DNA of 64,000 bases from Myxococcota bacterium (GCA_963674735.2 CAXXQS010000002.1:1568001-1632000), one strand, 5' to 3'; shown: positions 1 through 64,000, counted from the stretch's first letter. The notes: generated by a model not told the origin, from the letters alone. A program made the numbers and translations.

Positions 1-2
1 GC

Positions 3-659
3 GATCAGAAAATCCAGCGCAGCCGAGATCCGTGCCGGTGCCGCGAGAACCGGGTTGGGCTGTTCGCCTTGAAGTAACGTTTCCGTCGCCGGTTGAAACA
101 TTACGCGGGCATGATAGCGGTGCGCGACTTCGAGAACGTGCGAGAGGGAATCCAGGTTTTCGGACGACAAGACCGTGGAAATGCGGATCTTCTTGTCCAG
201 CCGCTTGGCGGCTTCGAGGCCTTCCAGCGCGCAGGCATAGGCTCCGTCTCCTCGAAGGGCGTCGTGAACGTCGCGTGGGCCGTCCAGGCTGATCGAGAAC
301 TGTCCCAGGTTTTTCAACTCGTGGATTCGATCCGCAACGCCATAACCCGTCGTACTGAGCGAAACCGAAATACCGCGTACGTAGCAGCGGTCGATCAGCT
401 GCCCCAAGTCTTTTCGCAGCAGGGGTTCGCCGCCGGTGAACTGAATCACCTTGACGCCGGTCGCGGCCATGTCGTCGATGAGCCGCAAGGCCGTTTCGGT
501 CGGCAGGCCGGGTTGATTTTTGCGCCAGACGTTGCAGTATGTGCAGGAAAAAACGCACTGCGTCCCCAGCGACCACCCCACCACCAGCGGCGTCGGGCGA
601 TTCAGGAAACGGGCGGCCGCCAGTTTCGGGAGGGCTTGAATTTTGGTGCTTAGCTTCAT
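3..659 (-). CDS. Radical SAM enzyme (3' end lies outside the window)
   Basis: Absent from the ORF track because it has no in-window stop. Hand translation from ATG at 659 gives MKLSTKIQALPKLAAARFLNRPTPLVVGWSLGTQCVFSCTYCNVW..., with CxxxCxxC (CVFSCTYC), FTGGEPLLRKD and SISLDGPRDVHDALRG motifs. Confidence 0.88.
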   Translation of the reverse strand, partial: MKLSTKIQALPKLAAARFLNRPTPLVVGWSLGTQCVFSCTYCNVWRKNQPGLPTETALRLIDDMAATGVKVIQFTGGEPLLRKDLGQLIDRCYVRGISVSLSTTGYGVADRIHELKNLGQFSISLDGPRDVHDALRGDGAYACALEGLEAAKRLDKKIRISTVLSSENLDSLSHVLEVAHRYHARVMFQPATETLLQGEQPNPVLAAPARISAALDFLI

Positions 660-924
660 GGTGGCGGCGGTTTCTGCATTGAGGGTTAACGGACAACGCC
701 TGATAACGATAGCGATCATAGGATAGAGCCATTGCGCGGAAGGGGCAAGGAAAATGGGCAGGCGCACCAACCCGGAGCGTCGATAGCGGGCGCAATCCGC
801 AAGCGTTTGGAAAATCGGCAGTAGCGGAGCGAACCCGGCGACACTCATCTTGGTTGCGCCTCGACCTGCGGGCGAGACTGTGCTATATCCGATGGCATCG
901 ATGGGTGAGTGAAAGGAGGCCGCG

Positions 925-2607
925 ATGAAAAGGCGGACGGCGGTTGCCTGGACGGAATTGGGCGCTTTGCGGGGCGTTTTCGCCTGGCTGGTGCTGGGTG
1001 TGCTGGTGGCCGCGGGCTGCGGCGAAGGGGACGCGAGCGTCTCGGATGGCGATGCCGATCGCGCGGGCGACACCGATGTTGAATTCGCTACGGATGGCGA
1101 CGGCGACGGCGACGGCGACGGCGAACTCGACGCGGAAGCCGCCGAATCGTGGGATCACGGACGGGTGGAGGAAACGCGGCCGCGCTGGCATTTCACCCCG
1201 CGTTCGGGTTGGATAAACGATCCCAACGGGCTTGTCTTTTTCGACGGTGAATACCACTTGTTCTATCAATATGCGGCGGAAGGATTTCTTGTCGGACCGG
1301 TGGAGTGGGGCCATGCGGTCAGTTCCGATCTTTTGCATTGGCAGGATTTGCCGCTCGCCATTCCCTACGACGCCGAGCTGGGCAACGCCTATTCCGGCAG
1401 CGCGTTGGTGGATGCCGACAACCGCAGCGGCCGGTGTCCGGACGGGCCCTGTATCGTAGCTGTATTCACGCATTCGGGCGGAAACAGCGGCGGGCAGAAG
1501 CAGAGCCTGGCCGTCAGTCGCGACCGCGGGCGCAGTTGGGAATTGCAGGCCGACAATCCGGTTTTAACCGACGACAGCCTGGCCGATTTTCGCGACCCCA
1601 AGGTCTTCTGGCATGCGCCGGAGGGCCGCTTCGTGATGGTGCTGACGGCAGGGCGGGCCTTGCGTTTTTACACCTCCGCGAACCTGAGCGAGTGGGTTTT
1701 CGCCAGCGAATTCGCCCAGCCTGCGGATTTCGAATCGGGGAAGTGGGAGTGTCCCGATCTCTTCGCCCTGCCGCATCCCGACGGGTCGGGAAACAAGCTG
1801 TGGGTGTTGCAGGTGGATGTGTTTTCCGGCGGTCCCCAGGGCGGTTCGGGCAGCCAGTATTTCGTCGGGGATTTCGATGGAACGGCCTTCACGCCGCTCG
1901 CCGACGGCGGTCCTTTCTGGCTCGATTGGGGCAAGGATTTTTACGCCGCGCAGAGTTTTTCCGGTCTGCCCGAAACCGACGGGCGGCGCCTGATGATCGG
2001 TTGGTTGAACAACTGGAGCTATGCGCTATCGACACCGAGCGAGCCGTGGCAGGGCGCGCAAAGCCTGGTGCGAAGCGTCGCGTTGACCGAAAGTGCGGAC
2101 GGATTGCGCCTGCGGCAGCGACCGGTCGCCGAGCTTGAAGCCTTGCGCGGTGCGGCTTTCGTGGAGTTGGACGACGTGGAGACGTCTCGTGCGGCGGCGG
2201 AGTTGGCCGAGCTGTCGATGGCGGCTTTCGATTTGGAACTGGAAGTCGAGCTTGAAGCCGGGGCGGCGCTCGGGTTGATTCTCGGCGAGGCGGACGACGG
2301 GATTCACATCGAATACGAGCGGGACGCGGGTGAGTTGCGCGTCGACCGGCGGCAGCTTTCCGGTGGCGATTTCGCTACGGCCTATCCGGGACTTCATGTC
2401 GCGCCGCTGGCGTTGACCGACGGTCGCCTGCGTCTGCGGATCCTGGCGGACTTGGGCTCGCTGGAGCTGTTCGCCCAGGACGGCATCTGCGTAATGAGCG
2501 AATATGTCGCCGGTGATGTCACCCGAACGCGTCTCTCCCTGGAGGGGCGGGGCACGCTGCGGATCACGCGCTTGCGCCTTTACCCGCTGGCGAGTATCTG
2601 GCCCTAG
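925..2607 (+). CDS. Glycoside hydrolase family 32 (levanase/beta-fructosidase-like) lipoprotein
   Basis: WINDPNG, FRDPKV and WECPD catalytic motifs; C-terminal beta-sandwich; signal peptide with lipobox AAGC; AGGAGG RBS upstream. Confidence 0.93.
   Translation: MKRRTAVAWTELGALRGVFAWLVLGVLVAAGCGEGDASVSDGDADRAGDTDVEFATDGDGDGDGDGELDAEAAESWDHGRVEETRPRWHFTPRSGWINDPNGLVFFDGEYHLFYQYAAEGFLVGPVEWGHAVSSDLLHWQDLPLAIPYDAELGNAYSGSALVDADNRSGRCPDGPCIVAVFTHSGGNSGGQKQSLAVSRDRGRSWELQADNPVLTDDSLADFRDPKVFWHAPEGRFVMVLTAGRALRFYTSANLSEWVFASEFAQPADFESGKWECPDLFALPHPDGSGNKLWVLQVDVFSGGPQGGSGSQYFVGDFDGTAFTPLADGGPFWLDWGKDFYAAQSFSGLPETDGRRLMIGWLNNWSYALSTPSEPWQGAQSLVRSVALTESADGLRLRQRPVAELEALRGAAFVELDDVETSRAAAELAELSMAAFDLELEVELEAGAALGLILGEADDGIHIEYERDAGELRVDRRQLSGGDFATAYPGLHVAPLALTDGRLRLRILADLGSLELFAQDGICVMSEYVAGDVTRTRLSLEGRGTLRITRLRLYPLASIWP
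1093..1122 (+). repeat. GA(C/T)GGC hexamer x5, encoding the DGDGDGDGDG linker of the GH32 lipoprotein
   Basis: Direct read: gatggc gacggc gacggc gacggc gacggc. Confidence 0.9.
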
Positions 2608-3242
2608 CGCGGGCGAGGTTGCGCCGGATGCGCTCGTTCGTCCGCTTGCCGTGACCGGCGAAATAGGTCACATTTGCAAAAATGCGCCATCACCACCTAT
2701 TTTGGCCGCTTTGCCGCGACAGGTGTCGATTCGCTCGATGCGTCCCCTGCGCCGTTTGACGGCGATCATTTTCGCTTTCCTTGAAATCACAGGGTTTTCC
2801 GGCGGCGAATCGGGGAGTAAAGTCGTATTCCGATCAGTTTTTAGGGAATGCCCTAATACGTCACACCGTGTTGGGTCGCCAAGCTGCAAAATCACGCTGT
2901 GTCGTCCCGCTGCGCGGATCGGCGAATTCGGTCCGAACATGGAAAACGATGTTATAACGAGGGGTTGCAAGCCGGATACTCCGGATGCCGTCTGGAGCGA
3001 GAAGGCCGTCCAGCCGTTTTACGAGTCGCAAAGCGGCGGCAAAGTTCATATACTAAATATAATATATAGAAAATATTCAAAGGACGCCCTGTTAACTATT
3101 TGATATCACACGAGAATGGTGGGATTTCGCCGTTGGAGCTGAAAGACACCCCGCAAAAGCGCCGAAAACAGTGAATAGATGTGTAATAACAAGGAGATGT
3201 AGAGAGGGGAGGGCCGTAACCCGCCCTTCGTCGCCTCCTGCG

Positions 3243-4721
3243 TCAGGCTTCCCGTTTGCTGAAGACCAGCCGCCCGTTCTGGAAGACTTTCGCCGGTTGC
3301 ATCAGGTGCGCGGCACGGGTCAGCGGGTTGTCGGTAAAGACCGCCAGATCGGCCGCCTTGCCCGCTTCGATGGAGCCTAATTCATTCTCAAGCCCAAAAA
3401 GACGCGCGTTATTGACCGTGGCCATTTTCAGGCCCTCGGCCGCACTGACTCCGATGTGCTCCAAAAGCATCAATTCAAGCGCCATCGCGCCGGGGAAGAC
3501 GAAGGGGATGCCGCCGTCGTTGCCGCAGCCGAAAGGTACGCCAGATTCGTACAGCTGCCGCGCGTTGGCCATGCCGCGCACCACGGCCGAGGTGAAATGG
3601 CGCGGGTCGGGCCAGGGAATCAGGTGCCGCTGGGTATAGGATTGCGGGTTGCGGTAGCGGCGATAGAGATCCAGCGAGCCCGTCGCCAGATCCGGTTCGA
3701 GGTAACTGCGGATCAGACTCGGCAGCCACGCGTCGCGCAGCGCCAGCACCTCGGGCAGATAGCCGCGACCCCAGCAGGGATCGCCGTCCATGCGGTGCGC
3801 CAGACCGAAGGGCGCCGACAAGGTGGGCACCGACCAGCCGCCCTGATCTTTCATGCGGCGGTGGCAGGCATCGTCCAGCATCGCGTCGCGGATCACGTGT
3901 TGGAAATCGATCACGCCGCTTTCCAGTCCGCGCCGCATACCGCCGTGCTCGGTTTGGTGCAGGGCCACGGAAACGCCCTGTTTACGGGCCTCGTCGCACA
4001 CGGCTGTCAGCGTGGGCGTGTCCATCACCGGCAGGGCCGTGCTCGGAATGAACAGCCGCTCGGGTTGCTGGAACACCTTGATGAAGTCGGCCCCCGTGTC
4101 GATTCCGCGCTTGACGCCGTCGCGCGCCTCGGCCGGATTGCGCGCCGCGCGGATGAACGGGTCGTTGCCCCAGACGGAGATCTGGCTGCCGTAACCGCCC
4201 GGCTCATACAAGGCGCAGCAGGTGAGAATGCGCGGGCCCACGATTTCGCCGCGTGCGATTTTCTCCTTGAGCTTGTCCATCAACGGACCCACGGCCAGCA
4301 TGTCGCGCACGCAGGTGACGCCGTGCTTGATGCACTCCTCGGCGTTGCGCTCCACCTGCCGTTCGTAGGCGAAGACCATGGCCGGACCGAAATTCACGCC
4401 GCAGGGCAGGGTGATGTGGCAATGGGCGTTGATCAATCCGGGGGTGACGAAGCCGCCCGCCAGATCCACCGTCGCGGCGGGTCCGACCGGGTTGTCCGGC
4501 GACACCAGCGCCGCGATGCGACCGTCGTCGATCAGCAGGGCGGTTTCAGGGCGCAGCACGCCCCGCTCGACATCGACGATCTGCGCGTTTTTAAGCAGTA
4601 AGCGTTGTGGCCAGCGGCCCGCATGGGGCGCGACATAACGCGGGGTAGCGGTGGAACAGCCCGGCGCGGAGGCGGCCAGCGCGGCCAGGGCGGAAAACTG
4701 CAGGAACTGGCGGCGGTCCAT
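3243..4721 (-). CDS. Metal-dependent amidohydrolase, Tat-exported lipoprotein
   Basis: Twin-arginine MDRRQFLQF and lipobox APGC; PGLINAHCH (HxH), FIKV lysine, GNDGG aspartate, C-terminal GSIEAGKAADL; start overlaps the upstream stop (TAATG). Confidence 0.88.
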   Translation of the reverse strand: MDRRQFLQFSALAALAASAPGCSTATPRYVAPHAGRWPQRLLLKNAQIVDVERGVLRPETALLIDDGRIAALVSPDNPVGPAATVDLAGGFVTPGLINAHCHITLPCGVNFGPAMVFAYERQVERNAEECIKHGVTCVRDMLAVGPLMDKLKEKIARGEIVGPRILTCCALYEPGGYGSQISVWGNDPFIRAARNPAEARDGVKRGIDTGADFIKVFQQPERLFIPSTALPVMDTPTLTAVCDEARKQGVSVALHQTEHGGMRRGLESGVIDFQHVIRDAMLDDACHRRMKDQGGWSVPTLSAPFGLAHRMDGDPCWGRGYLPEVLALRDAWLPSLIRSYLEPDLATGSLDLYRRYRNPQSYTQRHLIPWPDPRHFTSAVVRGMANARQLYESGVPFGCGNDGGIPFVFPGAMALELMLLEHIGVSAAEGLKMATVNNARLFGLENELGSIEAGKAADLAVFTDNPLTRAAHLMQPAKVFQNGRLVFSKREA

Positions 4722-5563
4722 TATTCACTCGCTTCGTTTTTCACACGGGCCTTTTCGATGATACGTTCGGTCATGCTTTCGCGCAGACCGGGAAACCAGC
4801 GGTTGACGGCGTTGACGAAACGGCCCTTGAAGCCCGGAATGATCAAGGCGCGGTTGCGGTCCATGCCCTGCAACATGCCTTCCACCACCGCTTCGGCGGA
4901 CATCAGGCCCGCTTTGTCGTTGATGGCCTTGGTTTCCGGCGGTTTGAAGGTGTCGGTGTGGCGCAGCATGGGTGTGTCCACCTGCACCGGACAGAGCACC
5001 GATACGCCGATGCCGTAGGGTTTCAGCTCGCTGCGCAGGGCCTGGGTGAAGCCCACCGCCGCGAACTTGGAGGCCGAGTAGGTGGTGTAGCCGTAATTAC
5101 CCATCAGCCCGGCCATGGAAGCCACGTTGACGATGGTGCCGCCCGTCTGCTTCATGGCGGGCAGGCAGGCCTCGATCACGTGGCGCAGGCCGTAGACGTT
5201 GAGCTGCATCAGCTTGTCGAAGCGCGCGAAGCTCTCTTCCTCGAAACGCGTGGCGCCGCCCGCCCCGGCGCAGTTGATCAGAACCTGCGGTCCGCCGAAA
5301 TCGGCGATGGCGTCTTTCAGGGTGGCGAGCACCGCGTCGCGGTCGGTGACGTCGAGCGGCAAGCTGGCGAACAGCTGCTCGGAACGCGGGGCCGCCGCTT
5401 TGAAGGCCGCTTCGGCTTCGGCGCGAACGGCGGGAGCGTCGATGGAAAAGGCCAGCACGTCCGCGCCCAGTTGCGCGAAACGGATCCCGGCGGCGCGTCC
5501 GATCCCGCTGGTGCCGCCGCTGATGAAAACGCGCTGTCTGTCGTAATTTCGTTTAGGTGTCAT
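4721..5563 (-). CDS. Short-chain dehydrogenase/reductase, 3-ketodihydrosphingosine reductase (KDSR)-like
   Basis: Start moved to ATG 5563 because the ORF-track extension overlaps the MFS gene. GGTSGIG Rossmann motif, NCAG, YSASK catalytic motif; DTPML..KPPETKAI resembles the KDSR subfamily. Confidence 0.85.
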   Translation of the reverse strand: MTPKRNYDRQRVFISGGTSGIGRAAGIRFAQLGADVLAFSIDAPAVRAEAEAAFKAAAPRSEQLFASLPLDVTDRDAVLATLKDAIADFGGPQVLINCAGAGGATRFEEESFARFDKLMQLNVYGLRHVIEACLPAMKQTGGTIVNVASMAGLMGNYGYTTYSASKFAAVGFTQALRSELKPYGIGVSVLCPVQVDTPMLRHTDTFKPPETKAINDKAGLMSAEAVVEGMLQGMDRNRALIIPGFKGRFVNAVNRWFPGLRESMTERIIEKARVKNEASE

Positions 5564-5580
5564 GGTATGGCTCGACTGTA

Positions 5581-6894
5581 TCAGGTGGCGCTGAATTCCA
5601 GATCGATGGCCTCGACTTTGTCGAGATCCCGATTGTAGAATAGCGCACCGGCAAAAAACAAAAGCCCGGCCAACAGGCTGAAGGCGGGCAACAGGGTCAT
5701 GGCGAAGGTGATGTCGCTGGCGTCGGAAACCGCCCCGACGAAGATCGGGCCGAGCGAGCTGCCCAGCAGGTTCTGCACGATGACACAGAAGCCGTAGGAG
5801 GTGGCGCGCAGGCCCGGATGCACGACGTCCTGGGTCACCGCCGCCGCACCGGGAACGAAAATGGAGGCCGCCAGTCCGCCTGATAAAAGCACGACATATT
5901 GCAGTGTGCCTTCGAAAAACGCGAAGGCGCTGAAGAGCAAACCGGCCGTCAGGCAGGAGGAAATCGCCGGGACCAGGATGCGGGCGTTCCGTTGTTTGCG
6001 ACTCCAGCGGTCGGCCAGAAAACCGCCCAGAGGCGAGCCGACGATGGCGAAGACCATGATCAGGCTGCTTTTGAGTCCGGCGTCGGATTCCGCCATGCCC
6101 TGGGTGCGATGGAAATAGCTGGGCAGCCAGCACAGCAGGGCGGTGGTGACGAAGGTGTTGCCCGCAAAGGCCACGTAGGTGAGCAGCAGCGAGGGGGTGG
6201 AGGTAAACTCGCGGGCGATGTCGCGGCGGCTCATTTTGACCGATCCGGCAGCGAGGCCGGGGTTTGTCTGCTTTTTGATCAACTCAACCGATTTGTAGTC
6301 TTTCGTTTTGAAAAACAACAGGGCGACCACGATGCCCGGCAGCGCCACCAGTCCGAAGGCGTGCTGCCAGCCGAGGTGGGTGGCCACCACGCCGCCCAGC
6401 GCGATGCCGCCCGCCGCGCCCAAAGGGATGGACGCGGTCCAGACGCCCAGGGCCAAAGCGCGTTTGGCCGGGGAGAAAATGGCCGAAATCATGGCGGTGC
6501 CGCCCGGCGCATAGCCCGCTTCGCCGATGCCGATGATCGAGCGCACGATGAAAAGCTGGGTGAAGTTGCGCGTGAAGGCGCAGGCACCGGTGGCCAGACT
6601 CCAGATCAGCGCCATCAGCGCGATGGTTTTCCGGCGGCTCCAGCGGTCGATCAGAAACGACACCGGCAGCGAAAAGACGATGATCGACCAGTAGACGGCC
6701 GACATCAGCATGCCGCATTGGGTGTCGGACAGGCCCCAGTCTTCCTTGATGAACGGAAAGAGCGACGAGACCACCATGCGATCGACATAGTCGAAGACGT
6801 AGAGCAGGATGAGCAGGATGTAAATGTAATAGGCGGAACCGGGACTGATCCCCGACTCGGTACGTGCGGCATTCCCGTCGGCGTTTGCGTGCAT
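5581..6894 (-). CDS. MFS transporter, Spinster-like family
   Basis: About 12 hydrophobic segments; FDYVDRMVVSS, IDRWSRRK motif A, RSIIGIGEAGY, GGFLADRWS. Confidence 0.9.
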   Translation of the reverse strand: MHANADGNAARTESGISPGSAYYIYILLILLYVFDYVDRMVVSSLFPFIKEDWGLSDTQCGMLMSAVYWSIIVFSLPVSFLIDRWSRRKTIALMALIWSLATGACAFTRNFTQLFIVRSIIGIGEAGYAPGGTAMISAIFSPAKRALALGVWTASIPLGAAGGIALGGVVATHLGWQHAFGLVALPGIVVALLFFKTKDYKSVELIKKQTNPGLAAGSVKMSRRDIAREFTSTPSLLLTYVAFAGNTFVTTALLCWLPSYFHRTQGMAESDAGLKSSLIMVFAIVGSPLGGFLADRWSRKQRNARILVPAISSCLTAGLLFSAFAFFEGTLQYVVLLSGGLAASIFVPGAAAVTQDVVHPGLRATSYGFCVIVQNLLGSSLGPIFVGAVSDASDITFAMTLLPAFSLLAGLLFFAGALFYNRDLDKVEAIDLEFSAT

Positions 6895-7062
6895 GATAAG
6901 GATCTATCTCCAGCCGGGCGAATCGGAGCGGCGATTGCGTGTTAGTATTCGCGATGGCGCGTCGGTATTCGAATCGATGGATGCCGGTTCACGTGATGAC
7001 GGCCCATCCTAGTGCGTGGCGGCGGATGCGGTCAAGAAATGATTTGAAAAAGCCGGGTCCGT

Positions 7063-9303
7063 TTACGGCTGTGGTTTCTTCTGTTGCGGCAGATCGGTTT
7101 CCGTCAGGCGCAGGCGGCTGCGTTCGAGTTGCAGGCGCAAGCCCGTACCGGCCACGCGCTGCACGCCGAGAAAGGCCTTGACGCCGGACAGACCTTCTTG
7201 GCTGTTCATCAGAACGCCGCCGATGCGTTCGGATTGGCCGGAGGCGATGTCGACGCCGTTGAGCACCAGCAAGGCGCGTTTGCCGTCGAGGATCGTGAAA
7301 AACAGGCGCGCCCGTCCGCCGTCGCCGAGCAGGCGCAGGTTCAACGTCACTTCCAATCCGCTACGTGCCGGGATCTCCAGGCCGTCGGAGACGAGCAGTT
7401 TGTGGATGCCGTCGTCGTCGGGGACGGTGAGCGTTTGCGGCGGATAGAGGGTCGTTTCATGCTGATAGCGTCCACCGACCGAGGCGCGCCCGCCGCCGGT
7501 GAGGCTGCGCATGGCCTGCATGCGCGCGACCTGCCGGGAGTCCAGCTCGGTCTTTTCGTGCTTTCCGGCAAACAGACTTTCCTCGATGCGGTAGCCCTCG
7601 CATTGGCTGAAGTCCAGGTCGCAGACCGTGAGCGCACCCGACGGATCGTAGAGGTAGCTGCGTTTTTCGTAGTTGCTGCCGAAAAAGGCCGGTCGGGGCG
7701 CGTCCGGGTAGGTTCTAAACAGGCTGCGTCCGACGACCTGCGGCGTCCGGTCGGCGAGGCCCAGGTAATCCACCAGCGACAGGGCCAGGTCGGAGAGGAA
7801 AAAGGACTCCGTGACGACGCGGGGGCGTTCGTTGGGGACGAAGGCGGCGACGAGTCCCCAATTGCGGCTGAGGGTCTGCGTCAGGTTGTCGTAACCGAAA
7901 CTCATGCCGACGGATTCGTCGCCGGTGAGCACAACCAGCGTATCGTCGAACACGCCTTTGGCGCGCAGACGCTCGAAGAAATCGCCGAGGGCTTGGTCCA
8001 GATAGGCGAACGCGCGTTCCCGGTCTCCGCTTTCACCGGAGGGGTCGCCGTCTGCGGCGGAGGCTTTGGCTTGCGGCGGCAGAATGTAGGGATGGTGAGT
8101 TCCGGCGCTGAGCAGGGTCAGAAACCAGGGCTTGTCTTGCTGCTGCAGCTCGTCGATCAGCGAATCGGCGCGTTCGAAAAACGCCCGGTCGTCGACGCCC
8201 CATTCGTTGCGGGCGTAGCCGTCCGTGAAGCTCTCTTCGCCCAGCACGCGGTCGAAACCGGCGGCCGGCATGAACTTGTCTTTGTGCATGAACCACAAGG
8301 GCGCGGCCTGCATGTACACCGCTTCATACCCGGCGCGCTTGAGGATGCGCGGCAGGCAGTCGCGCGACGGGTCGAGGGTGTAGTCGGTCATTTTGGCGAT
8401 GCGCTCATCGAGTTTCGGGTAATCGCCGCACAGGATGGTGTATTCCCCGCGATTGGTTTCGCGTTGATGATTGACGATCGAGGCGTAGGCCAGGGCGTGT
8501 TTCAGGGCGGCGTCCGTTTTTTGCATGCGGATCGGATCGTAGGCGATGCCGTGGCGTTCGGCCAGGCTGGGCAAAAAGGCGGCGGAAATGGATTCGGCCA
8601 TGATCAACAGGACGTTGGTCCCGCGTCGTCCCAGCTCGATTCGCGGCTGTCCGGAGAGATCGGGCTTTAAAAGCTGCGACAGGGCTTTGACTTCGTCGGG
8701 GGCGAGAGCCGTCTCCGGGCGGGTGTCCGGGGCGAAGAGGCGGTTGACGTTGAGTGCCAGAAAGTTGCTGCGCCGCCAATCCGCCGCATCGAGCGTCGGG
8801 CGGGCCAGGGCGATGGCGATTCCCGCACACAGGACGGCCACCAGCACGAGTCGGCCGCGCCCTTCGACGGGGGCTTTCAGCAGCCAGACCGCCGCCAAAG
8901 GCGTGAGCAGCAGGCCGAAAACGAACAGGATCGGCTCGCTGATATTCAACGCCGAGCCGAACAGAAAGGTGGGATCGAGCAGGTATGCCAGAAATCCCGC
9001 CTTGAGCACCAAAGCGCCTTCGAGCACGCGCGCGAATTCGAAATTGGCGTAACAGGCGAGGCTCCAGCCGATAGCGGCGACCACCCCCGCCGTGCGCCTG
9101 AAACGGGGCAAGGCCAGTAGCAGGGCGGCCAGCCCCAGCGCCATCAGCAGATCGGAGCCGAGACCGAGCAGATCCTCGGCGGAAGCCGGGATGCGCTTGA
9201 CCGCCAGCAGCCGCCCGTGAAACAGAGCGGCAATCGTCAAGAATGCGGCGGTCAAGGCGAACAATCGCGCCGTCACGGGCCGTTGGGTGAACCATCGAGT
9301 CAT
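7063..9303 (-). CDS. LTA synthase (LtaS)-like / sulfatase-superfamily membrane protein with extra C-terminal domain
   Basis: About 5 N-terminal TM helices, NVLLIMAES, putative catalytic Thr in RETNRGEY, GTHHPY, YLDQALGDFF, LVVLTGDE. Confidence 0.78.
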   Translation of the reverse strand: MTRWFTQRPVTARLFALTAAFLTIAALFHGRLLAVKRIPASAEDLLGLGSDLLMALGLAALLLALPRFRRTAGVVAAIGWSLACYANFEFARVLEGALVLKAGFLAYLLDPTFLFGSALNISEPILFVFGLLLTPLAAVWLLKAPVEGRGRLVLVAVLCAGIAIALARPTLDAADWRRSNFLALNVNRLFAPDTRPETALAPDEVKALSQLLKPDLSGQPRIELGRRGTNVLLIMAESISAAFLPSLAERHGIAYDPIRMQKTDAALKHALAYASIVNHQRETNRGEYTILCGDYPKLDERIAKMTDYTLDPSRDCLPRILKRAGYEAVYMQAAPLWFMHKDKFMPAAGFDRVLGEESFTDGYARNEWGVDDRAFFERADSLIDELQQQDKPWFLTLLSAGTHHPYILPPQAKASAADGDPSGESGDRERAFAYLDQALGDFFERLRAKGVFDDTLVVLTGDESVGMSFGYDNLTQTLSRNWGLVAAFVPNERPRVVTESFFLSDLALSLVDYLGLADRTPQVVGRSLFRTYPDAPRPAFFGSNYEKRSYLYDPSGALTVCDLDFSQCEGYRIEESLFAGKHEKTELDSRQVARMQAMRSLTGGGRASVGGRYQHETTLYPPQTLTVPDDDGIHKLLVSDGLEIPARSGLEVTLNLRLLGDGGRARLFFTILDGKRALLVLNGVDIASGQSERIGGVLMNSQEGLSGVKAFLGVQRVAGTGLRLQLERSRLRLTETDLPQQKKPQP

Positions 9304-9321
9304 GGGTGCCTGTCGCTTCTT

Positions 9322-11859
9322 TCAACCGGAATGGGTTGAAGCTTGGAGTTTTTGCAGCACTTTTTCGTGCAGGCCGCCGAAACCGCCGTTGCTCAGGACG
9401 GCCAGGGTGTCGCCGGGAGCCGCTTCCCCCACCAGAAAATCCGCCATGGCGTCGGGGTCGGACAGATGGCGGGCGGTTTTACCGCCTGCGGCGAGGTCGG
9501 CCACCAGGCGTTCCACGTCGAGCCGCTCCGCCGGTGGGATGCGCTCGGGCCGTGACGGATCGCCGATGACCACCACATCCGCCGCCTCGAAACACGCGGC
9601 CAGCCGCGCCTGGAAGACGTTGCGGCTGGTGGTGTTGGTGCGCGGATCGAAGGCGGCCAGCAGCCGTCCCTTCGGGTAGCGCGAGCGCAGGCCGTCGAGC
9701 GTGGTGGCGATGGCCGTGGGATGATGGGCGAAATCGTCGATGACGCGCACCCCGGCGATTGTCCCGCGCACTTGCTGGCGGCGTGCGATGCCCGCGAAGC
9801 GCGCCAGCACCTCGGGCAGCCGCGCGATGTCGTGGCCCAATTCATTGAGCAGCGCCACCACCGCCAAGGTATTGAGTGCGTTGTGGCGACCCGACATGGG
9901 CAGGCGGAAAGTCAGCAGTTCCTGCCCCGCGCGCAGAATCCGCAGCCGTTGGCCGTCGGTGTTTTCGTCGAGCCGCTCGGCCTTGTAGAGCGCATCGGGA
10001 TGGTCGCCGTAGCCGATGACCGGGCAGGGGGCGTGGGCGGCCGCGCGGCGCACGCGTTCGTGATCCCAACAGGCCACCAGCCGACCCTCGGCGGGCACGA
10101 GCGTGGCGAAACGGGCGAACTGCGCCTCGATTTCCTCGACGCTGTCGTAGATGTCCGCGTGGTCGTATTCCAGGCTGGTGACGATGGCGCCGAAGGGGCG
10201 GTAGTGCAGGAATTTCGGGTATTTGTCGAAGTAGGCCGAATCGTATTCGTCGCCCTCGACCACGAACTCGGGTCCGTTGCCCAGCTTGAAATTGGAATCG
10301 AAGTTGCCGAGCAGCCCGCCGATCATGAAACCCGGATCGCGTCCCAGCCCCTCCAGACACCAGGCCAGCAGCGCGCAGGTGGTGGTTTTTCCGTGGGTGC
10401 CCGCCACGACCAGTGGACGGCGGGAGGCCAAAAACAGGCGTTCGAGCGCACCCGGAAAGGAGTCGCAGGCCAGCGCGCGGCGCTGCACCGTCACCGCCTC
10501 GATATGGTCGCGGGTGCACACATTGCCGATGATGGTCAGATCCGGGGGCGGATCGAGGTTCGCCGGGGAGAAGGGCTGCTTGATGTCGATGGCCTGTTCG
10601 CGCAGGAAATCCGACATGGGCGGGTAGACCGCTTCGTCGGAACCCGAGACCGCGTACCCGGCCTGCTTGAGCATGCCCGCCAGACTGCCCATGCCGGTGC
10701 CCGCGATGCCGACCAGGTGGATGTTTTTCGTCGCGTCGGGCGATGGCGGTTGGCGGTAGGGACCGGGGGCGGTGGCGCCAAAAGCGGTGTAGATGGCTTC
10801 GTGAAGGTCGCGGCGCAGCTCGCCGATGCGGGTTTCCTCCCGCGAAGGATGCACGCGGTTGGTGAGCAGCGTGACGGCGATATCGCGGTCCATGTCGTAC
10901 CAGCAGGAGGTGCCGGTAAAGCCCAGATGCCCGACGGCGTGGGGCGAAATGAAACGCCCGGCCTGGGAGGTTTTCCAGGTGGGACGGTCCCAGCCGAGCA
11001 CGAAGGGCGCGCCCGGGGCGTTGTCGAGCGGGTAGACGAAGGCCTGGGCCGTGGCTTGCGAGAAAAGTTCACTTTCGCCGCGCAGGGCTCGCCGCCATTC
11101 CCGCAATAGTGCATCCACCGCCGCTGCCGTGCCGAACAGACCAGCATGGCCGCACACGCCGCCTGCCGCATGGGCGTTGTCGTCGTGCACCTGCCCGCAT
11201 AAAAGCCCGCGGCGCGGACATATTTCGGTGGCGGCGACCGAGCGACCGTTCAGGCGCGTGTCGCTTTCCGCTTCACCGATGGGCAGAAAAAACAGATCGT
11301 CGATACCCAGCGGGGCGTAGAGCTCCCGCGCACAAAATCGGTCGAGGCGCTCCCCGGACACTTCCTCGATGATGGTTCCCAGAAGGATGAAGTCCAGGTC
11401 GCTGTAGAGCGAACGCTGTCCCGGCGGTGCCAGCAGGGTTTCATCCCCGGCCAGGGTGAACAGCCGCCCGCGCGGGTCGTCCGTGTCGTCGAGTCGGTCG
11501 AAAAAAGGCCGCCAGTCGGCCAGGCCGGAGGTGTGGCGCAGCAGGTGGTGAATTCTGGCGCGCGCCTTGCGGCCATGCCGCCAGGTGGCCAGGTAATATT
11601 CCACCGGGGTGTCGAGTTGCAGACGGCCGCTCTCCACCAGTCGCGCCACGGCGCTGACGGTGGCCAGGGGTTTCGTGAGCGAGGCCAGGTCGAACAGGCT
11701 GGTGGCGTCGATGGGCTGGCCCGCCGCTCCATATTGCGTGACGCCCAAGGCGGTGCGATGAAGCGTTTGTCCCTGCCGCGAGACGTGCAACTGGGCGGCG
11801 GAACAGACTTTTTCGTGGATGGCCCGTTCGAGGCGGGCGTCGATTTCGGCGAAAGTCAT
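9322..11859 (-). CDS. mpl: Fusion of a beta-lactamase-family serine hydrolase (N-term) and murein peptide ligase Mpl (C-term)
   Basis: N-terminal: DLASLTK (SxxK), YSDLDF, VHDDNA, GHLGFTGT. C-terminal: IHLVGIAGTGMGSLA, YPPMS, GTHGKTTT, EGDEYDSAYFDK, DHADIY, DDFAHHPTAI, SNGGFGG. One uninterrupted frame. Confidence 0.9.
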   Translation of the reverse strand: MTFAEIDARLERAIHEKVCSAAQLHVSRQGQTLHRTALGVTQYGAAGQPIDATSLFDLASLTKPLATVSAVARLVESGRLQLDTPVEYYLATWRHGRKARARIHHLLRHTSGLADWRPFFDRLDDTDDPRGRLFTLAGDETLLAPPGQRSLYSDLDFILLGTIIEEVSGERLDRFCARELYAPLGIDDLFFLPIGEAESDTRLNGRSVAATEICPRRGLLCGQVHDDNAHAAGGVCGHAGLFGTAAAVDALLREWRRALRGESELFSQATAQAFVYPLDNAPGAPFVLGWDRPTWKTSQAGRFISPHAVGHLGFTGTSCWYDMDRDIAVTLLTNRVHPSREETRIGELRRDLHEAIYTAFGATAPGPYRQPPSPDATKNIHLVGIAGTGMGSLAGMLKQAGYAVSGSDEAVYPPMSDFLREQAIDIKQPFSPANLDPPPDLTIIGNVCTRDHIEAVTVQRRALACDSFPGALERLFLASRRPLVVAGTHGKTTTCALLAWCLEGLGRDPGFMIGGLLGNFDSNFKLGNGPEFVVEGDEYDSAYFDKYPKFLHYRPFGAIVTSLEYDHADIYDSVEEIEAQFARFATLVPAEGRLVACWDHERVRRAAAHAPCPVIGYGDHPDALYKAERLDENTDGQRLRILRAGQELLTFRLPMSGRHNALNTLAVVALLNELGHDIARLPEVLARFAGIARRQQVRGTIAGVRVIDDFAHHPTAIATTLDGLRSRYPKGRLLAAFDPRTNTTSRNVFQARLAACFEAADVVVIGDPSRPERIPPAERLDVERLVADLAAGGKTARHLSDPDAMADFLVGEAAPGDTLAVLSNGGFGGLHEKVLQKLQASTHSG

Positions 11860-11892
11860 GGCGTTTTCATATCTTACATCAAGAGGTTAGAG

Positions 11893-12813
11893 TTAGGGGA
11901 TGACGGCCGCTTCCAGGGCGGTCAGTTCGCCGTGCCCGGCGTTGAGGCGTGTGCGCACGCCGCAGGGCAGGGGGTAATTGGCCGCGATGTGACCGAAAGA
12001 GGCATCTCCCGCCAGCGGCAGTCCGTGGCGCTCGGCGATGTCGTGCAGGCGCTTGTGAACCAGCCGCCGATGGGTGCCGGAATCGTCGCCGTTGGCGGTG
12101 AAGTCGCCCGCCACCAGACCCGCGACGCGTTCGAAGACCCCCGCCAGATCGAGGTGTGTGAGCAGGCGGTCGATGCGGTAGGTGGCTTCGTTGACGTCTT
12201 CGAGGGCCAGAATCGCGCCATCCAGATCGGGAAAATGCGGGGTGCCGACCAGATGCGCCAGCAGGGTGAGGTTCGTGGCGCACAGGGGGCCTTCCACCAC
12301 GCCCGGCCGCAGCGGCGTCAGTGCTTCGGGGAACAGCCGCCCCGGTGCGGACGGCTCGCCGATCATTTTCTGCAAGGCCCTTCCCACCTCGGGTGGAGCA
12401 TCGGGCAGGCTGACGAGTTGCGGGCTGTGGAAGGTCACCAGCCGCGTTTGGCGTTGAATGGCGGCATGTAGGCCCGAAATATCGGAAAACCCCAGCCAGA
12501 TTTTCGGGTTGGCGGCGATCTGGTTCCAGTCGAGGCGTTCGAGCAGACGCAGAATGCCGTAGCCGCCGCGCACCGGGCAGATTGCGCGTACCGCCGGATC
12601 GCGCACCATCTGCATCAACTCATCGGCGCGCCGCTCGTCCGATCCGGCCAGATAGTCCTGCCGTTCGAAGATGTCGTCGCGAAAAACCACGGAATATCCA
12701 TGGTTTTCGAACCATTTGACCCCCGCATCGAAGCGGGCGCGTTCAAACGGACCCGCCGGGGCGATCAATCCGACGGTGTCGCCCGGACGTAAAACTCGCG
12801 GTCTTAGCAGCAT
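11893..12813 (-). CDS. ldcA: LD-carboxypeptidase (peptidase S66)
   Basis: LRPGDTVGLIAPAG, YLAGSDERRA, RGGYG, GFSDIS (catalytic Ser), LEDVNE, SFGH. Start placed at ATG 12813 behind GGGAGG. Confidence 0.92.
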   Translation of the reverse strand: MLLRPRVLRPGDTVGLIAPAGPFERARFDAGVKWFENHGYSVVFRDDIFERQDYLAGSDERRADELMQMVRDPAVRAICPVRGGYGILRLLERLDWNQIAANPKIWLGFSDISGLHAAIQRQTRLVTFHSPQLVSLPDAPPEVGRALQKMIGEPSAPGRLFPEALTPLRPGVVEGPLCATNLTLLAHLVGTPHFPDLDGAILALEDVNEATYRIDRLLTHLDLAGVFERVAGLVAGDFTANGDDSGTHRRLVHKRLHDIAERHGLPLAGDASFGHIAANYPLPCGVRTRLNAGHGELTALEAAVIP

Positions 12814-13096
12814 ACCGAGCCATCCTCCCGATTTAATGAATCGTCTTCGAATCGCTGCCGCCATTTTGGGCGCTGGGGGGGGATTTGTCAACGTTCGCGA
12901 CTTTTCCGGGCTAAAGTTCTGGCTTCGAACGCCGAATTATCTTGCAGCGGAGACCACTTCCGTTTACCCTTTTACCATCCGGCCAAGGCGGACGGGGATG
13001 TACGGCGCACGAATCGTTGGGCGACCACCCCGTAATCCGACGAGGGCTAGGGTGTAAAAACGCGTGGAAGGTCTGACACATAGAGGGGAATTGTGA

Positions 13097-13125
13097 TTGA
13101 CACCCCGATCCGGGTTTGGTATAAG
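13097..13125 (+). promoter_or_regulatory. Putative sigma70-type promoter of the glt/agl operon
   Basis: TTGACA (13097-13102), 17-nt spacer, TATAAG (13120-13125) preceded by TG; 100 nt upstream of the first gene. Confidence 0.55.
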
Positions 13126-13224
13126 GAACCCCTCACTGTGTAGGGTTTTTTTAGGGACAATGCGGCACCGGTATCGGCGGGTGTGGCACGCAGTTCGGTG
13201 GTCAGGCATGCAGGAGGAGCGATA

Positions 13225-13932
13225 ATGCGCACCGCATGGTTAAGCTTATTCGTGATTCTTATCCTCTGGTTCGGCTTTGCCGCCCTTGGCGCGGCTCAAG
13301 AGCCGGCCTCTGGCCGTGAAGCGCCGACTGCCGCAGTCGGTGACGACACGGGTGGGTTGGCCTCGGCCGACGAGGTGTACGATCTCAAGATGAAAGAGTT
13401 GGAAGAGAAGGTCAATCAGCTCAAAGAGAAGATCTTCCGCTCCAAAACGCGCTTGCTGCTTTTGCAGGAAACCATTCTGCATGGCGTGATCGCCGGTTCC
13501 AAAGCGGTGATTACCCATAAAAACGAGATGGGCGGGGCCTATCGGCTCGAAAGTGTGGCCTACTATCTCGATGGTGCGCCGATATTCGGAAAGATCGATA
13601 TCGACGGCGATTTGAGCGGCAAAGAGTCCATCGAGATCTATAACGGCACCATCCAGCCGGGCAAACACATGCTTTCGGTTTACATGGTTTACCGTGGAGA
13701 TTCCTCGGTTTTCGTCTATGTGGAGGGAATTCAGGTAAAACTGAAGAGCAGCTATACCTTCAAGGCGGAGGAAGGGAAGATTTCCCTGATCGATGTCGTC
13801 GGCTTCGACAAGGGCGGGGTGATGGCCAAGTTCGAGGATCGGCCCGCCGTGAAATACAACACTCGGTTTACCGATTTGCAGGAAAAAGACATTGAGTCGA
13901 CTTCGGGTGCGACCGACAAGACCGCTCCGTAG
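13225..13932 (+). CDS. Exported protein, coiled coil plus beta-rich domain; first gene of the glt-like operon
   Basis: Start at ATG 13225 behind AGGAGGAG; signal peptide; heptad region LKMKELEEKVNQLKEKIFRSKTRLLLLQE; beta-strand-rich C-terminus. Confidence 0.75.
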   Translation: MRTAWLSLFVILILWFGFAALGAAQEPASGREAPTAAVGDDTGGLASADEVYDLKMKELEEKVNQLKEKIFRSKTRLLLLQETILHGVIAGSKAVITHKNEMGGAYRLESVAYYLDGAPIFGKIDIDGDLSGKESIEIYNGTIQPGKHMLSVYMVYRGDSSVFVYVEGIQVKLKSSYTFKAEEGKISLIDVVGFDKGGVMAKFEDRPAVKYNTRFTDLQEKDIESTSGATDKTAP

Positions 13933-13965
13933 GCGGAGGGTCCGACGATAGCGGAGATTCCATTG

Positions 13966-16293
13966 ATGCCATACGCGCAGCTTCCGATGAGCCTCAGAGT
14001 GCTGACGGTGTTGCTCCTGTTTGCGGGGCTGGCCGCAGGCGGACGCGCCGAGGCGGCCGTAGGCGCCGTGGATGAAGATCTCTCGGGCGTCGAGCAACGT
14101 CTCACCGACCTGGATGCCAGCGTGGCCCAGTTGCGAGGACGTTATGTGCGAACCCTGGAACTGCGGGCCGAACGCGAGTTCCGCTCCCGTTTCGAACAGG
14201 CATTGTTTCTTTACAACGACGGCGACTTCGTACACGCCTCGATCATTTTCACCGATCTGCTCGATTATCCCGACGTGGAACGCCGCAGCGAATACAGCGA
14301 CGTCCTCTGGTATCTGGGCGACTCCTTTGCTCGCAACAAAAACTACATTTCGGCGCGCGAGTGGCTGGAAAAGGTGGTGGCCTTCGGACAGTCGACCCCC
14401 CATTTTCGCGATGCGCTGGTCCGTTTGATCGAAATCTCGGTGGAACTGGGCCGTTTTCAGGAAGCCGAAACCTACTACAACACGCTCAGTCGGGTGGAAG
14501 GCCCGGCGGGCTACGAGCTGATTCAGTATGCCTATGCCAAATCGCTGCATAAGAAGGGGCGTCTCGATCAGGCGTTGCGCGCCTTCCGGCAGGTGCCCGT
14601 CAACGGCGCCCAGCGGCCGGAAGCCGACTACTTCATCGGCGTCATTCTGGTGCAGAAAAACCAACTCGAAGAAGCCTTGGCGATTTTCGATGAGTTGTCC
14701 AAGCTCGACGCCGACAGCGAGCGGCGTGCCGATTTACGCGAATTGGCCATGCTGGCTTCCGCTCGTATCCGCTTCGAATTGGGCCGCTACGAAGAAGCCC
14801 TGAGCCTGTATCGCCAGATTCCGGTGGATTCGAAATTCTTCGATCAGGCTTATTACGAAATCTGCTGGATTCACATCAAACAGAAGAAGTACGCCGAGGC
14901 GGCCAATACCCTCGACATCATGCTGCTGGCTCTGCCGGATTCGGTTTACGCGCCCAACTCCCAGGTTTTAAAGGGAAATATCCGCCTGTGGGAGTCGCGC
15001 TGGGACGATGCCCAGTACAGCTTCCAGACCGTCATCAACAAGTATGCGAACGTGGTCGACACCATGGATGAACTGCTGGTGCAGACCACGGGCCAGCGCG
15101 CCGAAGAAATCCAGACGCGCTTGCTGAGCCAGGAGTCCACCCTGCCATCGGTGGTGATGTCCTGGCTGGAGCAGGAAGAGGACGTGGCGGAAGTGCTGGC
15201 GATGAAAGAAAATCTGAAGGGCGGCGAAGAGGATGCCGAGGAATCGGCCCGCATCGTCGACTCGTTGAAATTGCATCTGAGCCAGGAATCGAAGGCCAAT
15301 CTCTTTCCCCAGTTGAAGGAAGGCCGCGAGCGGGGCTTAGCCGTCAAAACCGAGCTGACCGAAGTTCGGGGCCGTTTGGTGAGCTTGAGCAACGACCTGG
15401 TGGGCGATCGGATTACCGATGCCCAGCGTGAACGGCTGGTCAAGGTGCAGGCGCGTCGCCGCGAACTGGAAGAGCTGTTCGCCACCATCCCGAAGACGGT
15501 TCAGGCGCGGCACGAACGCCGTCAGCGGCAGGTCGCCCGACTCGACGAGCTGGACAAACAGCTTTACGCCCTCACGCTGCAGCTCAAAGGGCTCGACGAG
15601 GTGCTGGCCGAAGTGGCGGCTCGTCATGAAAAACAAACCGGCGATCCCAATATGTCGGCCGATTATCTGGCCAAGGCCAAAGCGGAGATCAGGGCCGAGC
15701 GGGACGATCTGAAAGGGATGCTGCGTTACGTCGAAGGTGTCCAGCGGGATGTGTCGCGCGCCATCGAACGCACCAAGATCGGCGATGAATCCGCCGACCG
15801 CGACGAGCGCATCCAGCGCGAATTGGAGCGGGTGCAGGCCGAAGAGAAGACCTTGCTGGCGGCCATGCGCAACGCCATGGGCTCCGACGAACTGACGTTG
15901 TTCGAGCGTATCGAACTGGCCAAACAACATTCCGACCGTCTCAACCAGGATGTGGAAGTGTTTTTCCTCGATCTGGAAAACATGGTGGGCGACCGGGTGC
16001 AGGCCTTTGTGCGCAAGGTTGAAAAAGAAGAGCGCGATCTGGCGATCTATATGAAGGATCTGCGCGTTTACCAGGACGATTCGGAAAAACTGGCGGCCGA
16101 AATCGCCTACAACAACCTGCAAAGCGTGCGCGACCGTTTTTACGATATCGTGCTGAAAGCCAACGTCGGCTTGGTGGATATCGCTTGGGAAAAGCGCCAG
16201 ACGATCAAAGACAAGATCGACGGCATTCTCGATCAGCGTAGCGACGAGAAGGAACAGCTCAACGTGTCCTTCCGCGAACTGCGCGGGGAATAG
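13966..16293 (+). CDS. gltC: Periplasmic TPR/coiled-coil protein, GltC-like
   Basis: Signal peptide, N-terminal TPR repeats, long C-terminal coiled coil ending LKANVGLVDIAWEK; lies directly upstream of GltD/E/F-like genes. Confidence 0.68.
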   Translation: MPYAQLPMSLRVLTVLLLFAGLAAGGRAEAAVGAVDEDLSGVEQRLTDLDASVAQLRGRYVRTLELRAEREFRSRFEQALFLYNDGDFVHASIIFTDLLDYPDVERRSEYSDVLWYLGDSFARNKNYISAREWLEKVVAFGQSTPHFRDALVRLIEISVELGRFQEAETYYNTLSRVEGPAGYELIQYAYAKSLHKKGRLDQALRAFRQVPVNGAQRPEADYFIGVILVQKNQLEEALAIFDELSKLDADSERRADLRELAMLASARIRFELGRYEEALSLYRQIPVDSKFFDQAYYEICWIHIKQKKYAEAANTLDIMLLALPDSVYAPNSQVLKGNIRLWESRWDDAQYSFQTVINKYANVVDTMDELLVQTTGQRAEEIQTRLLSQESTLPSVVMSWLEQEEDVAEVLAMKENLKGGEEDAEESARIVDSLKLHLSQESKANLFPQLKEGRERGLAVKTELTEVRGRLVSLSNDLVGDRITDAQRERLVKVQARRRELEELFATIPKTVQARHERRQRQVARLDELDKQLYALTLQLKGLDEVLAEVAARHEKQTGDPNMSADYLAKAKAEIRAERDDLKGMLRYVEGVQRDVSRAIERTKIGDESADRDERIQRELERVQAEEKTLLAAMRNAMGSDELTLFERIELAKQHSDRLNQDVEVFFLDLENMVGDRVQAFVRKVEKEERDLAIYMKDLRVYQDDSEKLAAEIAYNNLQSVRDRFYDIVLKANVGLVDIAWEKRQTIKDKIDGILDQRSDEKEQLNVSFRELRGE

Positions 16294-16299
16294 TTTCGG

Positions 16300-19200
16300 A
16301 TGAAACCAATGCATGAGACATTCGGACGGCTGGGATGGGGGCTGTGGCTGCTGGCGGGATTGCTGGCTGCTTGGCCGGTGATGGCCCAGGACGCCCCGCC
16401 GGTTGCGGCGGAAGGTCCGGAGAAACTGGCCATCGAGCCGGGCGAAGCCCCGTTGACCGCCGAAGAAGTCAAGGAGGCGGTGCGCCGTTTCACCAGTCGC
16501 GTCGGCGAGTTTCAGCAGGACATCGGCGATATGGTGGACGATCAGTACGCCACCCGCGAGAAACAGATCGATTCGGCCTACGAAGAGGAACTCCAGGCGC
16601 TGGAAGGGAAGGAACTGGAAGCTATTCTGGCCGCGATCGAACGGCTGGAGCGCTTTCTCGCCTTGTATCCCGACGAACGCGAGTATTCGCCCGATGCCAT
16701 GTTCCGCCTGGCCGAATTGTACTTCCAGAAAGCCCGGCGCGAGTTCGATACCGTGCGCGAGGATGAGCTGGCCGAGTACGAACGCCGTCTGACCTTGTTC
16801 GACGAGGGGTTGCTCGACGACGAGCCCACCCCGCCCCATCCCGATTTCACCCGTTCGATTGCGCTGTATGAAGAGGTGGCCAACCGCTTCCCCGACTACC
16901 GCTACATCGATGCGGTCTATTACCTCATGGCGTACGCCTTCCAGGAACAGGGCAATTCGCCCATGGTGCGGCGCGCCTTCGAGGACATGATCGCCATCCG
17001 GCCCGACAGCGTTTACGTGGCGGAAGGGTATCTGCGTATCGGCGACGCCTATTTCAACGAATTGAATTACGAGCAGGCTCTCACGGCGCTGCAAAAAGCC
17101 TCGCAGTTCAAAGACTCGATCTTCTACGACCAGATTCTCTACAAATTGGCGTCCACCAATTTCATTCTGAATCGCTTCGACGAGGCGGTGCGCGCCTTTG
17201 CCGATCTGAACGACTATTCGGAAAAGGTGCTCAAGGAAAAAGGGCGGCATTCCTATTTCCGCGACGAATCGGTCAAGTACATCGCCTATTCCTACGCTCA
17301 GGGCGAAACTTACTGGGATAAGGCCGGAACTCAAAACGCCATCGCCTTTTTCGACCAGCTCGGCGATCGCCCCTGGGAAGCCGATGTCTTCCGCGATCTG
17401 GGCGATTATTTCGTGCAGCAGAGCAAATGGCTGGAGGCCGTCGCGTCCTACAAACGCGTGATCGCCAAGGATCCCTATAATGAGGCCAATCCCGAACTGC
17501 AAAACAAGATCATCCAGATCTACGCCTTCGGCCTGCGCGACGACGACAAGCAGAACGACGAACGGGAGCGTCTGATCGTCGATTACGGCGAAGGCAGCGA
17601 TTGGGCCATCCAGAACGCCGACAACCCCGACGCCGTGCGTGCGGCCGCCGAATTGTCGCTCAATTCGCTCAAGCAATGGGCCACAGCGCAGCACATTCAG
17701 GCGCAACGCTACCGGCAGATGGGCCGTGAAGCCGATGCCGCTACCTATTATGGTCGCTCGGCCAAGGCCTACCGCACCTTCCTTACGAAGTTCCCGCACG
17801 ATAAAGAGGCCTACGAACTCAATTTCCGGTTGGCCGAGGCGCTGTTCTTCTCGGGGAACTACCCGGATGCCGTGACGGAATACCTCAAGGTGCGCGACAG
17901 CAAGCTCAAGACCACCTACTTCCAGGACGCCGCCTACGCCGTGGTGCTGTGCTACGACAACCTGATTCGTCAAGAGGGCGAAGCCCTGACCGTCAGCGAG
18001 CAGGAAGCCCAGGCCCAACAGCGCGAGCGCCTGAAAGGGGAAACGGAAAAGACGCCCATCCCCGAGCTCAAGCAGAAGTATATCGAGGCGGGAGACTTTT
18101 ACGTCAATAACACCACCACGCCGCTCGACCAGGAGAAAATCGCCTGGAACTCGGCCGAGATCCTGTTCGAAAACAACCACCTCGAAGAGGCGCGCGACCG
18201 CTACATCGACATCGTCAACCGCTTCCCCAAAAGCGACATCAGCCCCAAGGCCGCCCGGCGCATCATCGATACCTACACGCTGGCGCAGGATTGGGTAAAG
18301 GTGACCGAGTGGTCGGAGAAGTTGGCGTCGCTGGAGATCGGTGGGACGGCGGAACGCGAACAGATGCGCGCCCAGTTGCGCGAGATTCGCGGAAACGCCA
18401 TGGCGCAGTTCGCTTCCGAACTGGAGGAACGCCAGGAATACGAGAAGGCGGCCGAGCAGTACCTCAAGGCCGTGGAACAGGATCAGACCTCGAAAGACGC
18501 CCCGGCCATGCTGTACAATGCTGCCGTCAATTACTCGCGTGCCAAGCGCCCGGCCAAGGCCATGTCGCTCTTCCAGCGTATGGTGGACGCTTACCCGCAG
18601 GCCGAGTTCGCCGCCGAGTCGCTCTACTTCGTGGCTGAAAACGCCTTCGATTCCTTCAATCTCGACCGAGCCTCCAAGGCTTATGCGCAGTTGTACACCA
18701 GTTATCCCGATATCGAGCCTCATCGCCGTTGTCTCTCGATCTACAATCACGCCCAACTCAAGGAATTCGATCACGAATACCGTGAAGCGGCGCGGATTTA
18801 CGAGAAATATTCCGTGGAGTGCGAAGCCATCGAGCAGGATGCCCCCATCATTCTGTTCCGCTCGGGCGAGTTGTTCGAGAAGCTGAAAGACTGGCGCAAC
18901 ATGACGCGCGTCTATCAGGACTTCATCGACCGTTTCGGCAATCAAACCGAGAACCATCGCTTCGCCGTACAGGCCTATTTCAAGATCGGTGAGGCCTACA
19001 GCGGCCAGAACCGCACGCGGGATGCCGTCCGGTATTACGAGCGCGCCATCGAATTTTTCCGTTCCCATCCCGGGCTCGAATCGGATTTCCTGGCCAACCA
19101 GATTGCGGGTCAATGCCAGTTTTTGCTGGTGGATCTGGAGTTCGACAAGTACAAGGCGGTTCGCATCGGCGGGCGCAGTCCCAAACAGATCGCCGATTCG

Positions 19201-19701
19201 TTCAACACCAAAGAATCGCGCATGTACGAAATCATCGAGCGCTACAAGCAGGTCAAAGACTTCAAGAGCCCCGAGTACTTCCTGGCGGCGAGTTACCGTA
19301 GCGCCCAGTCGGTCGTCATTTTCGCTGACGCGTTGTTCGATGCGCCGGTGCCGCGCGAGCTGAAGAAACTGGGTGAAGAATACGTGTTGGAATACCAGCA
19401 GCAGTTGTCCGACAGGGCCCGGCCCTTCTACGAGTTGGCCGCGAAAACCTACCTCGATGCCTTCGAGGAGGCCAAAACGGCCAAATTGTTCGGTTCGCCC
19501 TGGATGAAGCGGCTGATCGAAGCGCTCAATCATCCGAACCTGCAGACCTTGGTGGGCAGCGACGTGAAAATGCGCAAGCCCGAAAAGGTCCGCTTCAAGA
19601 AGCAGGTGCAGTCGCCCATGCCGCTGGACACGGGCAAGCCGCATGTACGCGTTAAACCGAAAGAAACGGAGCCGGCCGAGGCCACGGAGCAGGCGGGCTA
19701 A
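16300..19701 (+). CDS. gltD: Large periplasmic TPR protein, GltD (AgmU)-like
   Basis: 1133 aa, signal peptide, many TPRs (PDAMFRLAELYF, DAVYYLMAY, LRIGDAYF); C-terminal FADALFDAPVPRELK segment typical of GltD-type proteins; synteny. Confidence 0.78.
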   Translation: MKPMHETFGRLGWGLWLLAGLLAAWPVMAQDAPPVAAEGPEKLAIEPGEAPLTAEEVKEAVRRFTSRVGEFQQDIGDMVDDQYATREKQIDSAYEEELQALEGKELEAILAAIERLERFLALYPDEREYSPDAMFRLAELYFQKARREFDTVREDELAEYERRLTLFDEGLLDDEPTPPHPDFTRSIALYEEVANRFPDYRYIDAVYYLMAYAFQEQGNSPMVRRAFEDMIAIRPDSVYVAEGYLRIGDAYFNELNYEQALTALQKASQFKDSIFYDQILYKLASTNFILNRFDEAVRAFADLNDYSEKVLKEKGRHSYFRDESVKYIAYSYAQGETYWDKAGTQNAIAFFDQLGDRPWEADVFRDLGDYFVQQSKWLEAVASYKRVIAKDPYNEANPELQNKIIQIYAFGLRDDDKQNDERERLIVDYGEGSDWAIQNADNPDAVRAAAELSLNSLKQWATAQHIQAQRYRQMGREADAATYYGRSAKAYRTFLTKFPHDKEAYELNFRLAEALFFSGNYPDAVTEYLKVRDSKLKTTYFQDAAYAVVLCYDNLIRQEGEALTVSEQEAQAQQRERLKGETEKTPIPELKQKYIEAGDFYVNNTTTPLDQEKIAWNSAEILFENNHLEEARDRYIDIVNRFPKSDISPKAARRIIDTYTLAQDWVKVTEWSEKLASLEIGGTAEREQMRAQLREIRGNAMAQFASELEERQEYEKAAEQYLKAVEQDQTSKDAPAMLYNAAVNYSRAKRPAKAMSLFQRMVDAYPQAEFAAESLYFVAENAFDSFNLDRASKAYAQLYTSYPDIEPHRRCLSIYNHAQLKEFDHEYREAARIYEKYSVECEAIEQDAPIILFRSGELFEKLKDWRNMTRVYQDFIDRFGNQTENHRFAVQAYFKIGEAYSGQNRTRDAVRYYERAIEFFRSHPGLESDFLANQIAGQCQFLLVDLEFDKYKAVRIGGRSPKQIADSFNTKESRMYEIIERYKQVKDFKSPEYFLAASYRSAQSVVIFADALFDAPVPRELKKLGEEYVLEYQQQLSDRARPFYELAAKTYLDAFEEAKTAKLFGSPWMKRLIEALNHPNLQTLVGSDVKMRKPEKVRFKKQVQSPMPLDTGKPHVRVKPKETEPAEATEQAG

Positions 19702-19724
19702 ATAGAGGAGGCGGGGAGCGAATC

Positions 19725-21335
19725 GTGCCACCCGAGACAAGGCGACAAACAAAACGGGGTTCTATCGCGCTGGTATGGCTGCTGGTGCTGGCCATGGGAG
19801 CGCTGTCCTGCGCCGGTGACCGGCAGGCCGTCAAACCCGATCCGCAGCCGGTGAGCGAAATCGCCCCGGTGGTTCCCGAGGAAGACGTCGAGCCGGAACC
19901 GGAAGCCGTCGAGCCCGACGCGGCGGCGGCGGATGACGCGGCAAGCGGCGACGCGACCCCGGCGGAGAAACCGTATCCTTATGAAGCGAGTGCGCGCTGT
20001 CAAGCCGACTTGGAGCGCGGTGTCGAACTGGCGGACGAGAATCCCTCGCTGGCGGCGTCGTCGCTGCGTGAGGCTTTGCGCAAAGATCCGGCCTGCTACC
20101 AGGCCGAAAATAACCTGGGGCTGCTGGCCCTGCGCCAAGGCGACGTGTCGGCGGCCATGAGTCGCTTCGAAAGCGCCTTGAAACGGAAACCCGACTATCC
20201 GCAGGCGATCTACAACCGCGCCGTGGTCTTCATCAAGCAAGGCCGCCTCGATCGGGCGTTGGGATTCGTCAAGGCCAAGTTGAAGGAATATCCGGATAAT
20301 CCGGCCATCCGCTCTATCATGGCCCGTGTGCTGGTGCAGGGTGGCGAATATTCGCGGGCCATCGAGCAGGCCAAGCAGGTGCTCCAAAAGGATGAGCAGA
20401 ACACCTCGGCGATGCTGTCGCTGGGTTGGGCTTTCTATTACCAGGGCAAGCATGAACTGGCCGACATGGTATTTCGCAATATCCTGGCCATCGATCAGAG
20501 TATTGCCGAAGCCCATTACGGGCGCGCCATCATCGCCCAGAAGGAGAACCGCCCGGCCGAAGCGCAGCAGGCGTTTATCGATGCCATCCGTTTCCGCCCG
20601 GCTTTCCCCGAAGCGCTCAACAACCTCGGCATCTATTATCTCGACACCAAAGAATTCGATAAGGCATTGGAATTCTTCGAGAAAGCGATTAGTTACAGCC
20701 CCGATTTCGCCGAAGCCTACTTGAGCATGGGCGCGGCCTATGCGGGTTTGGGAAAAGAAAAGGAAGCCCTGGAGGCTTACGACAAAAGCGAAAAGCTGGA
20801 TCCCGGCTTGAAAGAGGTGAACTTCAACCGCGGGTTGGTTTATCTGCAAATCACGCCGCCGATGCCGGAAAATGCCTCTCCCGACCAGGAAATCGCCTGG
20901 CAGCAGGCGCATATCGAGCGTTTGGGAGTGGCCAAAGGCTATCTGGGCAAGTATCAGCAGTCAATGGGATCGCTGCCGGAGGACGATCCGACCGTCGGAT
21001 ACATTCAGGAAATCGAAACCTCGGTCAAGTCGGCCGAACGCACCATCAAGCGCATCAAGCGCCGCCAGGAACGCGCGGCCAAGCGGCGTGCACGGGATGC
21101 CGAGCGAAAAGCCGAGGAAGCGGCCGCGGCGGCAGCGGAAGCGGAAGCGGCGGCACCCCCGGCTGAACCCGAGGCGACCCCGGCCGTTGAACCGGAAACG
21201 GCGCCCGCGTCCGAAGCGGAAGCGACCCCCGAACCCGAGGCGGTTCCGGCGCCTGAACCGGAAGCGATCCCGGAGCCGGAAGCCGCTCCCAGTGAGCCTG
21301 AGGAGACCTTTGAATTACCCCCGTCCGTGGAATGA
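19725..21335 (+). CDS. gltE: TPR lipoprotein, GltE (AglT)-like
   Basis: GTG start behind GGGGAG; lipobox ALSC; tandem TPRs (AENNLG, AIYNRA, ALNNLG); charged coiled coil and Pro/Glu/Ala-rich tail; lies between gltD- and gltF-like genes. Confidence 0.75.
   Translation: MPPETRRQTKRGSIALVWLLVLAMGALSCAGDRQAVKPDPQPVSEIAPVVPEEDVEPEPEAVEPDAAAADDAASGDATPAEKPYPYEASARCQADLERGVELADENPSLAASSLREALRKDPACYQAENNLGLLALRQGDVSAAMSRFESALKRKPDYPQAIYNRAVVFIKQGRLDRALGFVKAKLKEYPDNPAIRSIMARVLVQGGEYSRAIEQAKQVLQKDEQNTSAMLSLGWAFYYQGKHELADMVFRNILAIDQSIAEAHYGRAIIAQKENRPAEAQQAFIDAIRFRPAFPEALNNLGIYYLDTKEFDKALEFFEKAISYSPDFAEAYLSMGAAYAGLGKEKEALEAYDKSEKLDPGLKEVNFNRGLVYLQITPPMPENASPDQEIAWQQAHIERLGVAKGYLGKYQQSMGSLPEDDPTVGYIQEIETSVKSAERTIKRIKRRQERAAKRRARDAERKAEEAAAAAAEAEAAAPPAEPEATPAVEPETAPASEAEATPEPEAVPAPEPEAIPEPEAAPSEPEETFELPPSVE
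21160..21305 (+). repeat. Low-complexity EPEA(T/V/I/A)P repeats in the GltE-like C-terminal tail
   Basis: Translation AEPEATPAVEPETAPASEAEATPEPEAVPAPEPEAIPEPEAAPSEPEE; degenerate gaacc(c/g)ga(a/g)gcg units in the DNA. Confidence 0.7.
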
Positions 21336-21456
21336 TAACAAACCAGGAAAGGGATAAAATCGTTGGAAATGAAAAGGCCTAGGTTATTAATATCGCAGGA
21401 AAAAAATAACTTGAAATCGTTCATGGATTAATATATGATCCAGGCCTTGATTTTCG

Positions 21457-21726
21457 ATGACACTAAAGATGAATAGAATCATTAAGAAAATTTACTGGTT
21501 AACTCTGGTTTTAGTCCTTTTAGGTGGGTTTTTAACTCCCGAGGACGCCGATGCGCGAAGGCAACGTCGCATCGTTTTCGAAGAAGGTACGGAGGTTCGC
21601 GGCAAGATCATTCGCCCGGAAATGTCGTTGATCCTCCAGCGCTCCAAGATCAATTACGATGCGTTGAAGTTGAAAGAAAGCTTTCTTCCGCGCATTATCC
21701 GATCAGTCAAACAGGAGCCCTTTTAG
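21457..21726 (+). CDS. gltF: Small exported protein, GltF (CglF)-like
   Basis: Signal peptide, then IVFEEGTEVRGKIIRPEMSLILQRSKINYDALKLKESFLPRIIRSVKQEPF, matching the GltF-family pattern; position after gltE. Start may be 21469. Confidence 0.72.
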   Translation: MTLKMNRIIKKIYWLTLVLVLLGGFLTPEDADARRQRRIVFEEGTEVRGKIIRPEMSLILQRSKINYDALKLKESFLPRIIRSVKQEPF

Positions 21727-21863
21727 GCGGTCAGCCAGCCGACATGTTGGAGAGGTGGGCCTCGCGGTGGAAAACACTACCCTAGGCTTGCGTAGGCATA
21801 TTTCGTGATATTGTTGATTTTACACAGTGTAGACGTCAACGTTTAAGGAGGAGGTTGTATAAG

Positions 21864-22508
21864 ATGGGCGCTATCCAGAAATTCATGGAAGAGGGCGGGC
21901 CGTTTATGTACATCATTGCCGCCGTGTCGGTCATTGCCCTGGCCATCATGGTGGAACGGTTTGTGTTCCTGTTCTTCCGCTTCAACATCAATGCCAATGC
22001 CTTCATGAGCCAGGTTCAGAAGCTGGTTATGGCCAACAACATCGACCGGGCCATCAAGCTTTGCAACGCGGCGGCCACCGCGGCGCTGCCGAAGGTCATC
22101 AAGGCCGGTCTGACCCGTGCCAACAAAGGTGAGATCGAGATTCACAACGCCATCGAAGAGGCGTCTCTCGAAGTGCTGCCGATGATCCAGAAGCGCACCA
22201 ATTCCCTGGTCAACCTGGCGCAGATCGCCACGTACCTGGGACTGCTGGGAACCATCTTCGGTATGATCCAGGCCTTCGAGGCGGTGGCTTCGGCTGCTCC
22301 GGAACAAAAAGCGACGGCTCTGGCCAGCGCCATTTCGATCGCCATGAACACCACGGCGCTCGGTCTGATGGTTGCGGTTCCCTGCATGGCCGTGCATCTG
22401 TTCCTGTCCAACGTGACCCAGAAGATCATCCAGGAGATCGATCAGTATTCCGTGAAACTGGAAAATCTGCTGGTGTCCCGCGGCAAAGGTTCGGCCCTGG
22501 AGGGCTAA
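21864..22508 (+). CDS. aglR: MotA/TolQ/ExbB proton-channel subunit, AglR-like
   Basis: Three TM helices; ATYLGLLGTIFGMIQAF and ISIAMNTTALGLMVAVP motifs; ATG 21864 behind GGAGGAGG. Confidence 0.9.
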   Translation: MGAIQKFMEEGGPFMYIIAAVSVIALAIMVERFVFLFFRFNINANAFMSQVQKLVMANNIDRAIKLCNAAATAALPKVIKAGLTRANKGEIEIHNAIEEASLEVLPMIQKRTNSLVNLAQIATYLGLLGTIFGMIQAFEAVASAAPEQKATALASAISIAMNTTALGLMVAVPCMAVHLFLSNVTQKIIQEIDQYSVKLENLLVSRGKGSALEG

Positions 22509-22542
22509 TCCCCCGACTGGCGTAACTATTAAGGGGTGACCC

Positions 22543-23244
22543 ATGGCGAGAACTGACAAGTACAAAAAGGTCGTTGATCAGGGTGAGGTCGATCTGGTTC
22601 CTTTCATGAACCTGCTGGCCATTCTGATTCCGGCTTTGATGATCTCTACCGAGTACATCAAAATCGCCACCATCGCCGTTGCTTCGCCACGGATCGGGCC
22701 GAAGGCCGAAGCGGTCCAGAAGCCTGACGAGAATCCGCCGTTGAACCTGAGCATCATGCTTAGCTCCAACGGAATGTACATCGCGTCCGCCAACAACGTG
22801 TTGCCTGGAGCGGAACAGGGTGCCACGGCCCAGCCCGGCCCCACGATTCCCAAGGTGAACGTAACCGTTTACCGGGCTCGCGATGTCAGCGGGAAGGTGA
22901 AGGAACTGGCCAGAGTGTGGAATTACAAAGGAAAAAAATTCAACCTGGGAGTACGAGAAATCGTCCAGGAGGATTTTTCCCATCGGCTTGAACTTCTCAA
23001 AGAGCAATACGGCTCGGTGCAGATGTCGGAGGAGTTGGACTTCAACTACCCGGCTCTAAACGAGAAGTTGCAAGTCATCAAGAAGGCGTTTAAGGACGAA
23101 AAACAGGTGATCATTTCGGCGGATCCGCAGATCCCGTTCAAAACGGTCATTCGTATTATGGATGCCTCTCGCTCGTTTACCAACGATGCCGGCGAAAAAG
23201 AGTTCCTCTTTCCGCAGGTGGTGTTGAGTGCGGGTGTTGTCTAA
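22543..23244 (+). CDS. aglQ: ExbD/TolR-family subunit, AglQ-like (Asn at the conserved Asp position)
   Basis: N-terminal TM DLVPFMNLLAILIPALM; C-terminal VIISADPQIPFKTVIRIMDASR...LFPQVVLS. Confidence 0.82.
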   Translation: MARTDKYKKVVDQGEVDLVPFMNLLAILIPALMISTEYIKIATIAVASPRIGPKAEAVQKPDENPPLNLSIMLSSNGMYIASANNVLPGAEQGATAQPGPTIPKVNVTVYRARDVSGKVKELARVWNYKGKKFNLGVREIVQEDFSHRLELLKEQYGSVQMSEELDFNYPALNEKLQVIKKAFKDEKQVIISADPQIPFKTVIRIMDASRSFTNDAGEKEFLFPQVVLSAGVV

Positions 23245-23317
23245 ACCTTCGTCTGCAGCCTTTTTTGGGACGGGTGTGAAAGCACCGGTTTCCGGGTAAC
23301 ATGAAGGAGTTGATCGC

Positions 23318-23917
23318 ATGAGCGACGCCAACAGCAAAAAAGCTTCGGTGAAGCAGATGACCCCGGAGGAGCTTGAGGCTCTCGAAGACGCGCACAAGGT
23401 GCAGAAGAAGCGTAAGGCCTCGGCCAAGCGCCATCGGAGCTCCGGTGCGCAATCGATGAGTATCACCTCCTTGATGGACATTATGACCATCCTCCTGGTG
23501 TTCATGCTCAAGAATTACGCTACCAATCCGATGAACGTCAATCCGTCGTCGGACCTGAATCTCGTGCAGTCGCTCGAAACCCAGGAAAATCACGTGCAGC
23601 TCACATCGCTGGCGATCACGGAGAAGCACATCCTGGTGGACGACAAACCGGTGGTCCAGGTTAAGGACGGTAAGGTATCGGCTACCGCCAAACGCGAGGG
23701 TGAAGATGGTTATTTCATCACGCCCTTGTTCGATGCCTTGCAGGAAGCGGCCGACCATCAGAAAAAGCTGTCTCAGTACAACGCGAATGTGAAGTTCACG
23801 GGCCGTATGCTGATCATCGGCGACGAAAAAGCGCCCTATCGTCTTCTCTCGGAAGTCTTGTACACTTCGGGACAAGCTGAGTTCAGCGAATTCGAGTTCG
23901 CCGTTATCAGGATGTAA
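23318..23917 (+). CDS. aglS: ExbD/TolR-family subunit, AglS-like
   Basis: MSITSLMDIMTILLVFMLKNY TM with conserved Asp; IIGDEKAPYRLLSEVLYTSGQAEF typical of AglS. Confidence 0.87.
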   Translation: MSDANSKKASVKQMTPEELEALEDAHKVQKKRKASAKRHRSSGAQSMSITSLMDIMTILLVFMLKNYATNPMNVNPSSDLNLVQSLETQENHVQLTSLAITEKHILVDDKPVVQVKDGKVSATAKREGEDGYFITPLFDALQEAADHQKKLSQYNANVKFTGRMLIIGDEKAPYRLLSEVLYTSGQAEFSEFEFAVIRM

Positions 23918-24140
23918 CGAAAACCATAATCGGTGGGCGGGTGTCTGTTTCCTGTAAAGGGGACAGATGCCCGCGGCCGGATATCTAGCGATGGGATAGT
24001 TTTAAACGCGGTTTTGGCTTGGTTCGAATTGCGAAAATTTGCCAAAGGCGCGCCTGTTGCTGACAGTCGTTTCGTTCATTAGGTCATGGAGAGTTGATAA
24101 GCTTCGTAATGAAGTTGAACCTATGGAAAGGAACGTTTGA

Positions 24141-25517
24141 ATGACCACGAAACAATCCGGAAAAATCCTACGGATTGGTGTTATCCAGGGTGGTCGGATC
24201 ATCGAGGAGCGTTTTTTTCGTAAACGGGAAACCATAACCGTCGGCGAATCTCCGCGATGCACGTTTATTCTTCCGTTTTCAGAATTACCCATTCCTAAGT
24301 TATATCCACTATTTGTTGTAAAAAACAACCGATACGAGCTCCAATATAACAAGGCCATATCCGGTAAGATTTCGGTGGGCAGCGATGTCGCCGATCTGGG
24401 CCAGCTCGCCTCCTCGGGTAAAGCGAAAAGCAAGGGCAATGCGTTCCTGGTTTCGCTTGATGATACCATGCGTGGCAAGGTGACCATAGGTGAGGTGACC
24501 ATTCTGTTCCAGTTCGTTCAGGCTCCGCCGCTACCGGCCAAGCCCAAGTTGCCCTCTTCCATTCGCGGTGGGTGGGTCAAGTCGATCGACTGGGTGTATG
24601 TTGGTGTTTTATTTACATCTTTTATCATGCATGCCGGTCTTTTCGGTTATGCTTCGACCTATCCCATCCCCAAAACAGTCGCGCTCGATATGGTGGCGGA
24701 ACGATTTGCGAAAATCATCGCGACCGATATGCCGAAGATGGAAAAAGAAGAGGTGACACTCGAGGGCGAAGGGGAAGGCGCGAAGAAAGAAGAAGACGCC
24801 AAGCCCAAGGGCGACAAGAAAAAAGAAGATGCCGGCAAAGCCAAGAAAGAGATGAGCGCCCAGGAGCGCGCTGAAGCGGCGGCACGGCGCAAGGCCGAAA
24901 TCGCCAAGAAAGTCGCCGGTGCCGGTTTGGTCGCCTTGCTGACCGCCAAAGGTCCCGCAGGGGAAGGTGGTATGGTGGCGCTGGCCGATACCCTGTCGGA
25001 GGGCGGTCGTTTCGGCAACATCGACGATATGATGCAGGGTGTGACTGGTCTGGGCATCGCGGAAAAAGCCACCGAGCGTGGACGACGCGGCGGTGGCGGC
25101 GGCGGTCCGGAAAGCAAAGAAATCAGCAATGTCGGTGTCGGCGAAGGCGGAAAGGCCGATCTGGCCGGGCGAGCGGAAAAAACCATCAAAGCTTCGGCCA
25201 GCCTCGGTTCGCTGGATGTCGATGGCGCGCTGGACAGCTCGGCTATCAAACGTGTGGTGAAGCGCAACCTGCCCTCCATCAAGCATTGCTACGAACAGGA
25301 ATTACGCCGCAATCCCAAGCTGGCCGGTAAAGTGACGGTCGAATTCACGGTGGCGGTTACCGGTGCGATTTCGGGCACCGAAGTGGTCTCCAGTTCGCTT
25401 AACAATCGCGCGGTCGAGGGCTGTATCGTCAAGACCATTCGCCGGTGGCGTTTCCCGAAACCTGAGGACGGCGACGTGATTATCACGTATCCCTTCATTT
25501 TCCAGGCCAGTCGCTGA
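24141..25517 (+). CDS. gltG: TonB-like energy transducer with AgmX/PglI C-terminal domain, GltG-like
   Basis: Cytoplasmic FHA-like beta domain, single TM with SFIMH (SxxxH), Lys/Glu- and Gly-rich periplasmic linker, TonB_C-like IKHCYEQELRRNPKLAGKV...RWRFPKP...YPFIF. Confidence 0.85.
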   Translation: MTTKQSGKILRIGVIQGGRIIEERFFRKRETITVGESPRCTFILPFSELPIPKLYPLFVVKNNRYELQYNKAISGKISVGSDVADLGQLASSGKAKSKGNAFLVSLDDTMRGKVTIGEVTILFQFVQAPPLPAKPKLPSSIRGGWVKSIDWVYVGVLFTSFIMHAGLFGYASTYPIPKTVALDMVAERFAKIIATDMPKMEKEEVTLEGEGEGAKKEEDAKPKGDKKKEDAGKAKKEMSAQERAEAAARRKAEIAKKVAGAGLVALLTAKGPAGEGGMVALADTLSEGGRFGNIDDMMQGVTGLGIAEKATERGRRGGGGGGPESKEISNVGVGEGGKADLAGRAEKTIKASASLGSLDVDGALDSSAIKRVVKRNLPSIKHCYEQELRRNPKLAGKVTVEFTVAVTGAISGTEVVSSSLNNRAVEGCIVKTIRRWRFPKPEDGDVIITYPFIFQASR

Positions 25518-25560
25518 CGGCTCGCAGATATACCCGATTTTCGGGTCTATGAAAAAAATC

Positions 25561-25599
25561 AAACGGAGTACCGAACTTTTAGCGGTGACTCCGTTTTTT
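25561..25599 (+). terminator. Rho-independent terminator after gltG
   Basis: aaacggagt-accg...cggt-g-actccgttt stem followed by a T run. Confidence 0.65.
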
Positions 25600-25850
25600 A
25601 TTGTAGAAAACACTAAAGATTTCGGCTCGTTTTGACGTTATGTATTTTAGATTGATCCAAACGTTCCGATAAGAACACCCATATATGGGTTGAGCAGGAA
25701 AGCGGCCCGGGTTGTGAGGAATCCGGATTTGCGCTCAATCGGAAAAAATGTGTGATTTTGGGTTGATAACTTTTTTAAGAGCGGCTACAATACGTATCTC
25801 GGTAATGAAAAGAGCGGGGTATGGCTTTGACCGCAGAAGGGGATTGCACC

Positions 25851-26465
25851 ATGAGAGCGTTTCAGCCTCGTATTGCCGTTGTGGCCATCGGAATCCTCAC
25901 GCTTTTATTGTTCTCGGCCGACCTGTTTGCTCAGTCGCGCGGAGCGTGTAAAGGCAAAGCAGACCAAACCATGGCCGATCTCGATAAATGGATCGGCGAG
26001 TACGAAGGCCAGATGTCCTCGGCTGAGCCGGTGCAGAAGGCGAAATACGAGGAATGGATCAACGAGCTTAAAAAACTGAAAACGCTGGTTGCTCAGGCCA
26101 AAGAAAAACTGGCCAACAAAGAGCAGTGCTCCAGCGAAGAGTGCGTGAAGGATCAGTGCAGTCTGGTTGATATCGCCGATCAGCAGGTCGCGCAGTTGAT
26201 CAAGGAAACGGAAGAACAACTGGGTTCCGGAACGCGCTTTGGTGAAGAAGGCGGGCGCGACGTGGTCAAAGATGCCGGTACCCTGGGCGATGATACGATG
26301 CTGGCCGGTACGGATCCTAACGACGCAGGGCAGCCGACGATCGGAGAAGAATCGGAGACTTCCGATAATCCGACGGATGGAGGCATCGGAAATGTGTTTC
26401 CCGATGCCGGAGTGGATTCCGGGCTTTCAACCGAGAATCCGAAAGATGAGGCGAGTGCCCAATAG
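25851..26465 (+). CDS. Exported helical protein with four Cys and an acidic disordered tail
   Basis: Start at ATG 25851; signal peptide; coiled-coil region; D/E/G-rich C-terminus; lies between gltG and the beta-barrel gene. Confidence 0.7.
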   Translation: MRAFQPRIAVVAIGILTLLLFSADLFAQSRGACKGKADQTMADLDKWIGEYEGQMSSAEPVQKAKYEEWINELKKLKTLVAQAKEKLANKEQCSSEECVKDQCSLVDIADQQVAQLIKETEEQLGSGTRFGEEGGRDVVKDAGTLGDDTMLAGTDPNDAGQPTIGEESETSDNPTDGGIGNVFPDAGVDSGLSTENPKDEASAQ

Positions 26466-26655
26466 CTGAAACGCTGGGGCTTTTCTCTGATTGATTGTTT
26501 ATCAGCGGATAACCGCTAACCGATAGTCGTCCCGTAGCTGTAAGGGCGGGGGTCGTTCTGGCAGACGTCAGAAGGCAAGCCGGTATTAATCGGTTTGCCG
26601 TTGTTTACGGCGTTGGTTTGGGTTTTCACTAATCCTTAGCGAGGGTTAGCTTCTT

Positions 26656-28107
26656 ATGCAGGGACATAAAACGTCAGCTTATCTGAGATTCTGGGCTTTG
26701 GTCTGTTTGTTTCTCATGGCCGCGCCGGCTGCCTGGGCACAACAGCAGACGGCAATGGAAGCGCAGGAAGTTTCGGCCGAACGTGAACGTGGGTTCAAGG
26801 TGGGTAAGCTGCGGCTGCATCCAGGCTTGAGCTTGCAAAACGTGTTCGACAGTAACGTTTCGAACGCTTCCGACCGCTACGACAATGCCGACTATCTGGC
26901 TCGCTATTTTCCTAGCGGGCGCGGGAATAACGGCCCACAGAGCAACTACGATGACGTGTTGCATATCGTGGGTGCCTTCAAGCTCGATTACCCGGACGAC
27001 ACCGTGGCGGTGACGCTGGATACTCAGCTCGGCTACGTGCGGTACTTCGGCATCGACAACAGTGACACCAGCAATCTTTCCAGCCTTTCAGCCTCGGGGC
27101 GCTTGACGGCCGATTTCTTCCGTGCTTCGGTGGTGGGTTTCACTCTTTCCGACACTTTCACCCGTTCCACCGACGTGCAGCAGGTGGGTTTGGCCGTGAC
27201 CAACGACCGGATTCACAACCGTGGACAAGCGCGCCTCAACATCCGTCCCGGCGGCGGGCAACTGCGCTTTTTCGTGGGTTACATCAACGATCTCGAAATA
27301 TACGACGATGATGCCCAGGCCAATCAGAACTGGCTGGAGCATACTTTCAACGCCGATTGGGAGCTTGAGTTCCTGCCCGAGACGGCGGTGTTCATGCGCA
27401 ACTCTTTTTCCATGCGCGATTATTACGACTTCGATGCCAACCGCGACGAAGATACCACGAATTCGGACTCGCCCGATGCCATGAGTCTGCGTATCACGGC
27501 CGGTATTTACGGTCGCATCGCGTCCTTTTTCCTGCTTAACCTCGCGGTCGGTTACGGCCGTTCCTTCTCGGATAATTTCGACGATTTCAACAGCGCGGTG
27601 GCCAAGGTCGAAGCGATTTTCCAGTTGGTCAGCCGAACCCAGTTCAAGGCCGGTTACGAACGCAGCTTCTCGCCGGTAACCACGTTTTCGTACCTAAACG
27701 AAGACAAATTGTACTTGGAGTTCCGTCAGTGGCTGTTCTCCGATGCCTTCAAGTTGTACCTGTACGGTGCGTATTCGTTCCTGAACTACGGCGGCACCGA
27801 TGCCGGAGTCGATGTGGACGATAACGCGGCCAACGTCTACTCGCTGGTCGACTTTCAGGCCGATGCCGGACTCGGCAAGCGTTCCGATCGTATGTTGTCG
27901 ACAACCGCCAGCCTGCGCTACGATTTCCTCGTCTGGCTGTGGATGGAACTTGGCTACAAGTTTACCTGGCGTGACACCGACTACTTCATCGAACGTATCA
28001 ATTCGGAGTTCGATCGCAACACGGATCCGAATCAGTTCTATGTCAGCGCGACCTATTACGATTTCATCAAGCACGAAGGATTTCTGAAGCTGACTTTCGC
28101 CTATTAG
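26656..28107 (+). CDS. Outer-membrane beta-barrel of a polysaccharide export system (Wzp/EpsX-like)
   Basis: Signal peptide; GFKVGKLRLHPGLSLQNVFDSNV start typical of polysaccharide-associated barrels; amphipathic beta-strands; BAM-type C-terminus LKLTFAY; directly upstream of wza. Confidence 0.78.
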   Translation: MQGHKTSAYLRFWALVCLFLMAAPAAWAQQQTAMEAQEVSAERERGFKVGKLRLHPGLSLQNVFDSNVSNASDRYDNADYLARYFPSGRGNNGPQSNYDDVLHIVGAFKLDYPDDTVAVTLDTQLGYVRYFGIDNSDTSNLSSLSASGRLTADFFRASVVGFTLSDTFTRSTDVQQVGLAVTNDRIHNRGQARLNIRPGGGQLRFFVGYINDLEIYDDDAQANQNWLEHTFNADWELEFLPETAVFMRNSFSMRDYYDFDANRDEDTTNSDSPDAMSLRITAGIYGRIASFFLLNLAVGYGRSFSDNFDDFNSAVAKVEAIFQLVSRTQFKAGYERSFSPVTTFSYLNEDKLYLEFRQWLFSDAFKLYLYGAYSFLNYGGTDAGVDVDDNAANVYSLVDFQADAGLGKRSDRMLSTTASLRYDFLVWLWMELGYKFTWRDTDYFIERINSEFDRNTDPNQFYVSATYYDFIKHEGFLKLTFAY

Positions 28108-28194
28108 CGCAGGATCGTCGGTATGACCTCCTTTCCGACCGCCCACCCGATCGTCATTCGGGAACGGACTGTGCCAATCCATTCAGGATGCCGT

Positions 28195-28824
28195 ATGAAC
28201 CGCTTGCCGTTACACACTGGTCTGTTGTTTGTTATGCTGGTGCTGATTCCGCTGATGGCCTCTTGCGTCTATGGCAAGAAAGCCCACACCCCGGCGCAGG
28301 GTCTGGCTGCCACTCCCCCCGATATTTTGAAGTCGGCCGCCACTTTGGGGCAGGATGACGTCTTCGAGGTGCGGGTGTTCGGCGAAAAAGAGCTGAGCAA
28401 TATCTATCGCATTTCGGATCGTGGAACCATCAGCTTTCCGCTCATCGGCGAAGTCAAGGTGGATGGCCTGACTCCCAGCCAGATCGAGGCGACCATCCAA
28501 AGCCGTCTGGAAAAAGATTTTCTGAATCAGGCTTTCGTTTCGGTTTTCGTCAAGGAATTCAATTCGAAGAAAATATTCGTGTTCGGCCAGGTTCAGAAGC
28601 CCGGCACTTTTCGCTATGAAGAAAACATGACGATCATCCAGGCCATTACGCTGGCAGGGGGATTTACCAAAACCGCCGGTAAAAACTCGGTTAGTGTCAC
28701 GCGGCTGGTCGAGCAGCAGGAACGGCGCATCGATGTCGAGATCGAACAGATTTGGAAAGGAAAAGCTCCCAACCTGGTTTTGCAGGCGGGAGATATCATT
28801 TTCATTCCCGAGACCCTGTTCTAG
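28195..28824 (+). CDS. wza: OPX polysaccharide export lipoprotein, short form lacking the C-terminal OM helix
   Basis: Lipobox LMASC; PES motif (GTISFPLIGEVKVDGLT); one SLBB domain (FVFGQVQKPG...AITLAGGFT); ends GDIIFIPETLF. Confidence 0.9.
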   Translation: MNRLPLHTGLLFVMLVLIPLMASCVYGKKAHTPAQGLAATPPDILKSAATLGQDDVFEVRVFGEKELSNIYRISDRGTISFPLIGEVKVDGLTPSQIEATIQSRLEKDFLNQAFVSVFVKEFNSKKIFVFGQVQKPGTFRYEENMTIIQAITLAGGFTKTAGKNSVSVTRLVEQQERRIDVEIEQIWKGKAPNLVLQAGDIIFIPETLF

Positions 28825-28916
28825 CACTTATTGAAGATGCATGGGCCGGTGGTCTGTACGGGACGCGTTTTTCATGCTGACTATCTTGTCGTTGAAGCGC
28901 TATCGAGGCGCGTTAT

Positions 28917-31142
28917 GTGAGTGAGATTGTGGACCAGACAACCATCGAAACCAGCCAGAAGCCCCTTTCCGAAGCGATGAACGTGACCGATTACACCCGC
29001 GCCATTCTGAAGCGGAAATGGCTGGGGGTGCTGATCTTCATCGGGGTGGTGTTTTTCACTTTTCTGTTCACCATCCGCCAGCCTAAAATCTACGAAGCGG
29101 TCGCCACGATCGAGATCGATCTGCAAGCCGACCGGGTGCTGTCGGATGTCAGCGAAGTCTACCAGCTCGGCGATGTTTCCTATTGGGACAGCAAATCCTA
29201 CTTCGAAACCCAGTACAAGATCATCCAGTCGCACTCCGTGGCAAAACTCGTGGTGGATCGCCTGCATCTCGACCGCGATTTGGTGTTTCTCGGGCTGGAT
29301 AAGCTGGAGGACGAGGCTGAGCTGACCGAACGTCTCGCAGCCGCCGATGCGGCCCGTATCGTGCAAGATAACCTGTTTGTGGACCCGGTATACGAAAGCC
29401 GCCTGGTGCGTATCCGTTACAGCGGGACCGATCCTCTGATGGCGGCCACCATTGCCAACGCCATTGCCAATGCCTACATCGATCAGAACCTGGACCGCAA
29501 GTTGTCGTCCACCCGCAGCGCCATCAATTGGCTGACCGAGCAGATGCAGGATCTCAAGACGCGTCTGGAAGTTTCGGAACGCGCCGTGTACGAGTTCAAG
29601 CAAGAGCACGATATTCTGTCGACCAGCATGGACGAGCGCGTCAATATCATCGGCAGCCAGTTGAATTACCTCGATGCCGAGTATACCAAGGCGCGCACGG
29701 AACTGATGCATGCCGAATCGCGTTACGACTCCATCCGTCGGGCGCTGAAACAGTCGGATGCGGAAAATGTGGCGTCTGCCGACATTCTTTCCAATCCGCT
29801 GATCAAGGAACTGAAAGTCACCTACGCCAAGTTGCAGAACGATTATTCCGAGCTGCTCGAACGCTATAAAGACAAGCACCCGAAGGTGTTGCTGGTGCAG
29901 AGCAAGCTCGAAAAAACACGGTCCAATCTGCGCCGCGAGATTCGGATTATCGCCGAATCGTTGAAGGCCGAATTCCTGAGCGCTCGCAGCGCGGTGGATC
30001 AGATTGCGGCGGAATTGGAGCGGGTGAAAGGACAGATGCGCAACCTGACGGTAAAGGAACTCGAATACAACCGTCTGATGCGGGAGAAAGAAAGCAACCA
30101 GCGCGTGTTCGAGCAGGTGTTGTTGCGTCTCAAAGAGATCGATCTTTCCGGGATGCTGAAAGTCAATAATATCCGTCTGTTGGATGAGGCCAAGACCCCC
30201 GAATTCGCGATCCGGCCGCGGGTGAAGCTGAACCTGATCATCGGGATTCTGTTCGGTTTGGTGTTGAGCCTGGCCACGGTGATCATTCTCGATCTGCTCG
30301 ATAAAACCCTGAAAAGCGCGGAAGACATTCAACGTTTCCTGAAACTGCCGCTTCTGGGCATCATTCCACAGGTCAAGCCGGAGCCCGAACTGTTGGTCGG
30401 AGGACGAATGAACGCCGCCGACATGTACTCGCACCTGCGACCCAAGTCGTCCATGGCCGAATGTATCCGCACGATTCGCACCAACATCAGCTTCATGTCG
30501 CCCGGCAAGCCCATTACCAAGATTCTGGTGACCTCGGCGTCGCCCAAGGAAGGGAAGACCACCATCGCGTCCAACTTGGGGATTTCGTTGTCGAATTCCG
30601 GGTTGCGGGTCTTGGTGCTCGATACCGACATGCGTCGCCCGCGCCTGCATAAGGCCATGGGCATGCATAACGAATACGGGCTGTCGAACGTGATCATGGG
30701 GACCATGACCATCGAGGAAGCGGTTCGCGATTCGGAGGTGGAGAATCTGTTCGTGATGACCTGCGGACCTATTCCGCCGAATCCGGCGGAGCTGATCGGA
30801 TCGGATGAATTCGCGGCGGTGGTCAGCGATCTGGCGAGCCGCTACGATCGTCTGATCTTCGATTCGCCGCCGGTGATCGCCGTCACCGATGCCATGGTGC
30901 TGACCCGCCTGGTGGATGGGGTGATTCTGGTCGTGAAGTGCGGCAAGACCCTGCGCGATGTGGCGCTCCAGGCCAAGAAGCAGCTGATGGATGTCAAGGC
31001 GCGGGTTTTGGGCTCTATCATCAACGACCTGGATCTCGATAATAAGGAATACGGCAGCTATTACTATTATTATTACCACCGCTACGGCTATTACTACGGC
31101 GAAAAGGAAGAGCAAACGAAAGCCGATTCCACCCAAGCCTGA
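28917..31142 (+). CDS. wzc: Polysaccharide co-polymerase with fused BY-kinase
   Basis: Two TMs flanking a coiled-coil periplasmic domain; Walker A SPKEGKTT, A' DTDMRRP, Walker B IFDSPP; C-terminal Tyr cluster. Confidence 0.94.
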   Translation: MSEIVDQTTIETSQKPLSEAMNVTDYTRAILKRKWLGVLIFIGVVFFTFLFTIRQPKIYEAVATIEIDLQADRVLSDVSEVYQLGDVSYWDSKSYFETQYKIIQSHSVAKLVVDRLHLDRDLVFLGLDKLEDEAELTERLAAADAARIVQDNLFVDPVYESRLVRIRYSGTDPLMAATIANAIANAYIDQNLDRKLSSTRSAINWLTEQMQDLKTRLEVSERAVYEFKQEHDILSTSMDERVNIIGSQLNYLDAEYTKARTELMHAESRYDSIRRALKQSDAENVASADILSNPLIKELKVTYAKLQNDYSELLERYKDKHPKVLLVQSKLEKTRSNLRREIRIIAESLKAEFLSARSAVDQIAAELERVKGQMRNLTVKELEYNRLMREKESNQRVFEQVLLRLKEIDLSGMLKVNNIRLLDEAKTPEFAIRPRVKLNLIIGILFGLVLSLATVIILDLLDKTLKSAEDIQRFLKLPLLGIIPQVKPEPELLVGGRMNAADMYSHLRPKSSMAECIRTIRTNISFMSPGKPITKILVTSASPKEGKTTIASNLGISLSNSGLRVLVLDTDMRRPRLHKAMGMHNEYGLSNVIMGTMTIEEAVRDSEVENLFVMTCGPIPPNPAELIGSDEFAAVVSDLASRYDRLIFDSPPVIAVTDAMVLTRLVDGVILVVKCGKTLRDVALQAKKQLMDVKARVLGSIINDLDLDNKEYGSYYYYYYHRYGYYYGEKEEQTKADSTQA

Positions 31143-31337
31143 GACACACGCTTTTCTTGAAATCCGTAGACCGTCGTGAAACACGGCATGACCGGGTCTC
31201 GGGTTCGTATCCCCATTTAGTTGCAGCGGATGCCGAATATGGGTATCGTAGAACGATCCGATCCGGATTGCCGATCTATGGCTGGTGTGCGGATGCGGGT
31301 GAGGTGTGACGGTCTGACCTGTGTTGCGGGAGAAACG

Positions 31338-32594
31338 ATGGACGAGGATCGCGATCTCAATAAACCGTTGGATGATGCCTTGGATGAGCCCAGACCCGAT
31401 TCGGAATGGGCGGCGCGTCTTTCGGCCAAGGAAACGGAGAACGCCCGGCTCAAAGCCGACTTGATTCGTTTGCGCCGTGCGGCCCAAGGCCTGCGCGAGC
31501 GCCATGCCGATGTGTTGCGGCGTCTACAGGCTGCCGAAGCGGCCGGATTGCCGGTCGCGGCGACGTCGGATGAAAGCGAATCGGAGGAGGCGCTGCGAAC
31601 GCGGGTGGACGAACTTTCGGCGCGGTTGTTGGCCAAGGGTGAAGAGGTGCAGGAACTCAGACGCCGCTTGGAAAAGACGGAACAGGGCAGCGCGGACGTC
31701 ACGCTCGATTTGCGTAAGCTGGAGGAAGACGGTCACCGCTGGCGGCAGCGTGCCGTGGATGCCGAAAACGAGATCATGGCGCGCGCCGAGGCCAGCGATG
31801 CCGAGCGCGAGCAGATGCAGGGCTTGATGGATCGGTTGCGGAAGGAACGCGAGGAGGCCCGAGCCGAACGGCGTTCTGTGGAGCAGCGTTTGGCGGAACG
31901 CGACGCGAATCTGGGTGCTTTGCCCGAACGAGTTCGCGAGCTGGAAGCGCGTCTTGCGGCCAAAGAGGCCGAGGTCGAGCGCCTGCTTGCCGAGCGAATC
32001 GCCCTGGACGAGGCTCGGACTCGGCTGGAGCGGGAACGGGCTGAGCTTTCCGAGTCGCAACGCAGCGACGGCCGCCTGGAAATCGAAGGCTTGGAACGTC
32101 GCCTGCACGAGATGGAACGCGAGCGCGATAAGTCGGCGCGGCGTATTACGTCGTTGGAGGCCGAGCAATTCGAGTCGGCCGCACGCGAGGTGGCGCTCGA
32201 TCGGCGGCGCATACAATTGGAAATCCGTGTGCGTGAATTGGAACGCGACGCGGAGGCGGTGAAGAATGCGGCCAACGATGAACGGAAAACCGAACAGCAT
32301 CCCGAAATACTGCGTTTGCGGCGTGAAATGGAAGAAAACGAGGCGCGTCTCGGTTTAACCGAAGACGAGCTCGACCGCACGCGCGTATTGTTGGAAACCG
32401 TGCAGCATCAGCTTGCCGAAGCGTTGCTTGTGCGCGCCGAGCGGGAAGGCGAGAAGGCCGGGCTCATGCATCGGCTGGCCAGCTTGGATGACGCGCTGCA
32501 GGCCCGCGAACATGAAGTGCGCCGCATGCGGATACTCTTGGACCGCAACCCGATGGAGACCGATGTCGAATCCGAAGCCCCCCAACTCGACTGA
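31338..32594 (+). CDS. Cytoplasmic long coiled-coil protein
   Basis: Start at ATG 31338 behind GGAG; about 400 aa of E/R/L/A heptads; no signal peptide or recognisable globular domain. Confidence 0.72.
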   Translation: MDEDRDLNKPLDDALDEPRPDSEWAARLSAKETENARLKADLIRLRRAAQGLRERHADVLRRLQAAEAAGLPVAATSDESESEEALRTRVDELSARLLAKGEEVQELRRRLEKTEQGSADVTLDLRKLEEDGHRWRQRAVDAENEIMARAEASDAEREQMQGLMDRLRKEREEARAERRSVEQRLAERDANLGALPERVRELEARLAAKEAEVERLLAERIALDEARTRLERERAELSESQRSDGRLEIEGLERRLHEMERERDKSARRITSLEAEQFESAAREVALDRRRIQLEIRVRELERDAEAVKNAANDERKTEQHPEILRLRREMEENEARLGLTEDELDRTRVLLETVQHQLAEALLVRAEREGEKAGLMHRLASLDDALQAREHEVRRMRILLDRNPMETDVESEAPQLD

Positions 32595-33366
32595 ACGAGA
32601 CGCGTTTTCCGGACGGACTTCGCGTCGAGGGTTTCTGACGACGTCGCTTCTGGCGTCGCTGGCTGCGTTGTGGCCCGGAAGCCTCTCGGCTTTTGGCGGA
32701 CCGACGATCTTCGAATGGCCTTCGCTGCGTTACGCGGGCCCCTGGGAACGACGTCAGGGAGCCCAGGGACGCCTGGCCTGGGAACTGATGAAGCGTACCA
32801 GTATCGAGGCCAAGCTGGAGCATGGCGCGGTGGACGCAGGTGACCCGGCGCTGTTTGACACGCCGGTTTTGTATTGGTCGGGTGACGCGGCCTTCGATCC
32901 CCTGCCGGAGGAGGTCATTGCCAACCTGCGGCGATTCTGTCTGTTTGGTGGTTTCATCTTCGTCGACGGCAACCTGGAGGCGGGCGACGGCTTCGATAAG
33001 AGCCTGCGCCGCGAGATGGCGCGCTTGTTCCCCGATCTGGCGTTTGAAACCCTGCCGCCCGAACACACCCTGTTCAAATCGTTTTACCTGCTCGACGGCC
33101 GTTGGGGACGCGTGCAGCGGCGCAGTTTCGTCGAAGGTATTACACGCGACAATCGTACCATGCTGGTCTATTCGCAAAACGATGTGGGCGGGGCCTGGAT
33201 GCGTGACAATTTCGGCAATTGGCGATTTCCGGTGATCCCCGGTGGGGAACGCCAGCGCGAAATGGCCTTTCGTTTCGGCGTCAATCTCATCATGTACGCC
33301 CTGTGCACCAATTATAAAAACGACCAGGTGCACATTCCCTTTATCCTCAAGCGCAGGCGCCGATGA
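32563..33366 (+). CDS. DUF4159-domain protein with Tat-like signal peptide
   Basis: Start ATG 32563 behind GGAG; SRRGFL twin-arginine; PVLYWSGD, GGFIFVD, REMAFRFGVNLIMYALCTNYKNDQVH. Confidence 0.82.
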   Translation: MSNPKPPNSTERDAFSGRTSRRGFLTTSLLASLAALWPGSLSAFGGPTIFEWPSLRYAGPWERRQGAQGRLAWELMKRTSIEAKLEHGAVDAGDPALFDTPVLYWSGDAAFDPLPEEVIANLRRFCLFGGFIFVDGNLEAGDGFDKSLRREMARLFPDLAFETLPPEHTLFKSFYLLDGRWGRVQRRSFVEGITRDNRTMLVYSQNDVGGAWMRDNFGNWRFPVIPGGERQREMAFRFGVNLIMYALCTNYKNDQVHIPFILKRRRR

Positions 33367-35651
33367 TCGAGTGGTGGTTCGGCAAAGAATGGGCGGGGGA
33401 GTTCAATCACTGGACGTTCGTGTGGTTGAACCGGCCTGCCATGATCGAGTGGGTGCTCGCCGTGCTCGTGGCGGTGGCGTTCGTCGTCTTGTCGTGGATG
33501 AGCATGCGGCGCTTGGCGGTGCGTCCGTTGCGCTGGACCTTGCTCGGTTTGCGAATTCTGTTTCTGCTGGGGATCGTGGCGTTGTGGTGGCAACCGGCCA
33601 TCCAGTTGCAGAAGGTGGTGTACAAAAAAAGCCACGCAGCCGTCGTGGCCGACCAATCGCGCTCCATGTCGCTCAAGGCCGGAAACGGTCGGACGCGCGC
33701 CGAGAGCCTGCGCAACTGGTTTGATGAAAACGCGAATATCGTGACGGGCTTGAAAGAGCGTCACCATCTGCGCGCGTTTCGTTTCGATGAGGTTCCCCAT
33801 GCCGTACCGGTGGCCGACCTGGCCGAAAAGGCTCCGGATCGGGGGCGTTTCACCAACCTGGCCGACGCGTTGGAAGGGGCCTTGGAGGGGGTGAATGAAG
33901 ACGAGACGGCCGGAATGTGGCTTTTTTCCGATGGGGTGGCCAATCCCAGCGAGGAGGCTGCGGATCTCGATGTCGTTTTGGAAAAGCTTAAAAGTCACGG
34001 CGTGATCGTCCATACCATCGGAGTGGGCGGCGAGGGGGCGGTGGCCGACATCGCCATTCGCGACGTGCGCTACGACGGCTTCGCGTTCGTTCACAACAAA
34101 CTGACCATCGAGGCGTCGATCAGCTCGCGCGGGATTCCCGAGCGCCCGGTGCAGGTGAGCTTGTCGCGTGAGGGACAGCCGGTGGCGACGCAACAGGCCG
34201 TTCTGCCCGCCGAGGGAACGGCGGTGGTTTCGTTCACGTTTACTCCCACGCGGGTGGGACGCTTCGTGTACTCGGTCGAAGTGCCGCCCGCGCCCGACGA
34301 CGCCATCGCAGCCAACAACCGGCGTGACTTCATCATCGATGTCATCCGCGACAAGATTCGCGTACTGCATGTTTGCGGCCATCCCGATTACGACGAGATG
34401 TTTTTGCGGCGTTACCTGAAAAACAATCCGAACGTCGATCTCATCAGTTTTTTTATTCTGCGCACCAACAGCGACCTGCAGCTGGTCTCCGAGCGCGAGC
34501 TGTCGCTGATCCCGTTTCCCACGGATGAACTGTTCGACAAACAGCTGCACACCTTCGATCTGATCGTCTTCCAGAATTTCACCTATCGCGGCTACCAGAT
34601 GCGGCAGTACCTCTCCAACATCCGCCGCTACGTGCTGGAGGGCGGGGCGTTTCTGGTGGTGGGCGGCGATTTGAGCTACAGCTTGGGCGGATACGGCGGA
34701 ACGGAAATCGAAGACATCCTGCCGTTCGATATCGTGACCGCCAGTCCCGAATTCGATGCCGCCCCGTTCACGCTTGCCCTCACCGAAGCGGGTCGCCGCC
34801 ACCCGGTGATGCAGGCCTTTGCCGATACGGACAAACCGCGCGATCTGCTGGGGCTTAACCTGGGCCTGATCCCGCGTCCCGGTTCTCTGGTTCTGGCCGA
34901 ACATCCCACGCGACGCACGGCGGCCGGAGCGGCTCCGGTGGCGGCCGTGATCGAACCCGGCAAAGGGCGCGTCTTGGCCTTGAGCGTCGATTCCACCTGG
35001 CGCTGGCATTTCGGCGACGTGGCGCAGGGCGGCGAGGGGGCGCTGTACAACGGGTTCTACGGGAACGCCTTGCGCTGGCTGATTCGCGATCCCGAATTGC
35101 GGCACCTGAGTGTTCGCAGCGACCGCGATACGCTGCCGCCGGGCGAGAAAGCGCGCCTGGATCTGCGCGTTACCGATGAGGCCTTCAAACCCAAGCCGGG
35201 AGCGCAGGTGGCGGTTCGTATCAGCCGCCGCGACGACGGCCTGCGCCTGCACGAGGAAACCCTGCGCACGGATGACGACGGGGTGGCGGTGGTCGGCTTC
35301 GATGCGCCGGAAGAGGCCGGTCCGTTAATGGTGGAGTTGGAGCAGCTTCGCTCGGACGGCACGCCGGGCGAGAAACAGACGCTGCTGCTCTTCGTGGGCG
35401 ATACCGGAAAAGAACTCGATGACGTGCAGGTGGATTTCGCGCGTTTGCGCAACATCGCCGAAACCACCGGCGGCCTTTTCACCCCGCTCGATCAACTGGG
35501 CGGTGAGTTGCCCGCTTTCGAGCGTCAGCAGGTCATGCGCGTGGGCAAGAAGCGCGACGTCCCCCTGTGGGACCACGCGGGCGTCCTGGTGCTGCTGGTC
35601 CTTCTGATTGTCGTAGAGTGGTGGTGGCGCAAGCGGCGAAGGCTGAATTAA
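33363..35651 (+). CDS. Membrane-anchored protein with vWA-like, Ig-like and GATase1-like domains
   Basis: Two N-terminal TMs; DQSRSM (MIDAS-like DxSxS) and LFSDG; VDLISFFILRT, SLIPFPTDELF, GGAFLVVGG; C-terminal TM ending EWWWRKRRRL; ATGA overlap with the DUF4159 gene. Confidence 0.75.
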   Translation: MIEWWFGKEWAGEFNHWTFVWLNRPAMIEWVLAVLVAVAFVVLSWMSMRRLAVRPLRWTLLGLRILFLLGIVALWWQPAIQLQKVVYKKSHAAVVADQSRSMSLKAGNGRTRAESLRNWFDENANIVTGLKERHHLRAFRFDEVPHAVPVADLAEKAPDRGRFTNLADALEGALEGVNEDETAGMWLFSDGVANPSEEAADLDVVLEKLKSHGVIVHTIGVGGEGAVADIAIRDVRYDGFAFVHNKLTIEASISSRGIPERPVQVSLSREGQPVATQQAVLPAEGTAVVSFTFTPTRVGRFVYSVEVPPAPDDAIAANNRRDFIIDVIRDKIRVLHVCGHPDYDEMFLRRYLKNNPNVDLISFFILRTNSDLQLVSERELSLIPFPTDELFDKQLHTFDLIVFQNFTYRGYQMRQYLSNIRRYVLEGGAFLVVGGDLSYSLGGYGGTEIEDILPFDIVTASPEFDAAPFTLALTEAGRRHPVMQAFADTDKPRDLLGLNLGLIPRPGSLVLAEHPTRRTAAGAAPVAAVIEPGKGRVLALSVDSTWRWHFGDVAQGGEGALYNGFYGNALRWLIRDPELRHLSVRSDRDTLPPGEKARLDLRVTDEAFKPKPGAQVAVRISRRDDGLRLHEETLRTDDDGVAVVGFDAPEEAGPLMVELEQLRSDGTPGEKQTLLLFVGDTGKELDDVQVDFARLRNIAETTGGLFTPLDQLGGELPAFERQQVMRVGKKRDVPLWDHAGVLVLLVLLIVVEWWWRKRRRLN

Positions 35652-35682
35652 TCTCACGCCAAGTCAAGTCTGCAAACGAAAT

Positions 35683-35710
35683 CCGCCCGCCTCGATAACG
35701 AAGCGGGCGG
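35683..35710. terminator. Hairpin between convergent genes, probable bidirectional terminator
   Basis: ccgcccgc-c-tcg-ataa-cga-a-gcgggcgg. Confidence 0.6.
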
Positions 35711-35733
35711 TGGTGTTTGTAACGAACGGCGGC

Positions 35734-36759
35734 TCAACCGGCGATGGTCATGACCGTCTTCTGGAAAGTCTCCAGCGGCGCGCCGGTGAGAATTTCGAAG
35801 ATGCGCAGATAGCGCCGGGTGGTTTCGCTCAGCACGTCCGCAGGAATGGATAGCCCGTGCACGAAGGCCAGATGCTGCGCGTCTTCGGTATCGAGCTTGT
35901 GAATACCCGTAATCGCGGCACCGTCGGCTTTAAACGGTGTTTCGACCGTCTTGCCCCACTCGCGCACCGGCTGTTTGTCGTAACCCGACGGCGATTGGCG
36001 GTCTTTGACGGCCGCCTCCCACTCGTCGCGATCCCAGAAACGCGAGCTGTCGGGCGTACCCACTTCATCGCCCAAAATGCCGCCTTCGCCGAACTCGAAT
36101 TTGGTATCGGCCAGGATGATCCCGTGTTCGGCGGCGTAGTCGGCCAGCTGGGTATAGACCTTCAGGGTTAGCGTCTCCAGCCAGTCGCCGTGCTCGGCGC
36201 GCACCGATTCGGCGCTGATGTGTTCGTCGTGCCCAACCTCCGCCTTGGTGGTGGGAGTGAACAGCGCGGTGGGCAGCTTGACGCCGTCGTGCAGGTTTTC
36301 GGGAAGCGCGTGTCCGCAGACTTCCTGCGTTTTTTTGTAGGCGCTCCAACCCGAGCCGGTGAGATAACCGCGCACCACGCATTCCACCGGGGCCATGTCG
36401 AGCTTTTTCACGACCATGGCGCGCGTTTGCAGATCGGCATCGCCGTGCAGGCTTTCGGGTAAATAGGCATCGATGCCTGACCCCTGCGCCAGCAGATGAT
36501 GCTCCACGCCTTTCAACACCTTCGTAAGCCAGAAAACGGTGAGGGCGGTGAGGACCGCGCCTTTATCGGGCACCTCGGCGGGCAACACGAAATCGAAGAT
36601 GCTCAGACGATCGGTGGCGATCAGAAACAGTTTGTCGGAATGGGCGGGCAGGCGATAGGTGTCGCGTACTTTGCCCTGGTGTACTCGCTCGATACCGGCG
36701 GCGGCGAGACGGCGGTGCAAATCGGAATCGGTGAAAAGACTCGGTAACTGGGCTCCCAT
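35734..36759 (-). CDS. purC: Phosphoribosylaminoimidazolesuccinocarboxamide (SAICAR) synthase
   Basis: GKVRDTY, TDRLSIFD, PVECVVRGYLTGSGW, FTPTTKA, ILADTKFEFG, DEVGTPDSSRFW. Confidence 0.96.
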   Translation of the reverse strand: MGAQLPSLFTDSDLHRRLAAAGIERVHQGKVRDTYRLPAHSDKLFLIATDRLSIFDFVLPAEVPDKGAVLTALTVFWLTKVLKGVEHHLLAQGSGIDAYLPESLHGDADLQTRAMVVKKLDMAPVECVVRGYLTGSGWSAYKKTQEVCGHALPENLHDGVKLPTALFTPTTKAEVGHDEHISAESVRAEHGDWLETLTLKVYTQLADYAAEHGIILADTKFEFGEGGILGDEVGTPDSSRFWDRDEWEAAVKDRQSPSGYDKQPVREWGKTVETPFKADGAAITGIHKLDTEDAQHLAFVHGLSIPADVLSETTRRYLRIFEILTGAPLETFQKTVMTIAG

Positions 36760-36827
36760 GGATCACTCCTTATGTCGTGCGATTCCCTCGATCGGCGAGG
36801 GTCTTCTGTTGGATGGGTCCGGGTATA

Positions 36828-38825
36828 CTAGAATTCCCAGCTGATGTCCAGATCCGCTTTTAAATCCCATACCGATTCCAGGTTGGGGAAATATCGGTAG
36901 ACCGACGGTTGCAGCGTTTTGCGTATGCCGAACTGGAAAGCCAGAAGTTGGATGGGACGCAGTCGCGCCAGGGCGATCAGCATGGTGTTGTCCGATGTGG
37001 GATCGAACACATTCTTGGCCGAGTTGACGTTCACCTTGTAGTAGGTGGCCGCGATCTGGAAATATTTGGTGGCCGGAACCTCGACGTGGAACAGGAAGTT
37101 GCCGTTGTCGGAGCCGGAGGCTTCGTCGAAGGCGATGGTCAGGCCGACGTAGTCGAGCAGGGCGTAACTGAATTCCAGATAAGCCCCGAAATGTTTCCAG
37201 TCGCCGGGACGATTGGAAAATTCGGTGTACTTGGTTTTGATGTCGGTGGCCGTGGCCGTTTTGCTCGTGGCCGGGCGGCTTTGTGAGAACCACTTGTATT
37301 TCATGATCTCATAGAAGGGATCGAAGTAGCTGGGGGTGTAGTTGTCCTGATAGCCGCGAAACTCGACGCGGGCGCGGAAGGCCTGGCGGATTTCGGTGTA
37401 GAGGTTGAACCGCCCCAATGCTCCCAGGGCGAAGCCGCTGCCGTTGCCGACCCAGTTGGTGAAGTCGAAGTAGGTTTTGACATCCACCTCGGGCCGATTG
37501 ACGGGCCATTTCACGACCTTGAGTTCGACGTCGGCTCCCACGAAATGGGCTGCCGCGGAATCGTAGATGTAGCTGCCGTCGTCGTTGGCGCGATTGGCCA
37601 GGACCGATTCCGGCGCGTCCCAGTCGGTGGTGTAGTGCACGCCGAAGGAGAGGCTTTCGGCCATCCAATTGTCGGAGAAAAAGGAACCGGGCTTGAGGAA
37701 CAGCAGCCCGCCGATCAGGTTATAGCGTGTGATATCGCCGATGTACAATTCGCCGCCGCCGTAGCGCGAGTAGGCGTCCACTTCGGCCGAAACGCGCGTG
37801 GTGAAGTAGTCGAGATTGGGGATGTAGCGTTTCATCACCAAGCCGTGGCCCACGGAGGCCGAATAGGTGCGATTGATGTTGACGTACAGGTTGTCTTCCT
37901 TGCGGCCATACTGGATATAGCGGATAAGCTGGAAGTAATCGCGCCAGGAATCCCAGTCTTCCTTACGCGGAATTCCGGCATTGTCCCATTTGTCGATGTT
38001 TTCGTCGTTGTTGCGATCTTCACCGGCGAAAATCTCCAGGTTGAGCGGAATGCCGAAACCCAGGCGCAAATTGGATTCCTTGGTGACATCATCGGGGAAG
38101 AAGCGGAGATCCACCTGGGGTTCCACGTGGACATAATGGGTGAAGGCCAGCCGCCGGTAGCCGGTGACCACGCCCACCCGGTTGTCGCGCGGGATGATTT
38201 CCAGCGGACCGATGGTGGTGAGGTTTCCCTTGTAGAAACGTTCTTCCTTCGCTTTGCGTTGCTCGGCGGTTTCATAACCGGGCCGGGGGATGTCGGGTAC
38301 GACGATGGGCTTGGGTTTGGGGCGCATCTGCTTGAGCAGGCGGGCCATGCCGCTTTCGAGGGCGGCGGCCAGCGGTTGCCCCTTTTCGAGAGACTGGCGG
38401 TCGTCGGCGACCTTGCGTTTTTCGCGGGTATGGATCAGCGTCAGGTTGATTTTTGTGTTGCCGTTTACCCGGATGATGCTGCCCGATACCACGTAGCGGA
38501 CGCCCATCTTCGCGCCCGCGCGGGCGGTGCACTCGACCGAAACACATTGGGTGTAGTCGGCGCCTTCGGCTGATTTCAAGAACTTATCGGTTTCGGCCAT
38601 CGAAACGCCGCGATGTCCGGCGGTATTGATGGCGGCGATCATGTCGTTTTCGACGGCGTAATCTTTGCTTTCGCCGTTCAGACCGGTGGTGGTGACATGC
38701 AGAACAGCCACCAATTCTTTTTTCGGGGGAACGGCCTCTTCATTTTCGGCGGCGCAGAGCAGGGACGCCCAGGCGAAAACGGCGACGACAAGCATCCACA
38801 CAAAACGGCGTGAACGACGCGGCAT
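36828..38825 (-). CDS. Putative outer-membrane protein: CsgG/TolB-N-like domain, Pro linker and beta-barrel
   Basis: Signal peptide; alpha/beta domain with C-x4-C and YVVSGSI; KPKPIVVPDIPRP linker; aromatic amphipathic strands; C-terminal ISWEF. Confidence 0.65.
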   Translation of the reverse strand: MPRRSRRFVWMLVVAVFAWASLLCAAENEEAVPPKKELVAVLHVTTTGLNGESKDYAVENDMIAAINTAGHRGVSMAETDKFLKSAEGADYTQCVSVECTARAGAKMGVRYVVSGSIIRVNGNTKINLTLIHTREKRKVADDRQSLEKGQPLAAALESGMARLLKQMRPKPKPIVVPDIPRPGYETAEQRKAKEERFYKGNLTTIGPLEIIPRDNRVGVVTGYRRLAFTHYVHVEPQVDLRFFPDDVTKESNLRLGFGIPLNLEIFAGEDRNNDENIDKWDNAGIPRKEDWDSWRDYFQLIRYIQYGRKEDNLYVNINRTYSASVGHGLVMKRYIPNLDYFTTRVSAEVDAYSRYGGGELYIGDITRYNLIGGLLFLKPGSFFSDNWMAESLSFGVHYTTDWDAPESVLANRANDDGSYIYDSAAAHFVGADVELKVVKWPVNRPEVDVKTYFDFTNWVGNGSGFALGALGRFNLYTEIRQAFRARVEFRGYQDNYTPSYFDPFYEIMKYKWFSQSRPATSKTATATDIKTKYTEFSNRPGDWKHFGAYLEFSYALLDYVGLTIAFDEASGSDNGNFLFHVEVPATKYFQIAATYYKVNVNSAKNVFDPTSDNTMLIALARLRPIQLLAFQFGIRKTLQPSVYRYFPNLESVWDLKADLDISWEF

Positions 38826-38985
38826 GGGTTCACCTCTCCCGTGAAGGTCTCATGACATCGCCCTTTTATACCATAGTGAGGGGAGGTCTGGCCATGAAAA
38901 AGCCGAAACGATCCGCTGGGGGTACCGATTACCTGTATGAAGGGTTCCAATAATTATTATCTATTATCCATACAGGAAAGGCGAC

Positions 38986-39014
38986 TTGACAATTTCTTGC
39001 TTTCAAGGTACGTT
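38986..39014 (+). promoter_or_regulatory. Putative sigma70 promoter of the nuo operon
   Basis: TTGACA, 17-nt spacer, TACGTT in an AT-rich intergenic region. Confidence 0.55.
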
Positions 39015-39099
39015 TCCTTTTAAGAAAATCGAGCTTATTGTGTCTTAAAGTGTCTGTTTTTACTAAGTTAATCTAGTTTCATCATACCAAGCTTGGAGA

Positions 39100-39462
39100 G
39101 TGGCCGTGTCGACCGAATACCTCCCCGTTCTGGTGTTGATGCTGGTAGCCGCCGGAATCGGTGGCGCGATGTGGCTCTTTGCCAGCATTTTCGGACCTAA
39201 ACATTCGTCGTCCGTCAAGGATGCGCCGTTTGAGTGCGGCAATCCATCCTTCGGCACCCAGGGGCGGCGCTTTAGCGTGAAGTTCTTCATTGTCGCCATT
39301 CTCTTTCTGGTGTTCGACCTGGAAGTGGTGTTTCTGTATCCCTGGAGCGTCCTGTTTCGCTCCTTGGGCTGGTACGGACTGGGCGTGATTCTGCCGTTCC
39401 TCCTCATTCTGACACTCGGGCTGGTTTACGAGTGGCGCAAAGGAGCTCTCGAATGGGAATAG
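39100..39462 (+). CDS. nuoA: NADH-quinone oxidoreductase subunit A
   Basis: PFECG, FSVKFFIVAILFLVFDLEVVFLYPW, YEWRKGALEW. Confidence 0.96.
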   Translation: MAVSTEYLPVLVLMLVAAGIGGAMWLFASIFGPKHSSSVKDAPFECGNPSFGTQGRRFSVKFFIVAILFLVFDLEVVFLYPWSVLFRSLGWYGLGVILPFLLILTLGLVYEWRKGALEWE

Positions 39463-39962
39463 AAAAGGCATTAGCCGGTAAAGAAGGCTTTCTCACCACC
39501 AAGCTGGAAGCGGTGCTGGGCTGGGCGCGTAAATATTCGCTCTTCCAGTACCCCTTCGTCACGGCCTGTTGCGGCATGGAATTCATGTCGGTGATGAACT
39601 CCCACTACGATCTGGCGCGCTTCGGGGCCGAGATTCCGCGTTTCACCCCGCGTCAGAGCGACCTTCTGTTTGTGGTGGGGACCATCAACCACAAGCTTTC
39701 CCCGACCTTATTGACGGTGTGGGAGCAGATGACCGACCCGAAGTGGTGCATCGCCTTCGGCGTTTGCGCTTCGACCGGCGGCGTGTACGACAACTATGCA
39801 GCCGTTCCGGGTATCGATCACATCATTCCGGTGGACGTTTACGTGGCGGGCTGCCCGCCGCGCCCCGAATCGGTGCTGAAGGGGCTGATGCGCTTGCAGG
39901 ATAAAATCCAGAATCGCAAGTTGATCGACGATTACCCCGAGCTGCGCGCCGACGCGCGATAA
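39453..39962 (+). CDS. nuoB: NADH-quinone oxidoreductase subunit B
   Basis: TACCGMEFM, FTPRQSD, FGVCASTGG, GCPPRPE; ATG 39453 behind AGGAG. Confidence 0.96.
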   Translation: MGIEKALAGKEGFLTTKLEAVLGWARKYSLFQYPFVTACCGMEFMSVMNSHYDLARFGAEIPRFTPRQSDLLFVVGTINHKLSPTLLTVWEQMTDPKWCIAFGVCASTGGVYDNYAAVPGIDHIIPVDVYVAGCPPRPESVLKGLMRLQDKIQNRKLIDDYPELRADAR

Positions 39963-39974
39963 GGAGTTCCGAGC

Positions 39975-40529
39975 ATGCTGGCGAAAGTGGTGGCGGAACT
40001 GGAAAAAACAGCCAAAGATGTGGTTTTAGGGCAGATCGAAGCGCCCGACGACGACTGCTTGATGATCGAGCGCAGCCGGATCAAAGCGGTCTGTCGCGTT
40101 TTGAAAGACAACCCCGCTTGCGATTTCAAGCTGTTGGTCGATCTCACCTGCGTGGACTGGCTGGGACAGGACGAGCGTTTCGAGGTGGTGTACCAGCTCT
40201 ATTCGATTACGCATAATTACCGCCTGCGCCTAAAAGCACGTGTGCCCGAAGGCGAAAGTATCGATACGGTATCGGATGTCTGGCGCGGCGCGCTGCATGT
40301 CGAGCGCGAGGTGTACGACATGTTCGGTGTCGATTTCGCCGGGCATCCCAAGCTGACCCGCATTCTGATGTACGACGAATTCGAGGGCCATGCTCTGCGC
40401 AAGGACTACCCGCTCAAGAAACACCAGCCGCGTGTTCCGCTACGCTGGCCGATTGAGCCGAAGGACGATCCGCCTTATAACTGGACCCGTTTCCAGCGCG
40501 CCCGCAAGCTGGGATTGGATGACGATTAA
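39975..40529 (+). CDS. nuoC: NADH-quinone oxidoreductase subunit C
   Basis: DLTCVDW, RFEVVYQL, EREVYDMFGV.F.GHP.L.RIL, GHALRKDYPL. Confidence 0.96.
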   Translation: MLAKVVAELEKTAKDVVLGQIEAPDDDCLMIERSRIKAVCRVLKDNPACDFKLLVDLTCVDWLGQDERFEVVYQLYSITHNYRLRLKARVPEGESIDTVSDVWRGALHVEREVYDMFGVDFAGHPKLTRILMYDEFEGHALRKDYPLKKHQPRVPLRWPIEPKDDPPYNWTRFQRARKLGLDDD

Positions 40530-40566
40530 TCGACGACTACCCGTAGCGTAGATTCGAGGTTACCCG

Positions 40567-41772
40567 ATGAGCGAACCGAGACAAGATCCGCAAGTCAAGC
40601 GTCTACCCGATGATGTGATGGACATCCAACTGGGACCGTCCCATCCGGCCATGCACGGCATCATCAAGCTCGACACCAAGCTGTCGGGTGAAACCGTGGT
40701 CGATATGGAAGTGAGCATGGGCTATCTGCACCGTGCCTTCGAGAAAATGTGCGAGCATCGCGATTGGAACCAGAACGTGGTGTTCACCGATCGGTTGAAC
40801 TACTGTTCGGCGGCGGCCAACAACTGCGCGTACATGTCGGCGGTGGAAAAGCTGGCCGGGATCGAACTGCCCGCGCGTGCGCAATGGATGCGCGTGATCG
40901 TCAGCGAATTGTCGCGCGTGGCCGACCACCTCACTTGCGTGGCGGCCTCCGTGATGGAGTTGGGCGGCTTGTCCGTGTACCTCTACCTGATCGAGGCGCG
41001 CGAAGAAATCTATATGATTTTCGACAAAATCTGCGGATCGCGTCTCACTCACTCGGTGGCGCGTGTGGGGGGAATGGCCTACGATTTATACGACGGCTTC
41101 GAGGACGACATCGAGCGTGTCTTCGCCCTGACCCGCAAATTCATGGATCAGGGCCATGTGATGCTGACGCGCAACCGCATCTTCTACGATCGCATGCGTG
41201 ACACGGGTACCGTCAGCGAAGCCGATGCCATCGATTTCGGTTTCACCGGGCCCGTACTGCGTTCCACCGGCTGTGCCTACGACATTCGCAAGGCCATGCC
41301 TTACTGGACTTACGACCAGGTCGAGTTCGACGTGCCCACCGGGGAGCGTGGCGATAATTACGACCGCTATCTCATCCGTATGGAAGAGATGGAGCAGGCG
41401 ATGCGCATCGTCGAACAGGCCATCGAGAAGATTCCCGAAGGCGATGTCTTTGTTCACGATTACAAGATTTTCGTCCCGCCCAAGAAGGAAACCTACAACC
41501 ACATCGAGGGCTTGATTCACCATTTCGAACTGGTGATGAACGGACCGCAGATCAAGGCGGGTGATGCCTATTTCGCCATTGAATCGCCTAACGGCGAGCA
41601 TGGCTATTATGTGGTGAGTGAAGGGGGCGGCATGCCCTACCGGGTGCGGGCACGACCCACCTGCATGCCCATGACCATGTTCTTCCCCGAAATGGTCAAG
41701 GGCAGTATGATCGCGGATATCATCCCGACCTTCGGGTCGATTAACATGATCGGCGGCGAGTTGGAGCGATAA
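40567..41772 (+). CDS. nuoD: NADH-quinone oxidoreductase subunit D
   Basis: GPSHPAMHG, GYLHRAFEK, DRLNY, ESPNGE, ends GGELER; no NiFe-binding CxxC pairs. Confidence 0.96.
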   Translation: MSEPRQDPQVKRLPDDVMDIQLGPSHPAMHGIIKLDTKLSGETVVDMEVSMGYLHRAFEKMCEHRDWNQNVVFTDRLNYCSAAANNCAYMSAVEKLAGIELPARAQWMRVIVSELSRVADHLTCVAASVMELGGLSVYLYLIEAREEIYMIFDKICGSRLTHSVARVGGMAYDLYDGFEDDIERVFALTRKFMDQGHVMLTRNRIFYDRMRDTGTVSEADAIDFGFTGPVLRSTGCAYDIRKAMPYWTYDQVEFDVPTGERGDNYDRYLIRMEEMEQAMRIVEQAIEKIPEGDVFVHDYKIFVPPKKETYNHIEGLIHHFELVMNGPQIKAGDAYFAIESPNGEHGYYVVSEGGGMPYRVRARPTCMPMTMFFPEMVKGSMIADIIPTFGSINMIGGELER

Positions 41773-41773
41773 T

Positions 41774-42871
41774 ATGGAACCTTTGTGGCAGGCGATTGCG
41801 GCGCTCGTGAAAATTGCCATCATCTTCGGCTTCGGCATGACGGTGGCGGCGATTCTGACTTGGCAGGAACGCAAACAGTCGGCGGCGATTCAGGACCGCA
41901 TCGGACCCAACCGGGCGGCCATTCCGGGCATTCCCTTCAAATTCTGGGGGCTTTTGCACCTGGCCGCCGATGGCGTGAAGATGATCTTCAAAGAGGACTT
42001 CATGCCGGCCAACGCCAGTAAATTCCTTTTCCAGATCGCCCCGCTGGTGGCGGTGGTGCCGCTGATTTTGTCGATGGCGGTGATTCCTTTCGGTGGGACG
42101 GTGACCCTTTCGGGTTACGAGATTTCCCTGCAGGTGGCCAACCTCAACGCCGGAATCCTGTTCTTGTTGGCTTTCGGTTCGTTGTCGGTGTATTCGTCCG
42201 TTCTGGGTGGTTTCGCCTCCGACAACAAGTTCGGCTTGATCGGTGCGCTACGCACGTCGGCCCAGATGGTGTCGTATGAAATCGCGTTGGGGTTGACGCT
42301 GGTCGGCGTGTTCATGGTTTACCAGACGGTTATGCTGGACGAGATTGCGGCGGCCCAGGCCGGATCGTTGCTCAACTGGGGTATCGTGGCGCAGCCCTTC
42401 GGCTTTTTACTTTTCCTGGCGGCCGCCATCGCCGAAACCAAGCGGGCCCCCTTCGATCTGCCCGAGGGCGAGTCGGAAATCATCGGTTATTTTCTCGAAT
42501 ATTCGGGCCTCAAGTTCGGCCTGTTTTTCATCGGCGAATTTCTCGAAGTGGTCATTGCGGCCATGCTGATCACCACCCTCTTTTTCGGCTCCTACCATAT
42601 ACCTTGGTTGGACTGGGCGGCGGTGGAAGTGTGGTTGAACGGATTGATCGGCGGTGCCTGGTTGCCGGGACTGATTACGGCCTGTCTGATGATGGGAGTC
42701 TTCGTTGTCAAAGTCCTGTTCTTCTGCTTCTTCCAGCTGATGGTCCGGTGGACCTTGCCGCGCTTGCGCTATGACCAGTTGATGGCGTTTGGCTGGAAGC
42801 TCTTGCTGCCGCTGGCTTTGGTCAATGTGGTGCTCACGGCCCTCGTGCTCGTGATTGTCGACAGCCTCTAG
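41774..42871 (+). CDS. nuoH: NADH-quinone oxidoreductase subunit H
   Basis: ERKQSAAIQDRIGPNR, ADGVKMIFKED, AQMVSYE, AETKRAPFDLPEGESE, PRLRYDQLM. Confidence 0.96.
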   Translation: MEPLWQAIAALVKIAIIFGFGMTVAAILTWQERKQSAAIQDRIGPNRAAIPGIPFKFWGLLHLAADGVKMIFKEDFMPANASKFLFQIAPLVAVVPLILSMAVIPFGGTVTLSGYEISLQVANLNAGILFLLAFGSLSVYSSVLGGFASDNKFGLIGALRTSAQMVSYEIALGLTLVGVFMVYQTVMLDEIAAAQAGSLLNWGIVAQPFGFLLFLAAAIAETKRAPFDLPEGESEIIGYFLEYSGLKFGLFFIGEFLEVVIAAMLITTLFFGSYHIPWLDWAAVEVWLNGLIGGAWLPGLITACLMMGVFVVKVLFFCFFQLMVRWTLPRLRYDQLMAFGWKLLLPLALVNVVLTALVLVIVDSL

Positions 42872-42890
42872 GCTGTAAAGGAGGACGCTG

Positions 42891-43493
42891 ATGCCGTTCA
42901 AATACATGGACAACAACCGGGAGCTGAATTTTTGGGAACGGCTTTATTATCCCGAGATCGCGCGTGGACTGGCGGTGACGCTGAAGCACTTCACGCGCAA
43001 CTGGGTGCGCAAGAAGGACGTCCCCACCAAGGAATATCCGGAAGAGCGCTTTCCCCTTTCCTACCGCACGCGGGGTCGGCATTACCTCACCCGCCGCAGC
43101 GACGGCCGTTTGAGCTGTGTGGCCTGCATGATGTGCGCCATGGCCTGCCCGGCCAACGTCATCAAAATCGAGATCGGCCAGCTCGACGAGCCTTACTACA
43201 CCGGTCGTCAGAAGATCGACCGCTACCCGAAGTCGTTCACCATCGACCAGTTGGCTTGCATTTACTGCGGGTTCTGCGTCGAGGCCTGCCCGGAAGATGC
43301 CATTCGCATGGATTCGGGGATCACCATGGAAGCGGTGACCGATCGCGATGAGGCAGTGGTGCTGATCGATCATCTGAGCCAAGAACCGCAGTCCGAGCAC
43401 GAAATCATCTACAATCCACTGCCCGGCAAGGAACCGGAAGCGGCTCCCTTGGAAGTCCAGGATGCGGCGCCCTTCAAACTGCGGGAATATTGA
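42891..43493 (+). CDS. nuoI: NADH-quinone oxidoreductase subunit I
   Basis: Two CxxCxxCxxxCP motifs (CVACMMCAMACP, CIYCGFCVEACP); EYPEE. Confidence 0.95.
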   Translation: MPFKYMDNNRELNFWERLYYPEIARGLAVTLKHFTRNWVRKKDVPTKEYPEERFPLSYRTRGRHYLTRRSDGRLSCVACMMCAMACPANVIKIEIGQLDEPYYTGRQKIDRYPKSFTIDQLACIYCGFCVEACPEDAIRMDSGITMEAVTDRDEAVVLIDHLSQEPQSEHEIIYNPLPGKEPEAAPLEVQDAAPFKLREY

Positions 43494-43514
43494 TTGCTTC
43501 GACTCACTTGTTTC

Positions 43515-43537
43515 AAGGGCCTGCGGGCCCTTTTTTT
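43515..43537 (+). terminator. Rho-independent terminator after nuoI
   Basis: aagggcc-tgcg-ggccctt followed by a T run. Confidence 0.85.
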
Positions 43538-43578
43538 ATGGACGGACAAGAAGACAACTTGCAGGAGACCGGAGTTAC

Positions 43579-44604
43579 ATGAAACGGATTGTTTGGATTA
43601 CGCTGTGTTTATTTGTTCCGCTGTTGGGCTGTGACGCGTCCACTCTGGTGAATCAATCCGATAGTGATGGCGATGCGATCGAATTCGAAGCCAATCCGCA
43701 GGAACAGCCGGACGGCGACCTCGCCGAAGCGGAAGAGGAGGATTTCGCCGGTCAGCTACCCGACCTGGACGGCGATGCGGAAGCGGACAAGGGCCAGCTC
43801 GACGGGGATCAGGATGATGAAAGCGGCGAGATCGATCTCGATGAGGAGAATTCCGAACAGGGCGAGTCGGACGTCCTTGAAGAAGATGGCAACGAAACGG
43901 ATGCCGAAGCGGAGACGCCGGTTCTGAGCGACTGCGAGCGGATGGGCGGATCTTGTGCGATGAATGGCTGTCCAGACCCGACGGAGGAAGCGGCTTCGGC
44001 TTTGGGCTGTGCCGGTGTCTGTTGTCTGGATCCGGAAACGCTTCCCTGCGTTCAGGCTGGGGGCTACTGCCAGACGGTCGATTGGGAAACCCCGCTGTCG
44101 TATTCTTGCGATGCCTCACATTATCCTGCCGAAAGTTCGCAGGGCTGCGAGCAATTCCGGGAATGGTGTTGTGCGCCCTTGGATGCCTCTTGCGTGGCGG
44201 AGGGGCAAATGGGCAGTACACTCGATGCCGAGACGACTAACGACGCATGCTGCGACGGACTGACCCTCATCCAAGCCCAATATCCCGCGAATACCGGTGG
44301 CTGCGAATCGGGCGAAGAGGGGAGCTTTTTGTGCACTCAGTGCGGTAACGATCGTTGCGACCGCTTCGAAAACGAGTGCAATTGCAGCGCCGATTGCGCC
44401 GGTGCCGGAGCCTGCACCCTCGACGGTCAGGATTGTCCGGCGACCACCTGCCGCAACCGGGACAGCCTATGGCCCTGGATCGACAACGAATGCGTGCAGC
44501 TTACATACACCTGTGATGCACAAAGCCACTATTGCCTGCGGACCGAATCCAGCTACCCTGGTCAGACCTGCAATCTGAGCACCGGATTGTGCCAGGAACG
44601 TTAA
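43579..44604 (+). CDS. Cys-rich lipoprotein with acidic linker
   Basis: ATG 43579 behind GGAG; lipobox LLGC; about 100-aa D/E-rich linker; 30 Cys in the C-terminal ~225 aa. Confidence 0.82.
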   Translation: MKRIVWITLCLFVPLLGCDASTLVNQSDSDGDAIEFEANPQEQPDGDLAEAEEEDFAGQLPDLDGDAEADKGQLDGDQDDESGEIDLDEENSEQGESDVLEEDGNETDAEAETPVLSDCERMGGSCAMNGCPDPTEEAASALGCAGVCCLDPETLPCVQAGGYCQTVDWETPLSYSCDASHYPAESSQGCEQFREWCCAPLDASCVAEGQMGSTLDAETTNDACCDGLTLIQAQYPANTGGCESGEEGSFLCTQCGNDRCDRFENECNCSADCAGAGACTLDGQDCPATTCRNRDSLWPWIDNECVQLTYTCDAQSHYCLRTESSYPGQTCNLSTGLCQER

Positions 44605-44741
44605 CGCCGTGATGTGTTTAGGGCGTGTTAAATCCCGATCAATTGTGTGTATTCGGGAGCGGATCCTTGCCCCGGCGACTCAGAGACGCTAAGATCGGGT
44701 ATGACGCATTACGCGAACCCGGTAACGGTCGACGAGGAATG

Positions 44742-45539
44742 ATGACGATCAGCCATGTGCAGCCCGACGCGCCCCATGCCGCAGAATTGGTGGATGTGGT
44801 GAAGCGCTTTCCACGCCCGGTGTCGTTTCGTGACTTGGCCTGTTTCAAGAAACGACAAGTGACGGACGTGCTCAACGGACTGAATCTGACGCTTGAATAT
44901 GGCGAGATTCTCGGTCTGGTGGGACTCAATGGGTCTGGAAAAAGCACGCTTATTCGTCTGATGGCCGGGCTGCTTGTCCCCGATGCCGGGTCGTTATCGG
45001 TGCTCGGCCACCGGCCCACGAATCATGCGGCGGATATCGGTCATGGCGGTGACGTAGGCCTGGTGCTACCCAACGAGCGGAGCTTTTTCTGGCGGCTCAG
45101 TGTGGCGCGCAACCTACGTTTTTTCGCCATGCTCAACGACTTCGATCCCCGGCAAGCGGATGCGTGTGTCGCCGACATGCTGGAAAAAGTCGGCTTGTCC
45201 GACAAGGCCGACACGACCTTCCGCGAATTGTCCGACGGCATGAAACAGCGTGTGGCGCTGGCTCGTGGGCTGCTCACCGATCCGCGCCTACTGTTGGTGG
45301 ACGAAGCCACCCGCAGCCTCGATCCCGCCTGGCAGGAACGGGTTCGCAACCTGTTGCGGGCGCAGGCCGACAAGCCGCGTTCGGCGGTGCTTTTGGTGAG
45401 TCACAACCTGGATGAAATTCTGGCCGTGTCGGATCGGGTGGCTCTTTTGGAACAGGGTCGCATCGTTCGTATCGGGCGGCCCGCCGACATCGGTACCGAC
45501 TTGCGCGTCCATCTCAAGAGCGGCGAGGTGGCGGCATGA
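44742..45539 (+). CDS. ABC exporter ATP-binding protein
   Basis: Walker A GLNGSGKST, signature variant LSDGMKQR, Walker B LLLVDE, H-loop VSH; start codon uncertain (44739 or 44742). Confidence 0.9.
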   Translation: MTISHVQPDAPHAAELVDVVKRFPRPVSFRDLACFKKRQVTDVLNGLNLTLEYGEILGLVGLNGSGKSTLIRLMAGLLVPDAGSLSVLGHRPTNHAADIGHGGDVGLVLPNERSFFWRLSVARNLRFFAMLNDFDPRQADACVADMLEKVGLSDKADTTFRELSDGMKQRVALARGLLTDPRLLLVDEATRSLDPAWQERVRNLLRAQADKPRSAVLLVSHNLDEILAVSDRVALLEQGRIVRIGRPADIGTDLRVHLKSGEVAA

Positions 45540-46372
45540 CGCTTCTTCCTGCGCGCGCCCGCCGTTTCGTCGGCAAGGCCTGGGCGTTTATCGTCCGCGA
45601 TTTTTTCGACGAAGCCAGCTACAAATTCTACTTTTTCTTCACCCTTTTCGGTGTGGCGGCGGCGGTGATCGTGTTTTACTTTCTCTCGCGTGTGATCCCC
45701 GACCGCGCCGCCCCGGCGCTCGATCCTTACGGCGGGCGCTACTTCCCGTTTGTGTTGGTGGGTTTCGCTTTCGCCCATTATCTCGATCTGGCGCTCAACG
45801 GAATGGGACGCAAGATCCGCGAGTCGCAGATTTTGGGGACGCTGGAAGCGCTGCTGGTCACACGCACTCCCGCCTGGCAGGTGCTGCTCTTTTCGGTTCT
45901 GTATCCCTTCCTGTTTACCAGTTCGGTGGTGGCGGCCTACCTGTTGTTGGGCTGGGCTTTCTTCGGCCTGGATTTATCGCAGGCGGCCTGGGGCTCGGCG
46001 CTGGCGTATTTCATCCTGACGGGGGCCTCCCTGGCGCCTTTCGGGATTTTATCGGCGGCGGCGATTCTGGTGTTGAAACGCGGTGATCCGGTGGCGTTCG
46101 CCATCTCGGGTTTCAGTTACCTGTTGGCGGGCGTTTTCTACCCGGTAGAGGTCTTGCCCGGCTGGTTGCAGACGATTGCCCAGGCTTTTCCACTCACTCA
46201 TGGACTCGAAGGTATGCGGCAGTCGTTACTGAAAGGGTTGGGTGTATTTGACGCACCGCAGGGGGCGTTGTTGCTGATCGGTTTCGCGGTTGCCCTGTTG
46301 CCGCTGTCGTTGTGGGTCTTTACGCGGGCGTTGGCTTATTCGCGCCGAACCGGCGGGCTCAGTCATTATTGA
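45536..46372 (+). CDS. ABC-2 type exporter permease
   Basis: About 6 TMs; GTLEALLVT, GVFYPVEVLPGWLQ..A..FPLTHGLEGMR; ATGA overlap with the ATPase. Confidence 0.9.
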   Translation: MTLLPARARRFVGKAWAFIVRDFFDEASYKFYFFFTLFGVAAAVIVFYFLSRVIPDRAAPALDPYGGRYFPFVLVGFAFAHYLDLALNGMGRKIRESQILGTLEALLVTRTPAWQVLLFSVLYPFLFTSSVVAAYLLLGWAFFGLDLSQAAWGSALAYFILTGASLAPFGILSAAAILVLKRGDPVAFAISGFSYLLAGVFYPVEVLPGWLQTIAQAFPLTHGLEGMRQSLLKGLGVFDAPQGALLLIGFAVALLPLSLWVFTRALAYSRRTGGLSHY

Positions 46373-46459
46373 ATGACGCAGCTTGACAAAAACAGGGAGG
46401 CGGGGCTACAAACGAAGAGGTCAAGAAGCGAACCAAGGGTCAAGCTATAAGGGACGCGC

Positions 46460-48553
46460 ATGCAGAATTTTTTCTATCCCGAATCCATCGCCGTTGTCGG
46501 CGTCAGCCAAGCGGCCACGAACCTGGCCAGCCGCATTCTCTATAATCTGAAACGTTTCGGCTATTTCGGTGAGGTTTATGCCGTTGGGACACGCGATGCT
46601 GAGGTGGAGGGGTATACCGTTTATCGCTCCGTTTTGGATATCGATTCCACGATCGATTTGGCTATTTTGCTGGTGCCGGCGGTTCAGGTGCCCAAAGTGG
46701 TGGATGAATGCGGACAAAAAGGCATCAAGAATGTCATCGTCGAATCCGGCGGGTTCCGTGAATTTCAGGGGAGCGATTCCGATAACGAACGGCAGATGAT
46801 GGAAATGGTGCGCAAGCACGGAATCCGTCTGGTGGGTCCCAACTGCACCGGCGTCATCAATGTCGAAAACGGACTGTGCACCTCGTTTGCGCGCAACATC
46901 ATTCCCTTTCATGAAGGGGGCGTTTCGGTGTTGAGCCAGTCGGGCGGGGTGGGGCACAGCTATGTGCTCGATCTCACCTCCGAATGGGTAGGGCTCAACA
47001 AATTCATCAGCTATGGAAACGGCCTCGATATCGACGAAGTGGACATCATCGATTACCTCGATCAGGATCCGGGAACGACCGTTATCTCGGCCTACCTGGA
47101 AGGCATTACCCGCGGGCGCGACTTTCTGCGCGTCGTTTCGCGTTCCAAAAAACCGGTGGTGATGTTGAAAAGCAACACCCAGCCCAGCAGCCATACCATC
47201 GCGACCAGCCATTCGGCGGCGGTCAAGGGCGATGAAGACGTGTTGAACGCGGCGTTCCGCCAAGTGGGAGTGTTGCGCGTGTCCAACACCTTGGAATGGC
47301 TCAACGTTTCGAAACTGCTTACCTTGCCGTTGATGCGGGGCAACCGTCTTGCGATTTTGTCCCGTTCGGGCGGACACGCCGTGTTGGCGGCGGACGCGGC
47401 GGCCAAGTTGGGCTTCGAAGTTCCGGCTTTCCCGCAACGCTTTTTCGAAGCCTGCCGACAGTATTTCGAGCGCAGCGTAATCAAACTGCAAAATCCGCTC
47501 GATCTGGGACAGATTGTCTACCATCCGATTCTGACGCACATTTTGGAAGAAACGCTCAAACTGGATGAATTCGACGGCGTGCTGCTGATTCACTCCTACG
47601 ACGCCAGCCGTTCGAATGAACCGCACCAGTTCATCAGTCAGATTCAACCGTTGATCCACAAATACCAGAAGCCGGTTAGTACGATCCTCTTTACCGGCCG
47701 CGACGAGCGCCAGTACGTGCGGGAAACCTACCGCCTGCCTTTGTTCCGCACGCCTTTCCACGGCGTGCAGGCCTTATCTTACAGCCGCGATGCGGTCCGC
47801 GCGGCGGAGCGTCGGCGGCCCTTCGAAGTGGACGAGACGCCCTCTCGGGCGGCGGCCGGCCAGGAAGTGCTGGCGCAGGCGATTGCCGAAAAACGGAACC
47901 CCACTTTACCGGAGGCGCTGGCGCTGTTGCGCTCCTACGGAGTGCCGGTGGTGGAGCATTGTACGGTTTCCAGCCGTGATGAAGCCCTTGAAAAGGTGGA
48001 GTCGGTGGGGTATCCCATTGCGCTCAAGATCGATCATCCCATCGCCACGCATAAATCGGTCGTGGGCGGGATCCAACTCAACCTGCTCGACGATTACGGC
48101 CTGATCACGGGCTGGGACAAAATCGATGAGTCGGTGAAGGAAGCCGGTATCCAAGACGGCATGACCCGGGGCGTCATTCAGAAAATGGCCAAGCCGGGTT
48201 GGGAGATGGTCATCGGTGCGCGCCGCGATCCCAGTTTCGGACCGGTCGTCGTGGCCGGATCGGGAGGCGTTATGGCGGGGGTGGTCAATGATGTGGCCGG
48301 TCGCGTCGCCCCGCTGTCGGAGGACGACGCCTGCGACCTGCTGGTCGAGACCAAAGCCTATCAGGCGCTTACCCGCTATCACGGGCAGCGTGCGGTGGAC
48401 ACCGATTCGTTGGTCCAGTTGATCATGACCGTCGGGCGTATCATCGTGGATATCGATGCCATCGAAGACATCGACCTCAACCCGGTGTTCGTGCATCCGA
48501 ACGTGGCGGGGCTTACCGTCGTCGATGCCAAGATCACGCTGCGCCACGCATGA
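46460..48553 (+). CDS. ADP-forming acyl-CoA synthetase (acetate-CoA ligase family), fused alpha/beta
   Basis: SIAVVGVS, ESGGFRE, GPNCTG, SQSGG, SHSAA (phospho-His), SGG, NPLDL, ATP-grasp HKS...DPSFGPVV...DLNP. Confidence 0.9.
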   Translation: MQNFFYPESIAVVGVSQAATNLASRILYNLKRFGYFGEVYAVGTRDAEVEGYTVYRSVLDIDSTIDLAILLVPAVQVPKVVDECGQKGIKNVIVESGGFREFQGSDSDNERQMMEMVRKHGIRLVGPNCTGVINVENGLCTSFARNIIPFHEGGVSVLSQSGGVGHSYVLDLTSEWVGLNKFISYGNGLDIDEVDIIDYLDQDPGTTVISAYLEGITRGRDFLRVVSRSKKPVVMLKSNTQPSSHTIATSHSAAVKGDEDVLNAAFRQVGVLRVSNTLEWLNVSKLLTLPLMRGNRLAILSRSGGHAVLAADAAAKLGFEVPAFPQRFFEACRQYFERSVIKLQNPLDLGQIVYHPILTHILEETLKLDEFDGVLLIHSYDASRSNEPHQFISQIQPLIHKYQKPVSTILFTGRDERQYVRETYRLPLFRTPFHGVQALSYSRDAVRAAERRRPFEVDETPSRAAAGQEVLAQAIAEKRNPTLPEALALLRSYGVPVVEHCTVSSRDEALEKVESVGYPIALKIDHPIATHKSVVGGIQLNLLDDYGLITGWDKIDESVKEAGIQDGMTRGVIQKMAKPGWEMVIGARRDPSFGPVVVAGSGGVMAGVVNDVAGRVAPLSEDDACDLLVETKAYQALTRYHGQRAVDTDSLVQLIMTVGRIIVDIDAIEDIDLNPVFVHPNVAGLTVVDAKITLRHA

Positions 48554-48645
48554 CATGGAGCCGCCGGGCGTTTGTTCCGCAAGCGGCGTTTAGGCTTTCC
48601 GCTCATCCGTTTTCGAATCAATAAAAGTGATTGTTTGGGTGTGTT

Positions 48646-49110
48646 TCAGCGCTGGGTGGCTTGCTGCTTGAGTGCATTGAGGGCCTCGACCCAGCGCGGG
48701 AGTTCGGGGACATACCAGGCCAGGCTGTCTTCCCGACCGTTTTCATCATCGAACACAACTTTCAGGAGTGGTTTGAGGATGCTGCGGCCTTTGAACGATC
48801 GGGGTGTTTCGATGTCGCGAATGTGCGTAACCGGGATGGTGTAGGTGAACTTCCCGGCAAGCATGCGGAAATAAAGCTCGGTGCGGGTGAGTGCCAAGAT
48901 ACCGTTGCCGCGCAATTGGACAAGGCCTCTCGACTGTTGGCCGAAGAAGTTGGCGCGGTCGGTCACGCCCAGCAGCTCCCGACCGTCGAAATGCGCCAGC
49001 ACCTCCGCCGCACGTCGGGTTTTCAACCGGTGGTACAGAAACGGAGTGACGATCACCGGCGTCAGCAACAGCAGAATGATCGCCACGACTCCAAACGATA
49101 GGTGTTCCAT
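48646..49110 (-). CDS. Single-pass membrane protein with PH/GRAM-like domain (hypothetical)
   Basis: N-terminal TM; beta-rich GNGILALTRTELYF...IP...I..IE pattern and C-terminal W-containing helix. Confidence 0.6.
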   Translation of the reverse strand: MEHLSFGVVAIILLLLTPVIVTPFLYHRLKTRRAAEVLAHFDGRELLGVTDRANFFGQQSRGLVQLRGNGILALTRTELYFRMLAGKFTYTIPVTHIRDIETPRSFKGRSILKPLLKVVFDDENGREDSLAWYVPELPRWVEALNALKQQATQR

Positions 49111-49120
49111 CGGATCGACC

Positions 49121-49432
49121 TTATTCGGTTTTCAGGGTTTCGCCGAGGGCGGCTTCGACCGAAGATATTTTGCCCGATAAGCGTTGGGAGAAGCCTCTGC
49201 GGTCGTCGATTTTAATTGATGTGCTGACCCGTTCGGATTGGGACGCCATGTTGAGATGGACTTGTTTGATCAGCTCGAACACGGCTTCGCTGTCGCCTTC
49301 GACAAGGGTGCCCATGGCCGTCAGGCGGTAATCCAAGCCGGATTCCTTGACGATCTTCAAAGACTGCGCCACGTATTTCGAAAAGCCTTCCTGTGTTTTG
49401 TCGATAGGCGTAACCGAAAATTCTGCCAGCAT
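49121..49432 (-). CDS. MTH1187/YkoF-family thiamine-binding protein
   Basis: MLAEFSVTP, SGLDYRLTAMGTLVEGD, RVSTSIKIDDR. Confidence 0.9.
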   Translation of the reverse strand: MLAEFSVTPIDKTQEGFSKYVAQSLKIVKESGLDYRLTAMGTLVEGDSEAVFELIKQVHLNMASQSERVSTSIKIDDRRGFSQRLSGKISSVEAALGETLKTE

Positions 49433-49502
49433 GTCGGCCTCCGTTCGCTTGAGAGCTTGCTCTCATCATAACAGTTTCGTCGTAACCGGCAAGCCCGGAA
49501 CG

Positions 49503-49531
49503 AAAAATCCCCTTCCGGGTGGGAAGGGGAT
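49503..49531 (-). terminator. Rho-independent terminator after the metallophosphoesterase lipoprotein gene
   Basis: Minus strand atccccttcc...ggaaggggat followed by a T run. Confidence 0.75.
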
Positions 49532-49559
49532 CGTCGGTTCAGTAGGTTGAATAGGCGGG

Positions 49560-51290
49560 TCAGGGTGTGGCTTCGGCCCAAACGGACAGCGCCCGCACGG
49601 TTTCGTCGGCCGTGGCCGATTCCAAAACATCGGCGAAGCCATCGGGTACCGGGAAGATCATTTCCACGTTGCGCGCGATCGAAACACCGGGTCCGCCTTC
49701 GCCCCATCCGGCCTGAACGTCGATCAGCGACAGACGACGGCCTTCGTAGGATAGCGAATCGGGTGTTCCCTGGTGGTCGGTTACGATCGTGAAAACCGAC
49801 AGCGTGCCGTTGCCGTTATCCACGATTTCGTAAAGACGGAATTGTTGGGGCCAATCGAGCAGCGAGGACGCCTGGATCTCGAAATACCCCCCCGTGCCGC
49901 CGTCCGCGACGTGCGCATCGAGGGTGTTTTCGTGGCTGTGACCGATGCAATGAATCAGGACGTTGGGATAGCTCGACAGGGTGTCGGTCAGTTCGGCAGT
50001 CGTGATGAAGCGGTCTGGGAAACCGTCGTCCTGGAGTTTCCAGCTCGGATGGTGGCCCACCACGACGACGAATTTTTTGTCGGATAGCGCGCGGTCGAGT
50101 TCGGGGACCAGGAAGCTATCGTGCTGCACGATGTCGATGACCGGATCGACGTAAGTGAAGGACTGTCCCTCGAAGCCTTCGGGACGATAGGCGGTGTCGA
50201 GGACGATGAAGCGCACCAGCTCGGAGGCATCGTAGGTGTAATAACCCTGGTCGTTGTCGACGTTGTCCTGGTCAAAGCCGTGTTCGCCGTTATCGACGAC
50301 CGCTTGCATGAATTCGTCGTGATAAAGCGGTTCACGGTTTTCATCGGCGGGGATGGTTCCGTTGATGACTTCGAAGGTCGCACCGTCGCGGGTGCCGCCA
50401 TTGGTGGCGTCGCTGATGCCGGAAGCCTTATTGTTTTCGCTGACCGGACTGTTGCCGAGGATGAGTTCATCGTGGTTACCCATGGCTATAATCCAGGGGA
50501 AATCCAGACCTTCGGCGGTGAAAGAGTCCTGTGGATCGTTGCCGGGACCCTCGATGGGATCGTCGTCCAGGCCCGAATCGGGGTCGACGGTTCCGCCGTT
50601 CAAGACGCCCATGAAATTGCTTAACTCGTTGAACTGGGCGTTATCGGTGCTGTCACCACTGAAAACGGCCAGATCGATCGCGGCGGCGGCGTGGAGGCGA
50701 TTCATGGTATGCACGGTCGCATCCAGGATGAGCTCGGAGTACATATCCATGGGACGCAGGGCCGACGGAATGGCCGGGGTATCGAAGCTGCCCAGACGGT
50801 TGGGCGATTCTTCGTCGGTGATGTGCACATCGCTTAGATGCGCCCAACTGAACAGCGACCGGCGTTCGCCGGGTTCGCCGCGCAAGACCCCCAGTCCTTC
50901 GTTGAGAGTGACGCTTTCGCCTTCGAGTTCTTCCATCTCGCCCATCCCGGCGTTATGGAATGCCTCCATCAACGGGTAGGCCGTAGCCGGGTTTTGGCAA
51001 TAATCTTCATCTTCGGCGTCGACGCATTCCCCGCCGTTCTCGTCGAGTGTCGGCGTGAGGCGGACACTCAATGTCGTGGTTACGGGCGGCTCCGGCTCGT
51101 CGCCGTCGGGTTCGTCGCCGTCGGGCTCGTCGCCGTCTGGGGTGTCGCCGTCGGGCGTGTCGCCGTCGGGGGTGTCGCCATCGGGCGTGTCGCCATCGGG
51201 CGAGCCGGTATCATCCGAGCCACCGCAGGCGACCAGAAGAGAAAAAGCCAGCAACATCAAAACCATGAAACGGAGTGAATGGGTATACAT
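49560..51290 (-). CDS. Calcineurin-like metallophosphoesterase lipoprotein
   Basis: Lipobox LVAC; HLSDVHITDEESP, SGDSTDN, MGNHDE, GHH, GHSH, SLLDWPQQFR. Confidence 0.87.
   Translation of the reverse strand: MYTHSLRFMVLMLLAFSLLVACGGSDDTGSPDGDTPDGDTPDGDTPDGDTPDGDEPDGDEPDGDEPEPPVTTTLSVRLTPTLDENGGECVDAEDEDYCQNPATAYPLMEAFHNAGMGEMEELEGESVTLNEGLGVLRGEPGERRSLFSWAHLSDVHITDEESPNRLGSFDTPAIPSALRPMDMYSELILDATVHTMNRLHAAAAIDLAVFSGDSTDNAQFNELSNFMGVLNGGTVDPDSGLDDDPIEGPGNDPQDSFTAEGLDFPWIIAMGNHDELILGNSPVSENNKASGISDATNGGTRDGATFEVINGTIPADENREPLYHDEFMQAVVDNGEHGFDQDNVDNDQGYYTYDASELVRFIVLDTAYRPEGFEGQSFTYVDPVIDIVQHDSFLVPELDRALSDKKFVVVVGHHPSWKLQDDGFPDRFITTAELTDTLSSYPNVLIHCIGHSHENTLDAHVADGGTGGYFEIQASSLLDWPQQFRLYEIVDNGNGTLSVFTIVTDHQGTPDSLSYEGRRLSLIDVQAGWGEGGPGVSIARNVEMIFPVPDGFADVLESATADETVRALSVWAEATP
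51096..51200 (-). repeat. Seven tandem 15-bp units encoding PDGD(T/E)
   Basis: On +: ctcgtcgccgtcggg, ttcgtcgccgtcggg, ctcgtcgccgtctgg, ggtgtcgccgtcggg, cgtgtcgccgtcggg, ggtgtcgccatcggg, cgtgtcgccatcggg. Confidence 0.93.
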
Positions 51291-51410
51291 CGAACGACTC
51301 CTTGAATCTGGATACCAAACGAGACCGGACCCGTGGTCGGGTGGGAAATGTTAGAAATAAGTTAGCGAATGGTGAGTAGTTTGTAAAGGTTTTCTTGCAG
51401 GTCAGATAAT

Positions 51411-52250
51411 TCAGGCGGAGGTATTCGGCAGATCGCTGAAGCCTCGCTGACGGGCGACCTCGAACAGCAAGACGGTCGTGGCCATCGCGACGTTGAGCGA
51501 ATCGGCGACACCCGCCATGGGAATCCGGACTTTGTAATCGGCCTGCTCCATCCACAATTCGCTTAGGCCGTATTGCTCGGTGCCCAAAACGATGGCGCAG
51601 GGGACGGTCAGATCGACGTCCGTGTGGTATTGATCGGTGTGGGGAGTGGCGGCCAGTGTTCGGATCCCATGCGATTTCAGCCAGTTGAATGTCTCTTCGC
51701 TGGATGTTTCGACGACCGGCAACGAAAAAACCACCCCGGTGGAGGCACGGACCACGTTGGGGTTGTGAATGTCCGTGGTGCGGTCGCACACGATCACCGC
51801 ATCGGCTCCCACTGCATCGGCGCTACGCAGGATACTCCCGAGATTCCCCGGTTTTTCGATGGCTTCGGCCACCACCAGCAAGGGGTTGGGCGACAGCTTC
51901 AGGTCGTCTAAGGTCAGGTGCTTTTGCGGGGCCGTGGCGATCAACCCATCGGGGCGGTCGCGGTAACTGATTTTACGAAAAGGATCGGGAGTCAATTCGA
52001 AAAGCTGCGCGCCGGTTGCGGCGGCTTTGGCGATCAAGCTGTTCTCGTTCTCGCCTAAAAACAGCTTGGGACAGTAGTAAAGCGCATTGGGTTTGATTCC
52101 GGCGTCAAGAGCGCGGGATAACTCGCGATAACCCTCGATCAGGATCAGCCCGGCTTTGTCGCGATGCGGCCGACTGCGCAGGCGCACGAGGTCTTTGATG
52201 CGCGGATTCGTGTTACTGGTGATGGCGGTTGCGTGAAACGGTTCAGACAT
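51411..52250 (-). CDS. TrmH/SpoU-family RNA 2'-O-methyltransferase
   Basis: ITSNTNPRIK, EKPGNLGSILRSADA, VVRASTG, LGTEQYGLS, IPMAGVADSLNVA. Confidence 0.93.
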   Translation of the reverse strand: MSEPFHATAITSNTNPRIKDLVRLRSRPHRDKAGLILIEGYRELSRALDAGIKPNALYYCPKLFLGENENSLIAKAAATGAQLFELTPDPFRKISYRDRPDGLIATAPQKHLTLDDLKLSPNPLLVVAEAIEKPGNLGSILRSADAVGADAVIVCDRTTDIHNPNVVRASTGVVFSLPVVETSSEETFNWLKSHGIRTLAATPHTDQYHTDVDLTVPCAIVLGTEQYGLSELWMEQADYKVRIPMAGVADSLNVAMATTVLLFEVARQRGFSDLPNTSA

Positions 52251-53472
52251 TTGGAGTGGCCTTTGCGCGAGTCAGGGTCAAACGGGTGATTTCCGAGGGG
52301 ATGCCCAGACGCAGGGGCGGTCCCCAATAGCCGGTGCCGCGGCTGGTATAGACCCACAGCTTGTCGTGGCGGTGCAGACCGGAAACATAGGGTTGTTGCA
52401 AGCGAACGAGCAGGTTCCAGGGGATGAACTGCCCTCCATGGGTGTGGCCGGAAAGTTGCAGATCGAACCCCGCCTGGGCGGCGGCGAAACAGGAGCGCGG
52501 TTGGTGGGCGAGCAACAGCCGCAGGTCTGCCGGGGGCGCACCGGCCATCGCTTTTTGCGGGTCGGAACGATGGGCGTCTGAGAAACTGCCGCCGTTGTAG
52601 TCGGTTACGCCGCCTACCAACAGCCGCGCGCCGTTGTGTTCGATGATCCGGTGGCGATTGTTCAGCACCACGAAACCCAAACGTTCGGCTTCCGCAACCC
52701 AGGATTCAACATCCCAGTAATACTCGTGGTTTCCTGTCGAGAAGAAAGAACCGTGCCGCGCTTTAAGCTCGCTCAATGGTTCGAGATACGGGCGCAGGTC
52801 GGGGACGAAACCATCGATCAGGTCACCGGTGAAGGCAATCAGGTCGGGTTTGAGAGCATTGATATCGCGCACCACCTCCTCGACGAAAGAACGTTTGATG
52901 GTGGGTCCCACGTGCAGATCGGTGAATTGGACGATGCTGAAGCCTTCCAAGCTTGGCGGCAGGTTTGCGATGGGGATCTGAACGGCCTCGACGAACGGTC
53001 GTCGACGCGCCTCGGTGAAGCCGATGGTCGTCATCATGCCCGACGCACCTAAAACACCCAGACTCGCGCCGTTGGATAGAAACAAACGCCGTGACGGATT
53101 GGCAGGAGGCGGGTTCTGTCCGTCGGTCTTTCGTTGAAATCGGTGATGGAGACGGTGAATCAGGTGCACGGTCAGTCGAGCGACGTCCTGTGCGAGCAAC
53201 AGAAGCACCGTCAGCACCAGAAAGCCCATGGCGACATAGCCGACGTACGGAAAGACTTTGATTAGCGTGGGTTTATCCGGATCCGGCCAGAGGCGGTTCA
53301 CGTTGAATGCCATGAATTGCAGGGCGATCAGCGTTCCTAAGCCGGCCCATGCCAGACGCCGTGCGCGTCGCGATAGGGAAGACGTGCTGATCAGTCGTCG
53401 TCCGATATAGACGAACAACAGCAGGGAAATCGTCGCCAGGATGGAAAAGAAAATCAGCATTTTGATCATCAT
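52243..53472 (-). CDS. Membrane-bound metallophosphoesterase (YkuE/YaeI-like)
   Basis: N-terminal TMs, internal SRRLFL segment, TDLHVG, TGDLID, GNHEYY, LAHQP, SGHTHGGQ, SRGTGYWGPPLR; start uncertain. Confidence 0.88.
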   Translation of the reverse strand: MMIKMLIFFSILATISLLLFVYIGRRLISTSSLSRRARRLAWAGLGTLIALQFMAFNVNRLWPDPDKPTLIKVFPYVGYVAMGFLVLTVLLLLAQDVARLTVHLIHRLHHRFQRKTDGQNPPPANPSRRLFLSNGASLGVLGASGMMTTIGFTEARRRPFVEAVQIPIANLPPSLEGFSIVQFTDLHVGPTIKRSFVEEVVRDINALKPDLIAFTGDLIDGFVPDLRPYLEPLSELKARHGSFFSTGNHEYYWDVESWVAEAERLGFVVLNNRHRIIEHNGARLLVGGVTDYNGGSFSDAHRSDPQKAMAGAPPADLRLLLAHQPRSCFAAAQAGFDLQLSGHTHGGQFIPWNLLVRLQQPYVSGLHRHDKLWVYTSRGTGYWGPPLRLGIPSEITRLTLTRAKATPNV

Positions 53473-53765
53473 GGTTGGCTCACTTGCTGGTGTCCTCCAA
53501 TACCCCTTTCCCGTGCGGCTCCCGACCGTCACCAACAATAGATACACTAATCCCGCCGATTTTTCCATGTAATTGAAATTGGCTGGACTTTCATTCCTAT
53601 AGATGGTACGCAATATTTACGTTAGGTGTGTGTACAACGATGTTTTCGGCATAGTATGGACCCGTCGCTGGCACCTTTCGTCGCGTGTTCCGTTCGGTTG
53701 CCGAAAACCGCTGGCACACCCTCTAATCCGCAACGTAAACCTGCCTAGTTGAGTCGGAGGACGTC

Positions 53766-56129
53766 ATGATGTGTCGATTCCGTTGGATTGCCTTGGTCCT
53801 TCTGGTTTTCCTGGTGGCTCCTGCCGGGTGCGGCGACGACAAAGCCGTTTTCGAAAGCACCCTGTCCCCGGTTCATACCGATCTCACTCACATCAAAGAC
53901 TTCGAGGGACGCTACATGCACTTCCGCGGCGTGAACGTCGGCGGCAGTACCAAAGTCCCGGTTTTCCTGGTCGAACCACTCGAAAACGGTCGTGATTTCA
54001 CCTATGTGGGGCGCCCGTTCCCGCTGGATGATGCGGAGAAGTGGTTTGCCCAACTGCGTGACCTGGGTTTCAACTCCATCCGCCTGCTTTACATCTGGGA
54101 GGCCGTTTTTCCCGATAGTTATGAAGAGCCCGATACGGAATTCCTCGATTATTTCGAACGGATTATCGAACTGGCGGGCCAATACGGCATTTACGTGCTG
54201 ATCAACTGTCACGAAAACATGTGGAGCCGCCACCTGTGGGCCAATTACAACGAAGAGGCCGAGGGGACCAAAGGCGAAATCGATAACATGCTGTGGTCGC
54301 TTTTACCCGATCCCGACACCGGCAGCTACACCGACCGTGTCGCGGGCGACGGCGCGCCCCTGTGGGCGACGAAAGTCTGCCTGCCGGAGAAAACCTTCTA
54401 CGATGCCGAAACCAATCCCAACTGGGGCACCCATCATATCGTCGGCCGCATCAACGATCCCTTCGGGCAGGTCGGCTTGGAGATGCTGTTGGTGGAGTTG
54501 GTGAAGATGGGGCTGATTCAGTCGCCGGAAGATGTGGACACCGACGAGGAAATCGAGGCCTTCGCCAAAACATTGTCCGACAAGATCAAGGCGCATGCCC
54601 CGGAATCCTTCGATATCACCGAAACCACCGACATGCTGCCCTTCACCTTCTGGGGCACCAACAACGCCGTCAGCCTCGACATGGAGCGCTGCTACGCGCA
54701 GTTTTTCGCCGGGGACACGGTCTATCCCGATCGGCGCGTCGTCAAAAACGAGGATGGCGAATGGATCGCGGTCAACAAGGATACGCTCGACGACCCCGAT
54801 GAAGCGATGAACGTCAAGGACTTCCTGCAAAGCGGCTTCATCAATGCCTGGGTGGAGATCGCCAAACGGGCCAAGAAGCATCCCAATGTGATCGGCTACG
54901 ATCTCATGAACGAGCCGGTGTCGATCTTCCTTCTGATGACGGCTGCGGCCGCTTACTTCGACTTGGGTCTCGACAGCGCCATCGAGTCGGCCTTGACGGA
55001 TCTATTGCCGGAGGATGACCTCGGTAAAAACATCGCCCTCTTGATCGATATCTTCGAGTTGTTGCCCCCCACCACCGATGAAGAAACCCGCGCCAAATGG
55101 GGCTTCGAAGGGGCCAACCTGGGCGCGATGGCCGGGCTGAATATCGGCTTCGAGAAGAACTTCCTGCAACCGCTTTACGAGCGTTTGACGACCGCGATTC
55201 TGGAGGAAGATCCGGAAGCCAAAATCTGGTTGGAACCGGGTATCGGCGTCGAGTCGCTGCTCGGCAGCGGCGGGGGTTTGGGTGGTCAGTGGCAGCAGTA
55301 CATGACCGGCCTGGCTCCGCGTGCACAGTATGTGTATACGCCGCACTGGTATCCGGACATCTACCCCAATATCGGTTTCAATATGCCGCCGCGCACCTTC
55401 GCTCTCGATGAATACCGCTACCGCGATTATACGGCGATGTTGAAAGAAAAAGTGGACTGGGCGGCTTATGCGCTGGCCAATGTCCCGGCGGTCTTCGGTG
55501 AATTCGGCACGTACTGGAACTTCAAATACCTGAACGAAGACCCCGAGATTCCCGGCTGGAAGCAGTCGCGCATGAACGACTACGCGATTTCGGCCGAGGT
55601 GCTCGACAATTACTACGAAGGGTTCGAAGACCTGTTTTTGAGCAACATGGTGTGGTGCTTCACCGCCGATAACGATCCGATTTACGGCGATTGGTGGAAT
55701 CACGAAGACTTTTCCATCGTGGACGACCAGGGTCAGCCGCGCGGCGAAGAGGCTTATTCGCGACCGTACCCGCGTGCGTTGTCGGGCAAGCCGATCTCGA
55801 TGCATTTCTATTCGCCCCTGCACTATTTCGATCCCGACAAGGGCCAGCCCAACAAAGACCGCGAATTCGAACTGGTTTTCGCCAGTAAGGAAACCGACGC
55901 TCCCACGATTATTTTCGTCCCGCCCGCGCAGTATGCCGCCGGATTTTACGTCTGGCTTTCCGATGGCTGGGCCGCCTGGGACAACACCAACCATCGGCTG
56001 TATTACTACCCCGAAGCGGACGAACCGGAATGGGAACACACGGTCCGTATCCAGCCCCCCATCGAAGGGGAGGACATCGCGGGGTGGAACTACTTCATCA
56101 AGGGCGAAAACGTCGTGAGCCGTAACTGA
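53766..56129 (+). CDS. Glycoside hydrolase family 5 lipoprotein, endoglycoceramidase-related (GH5_12-like)
   Basis: Lipobox PAGC; RGVNVGGSTKVP, VGRPFPLDDA, RLLYIWEA, GDGAPLW, acid/base GYDLMNEP, nucleophile GEFG, GDWWNHEDFS, RPYPRALSGKP. Confidence 0.85.
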   Translation: MMCRFRWIALVLLVFLVAPAGCGDDKAVFESTLSPVHTDLTHIKDFEGRYMHFRGVNVGGSTKVPVFLVEPLENGRDFTYVGRPFPLDDAEKWFAQLRDLGFNSIRLLYIWEAVFPDSYEEPDTEFLDYFERIIELAGQYGIYVLINCHENMWSRHLWANYNEEAEGTKGEIDNMLWSLLPDPDTGSYTDRVAGDGAPLWATKVCLPEKTFYDAETNPNWGTHHIVGRINDPFGQVGLEMLLVELVKMGLIQSPEDVDTDEEIEAFAKTLSDKIKAHAPESFDITETTDMLPFTFWGTNNAVSLDMERCYAQFFAGDTVYPDRRVVKNEDGEWIAVNKDTLDDPDEAMNVKDFLQSGFINAWVEIAKRAKKHPNVIGYDLMNEPVSIFLLMTAAAAYFDLGLDSAIESALTDLLPEDDLGKNIALLIDIFELLPPTTDEETRAKWGFEGANLGAMAGLNIGFEKNFLQPLYERLTTAILEEDPEAKIWLEPGIGVESLLGSGGGLGGQWQQYMTGLAPRAQYVYTPHWYPDIYPNIGFNMPPRTFALDEYRYRDYTAMLKEKVDWAAYALANVPAVFGEFGTYWNFKYLNEDPEIPGWKQSRMNDYAISAEVLDNYYEGFEDLFLSNMVWCFTADNDPIYGDWWNHEDFSIVDDQGQPRGEEAYSRPYPRALSGKPISMHFYSPLHYFDPDKGQPNKDREFELVFASKETDAPTIIFVPPAQYAAGFYVWLSDGWAAWDNTNHRLYYYPEADEPEWEHTVRIQPPIEGEDIAGWNYFIKGENVVSRN

Positions 56130-56160
56130 GAGACGAACCGGAGGAAAGGGAGAAACGCCA

Positions 56161-57714
56161 ATGAAACGGGTATTGCATATCGTTTTGGCCATGTTGATTG
56201 TGGGGCTTCCGGTTTTCGCGTCCGCTCAGGAAGGCGAGACGGCGCCCGAAGGTGCGGCGGTCGGCGAGGCGGCCAAAGCCCCCGAACTCACTCCGCCCCC
56301 CATGCCGGTGACTCCCGTCGAACCGGCGGCGGAAGAGGAGACCGTAGAAGCGCCCCCGGTTGTGGAACCGCCCGCCGAGGCGCAGGAGCTGCCCATGGCT
56401 CCGCCGGTCGAGCCGGTGCAAGTGCGGGAAATGACGGAAGAAGAGAAGAGCGACGCGCTCAAGACTTTCGAAAAGATGGTGCATTTCAACGCCACGCTGC
56501 AGACGGTGTTGGTGTACCAGAACGACTACGACTACGATAACACGCCTCCCGCCTATAACCCCGACGGCCAATCCGTCGGCTTGCTGGGGACTTTCTTCAA
56601 GCCGCGTTTTCGCCTGGTGCCGATCGAAGAAGTGGAGATCGTTTACGAGGCGGAACTGGGCCTCAATCTGTGGGGCCGCAACGATCCCGACCAATACCTG
56701 GGCGGCGAAACCGACACGTTCCTTCTGGCCCATCGTGAATTGTATGCGCGGGGCGAATTCATGAATCGGTTGATCGGGTTCAAGGTCGGTTACCAGTATT
56801 TCACCGACCCGACCGAGTTGTTTATCGGCCATTGGATCGGGGCCATGAGCTTGACCAGTTCGCGCGAGTGGGCCGACTTCACCTTGAGTGTGGGTCAATT
56901 GCCCGACCAGACCGCCGAAGGGGTGACGCTCGACGAAAACAATTTCAAGCAGGATACGTTCGTTTACGGGATGCGGGTGGATGTTCCCATCGATAACTGG
57001 ATGATCATGATGGGGCTCTACGGTCTCAACGATTCGCAGGTGGTGAATCAGACATTGAATCTTTTCACCCCCAGCCTGCGTGTCAGCGCCGACTACGACT
57101 GGGTGCAGTTCGGCCTCGATCTGGCTTTCCAAACCGGTTCCACCGAGCGGGGCGCGGCTTTCGACGATGAGCGAACCACCGCCTGGGCTTTGCAGGCCTT
57201 CGCCGATTTCAAAATCGGCAACCTCTTCATTGAATTCAACGACCTGTTCCTTTCGGGGGACGACGATGTGGACCGCAACAAGACCAACAATGCCTTCTAT
57301 TACTCGGGTAAGAGTCGCAGTCGCACCCTGATTTTGTCGGAAGATCACATCCGTGATCGTGGCGACAACCTGGATGAGCGTCTGGCCGACCGCCGTGGAA
57401 AATTCTACCTGGTGCGTCCCGGCTATTCGCTGACCGACCTGACCATCGGCTACGATGTTTCGGGCTTTTTCGTCCCGGCCGTTACCGTCGGTGCGGGCTT
57501 CGGCATCAACAAAACCAACGCGCTCAACGCCAACCTGGTGGGTATCGAAACCGATCTGGACCTCGAATTCAAATACAAGGACGTCGTGAGCTTCCATCTG
57601 ATCGGGGCGATTCTGGCTCCGGGCGGCGTGGCGGCGGCGTATGTGAATTCCTACGACCGAACCGCCATCGAGTTGCAGTACATGTTCGAGAGCTCGCTGA
57701 GTGTGACTTTCTAA
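56161..57714 (+). CDS. Outer-membrane beta-barrel/porin with Pro/Glu-rich N-terminal linker
   Basis: Signal peptide (ASA-Q), PEAV-rich linker, amphipathic strands, GIETDLDLEFKY, C-terminal SLSVTF. Confidence 0.75.
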   Translation: MKRVLHIVLAMLIVGLPVFASAQEGETAPEGAAVGEAAKAPELTPPPMPVTPVEPAAEEETVEAPPVVEPPAEAQELPMAPPVEPVQVREMTEEEKSDALKTFEKMVHFNATLQTVLVYQNDYDYDNTPPAYNPDGQSVGLLGTFFKPRFRLVPIEEVEIVYEAELGLNLWGRNDPDQYLGGETDTFLLAHRELYARGEFMNRLIGFKVGYQYFTDPTELFIGHWIGAMSLTSSREWADFTLSVGQLPDQTAEGVTLDENNFKQDTFVYGMRVDVPIDNWMIMMGLYGLNDSQVVNQTLNLFTPSLRVSADYDWVQFGLDLAFQTGSTERGAAFDDERTTAWALQAFADFKIGNLFIEFNDLFLSGDDDVDRNKTNNAFYYSGKSRSRTLILSEDHIRDRGDNLDERLADRRGKFYLVRPGYSLTDLTIGYDVSGFFVPAVTVGAGFGINKTNALNANLVGIETDLDLEFKYKDVVSFHLIGAILAPGGVAAAYVNSYDRTAIELQYMFESSLSVTF

Positions 57715-57739
57715 TCGTCGAACGGGGAGGGCCTGGGAT

Positions 57740-59410
57740 ATGGCGGCACTTTCACTCGGATTCATTGACTGGCTGGTCATCGTTCTTTATTTCATTGCGA
57801 TCATTGGCATCGGATTATATCTCAAGCGTTTCGCCGACAAAAAAGAGGATTTTTTCGAGGCGGGGCGGCGCAACAATTCCTGGGTGGCGGGTTTGGCCTT
57901 TGTCTCGGCCAATCTGGGCGCGCTGGAGATTCTGGGTTGGACCGGCGGTACGGTGAAGTACGGCATGTTCGTCTCGCATTTCTACTGGATCGGCGCGGTT
58001 CCGGCCATGCTGTTCTTGGGCCTCTACATGATGCCGTTCTATTACAGCAGTAAAATCCACTCGATTCCCGGCTATCTGCTGTTGCGTTTCGACGAAAAGA
58101 CGCGGGTGCTCAACGCCATCGCCTTCGCCATCATGACCGTTCTGATGAGCGGCATCAACCTGTATCTGATGGCGCTGGTTTTCCACGTCATTTTGGGATG
58201 GAGCCTCGATCTGTCGATCTGGGTGAGCGCGGCGGCGGTGGCCTGCTACATCACCATGGGCGGCTTGCTATCGGCGATCTTTACCGAAATCGTTCAGTTC
58301 TTCCTGATCTGGTTCGGCCTGTTCCTGGTGGCCATTCTCGGCATTATCGACGTGGGCGGTTTGGGCGGTTTGTTCGAGGGGCTGCCCGACAGCATGACGC
58401 GCCTGTGGGCGACGGCGGGTCACGCCGATCTGAACGCCATGGGAGCCACCTGGTTCCCCATCGTCATCGGCTTGGGCTGGGTGCTTTCGTTCGGTTACTG
58501 GACCACCGACTTCCTGCTGGTGCAGCGGGCCTTCTCGGCCAAAGACTTGCAGACCGCGCGCCAAACACCGATTACGGCGGCCTTTTTCAAGATGATCCTA
58601 CCGGCAATTGTGGTCGGAGCGGGTTTGGTGGCCTACAAACTCATCCAAAGCGGCGACCTGGTGCTGCTCAACCACCCCGTTACCGGCGAGCCCTGGGGCG
58701 ATACGGCCTTGCCGCTCTTGATCGCGCGCTATTACCCGGTCGGGTTGGTCGGCCTGGGGATTACCGCCCTGTTGGCCGGGTTCATGGCCGGGCAGGCGGG
58801 CAACGTGTCGGCCTTCAACACGGTGTGGACCTACGATATCTATCGCGCCCTGTTCAAGAAGGACGCCAGCGACGAACACCTGGTGCGAGTGGGTCGCATC
58901 ACCACCATCGTGGGCGTTTTCGTGAGTATTCTCACGGCCTATGCGGCCATGCACTTCAACACGATCATGGACTATATCCAGGCGATTTTCTCCTGGGTCA
59001 ATGCGCCGTTGTTTGCCACCATGCTTCTGGGCATGTTCTGGAAACGCACGACTTCGGCGGCGGCATTCTGGGGCTTGATTGCCGGTATGGCGACGTCCTT
59101 CGGCATTTTCATCGGCTTCAAAACCGGTCTTTTGGGTGAAGCGGCCGCCGCGATTATCACCTTTGCCGATAACCCCAGCGACATGACGCGCAACCTGTGG
59201 CAGGCCATCTGGGCCTGGATCGTCTGCTTCGGCCTGACGGTCGCCATCAGCTTGGTCACCAAACCCAAGCCTGAAGCCGAATTGGTGGGTCTGGTGAAAG
59301 GGTTGACCGAGAAAACCATCCTGATCGATGTGCCCTGGTTCAGGCGTCCGGCCTTCTGGGCGGCGGTGGCGATGGTGTGCGTGATCTCCCTCAACGTCTA
59401 TTTCTGGTAA
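57740..59410 (+). CDS. Sodium:solute symporter (SSS), probable sugar transporter
   Basis: About 13-14 TMs; FFEAGR, SANLGALE, YWTTDFLLVQR, AFNTVWTYDIY. Confidence 0.92.
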   Translation: MAALSLGFIDWLVIVLYFIAIIGIGLYLKRFADKKEDFFEAGRRNNSWVAGLAFVSANLGALEILGWTGGTVKYGMFVSHFYWIGAVPAMLFLGLYMMPFYYSSKIHSIPGYLLLRFDEKTRVLNAIAFAIMTVLMSGINLYLMALVFHVILGWSLDLSIWVSAAAVACYITMGGLLSAIFTEIVQFFLIWFGLFLVAILGIIDVGGLGGLFEGLPDSMTRLWATAGHADLNAMGATWFPIVIGLGWVLSFGYWTTDFLLVQRAFSAKDLQTARQTPITAAFFKMILPAIVVGAGLVAYKLIQSGDLVLLNHPVTGEPWGDTALPLLIARYYPVGLVGLGITALLAGFMAGQAGNVSAFNTVWTYDIYRALFKKDASDEHLVRVGRITTIVGVFVSILTAYAAMHFNTIMDYIQAIFSWVNAPLFATMLLGMFWKRTTSAAAFWGLIAGMATSFGIFIGFKTGLLGEAAAAIITFADNPSDMTRNLWQAIWAWIVCFGLTVAISLVTKPKPEAELVGLVKGLTEKTILIDVPWFRRPAFWAAVAMVCVISLNVYFW

Positions 59411-59422
59411 GCGGAGAGCGTC

Positions 59423-59647
59423 ATGACGGATACGAATAAAGGTATGATTTCCATCTGGTTCTGGGTCGGCCTGGTGTTGACGGTTTACGGCTTTATCATC
59501 ATCGGAACAGGCATTTATTATGTCTTCGAACCCGCCGGGCTTGCGGGCAAGGTGGGTGGCAACCCCAATCTGTGGTGGGGAGCCGTGATGCTGGTCAGCG
59601 GCTTTGTTTTCCTGGCTTTGGGTCGGTTCGGAAAGCTGGTCGAATAA
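59423..59647 (+). CDS. Small two-TM membrane protein, probable SSS accessory subunit
   Basis: Two hydrophobic segments, NLWWG motif; 12 nt after the SSS stop, GGAG RBS. Confidence 0.75.
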   Translation: MTDTNKGMISIWFWVGLVLTVYGFIIIGTGIYYVFEPAGLAGKVGGNPNLWWGAVMLVSGFVFLALGRFGKLVE

Positions 59648-59703
59648 AAAACGACGATCGAATAATCCCGGGATGATTCGGTTTATCCCGGATGAAGGCT
59701 TGT

Positions 59704-59732
59704 AAAGCCGGGTGATCCGCCCGGCTTTTTTT
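59704..59732. terminator. Rho-independent terminator between convergent genes
   Basis: aaagccggg-tgatccg-cccggcttt followed by a T run. Confidence 0.82.
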
Positions 59733-59738
59733 GTGCGC

Positions 59739-60617
59739 TCAACCTGCCTCGGATGCCAGAAGAACCAATCCGCCCAGGATCCAAAAGGCTCCGATGGCGC
59801 GCCAGCCGAGATGGCGCTCCTTGAAGATCCACGCTCCCAGAAGCAGACTGGCGATGAGCAGTCCGCCACGTTTGAGGGTGATGACGTAGGCCACGTGCGG
59901 GGCGACGTCCACCGCCAGCATTTGTGAAATATTGAGAAGAGCCTGGACAAAGCCGATGGCGATCAGGGGCAGCCAGAGTCGTCGCAGCATGGCTTTGAGC
60001 GGCAGACGGGCGTGCAGGACCACCGGAGTGTAGCAAACGGCGAAGAGCAGGTTGATGATCGGCGGGTACCAGTACGGTCCGAGTTGCTGGAGGCACAGTT
60101 TGTCGAAGTTGGCGGTAATACTCCAGATCAGGGCCACGACGAGCATGAGGCGTGATCCCGGTTCGGTGAACAGGGCTTTGAAGGTGGCGGTGATTCCACG
60201 GCCTTTCTGTTGCTGTAGAATGAAGCAACCGGCCACCACGATCAGGATGGCCGCCGCACCGTTGAAGCTGAGGGTTTGATCCACCATCAGGTAAGAGGTG
60301 AGGATCATGAAAATCGGTGTCAACGACAAAAGCGGGATGTCGCGCGAGAGCTCGCCGACCGAAACCGCCTTGAAATACAGCGTGTTGGCAATGAGCAGCA
60401 ATCCGACCGCACCGAGGAGGTACAGAAGCACCACCGGTTGCGGGCTGGGTGGAGTTTCGCTGCGCCAGAGGACGTGGCCGATCAGGAAGGGCAGGCTGGT
60501 GATGGAGGCGGCCCAGGTGGCCAGGATGTAGCCCTTGGTTTCGACGATCCGTTTGCCGATGGCCCCGTGAGCGGCGGCGAAAACGCCGCACAAAAAGGCC
60601 AGGATAATCCACAGCAT
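59739..60617 (-). CDS. EamA/DMT-family transporter
   Basis: About 10 TMs in two repeats; LSRDIPLLSLTPIF, VAYVITLKR, GAWIFKE. Confidence 0.88.
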   Translation of the reverse strand: MLWIILAFLCGVFAAAHGAIGKRIVETKGYILATWAASITSLPFLIGHVLWRSETPPSPQPVVLLYLLGAVGLLLIANTLYFKAVSVGELSRDIPLLSLTPIFMILTSYLMVDQTLSFNGAAAILIVVAGCFILQQQKGRGITATFKALFTEPGSRLMLVVALIWSITANFDKLCLQQLGPYWYPPIINLLFAVCYTPVVLHARLPLKAMLRRLWLPLIAIGFVQALLNISQMLAVDVAPHVAYVITLKRGGLLIASLLLGAWIFKERHLGWRAIGAFWILGGLVLLASEAG

Positions 60618-60806
60618 CGGGCGACTCCTTTCGGGCTGTCTATAGCAGGAAAACGCGCGTAAAGGAAGCTTTGCCGTGATGAAAGGGTCTTTTGGGAATG
60701 CCAGCGGTATCGCGAAGGTCTATCAGGAACGATATCGAGTGCTTGCCCGTCGGGCTTCTCTCTGCTAAGCTGGCGACCACTCGAACGCAACCAGGACGGG
60801 AACGGC

Positions 60807-61418
60807 ATGAGGCGGTTGATCGGTTTACTCATTTTCGCGTGTGCGCTGACGGCGTTCTCTTCGGCATGGGCCGGAGAGGCCGAGCCCTACACGGTGACTG
60901 ACGGCGATGTGATCGAACGTGATCGTGCCGCGCTTTTCCTATATGGCGGATATCCCCGTTCGGGCTTTGCGTATATCGCTGCCCCTTGGGACTACATCGC
61001 GGTCGGTTTTCAATTCGACGCGGAATATCATCCCGCCTTTGCGATGGGCGCACCCTGGAAATTCCAACTATTGGAATCGGCTGGGGAAACGCTCAATTTT
61101 GCCTTGACCATCCACCCGGCGTTGTATTTCAATTTCGAACGATCGAATGCCGAGGTGTTGGCCTGGATGCATCCGGGTTTTGCCGCCGGCTGGCATTTCT
61201 ATCGCAGCATGGCCCTCACCCTTAATGGCCGGTATGCCGTGATTTTACCGATCAGCAACGATGCGACTTTCTCTCACCACCCCATTGTCGAACTGGGCTT
61301 CGAATTTCCGTTGGGCCGCAATTTCAATCTGGCGCTTAAAGGGTTGACCGAATTCGAAAATTACGAGCCCGATGATTTCGTGTATGGCGGTCTGGCGGCT
61401 ATCGGGCTTCTGTTGTGA
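60807..61418 (+). CDS. Exported beta-strand-rich hypothetical protein (possible small OM barrel)
   Basis: Signal peptide (AWA-G); alternating aromatic/Gly strands; GTGA overlap with the next gene. Confidence 0.6.
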   Translation: MRRLIGLLIFACALTAFSSAWAGEAEPYTVTDGDVIERDRAALFLYGGYPRSGFAYIAAPWDYIAVGFQFDAEYHPAFAMGAPWKFQLLESAGETLNFALTIHPALYFNFERSNAEVLAWMHPGFAAGWHFYRSMALTLNGRYAVILPISNDATFSHHPIVELGFEFPLGRNFNLALKGLTEFENYEPDDFVYGGLAAIGLLL

Positions 61419-62377
61419 GGTCCGTCCGTCGTGTCGCTTCGATCTGGGTTGTGATGCTTGTGGGACTGCTGCTGGTGGTCCCGGCTCTGGCCTCCCCCAA
61501 AACCGCAAAGCCGAAAAAAGAAGTAAAATCAGAGCGCTTTATGGACTTGTCGGCGGACGAAGTCGACGAAATCCTGGAGGCGGCCAGTCATTTGCCGCCT
61601 CATGATCGTCTGGAACGGCTTTCGCGCCATTTTCTCGGAACGCCGTATGTCGTCGGTCCTCTGGGAGAAGGCCCCGGGCATGCGAAAGATCCCGATCCGC
61701 TGTTTCGACTCGACCAGGTCGACTGCCTGACGCTTTTGGAAAGTCTGTGGGGAATGATGCAGGCCACCACGCTTGACGAAACGATGAAACGAGCACAGGC
61801 CGTCCGCTATCGCAACGGCATTGTTTCGTACATAATGCGCAATCATTTCATCTGGTTGCAGTGGTTGCCGCGCAATGAGGCGGCCGGTTATATGGTCGAC
61901 GTTACCCGGCAGATTGGTGGAGAAGCCACCCTGCGCCAGACAAAAATCCTGAAATCGGCGGCCCAATGCGGCGGACAATGGAAAACGTTTTGCGCGGAGT
62001 TGGCCGAAGAGTTGCCCCGTGAAGCGGTTCAGCGTGACATAATTCCGCTGGATTGGACGTTAACTCACTGGCGAGACATTCCACATGGGGTCTTCGCTTT
62101 TTTCGTCTTAAACGAGCGCTCCTGGCTTCCTTATCGTATCAAGCATGCCGGTTTGATCCTGCACGACGCGAAAGGTCGCCCTTTTCTGCGGCATGCCAGC
62201 ACGGTTCACCGGCGGGTGCTGGACGTTCCTTTGTTGCGCTATCTGAAGATGTTGAAGACCAAGAGTGTCAAGTGGCCCGCTACCGGTTTGATTCTGCTGC
62301 GGCCGGTCGCGGATGTTCCGCTGGTTGAAACCGTTCCGTCAGTCGAGCAGGTCGAAGAGCTTCCAGCGTCCCCGTAA
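61415..62377 (+). CDS. DUF1460 (NlpC/P60-superfamily) N-acetylmuramoyl-L-alanine amidase-like protein
   Basis: Signal peptide; FLGTPY, DQVDCLTLLE (catalytic Cys), RYRNG...RNHF, HAG, RHAS. Confidence 0.85.
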   Translation: MRSVRRVASIWVVMLVGLLLVVPALASPKTAKPKKEVKSERFMDLSADEVDEILEAASHLPPHDRLERLSRHFLGTPYVVGPLGEGPGHAKDPDPLFRLDQVDCLTLLESLWGMMQATTLDETMKRAQAVRYRNGIVSYIMRNHFIWLQWLPRNEAAGYMVDVTRQIGGEATLRQTKILKSAAQCGGQWKTFCAELAEELPREAVQRDIIPLDWTLTHWRDIPHGVFAFFVLNERSWLPYRIKHAGLILHDAKGRPFLRHASTVHRRVLDVPLLRYLKMLKTKSVKWPATGLILLRPVADVPLVETVPSVEQVEELPASP

Positions 62378-62926
62378 GCGAATCAACTCCTTGATGCCGA
62401 AAGATTTTTCAACGCCGTTGCGTTTGTAGACGAGTGTCGATTCGCTGAGGCGTTCGAGATCGCGGATGGCGCGCTGCTCGCCTTGGGCGATGGGTTTGTA
62501 AAGTCCCGGATCGAAGCGGACGAATTCGGCCCCGTCCCAGTCACGCCGCCGTCTCGCTTCGGTGAAATCGCCCGCTAGATTGTTTTCACGGGTTGTGACG
62601 ATTTCCTCCACTCCCGCCTCCGGGTTGGTATCGTCTTCATTGACGAGGTCGAAGCCCCAGGTCAGATCGCCGGATAGCGGCCAGGCCCCCATGTAGTAAC
62701 GCTCCTGATCGGCGACCAGGGCATCGAAGATACGTCGAACCACAACCTCCGCCCGCTCGACGGTTTCGGCTTCTTCCGGGAAACGGCAGATCCGGTCGAC
62801 GCAGACGCGTTCACCCTGGCAATCGGTATCGCGACGGCAGCCGCCCGCATCGGGGGCGTTTTCCACCTGACAACTCGTGCAGGCAATCAGCAGGGCCAGA
62901 ACGATGAGAATCAATCCGTTACGCAT
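62339..62926 (-). CDS. Hypothetical lipoprotein with a small Cys-knot-like motif
   Basis: Signal peptide with LIAC/TSC; CRRDTDCQGERVCVDRIC; 8-nt overlap with the upstream ligase; 39-nt tail-to-tail overlap with the DUF1460 gene. Confidence 0.7.
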   Translation of the reverse strand: MRNGLILIVLALLIACTSCQVENAPDAGGCRRDTDCQGERVCVDRICRFPEEAETVERAEVVVRRIFDALVADQERYYMGAWPLSGDLTWGFDLVNEDDTNPEAGVEEIVTTRENNLAGDFTEARRRRDWDGAEFVRFDPGLYKPIAQGEQRAIRDLERLSESTLVYKRNGVEKSFGIKELIRLRGRWKLFDLLD

Positions 62927-64000
62927 CGGACGCCTTTTCGTCGGCTTGCTTGCTCATCTCTTCGTCTTTCAACATGCGGCGCAAGACTTTGCCGATCATG
63001 GATTTAGGGAGTTCTTCCCGGATTTCAACGGTTTTCGGAACCATGTAAGGCGATAGCTTTTCTTTGCAAAAGGCGATAATCTCGGCTTCCGTCGGGGTTT
63101 CGCCCTCTTTCGCAACGATGTAGGCTTTAATATACTCGCCTTTGGTCGGATGGGGCAAGCCCACCGCCACGGCGTCGGCCACTTTCGGATGTTCGTGCAG
63201 CACCTCATCGATTTCACGCGGAAAAACGTTGAAGCCCGAGACGATGATCAGATCTTTCTTGCGATCGACCACCGAGAGGTAGCCCTCGGCATCGCGGGTA
63301 CAGATGTCGCCGGTGTAAAGCCAACCATCGCGGATGGTCGCGGCGCTTTCTTCGGGACGATTGTGGTAGCCCATCATCAGACAGGGGCCTTTCAGAAGCA
63401 GTTCGCCCGCTTCGCCGACGGCCACCTCCTGTGTCCCGGTTTCCAGATCGACGATTTTTGCGTCGATATCGGGGAAGGGAATGCCCACCGTGCCGGGTTT
63501 GCGCACGCCATGCAGGGGATTGCAGCAGATGGCGGTGACGATCTCCGTCAACCCGTAACCTTCGATGATGGGTGCTTTGGCTTTTTCCTCGAACTCGCGC
63601 ATGACTTCCAAGGGGATGGGAGCCGCGCCGCAGAACATGCCGCGCAGCGAGGTGATATCGTAGTGGTCGAAATCGGGGAAATCCTTCAATGCGATAAACA
63701 TGGTGGGGACGCCCGCGAAGAACGTGGCTTTCGATTTCTGCACCGTTTTCAACAGGAGCCTGGCGTTGAAGTTGGGCAGCATGATGACGCGTCCGCCCAG
63801 GCTCAGCGGCGTGTTGAGGCCGACCGACAGCCCGAAACCGTGGAAGGCCGGAAGCACCAGTAAAAAGGCGTCATCGTGCTGTATGTCGCCCCAACTGCGA
63901 ATCATCATGGCGTTGACGACCAGCGCTCGGTGTGAAAGCATAATGCCTTTGGAAACGCCCGTGGTTCCGCCGGAATAGATCAACACCGCCAGATCGTCGG
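62919..64000 (-). CDS. Long-chain fatty acid-CoA ligase, FadD-like (5' end lies outside the window)
   Basis: YSGGTTGVSKG, EGYGLTE, GWLYTGD, DRKKDLII.SGFNVFPREI, LPKSMIGKVLRR. Confidence 0.92.
   Translation of the reverse strand, partial: DDLAVLIYSGGTTGVSKGIMLSHRALVVNAMMIRSWGDIQHDDAFLLVLPAFHGFGLSVGLNTPLSLGGRVIMLPNFNARLLLKTVQKSKATFFAGVPTMFIALKDFPDFDHYDITSLRGMFCGAAPIPLEVMREFEEKAKAPIIEGYGLTEIVTAICCNPLHGVRKPGTVGIPFPDIDAKIVDLETGTQEVAVGEAGELLLKGPCLMMGYHNRPEESAATIRDGWLYTGDICTRDAEGYLSVVDRKKDLIIVSGFNVFPREIDEVLHEHPKVADAVAVGLPHPTKGEYIKAYIVAKEGETPTEAEIIAFCKEKLSPYMVPKTVEIREELPKSMIGKVLRRMLKDEEMSKQADEKASDA

Follow-up and report, generated by a model that had tools for sequence, protein, structure and literature searches.

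The window, a 64,000-nucleotide stretch of DNA from a Myxococcota bacterium, carries 13 consecutive open reading frames (ORFs) on the + strand between positions 13225 and 31142, as defined by ORF and profile analysis of the window. The initial annotation had read this run as an Agl-Glt-type motor locus leading into a polysaccharide exporter, and all 13 genes are real and lie in the order it described. A sigma-70-like promoter match (TTGACA, 17 nt, TATAA; 13097..13124, + strand) is found upstream of the first gene, X1; this is a consensus match only, and the pattern, which occurs once in the window and in 0 of 100 shuffles, was picked after the site had been seen. The product of X1 (13225..13932) is secreted and combines a coiled coil with a beta-sandwich of the transthyretin-like kind. 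It has no Pfam or NCBIfam match, and the fold search returned common beta-sandwiches only (best Z 9.5), which implies no function. In the ESM Atlas, both X1 and a homologue of a second protein of the locus, X2, fall in unnamed Myxococcota clusters.

The next four genes encode a GltC-like periplasmic TPR protein of 776 aa (13963..16293), a GltD-like TPR scaffold of 1133 aa (16300..19701), a GltE-like TPR lipoprotein of 536 aa with the lipobox ALSC (19725..21335) and a small secreted GltF-like protein of 85-89 aa (21457..21726, starting at 21457 or 21469). Spacing is tight here, with 30, 6 and 23 bp separating X1, gltC, gltD and gltE. The motor genes follow and encode an AglR-family proton-channel subunit (21864..22508; MotA/ExbB, PF01618, E 7e-23), an AglQ-like ExbD subunit (22543..23244; PF02472) carrying Asn23 in place of the conserved channel Asp, and an AglS-like ExbD subunit (23318..23917; PF02472) in which Asp54 is kept. 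A short GltG of 458 aa (24141..25517) closes this half, with a cytoplasmic domain, a TM helix and a TonB_C domain and without an N-terminal FHA domain. Scores against the NCBIfam gliding_GltC, GltE and GltG models were all below cut-off (56, 133 and 189 bits against 450, 225 and 650; NF033758 for GltE, E 1e-38), and the gliding_GltG cut-off was passed by no genome in the samples searched either. The GltE and GltG models were the top NCBIfam matches of their proteins, while YbgF outscored GltC for the 776-aa protein. NF033764 had no direct match to the GltF-like ORF, and a profile of this ORF matches the CglF-like protein of the same genome at 27 bits.

The widest intergenic gap of the locus, 333 bp between gltG and X2, holds a terminator-like hairpin between A and U runs (25560..25600, + strand). 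A terminator had been proposed at 25561-25599, and folding against shuffles confirmed a strong hairpin (-20.5 kcal/mol, z -4.8; 0/200 shuffles equally good). Downstream of it is a promoter-like site (25763-25791), from a promoter scan whose overall counts are near shuffle levels. Given the hairpin and this site, the X2-wzp-wza-wzc half probably forms its own transcript. X2 (25821..26465, likely start 25851) encodes a secreted helical protein and is followed by a WzpB-type, plug-less outer-membrane beta-barrel of 18 strands (26656..28107), a WzaB-type class-3 OPX lipoprotein (28123..28824, likely start 28195) and a Wzc with a fused BY-kinase and a Tyr cluster (28917..31142; PCP-2A, as WzcB), with gaps of 15 and 92 bp between wzp, wza and wzc. 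No wzx, wzy or glycosyltransferase genes are found at the locus; candidates, among them members of the Wzy_C and flippase families, are present elsewhere in the same genome.

The AlphaFold2 model of the barrel (pLDDT 79.7) has 18 long strands, counted by hand from DSSP, and no plug. Its best folds are outer-membrane porins, including AlgE (Z 19.2, rmsd 4.0, 305 aligned), Foldseek returned generic barrels only, and homologues are present in Myxococcaceae MAGs. As first annotated, it is the only outer-membrane barrel of the cluster. The OPX protein has Poly_export and SLBB domains and an invariant Cys, and its best PDB match is 9N9A, M. xanthus WzaB (E 2.6e-48), aligned through the last residue; the two proteins end in register, and there is no C-terminal outer-membrane helix. 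Both members of a class-3 OPX/Wzp translocon, an OPX lipoprotein and an adjacent 18-stranded barrel, are thus present in the window.

Relation to the Glt and exporter genes of Myxococcus xanthus

The short lipidated OPX, 18-stranded barrel and fused PCP-2A kinase are shared with the WzcB-WzaB-WzpB system (PMC9603273, PMC9601211, PMC12819527), in which Wza and Wzc bind each other in M. xanthus (PMC12819527). A term search of these three papers found no link between Glt or TonB proteins and an exporter, and no X2-like gene. The Glt half resembles the M. xanthus G4 cluster, MXAN_1919-1923, whose function was unknown as of 2011 (Luciano 2011, PMC3169522). The order is the same, and the window proteins of 776/1133/536/89/458 aa compare with 809/1111/490/91/447 aa in G4, where MXAN_1923 has 809, MXAN_1922 1111 and MXAN_1919 447 aa (PMC3169522). 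Since M. xanthus wzpB and wzaB are MXAN_1916 and MXAN_1915 (PMC9603273), their locus tags place them third and fourth past gltG, and the Glt paralog cluster near a wza/porin pair that the initial annotation mentioned for M. xanthus is real. Sizes and order thus match gene for gene, and on the basis of synteny, protein size and the resemblance of the OPX to WzaB the locus can be taken as the counterpart of G4 joined to a WzpB-WzaB-WzcB, BPS-type exporter. It differs in that the motor and wzc lie inside the cluster, whereas the M. xanthus motors and wzcB are elsewhere.

A motor within the Glt genes is not in itself new. The seven-gene Agl-Glt core already described (Luciano 2011, PMC3169522) is an uninterrupted series of gltC, D, E and G with aglR, Q and S, and the window keeps the order listed there for Geobacter and gammaproteobacteria; X1, X2, the barrel, the OPX and Wzc are additions to it. 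The main-text and supplement parts of that paper that were examined describe no exporter link. The annotation had called the system undescribed, and this did not hold, as the motor-in-core layout is already that of the core complex published in 2011, and Agrebi 2015 puts forward an ancestral role related to capsules in its title.

The locus might have grouped with true gliding paralogs, and a GltG tree of 55 rows, made with a quick method and midpoint-rooted, gave a different result. The window GltG stands apart from the long FHA-type GltG, with 26 G4-type and 6 Fibrobacterota sequences separated from 23 long or other GltG by a branch with 99% SH-aLRT support, and the Fibrobacterota GltG nest among the G4-type. 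The cluster contains neither an FHA-type long GltG nor GltA/B/H barrels. The claim that gliding-specific subunits are missing stands for the window and fails for the genome, which has GltI- and GltJ-like genes elsewhere as well as a second Glt cluster. There, GltC, D and E are accompanied by a GltA-like barrel, CglF, FHA-GltG and CglE/GltH. This second cluster, which holds the sole TIGR04565 match in the genome, scores closer to the gliding models than the window locus does for GltC, GltF and GltG, and the two GltD-like proteins share 22% identity over 1005 aa. CglB had no match in the genome in a search run without a positive control.

The second cluster has no motor, and the only AglR-type motor of the genome is that of the window (E 7e-107; next match 4e-36), which does not support the self-contained machine first proposed. 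In M. xanthus one motor is common to Glt and Nfs (PMC3858216). By analogy, a sole motor beside a motor-less second cluster is probably shared between the G4-type cluster and that second cluster.

A possible one-aspartate motor

The AglQ Asn23 column aligns with Asp25 of PDB ExbD, and its equivalence to M. xanthus Asp28 is inferred. Asp is absent at this column from the first ExbD subunit of all 35 cluster-type motors (Asn in 29, Ser in 5, Ala in 1), and the second ExbD subunit keeps its Asp in 35/35. Separate motors were provisionally divided into M1-like and M2-like sets by gene layout and an AglQ motif, after the M. xanthus motors M1 (AglRQS) and M2 (MXAN_3003-5). The first subunits of these separate motors have Asp in 11/11 read, with one not found. 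In an AglR tree containing no M. xanthus sequence, a branch (87/94, unstarred) sets 38 cluster-type AglR apart from the M1-like and M2-like sets. Asn at the first-subunit site is also seen among the motors of Fibrobacterota and among other families' second motors, and it is therefore not specific to exporter-linked clusters. The AglR channel residues Thr130, Thr164 and Pro173 are invariant. In M. xanthus, D28N in AglQ abolishes the motor (PMC3858216). Wide retention and these intact residues suggest that the cluster-type AglRQS is a working heterodimer with one aspartate, though it may alternatively be a non-conducting scaffold. Literature searches found no description of an Asn-AglQ. We predict that a broad clade of Agl motors runs with one channel aspartate.

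We also considered the window motor as an M2 orthologue, based on the consecutive Plesiocystis accessions EDM80280-86 (Luciano Fig S4), and rejected this, as it has no support from the AglR tree or the Asp pattern and as consecutive accessions need not be neighbours.

Conservation of the Glt-exporter linkage

The linkage survey covered 71 genomes from the phylum: that of the window and 70 others with a completeness of ≥99%. X1, a mostly single-copy marker of G4-type clusters, is found in 63/71 genomes and the barrel likewise in 63/71; 62 have both and seven have neither, so that presence and absence agree in 69/71. Coordinates of X1 and the barrel were compared by hand, and cases on different contigs were judged from fetched regions. 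Among the 62 genomes with both, 43 have them on the same contig and strand, about 10-16 kb apart. The two lie on different contigs in 18, where gltG adjoins the barrel in ten, no gltG is found upstream in six and two are undecidable. One closed genome (G067) has the barrel away from Glt. This brings the total to 53/62 linked, seven unlinked and two open, and the motor/exporter linkage that had been claimed is, as a Glt-exporter link, conserved across the phylum.

Two controls come from the same sample. Wza and Wzc lie within 6 kb in 14/48 genomes with both, possibly an undercount since contig breaks were unchecked, and AglR is inside the cluster in 20/62 (21 counting G085, cut by a contig end); about two thirds of linked clusters have no motor in cis. 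Among the 53 linked loci, 43 have an OPX gene after the barrel and eight do not, and two stop at a contig edge; the eight rearranged genomes keep the Glt-barrel link with no adjacent OPX. One further genome (G105) keeps Glt between wzc and wza, with the barrel absent there. The S66 peptidase gene that neighbours the window locus upstream was found at only 3/29 X1 loci, many of them with less than 1.5 kb of upstream sequence.

Loci were also chosen by AglR alone. The nearest AglR relatives were Myxococcota or Myxococcales, and of 35 such loci 24 were close relatives, with the barrel after gltG in 21/21 that were long enough to tell (detected in 19 by the single window protein) and wza present as well in 20 of these. 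Thirteen Fibrobacterota loci have aglR-Q-S-gltG, and ten of them run straight into a gene for a longer OPX of ~300 aa and then wzc; at L156, a core locus of the size seen in Fibrobacter, gltG is not followed by wza, and 11 further Fibrobacterota AglR loci showed no such cluster. The barrel profile had no match in five Fibrobacterota genomes, which were incomplete and searched without a positive control. A plasmid search for AglR gave distant ExbB-like matches only and no gammaproteobacterial core. Because the surveyed genomes are related to one another and the GltG of Fibrobacterota fall inside the G4 type, the linkage counts are not independent events, and the G4-type and Fibrobacterota clusters may descend from a single cassette.

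Most linked loci have X2, for a secreted helical protein of ~200 aa, as the gene that separates gltG from the barrel, though it was not detected in two (L107 and L110). The window X2 is a subtype homologous to the main X2 family (probability 97.7). A profile trained only on Glt-linked loci and then run on loci with the barrel away from gltG placed X2 directly upstream of the barrel in 12/13; two of the 12 matches are weak (25 and 54 bits), three of the 12 loci are also without wza, and the single miss is a second barrel copy (L091). Since X2 stays with the barrel where gltG is not next to it, it is best read as a companion of the barrel, and we predict that it could be the missing fourth part of the WzpB translocon.

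A possible accessory role in polysaccharide export

We propose, with a probability of roughly 55%, that the locus encodes a PMF-driven Agl-Glt accessory of the G4 type that acts on the export pore or its polymer, and we favour this accessory role over the three alternatives discussed below. The sequences show that all parts are present and that the Glt-barrel link is conserved, in this sample more tightly than the links between the known partners Wza and Wzc or between Glt and an in-cluster motor. The force path is inferred from a published AlphaFold model of the gliding machine. In that model the TonB domain of GltG contacts GltD and a strand of GltF, and the N-termini of porins are held by GltC (PMC11761067). 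By extension, proton flow through AglR5-Q-S, running on the one channel aspartate of AglS, would pass force via GltG to GltF, GltD and GltC, and GltC would grip the N-terminal tails of outer-membrane barrels. With no GltA/B/H in the cluster, the Wzp barrel would be the natural and likeliest outer-membrane target, directly or through X1 or X2. Export proper would be carried out by Wzc-Wza-Wzp, while the motor-Glt arm would gate, clear, position or move the pore or polymer. A complex prediction of the GltG TonB_C domain with the barrel and X2 scored 0.00 and, run without controls, is evidence neither way.

The working analogy is Agl-Nfs, which moves spore-coat polymer (Wartel 2013, PMC3858216) and likewise places a PMF motor and a Glt-like transducer on a Wza-type exported polymer. 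Nfs differs in having its own GltA/B/H-type barrels, an FHA-GltG and a distant, borrowed motor (PMC3858216), whereas the window has no such barrels and its exporter is adjacent. In M. xanthus, motility on hard and soft agar was unaffected by a polar insertion in MXAN_1922, and was also unaffected by deletion of MXAN_3004 (PMC3169522), while wzaB mutants swarm poorly (PMC7310880) and the WzcB-WzaB-WzpB model accounts for export without a motor (PMC12819527). Normal motility of the G4 mutant, the wzaB defect and the motor-free translocon model together favour an accessory rather than essential role. The MXAN_1922 assay was qualitative, predates BPS and concerns a species in which G4 and the motors are encoded apart. 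Speaking against the accessory reading are these mutant data and the motor-free model, the hairpin and promoter-like site between gltG and X2, the seven genomes with the barrel away from Glt, the lack of a motor in cis in about two thirds of linked clusters, the missing wza at L156 and the AglQ Asn at the site where D28N kills the M. xanthus motor; moreover, the genomes are kin, and adjacent genes can be lost together.

It is also conceivable, though rather unlikely, that the Glt core and X2-wzp-wza-wzc are two separate units, neighbours since ancient times through history or common regulation, without physical coupling. This would fit the hairpin and promoter-like site between the halves, X2 following the barrel and not Glt, the G4 mutant having no reported motility defect and the seven unlinked genomes. 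However, the Glt-barrel link outlasts the Wza-Wzc and Glt-motor links in the same genomes while the outer flanking genes change, and it is retained in a second phylum, where the OPX is of another type. We consider it improbable that the barrel anchors the G4 machine in the outer membrane for a different task (envelope upkeep, adhesion or, like Tol-Pal, barrel assembly), shared by the exporter only as a pore. Eight genomes with gltG and the barrel and no OPX beside it, three that keep X2-barrel alone, and the lack of any other outer-membrane barrel in the cluster are consistent with such an anchor, but the OPX that follows the barrel in 43/53 linked loci speaks against it, as do the Fibrobacterota Glt clusters that run into wza-wzc in a phylum where five genomes had no barrel-profile match. 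Least probable is that the motor serves chiefly a machine of gliding or Nfs type encoded elsewhere, with the G4 proteins and polymer accessory to it as slime or in adhesion: the sole AglR-type motor of a genome with FHA-GltG, GltA-like, CglE/GltH, GltI- and GltJ-like genes and the common M. xanthus motor would suit this, but it leaves Glt-barrel linkage after motor loss unexplained, CglB had no match in that uncontrolled search, and the motor clade differs from M1-like motors.

Returning to the accessory reading, its parts are known, and from the literature searches done the conserved pairing of Glt with a BPS-type pore appears to be the new element. These searches found no description of a G4-exporter link, with Agrebi 2015 (doi 10.1038/nrmicro3431), whose title argues for a capsule origin, outside their scope; MXAN_1917-1921 and MXAN_1923 were named in none of the main texts searched, and the main-text passages of a transposon preprint (10.64898/2026.08.28.747804) are silent on MXAN_1915-1924. 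More tentatively, and we think this doubtful but possible, G4-type Glt clusters could be the ancestral Agl-Glt: a TonB-like motor with one aspartate acting on an export barrel and X2 through a TPR scaffold, from which gliding and spore-coat machines arose by a barrel swap to GltA/B/H. If so, Wzx/Wzy export would include an energised outer-membrane step.

The question of what the Agl-Glt core and M. xanthus G4 do dates from 2011. The conserved pairing suggests, without proving, a job for the G4-type cluster, and its link to a BPS-type pore makes G4 function directly testable in the tractable M. xanthus. Should the coupling be true, it would mean a PMF-driven outer-membrane step in Wzx/Wzy export and would give a definite point of departure from which gliding could have evolved.

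Further Glt-like genes and a second wza-wzc pair

The genome of the window (G000) carries a second Glt cluster, of gliding type, at C2:1940785-1951639 (fetched locus L001, 3786-14640), which encodes a GltA-like barrel, GltC, GltD, GltE, CglF, an FHA-containing GltG and CglE/GltH; no motor genes were found within it. Other Glt-like genes on the same contig are one for a TPR protein of 4077 aa, GltI-like in size, next to a zinc-ribbon/GYF protein gene (C2:513361-527202, L006), and one for a second GltJ-like protein with TonB_C (C2:2340870-2342780, L005). A VIT/vWA protein is encoded immediately 5′ of a third, short GltG-like gene (L003:4176-8537). A second wza-wzc pair, together with sugar transferase and glycosyltransferase-like genes, occupies C2:87-101 kb (L002:7100-20000), with a Wzy_C match nearby at C2:114251.

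Other genes in the window

Divergent from the gene for X1, the secreted protein opening the window's Glt cluster, are minus-strand genes for a sulfatase, a beta-lactamase-like/Mur ligase fusion and an S66 LD-carboxypeptidase (window 7063-12891), the last of which also adjoins X1 in L007, L063 and L080. At window 39100-43500 is a run of putative NADH dehydrogenase subunit genes, their resemblance judged by eye from the N-termini.

Exporter and motor arrangements in other genomes

In genome G105 (L111), wzc lies 5′ and wza 3′ of the Glt cluster, with the genes for the secreted helical protein X2 and the barrel at another site. The barrel match is split in two in G065 (C7:447827-448694) and G099 (C1:382868-384164), which may reflect a frameshift, broken gene or assembly error.

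At a single locus (L012:6166-10645), aglQ-aglS-gltG is bracketed by two near-identical aglR copies, and back-to-back pairs of Agl-type motors occur in many genomes, remote from any Glt cluster (L122-L125). Upstream of stand-alone Agl motors in Fibrobacterota (L036, L039, L146, L147 and L149) is a gene that weakly resembles the OPX (Wza-type export protein) profile, encoding 566-589 aa in complete copies.
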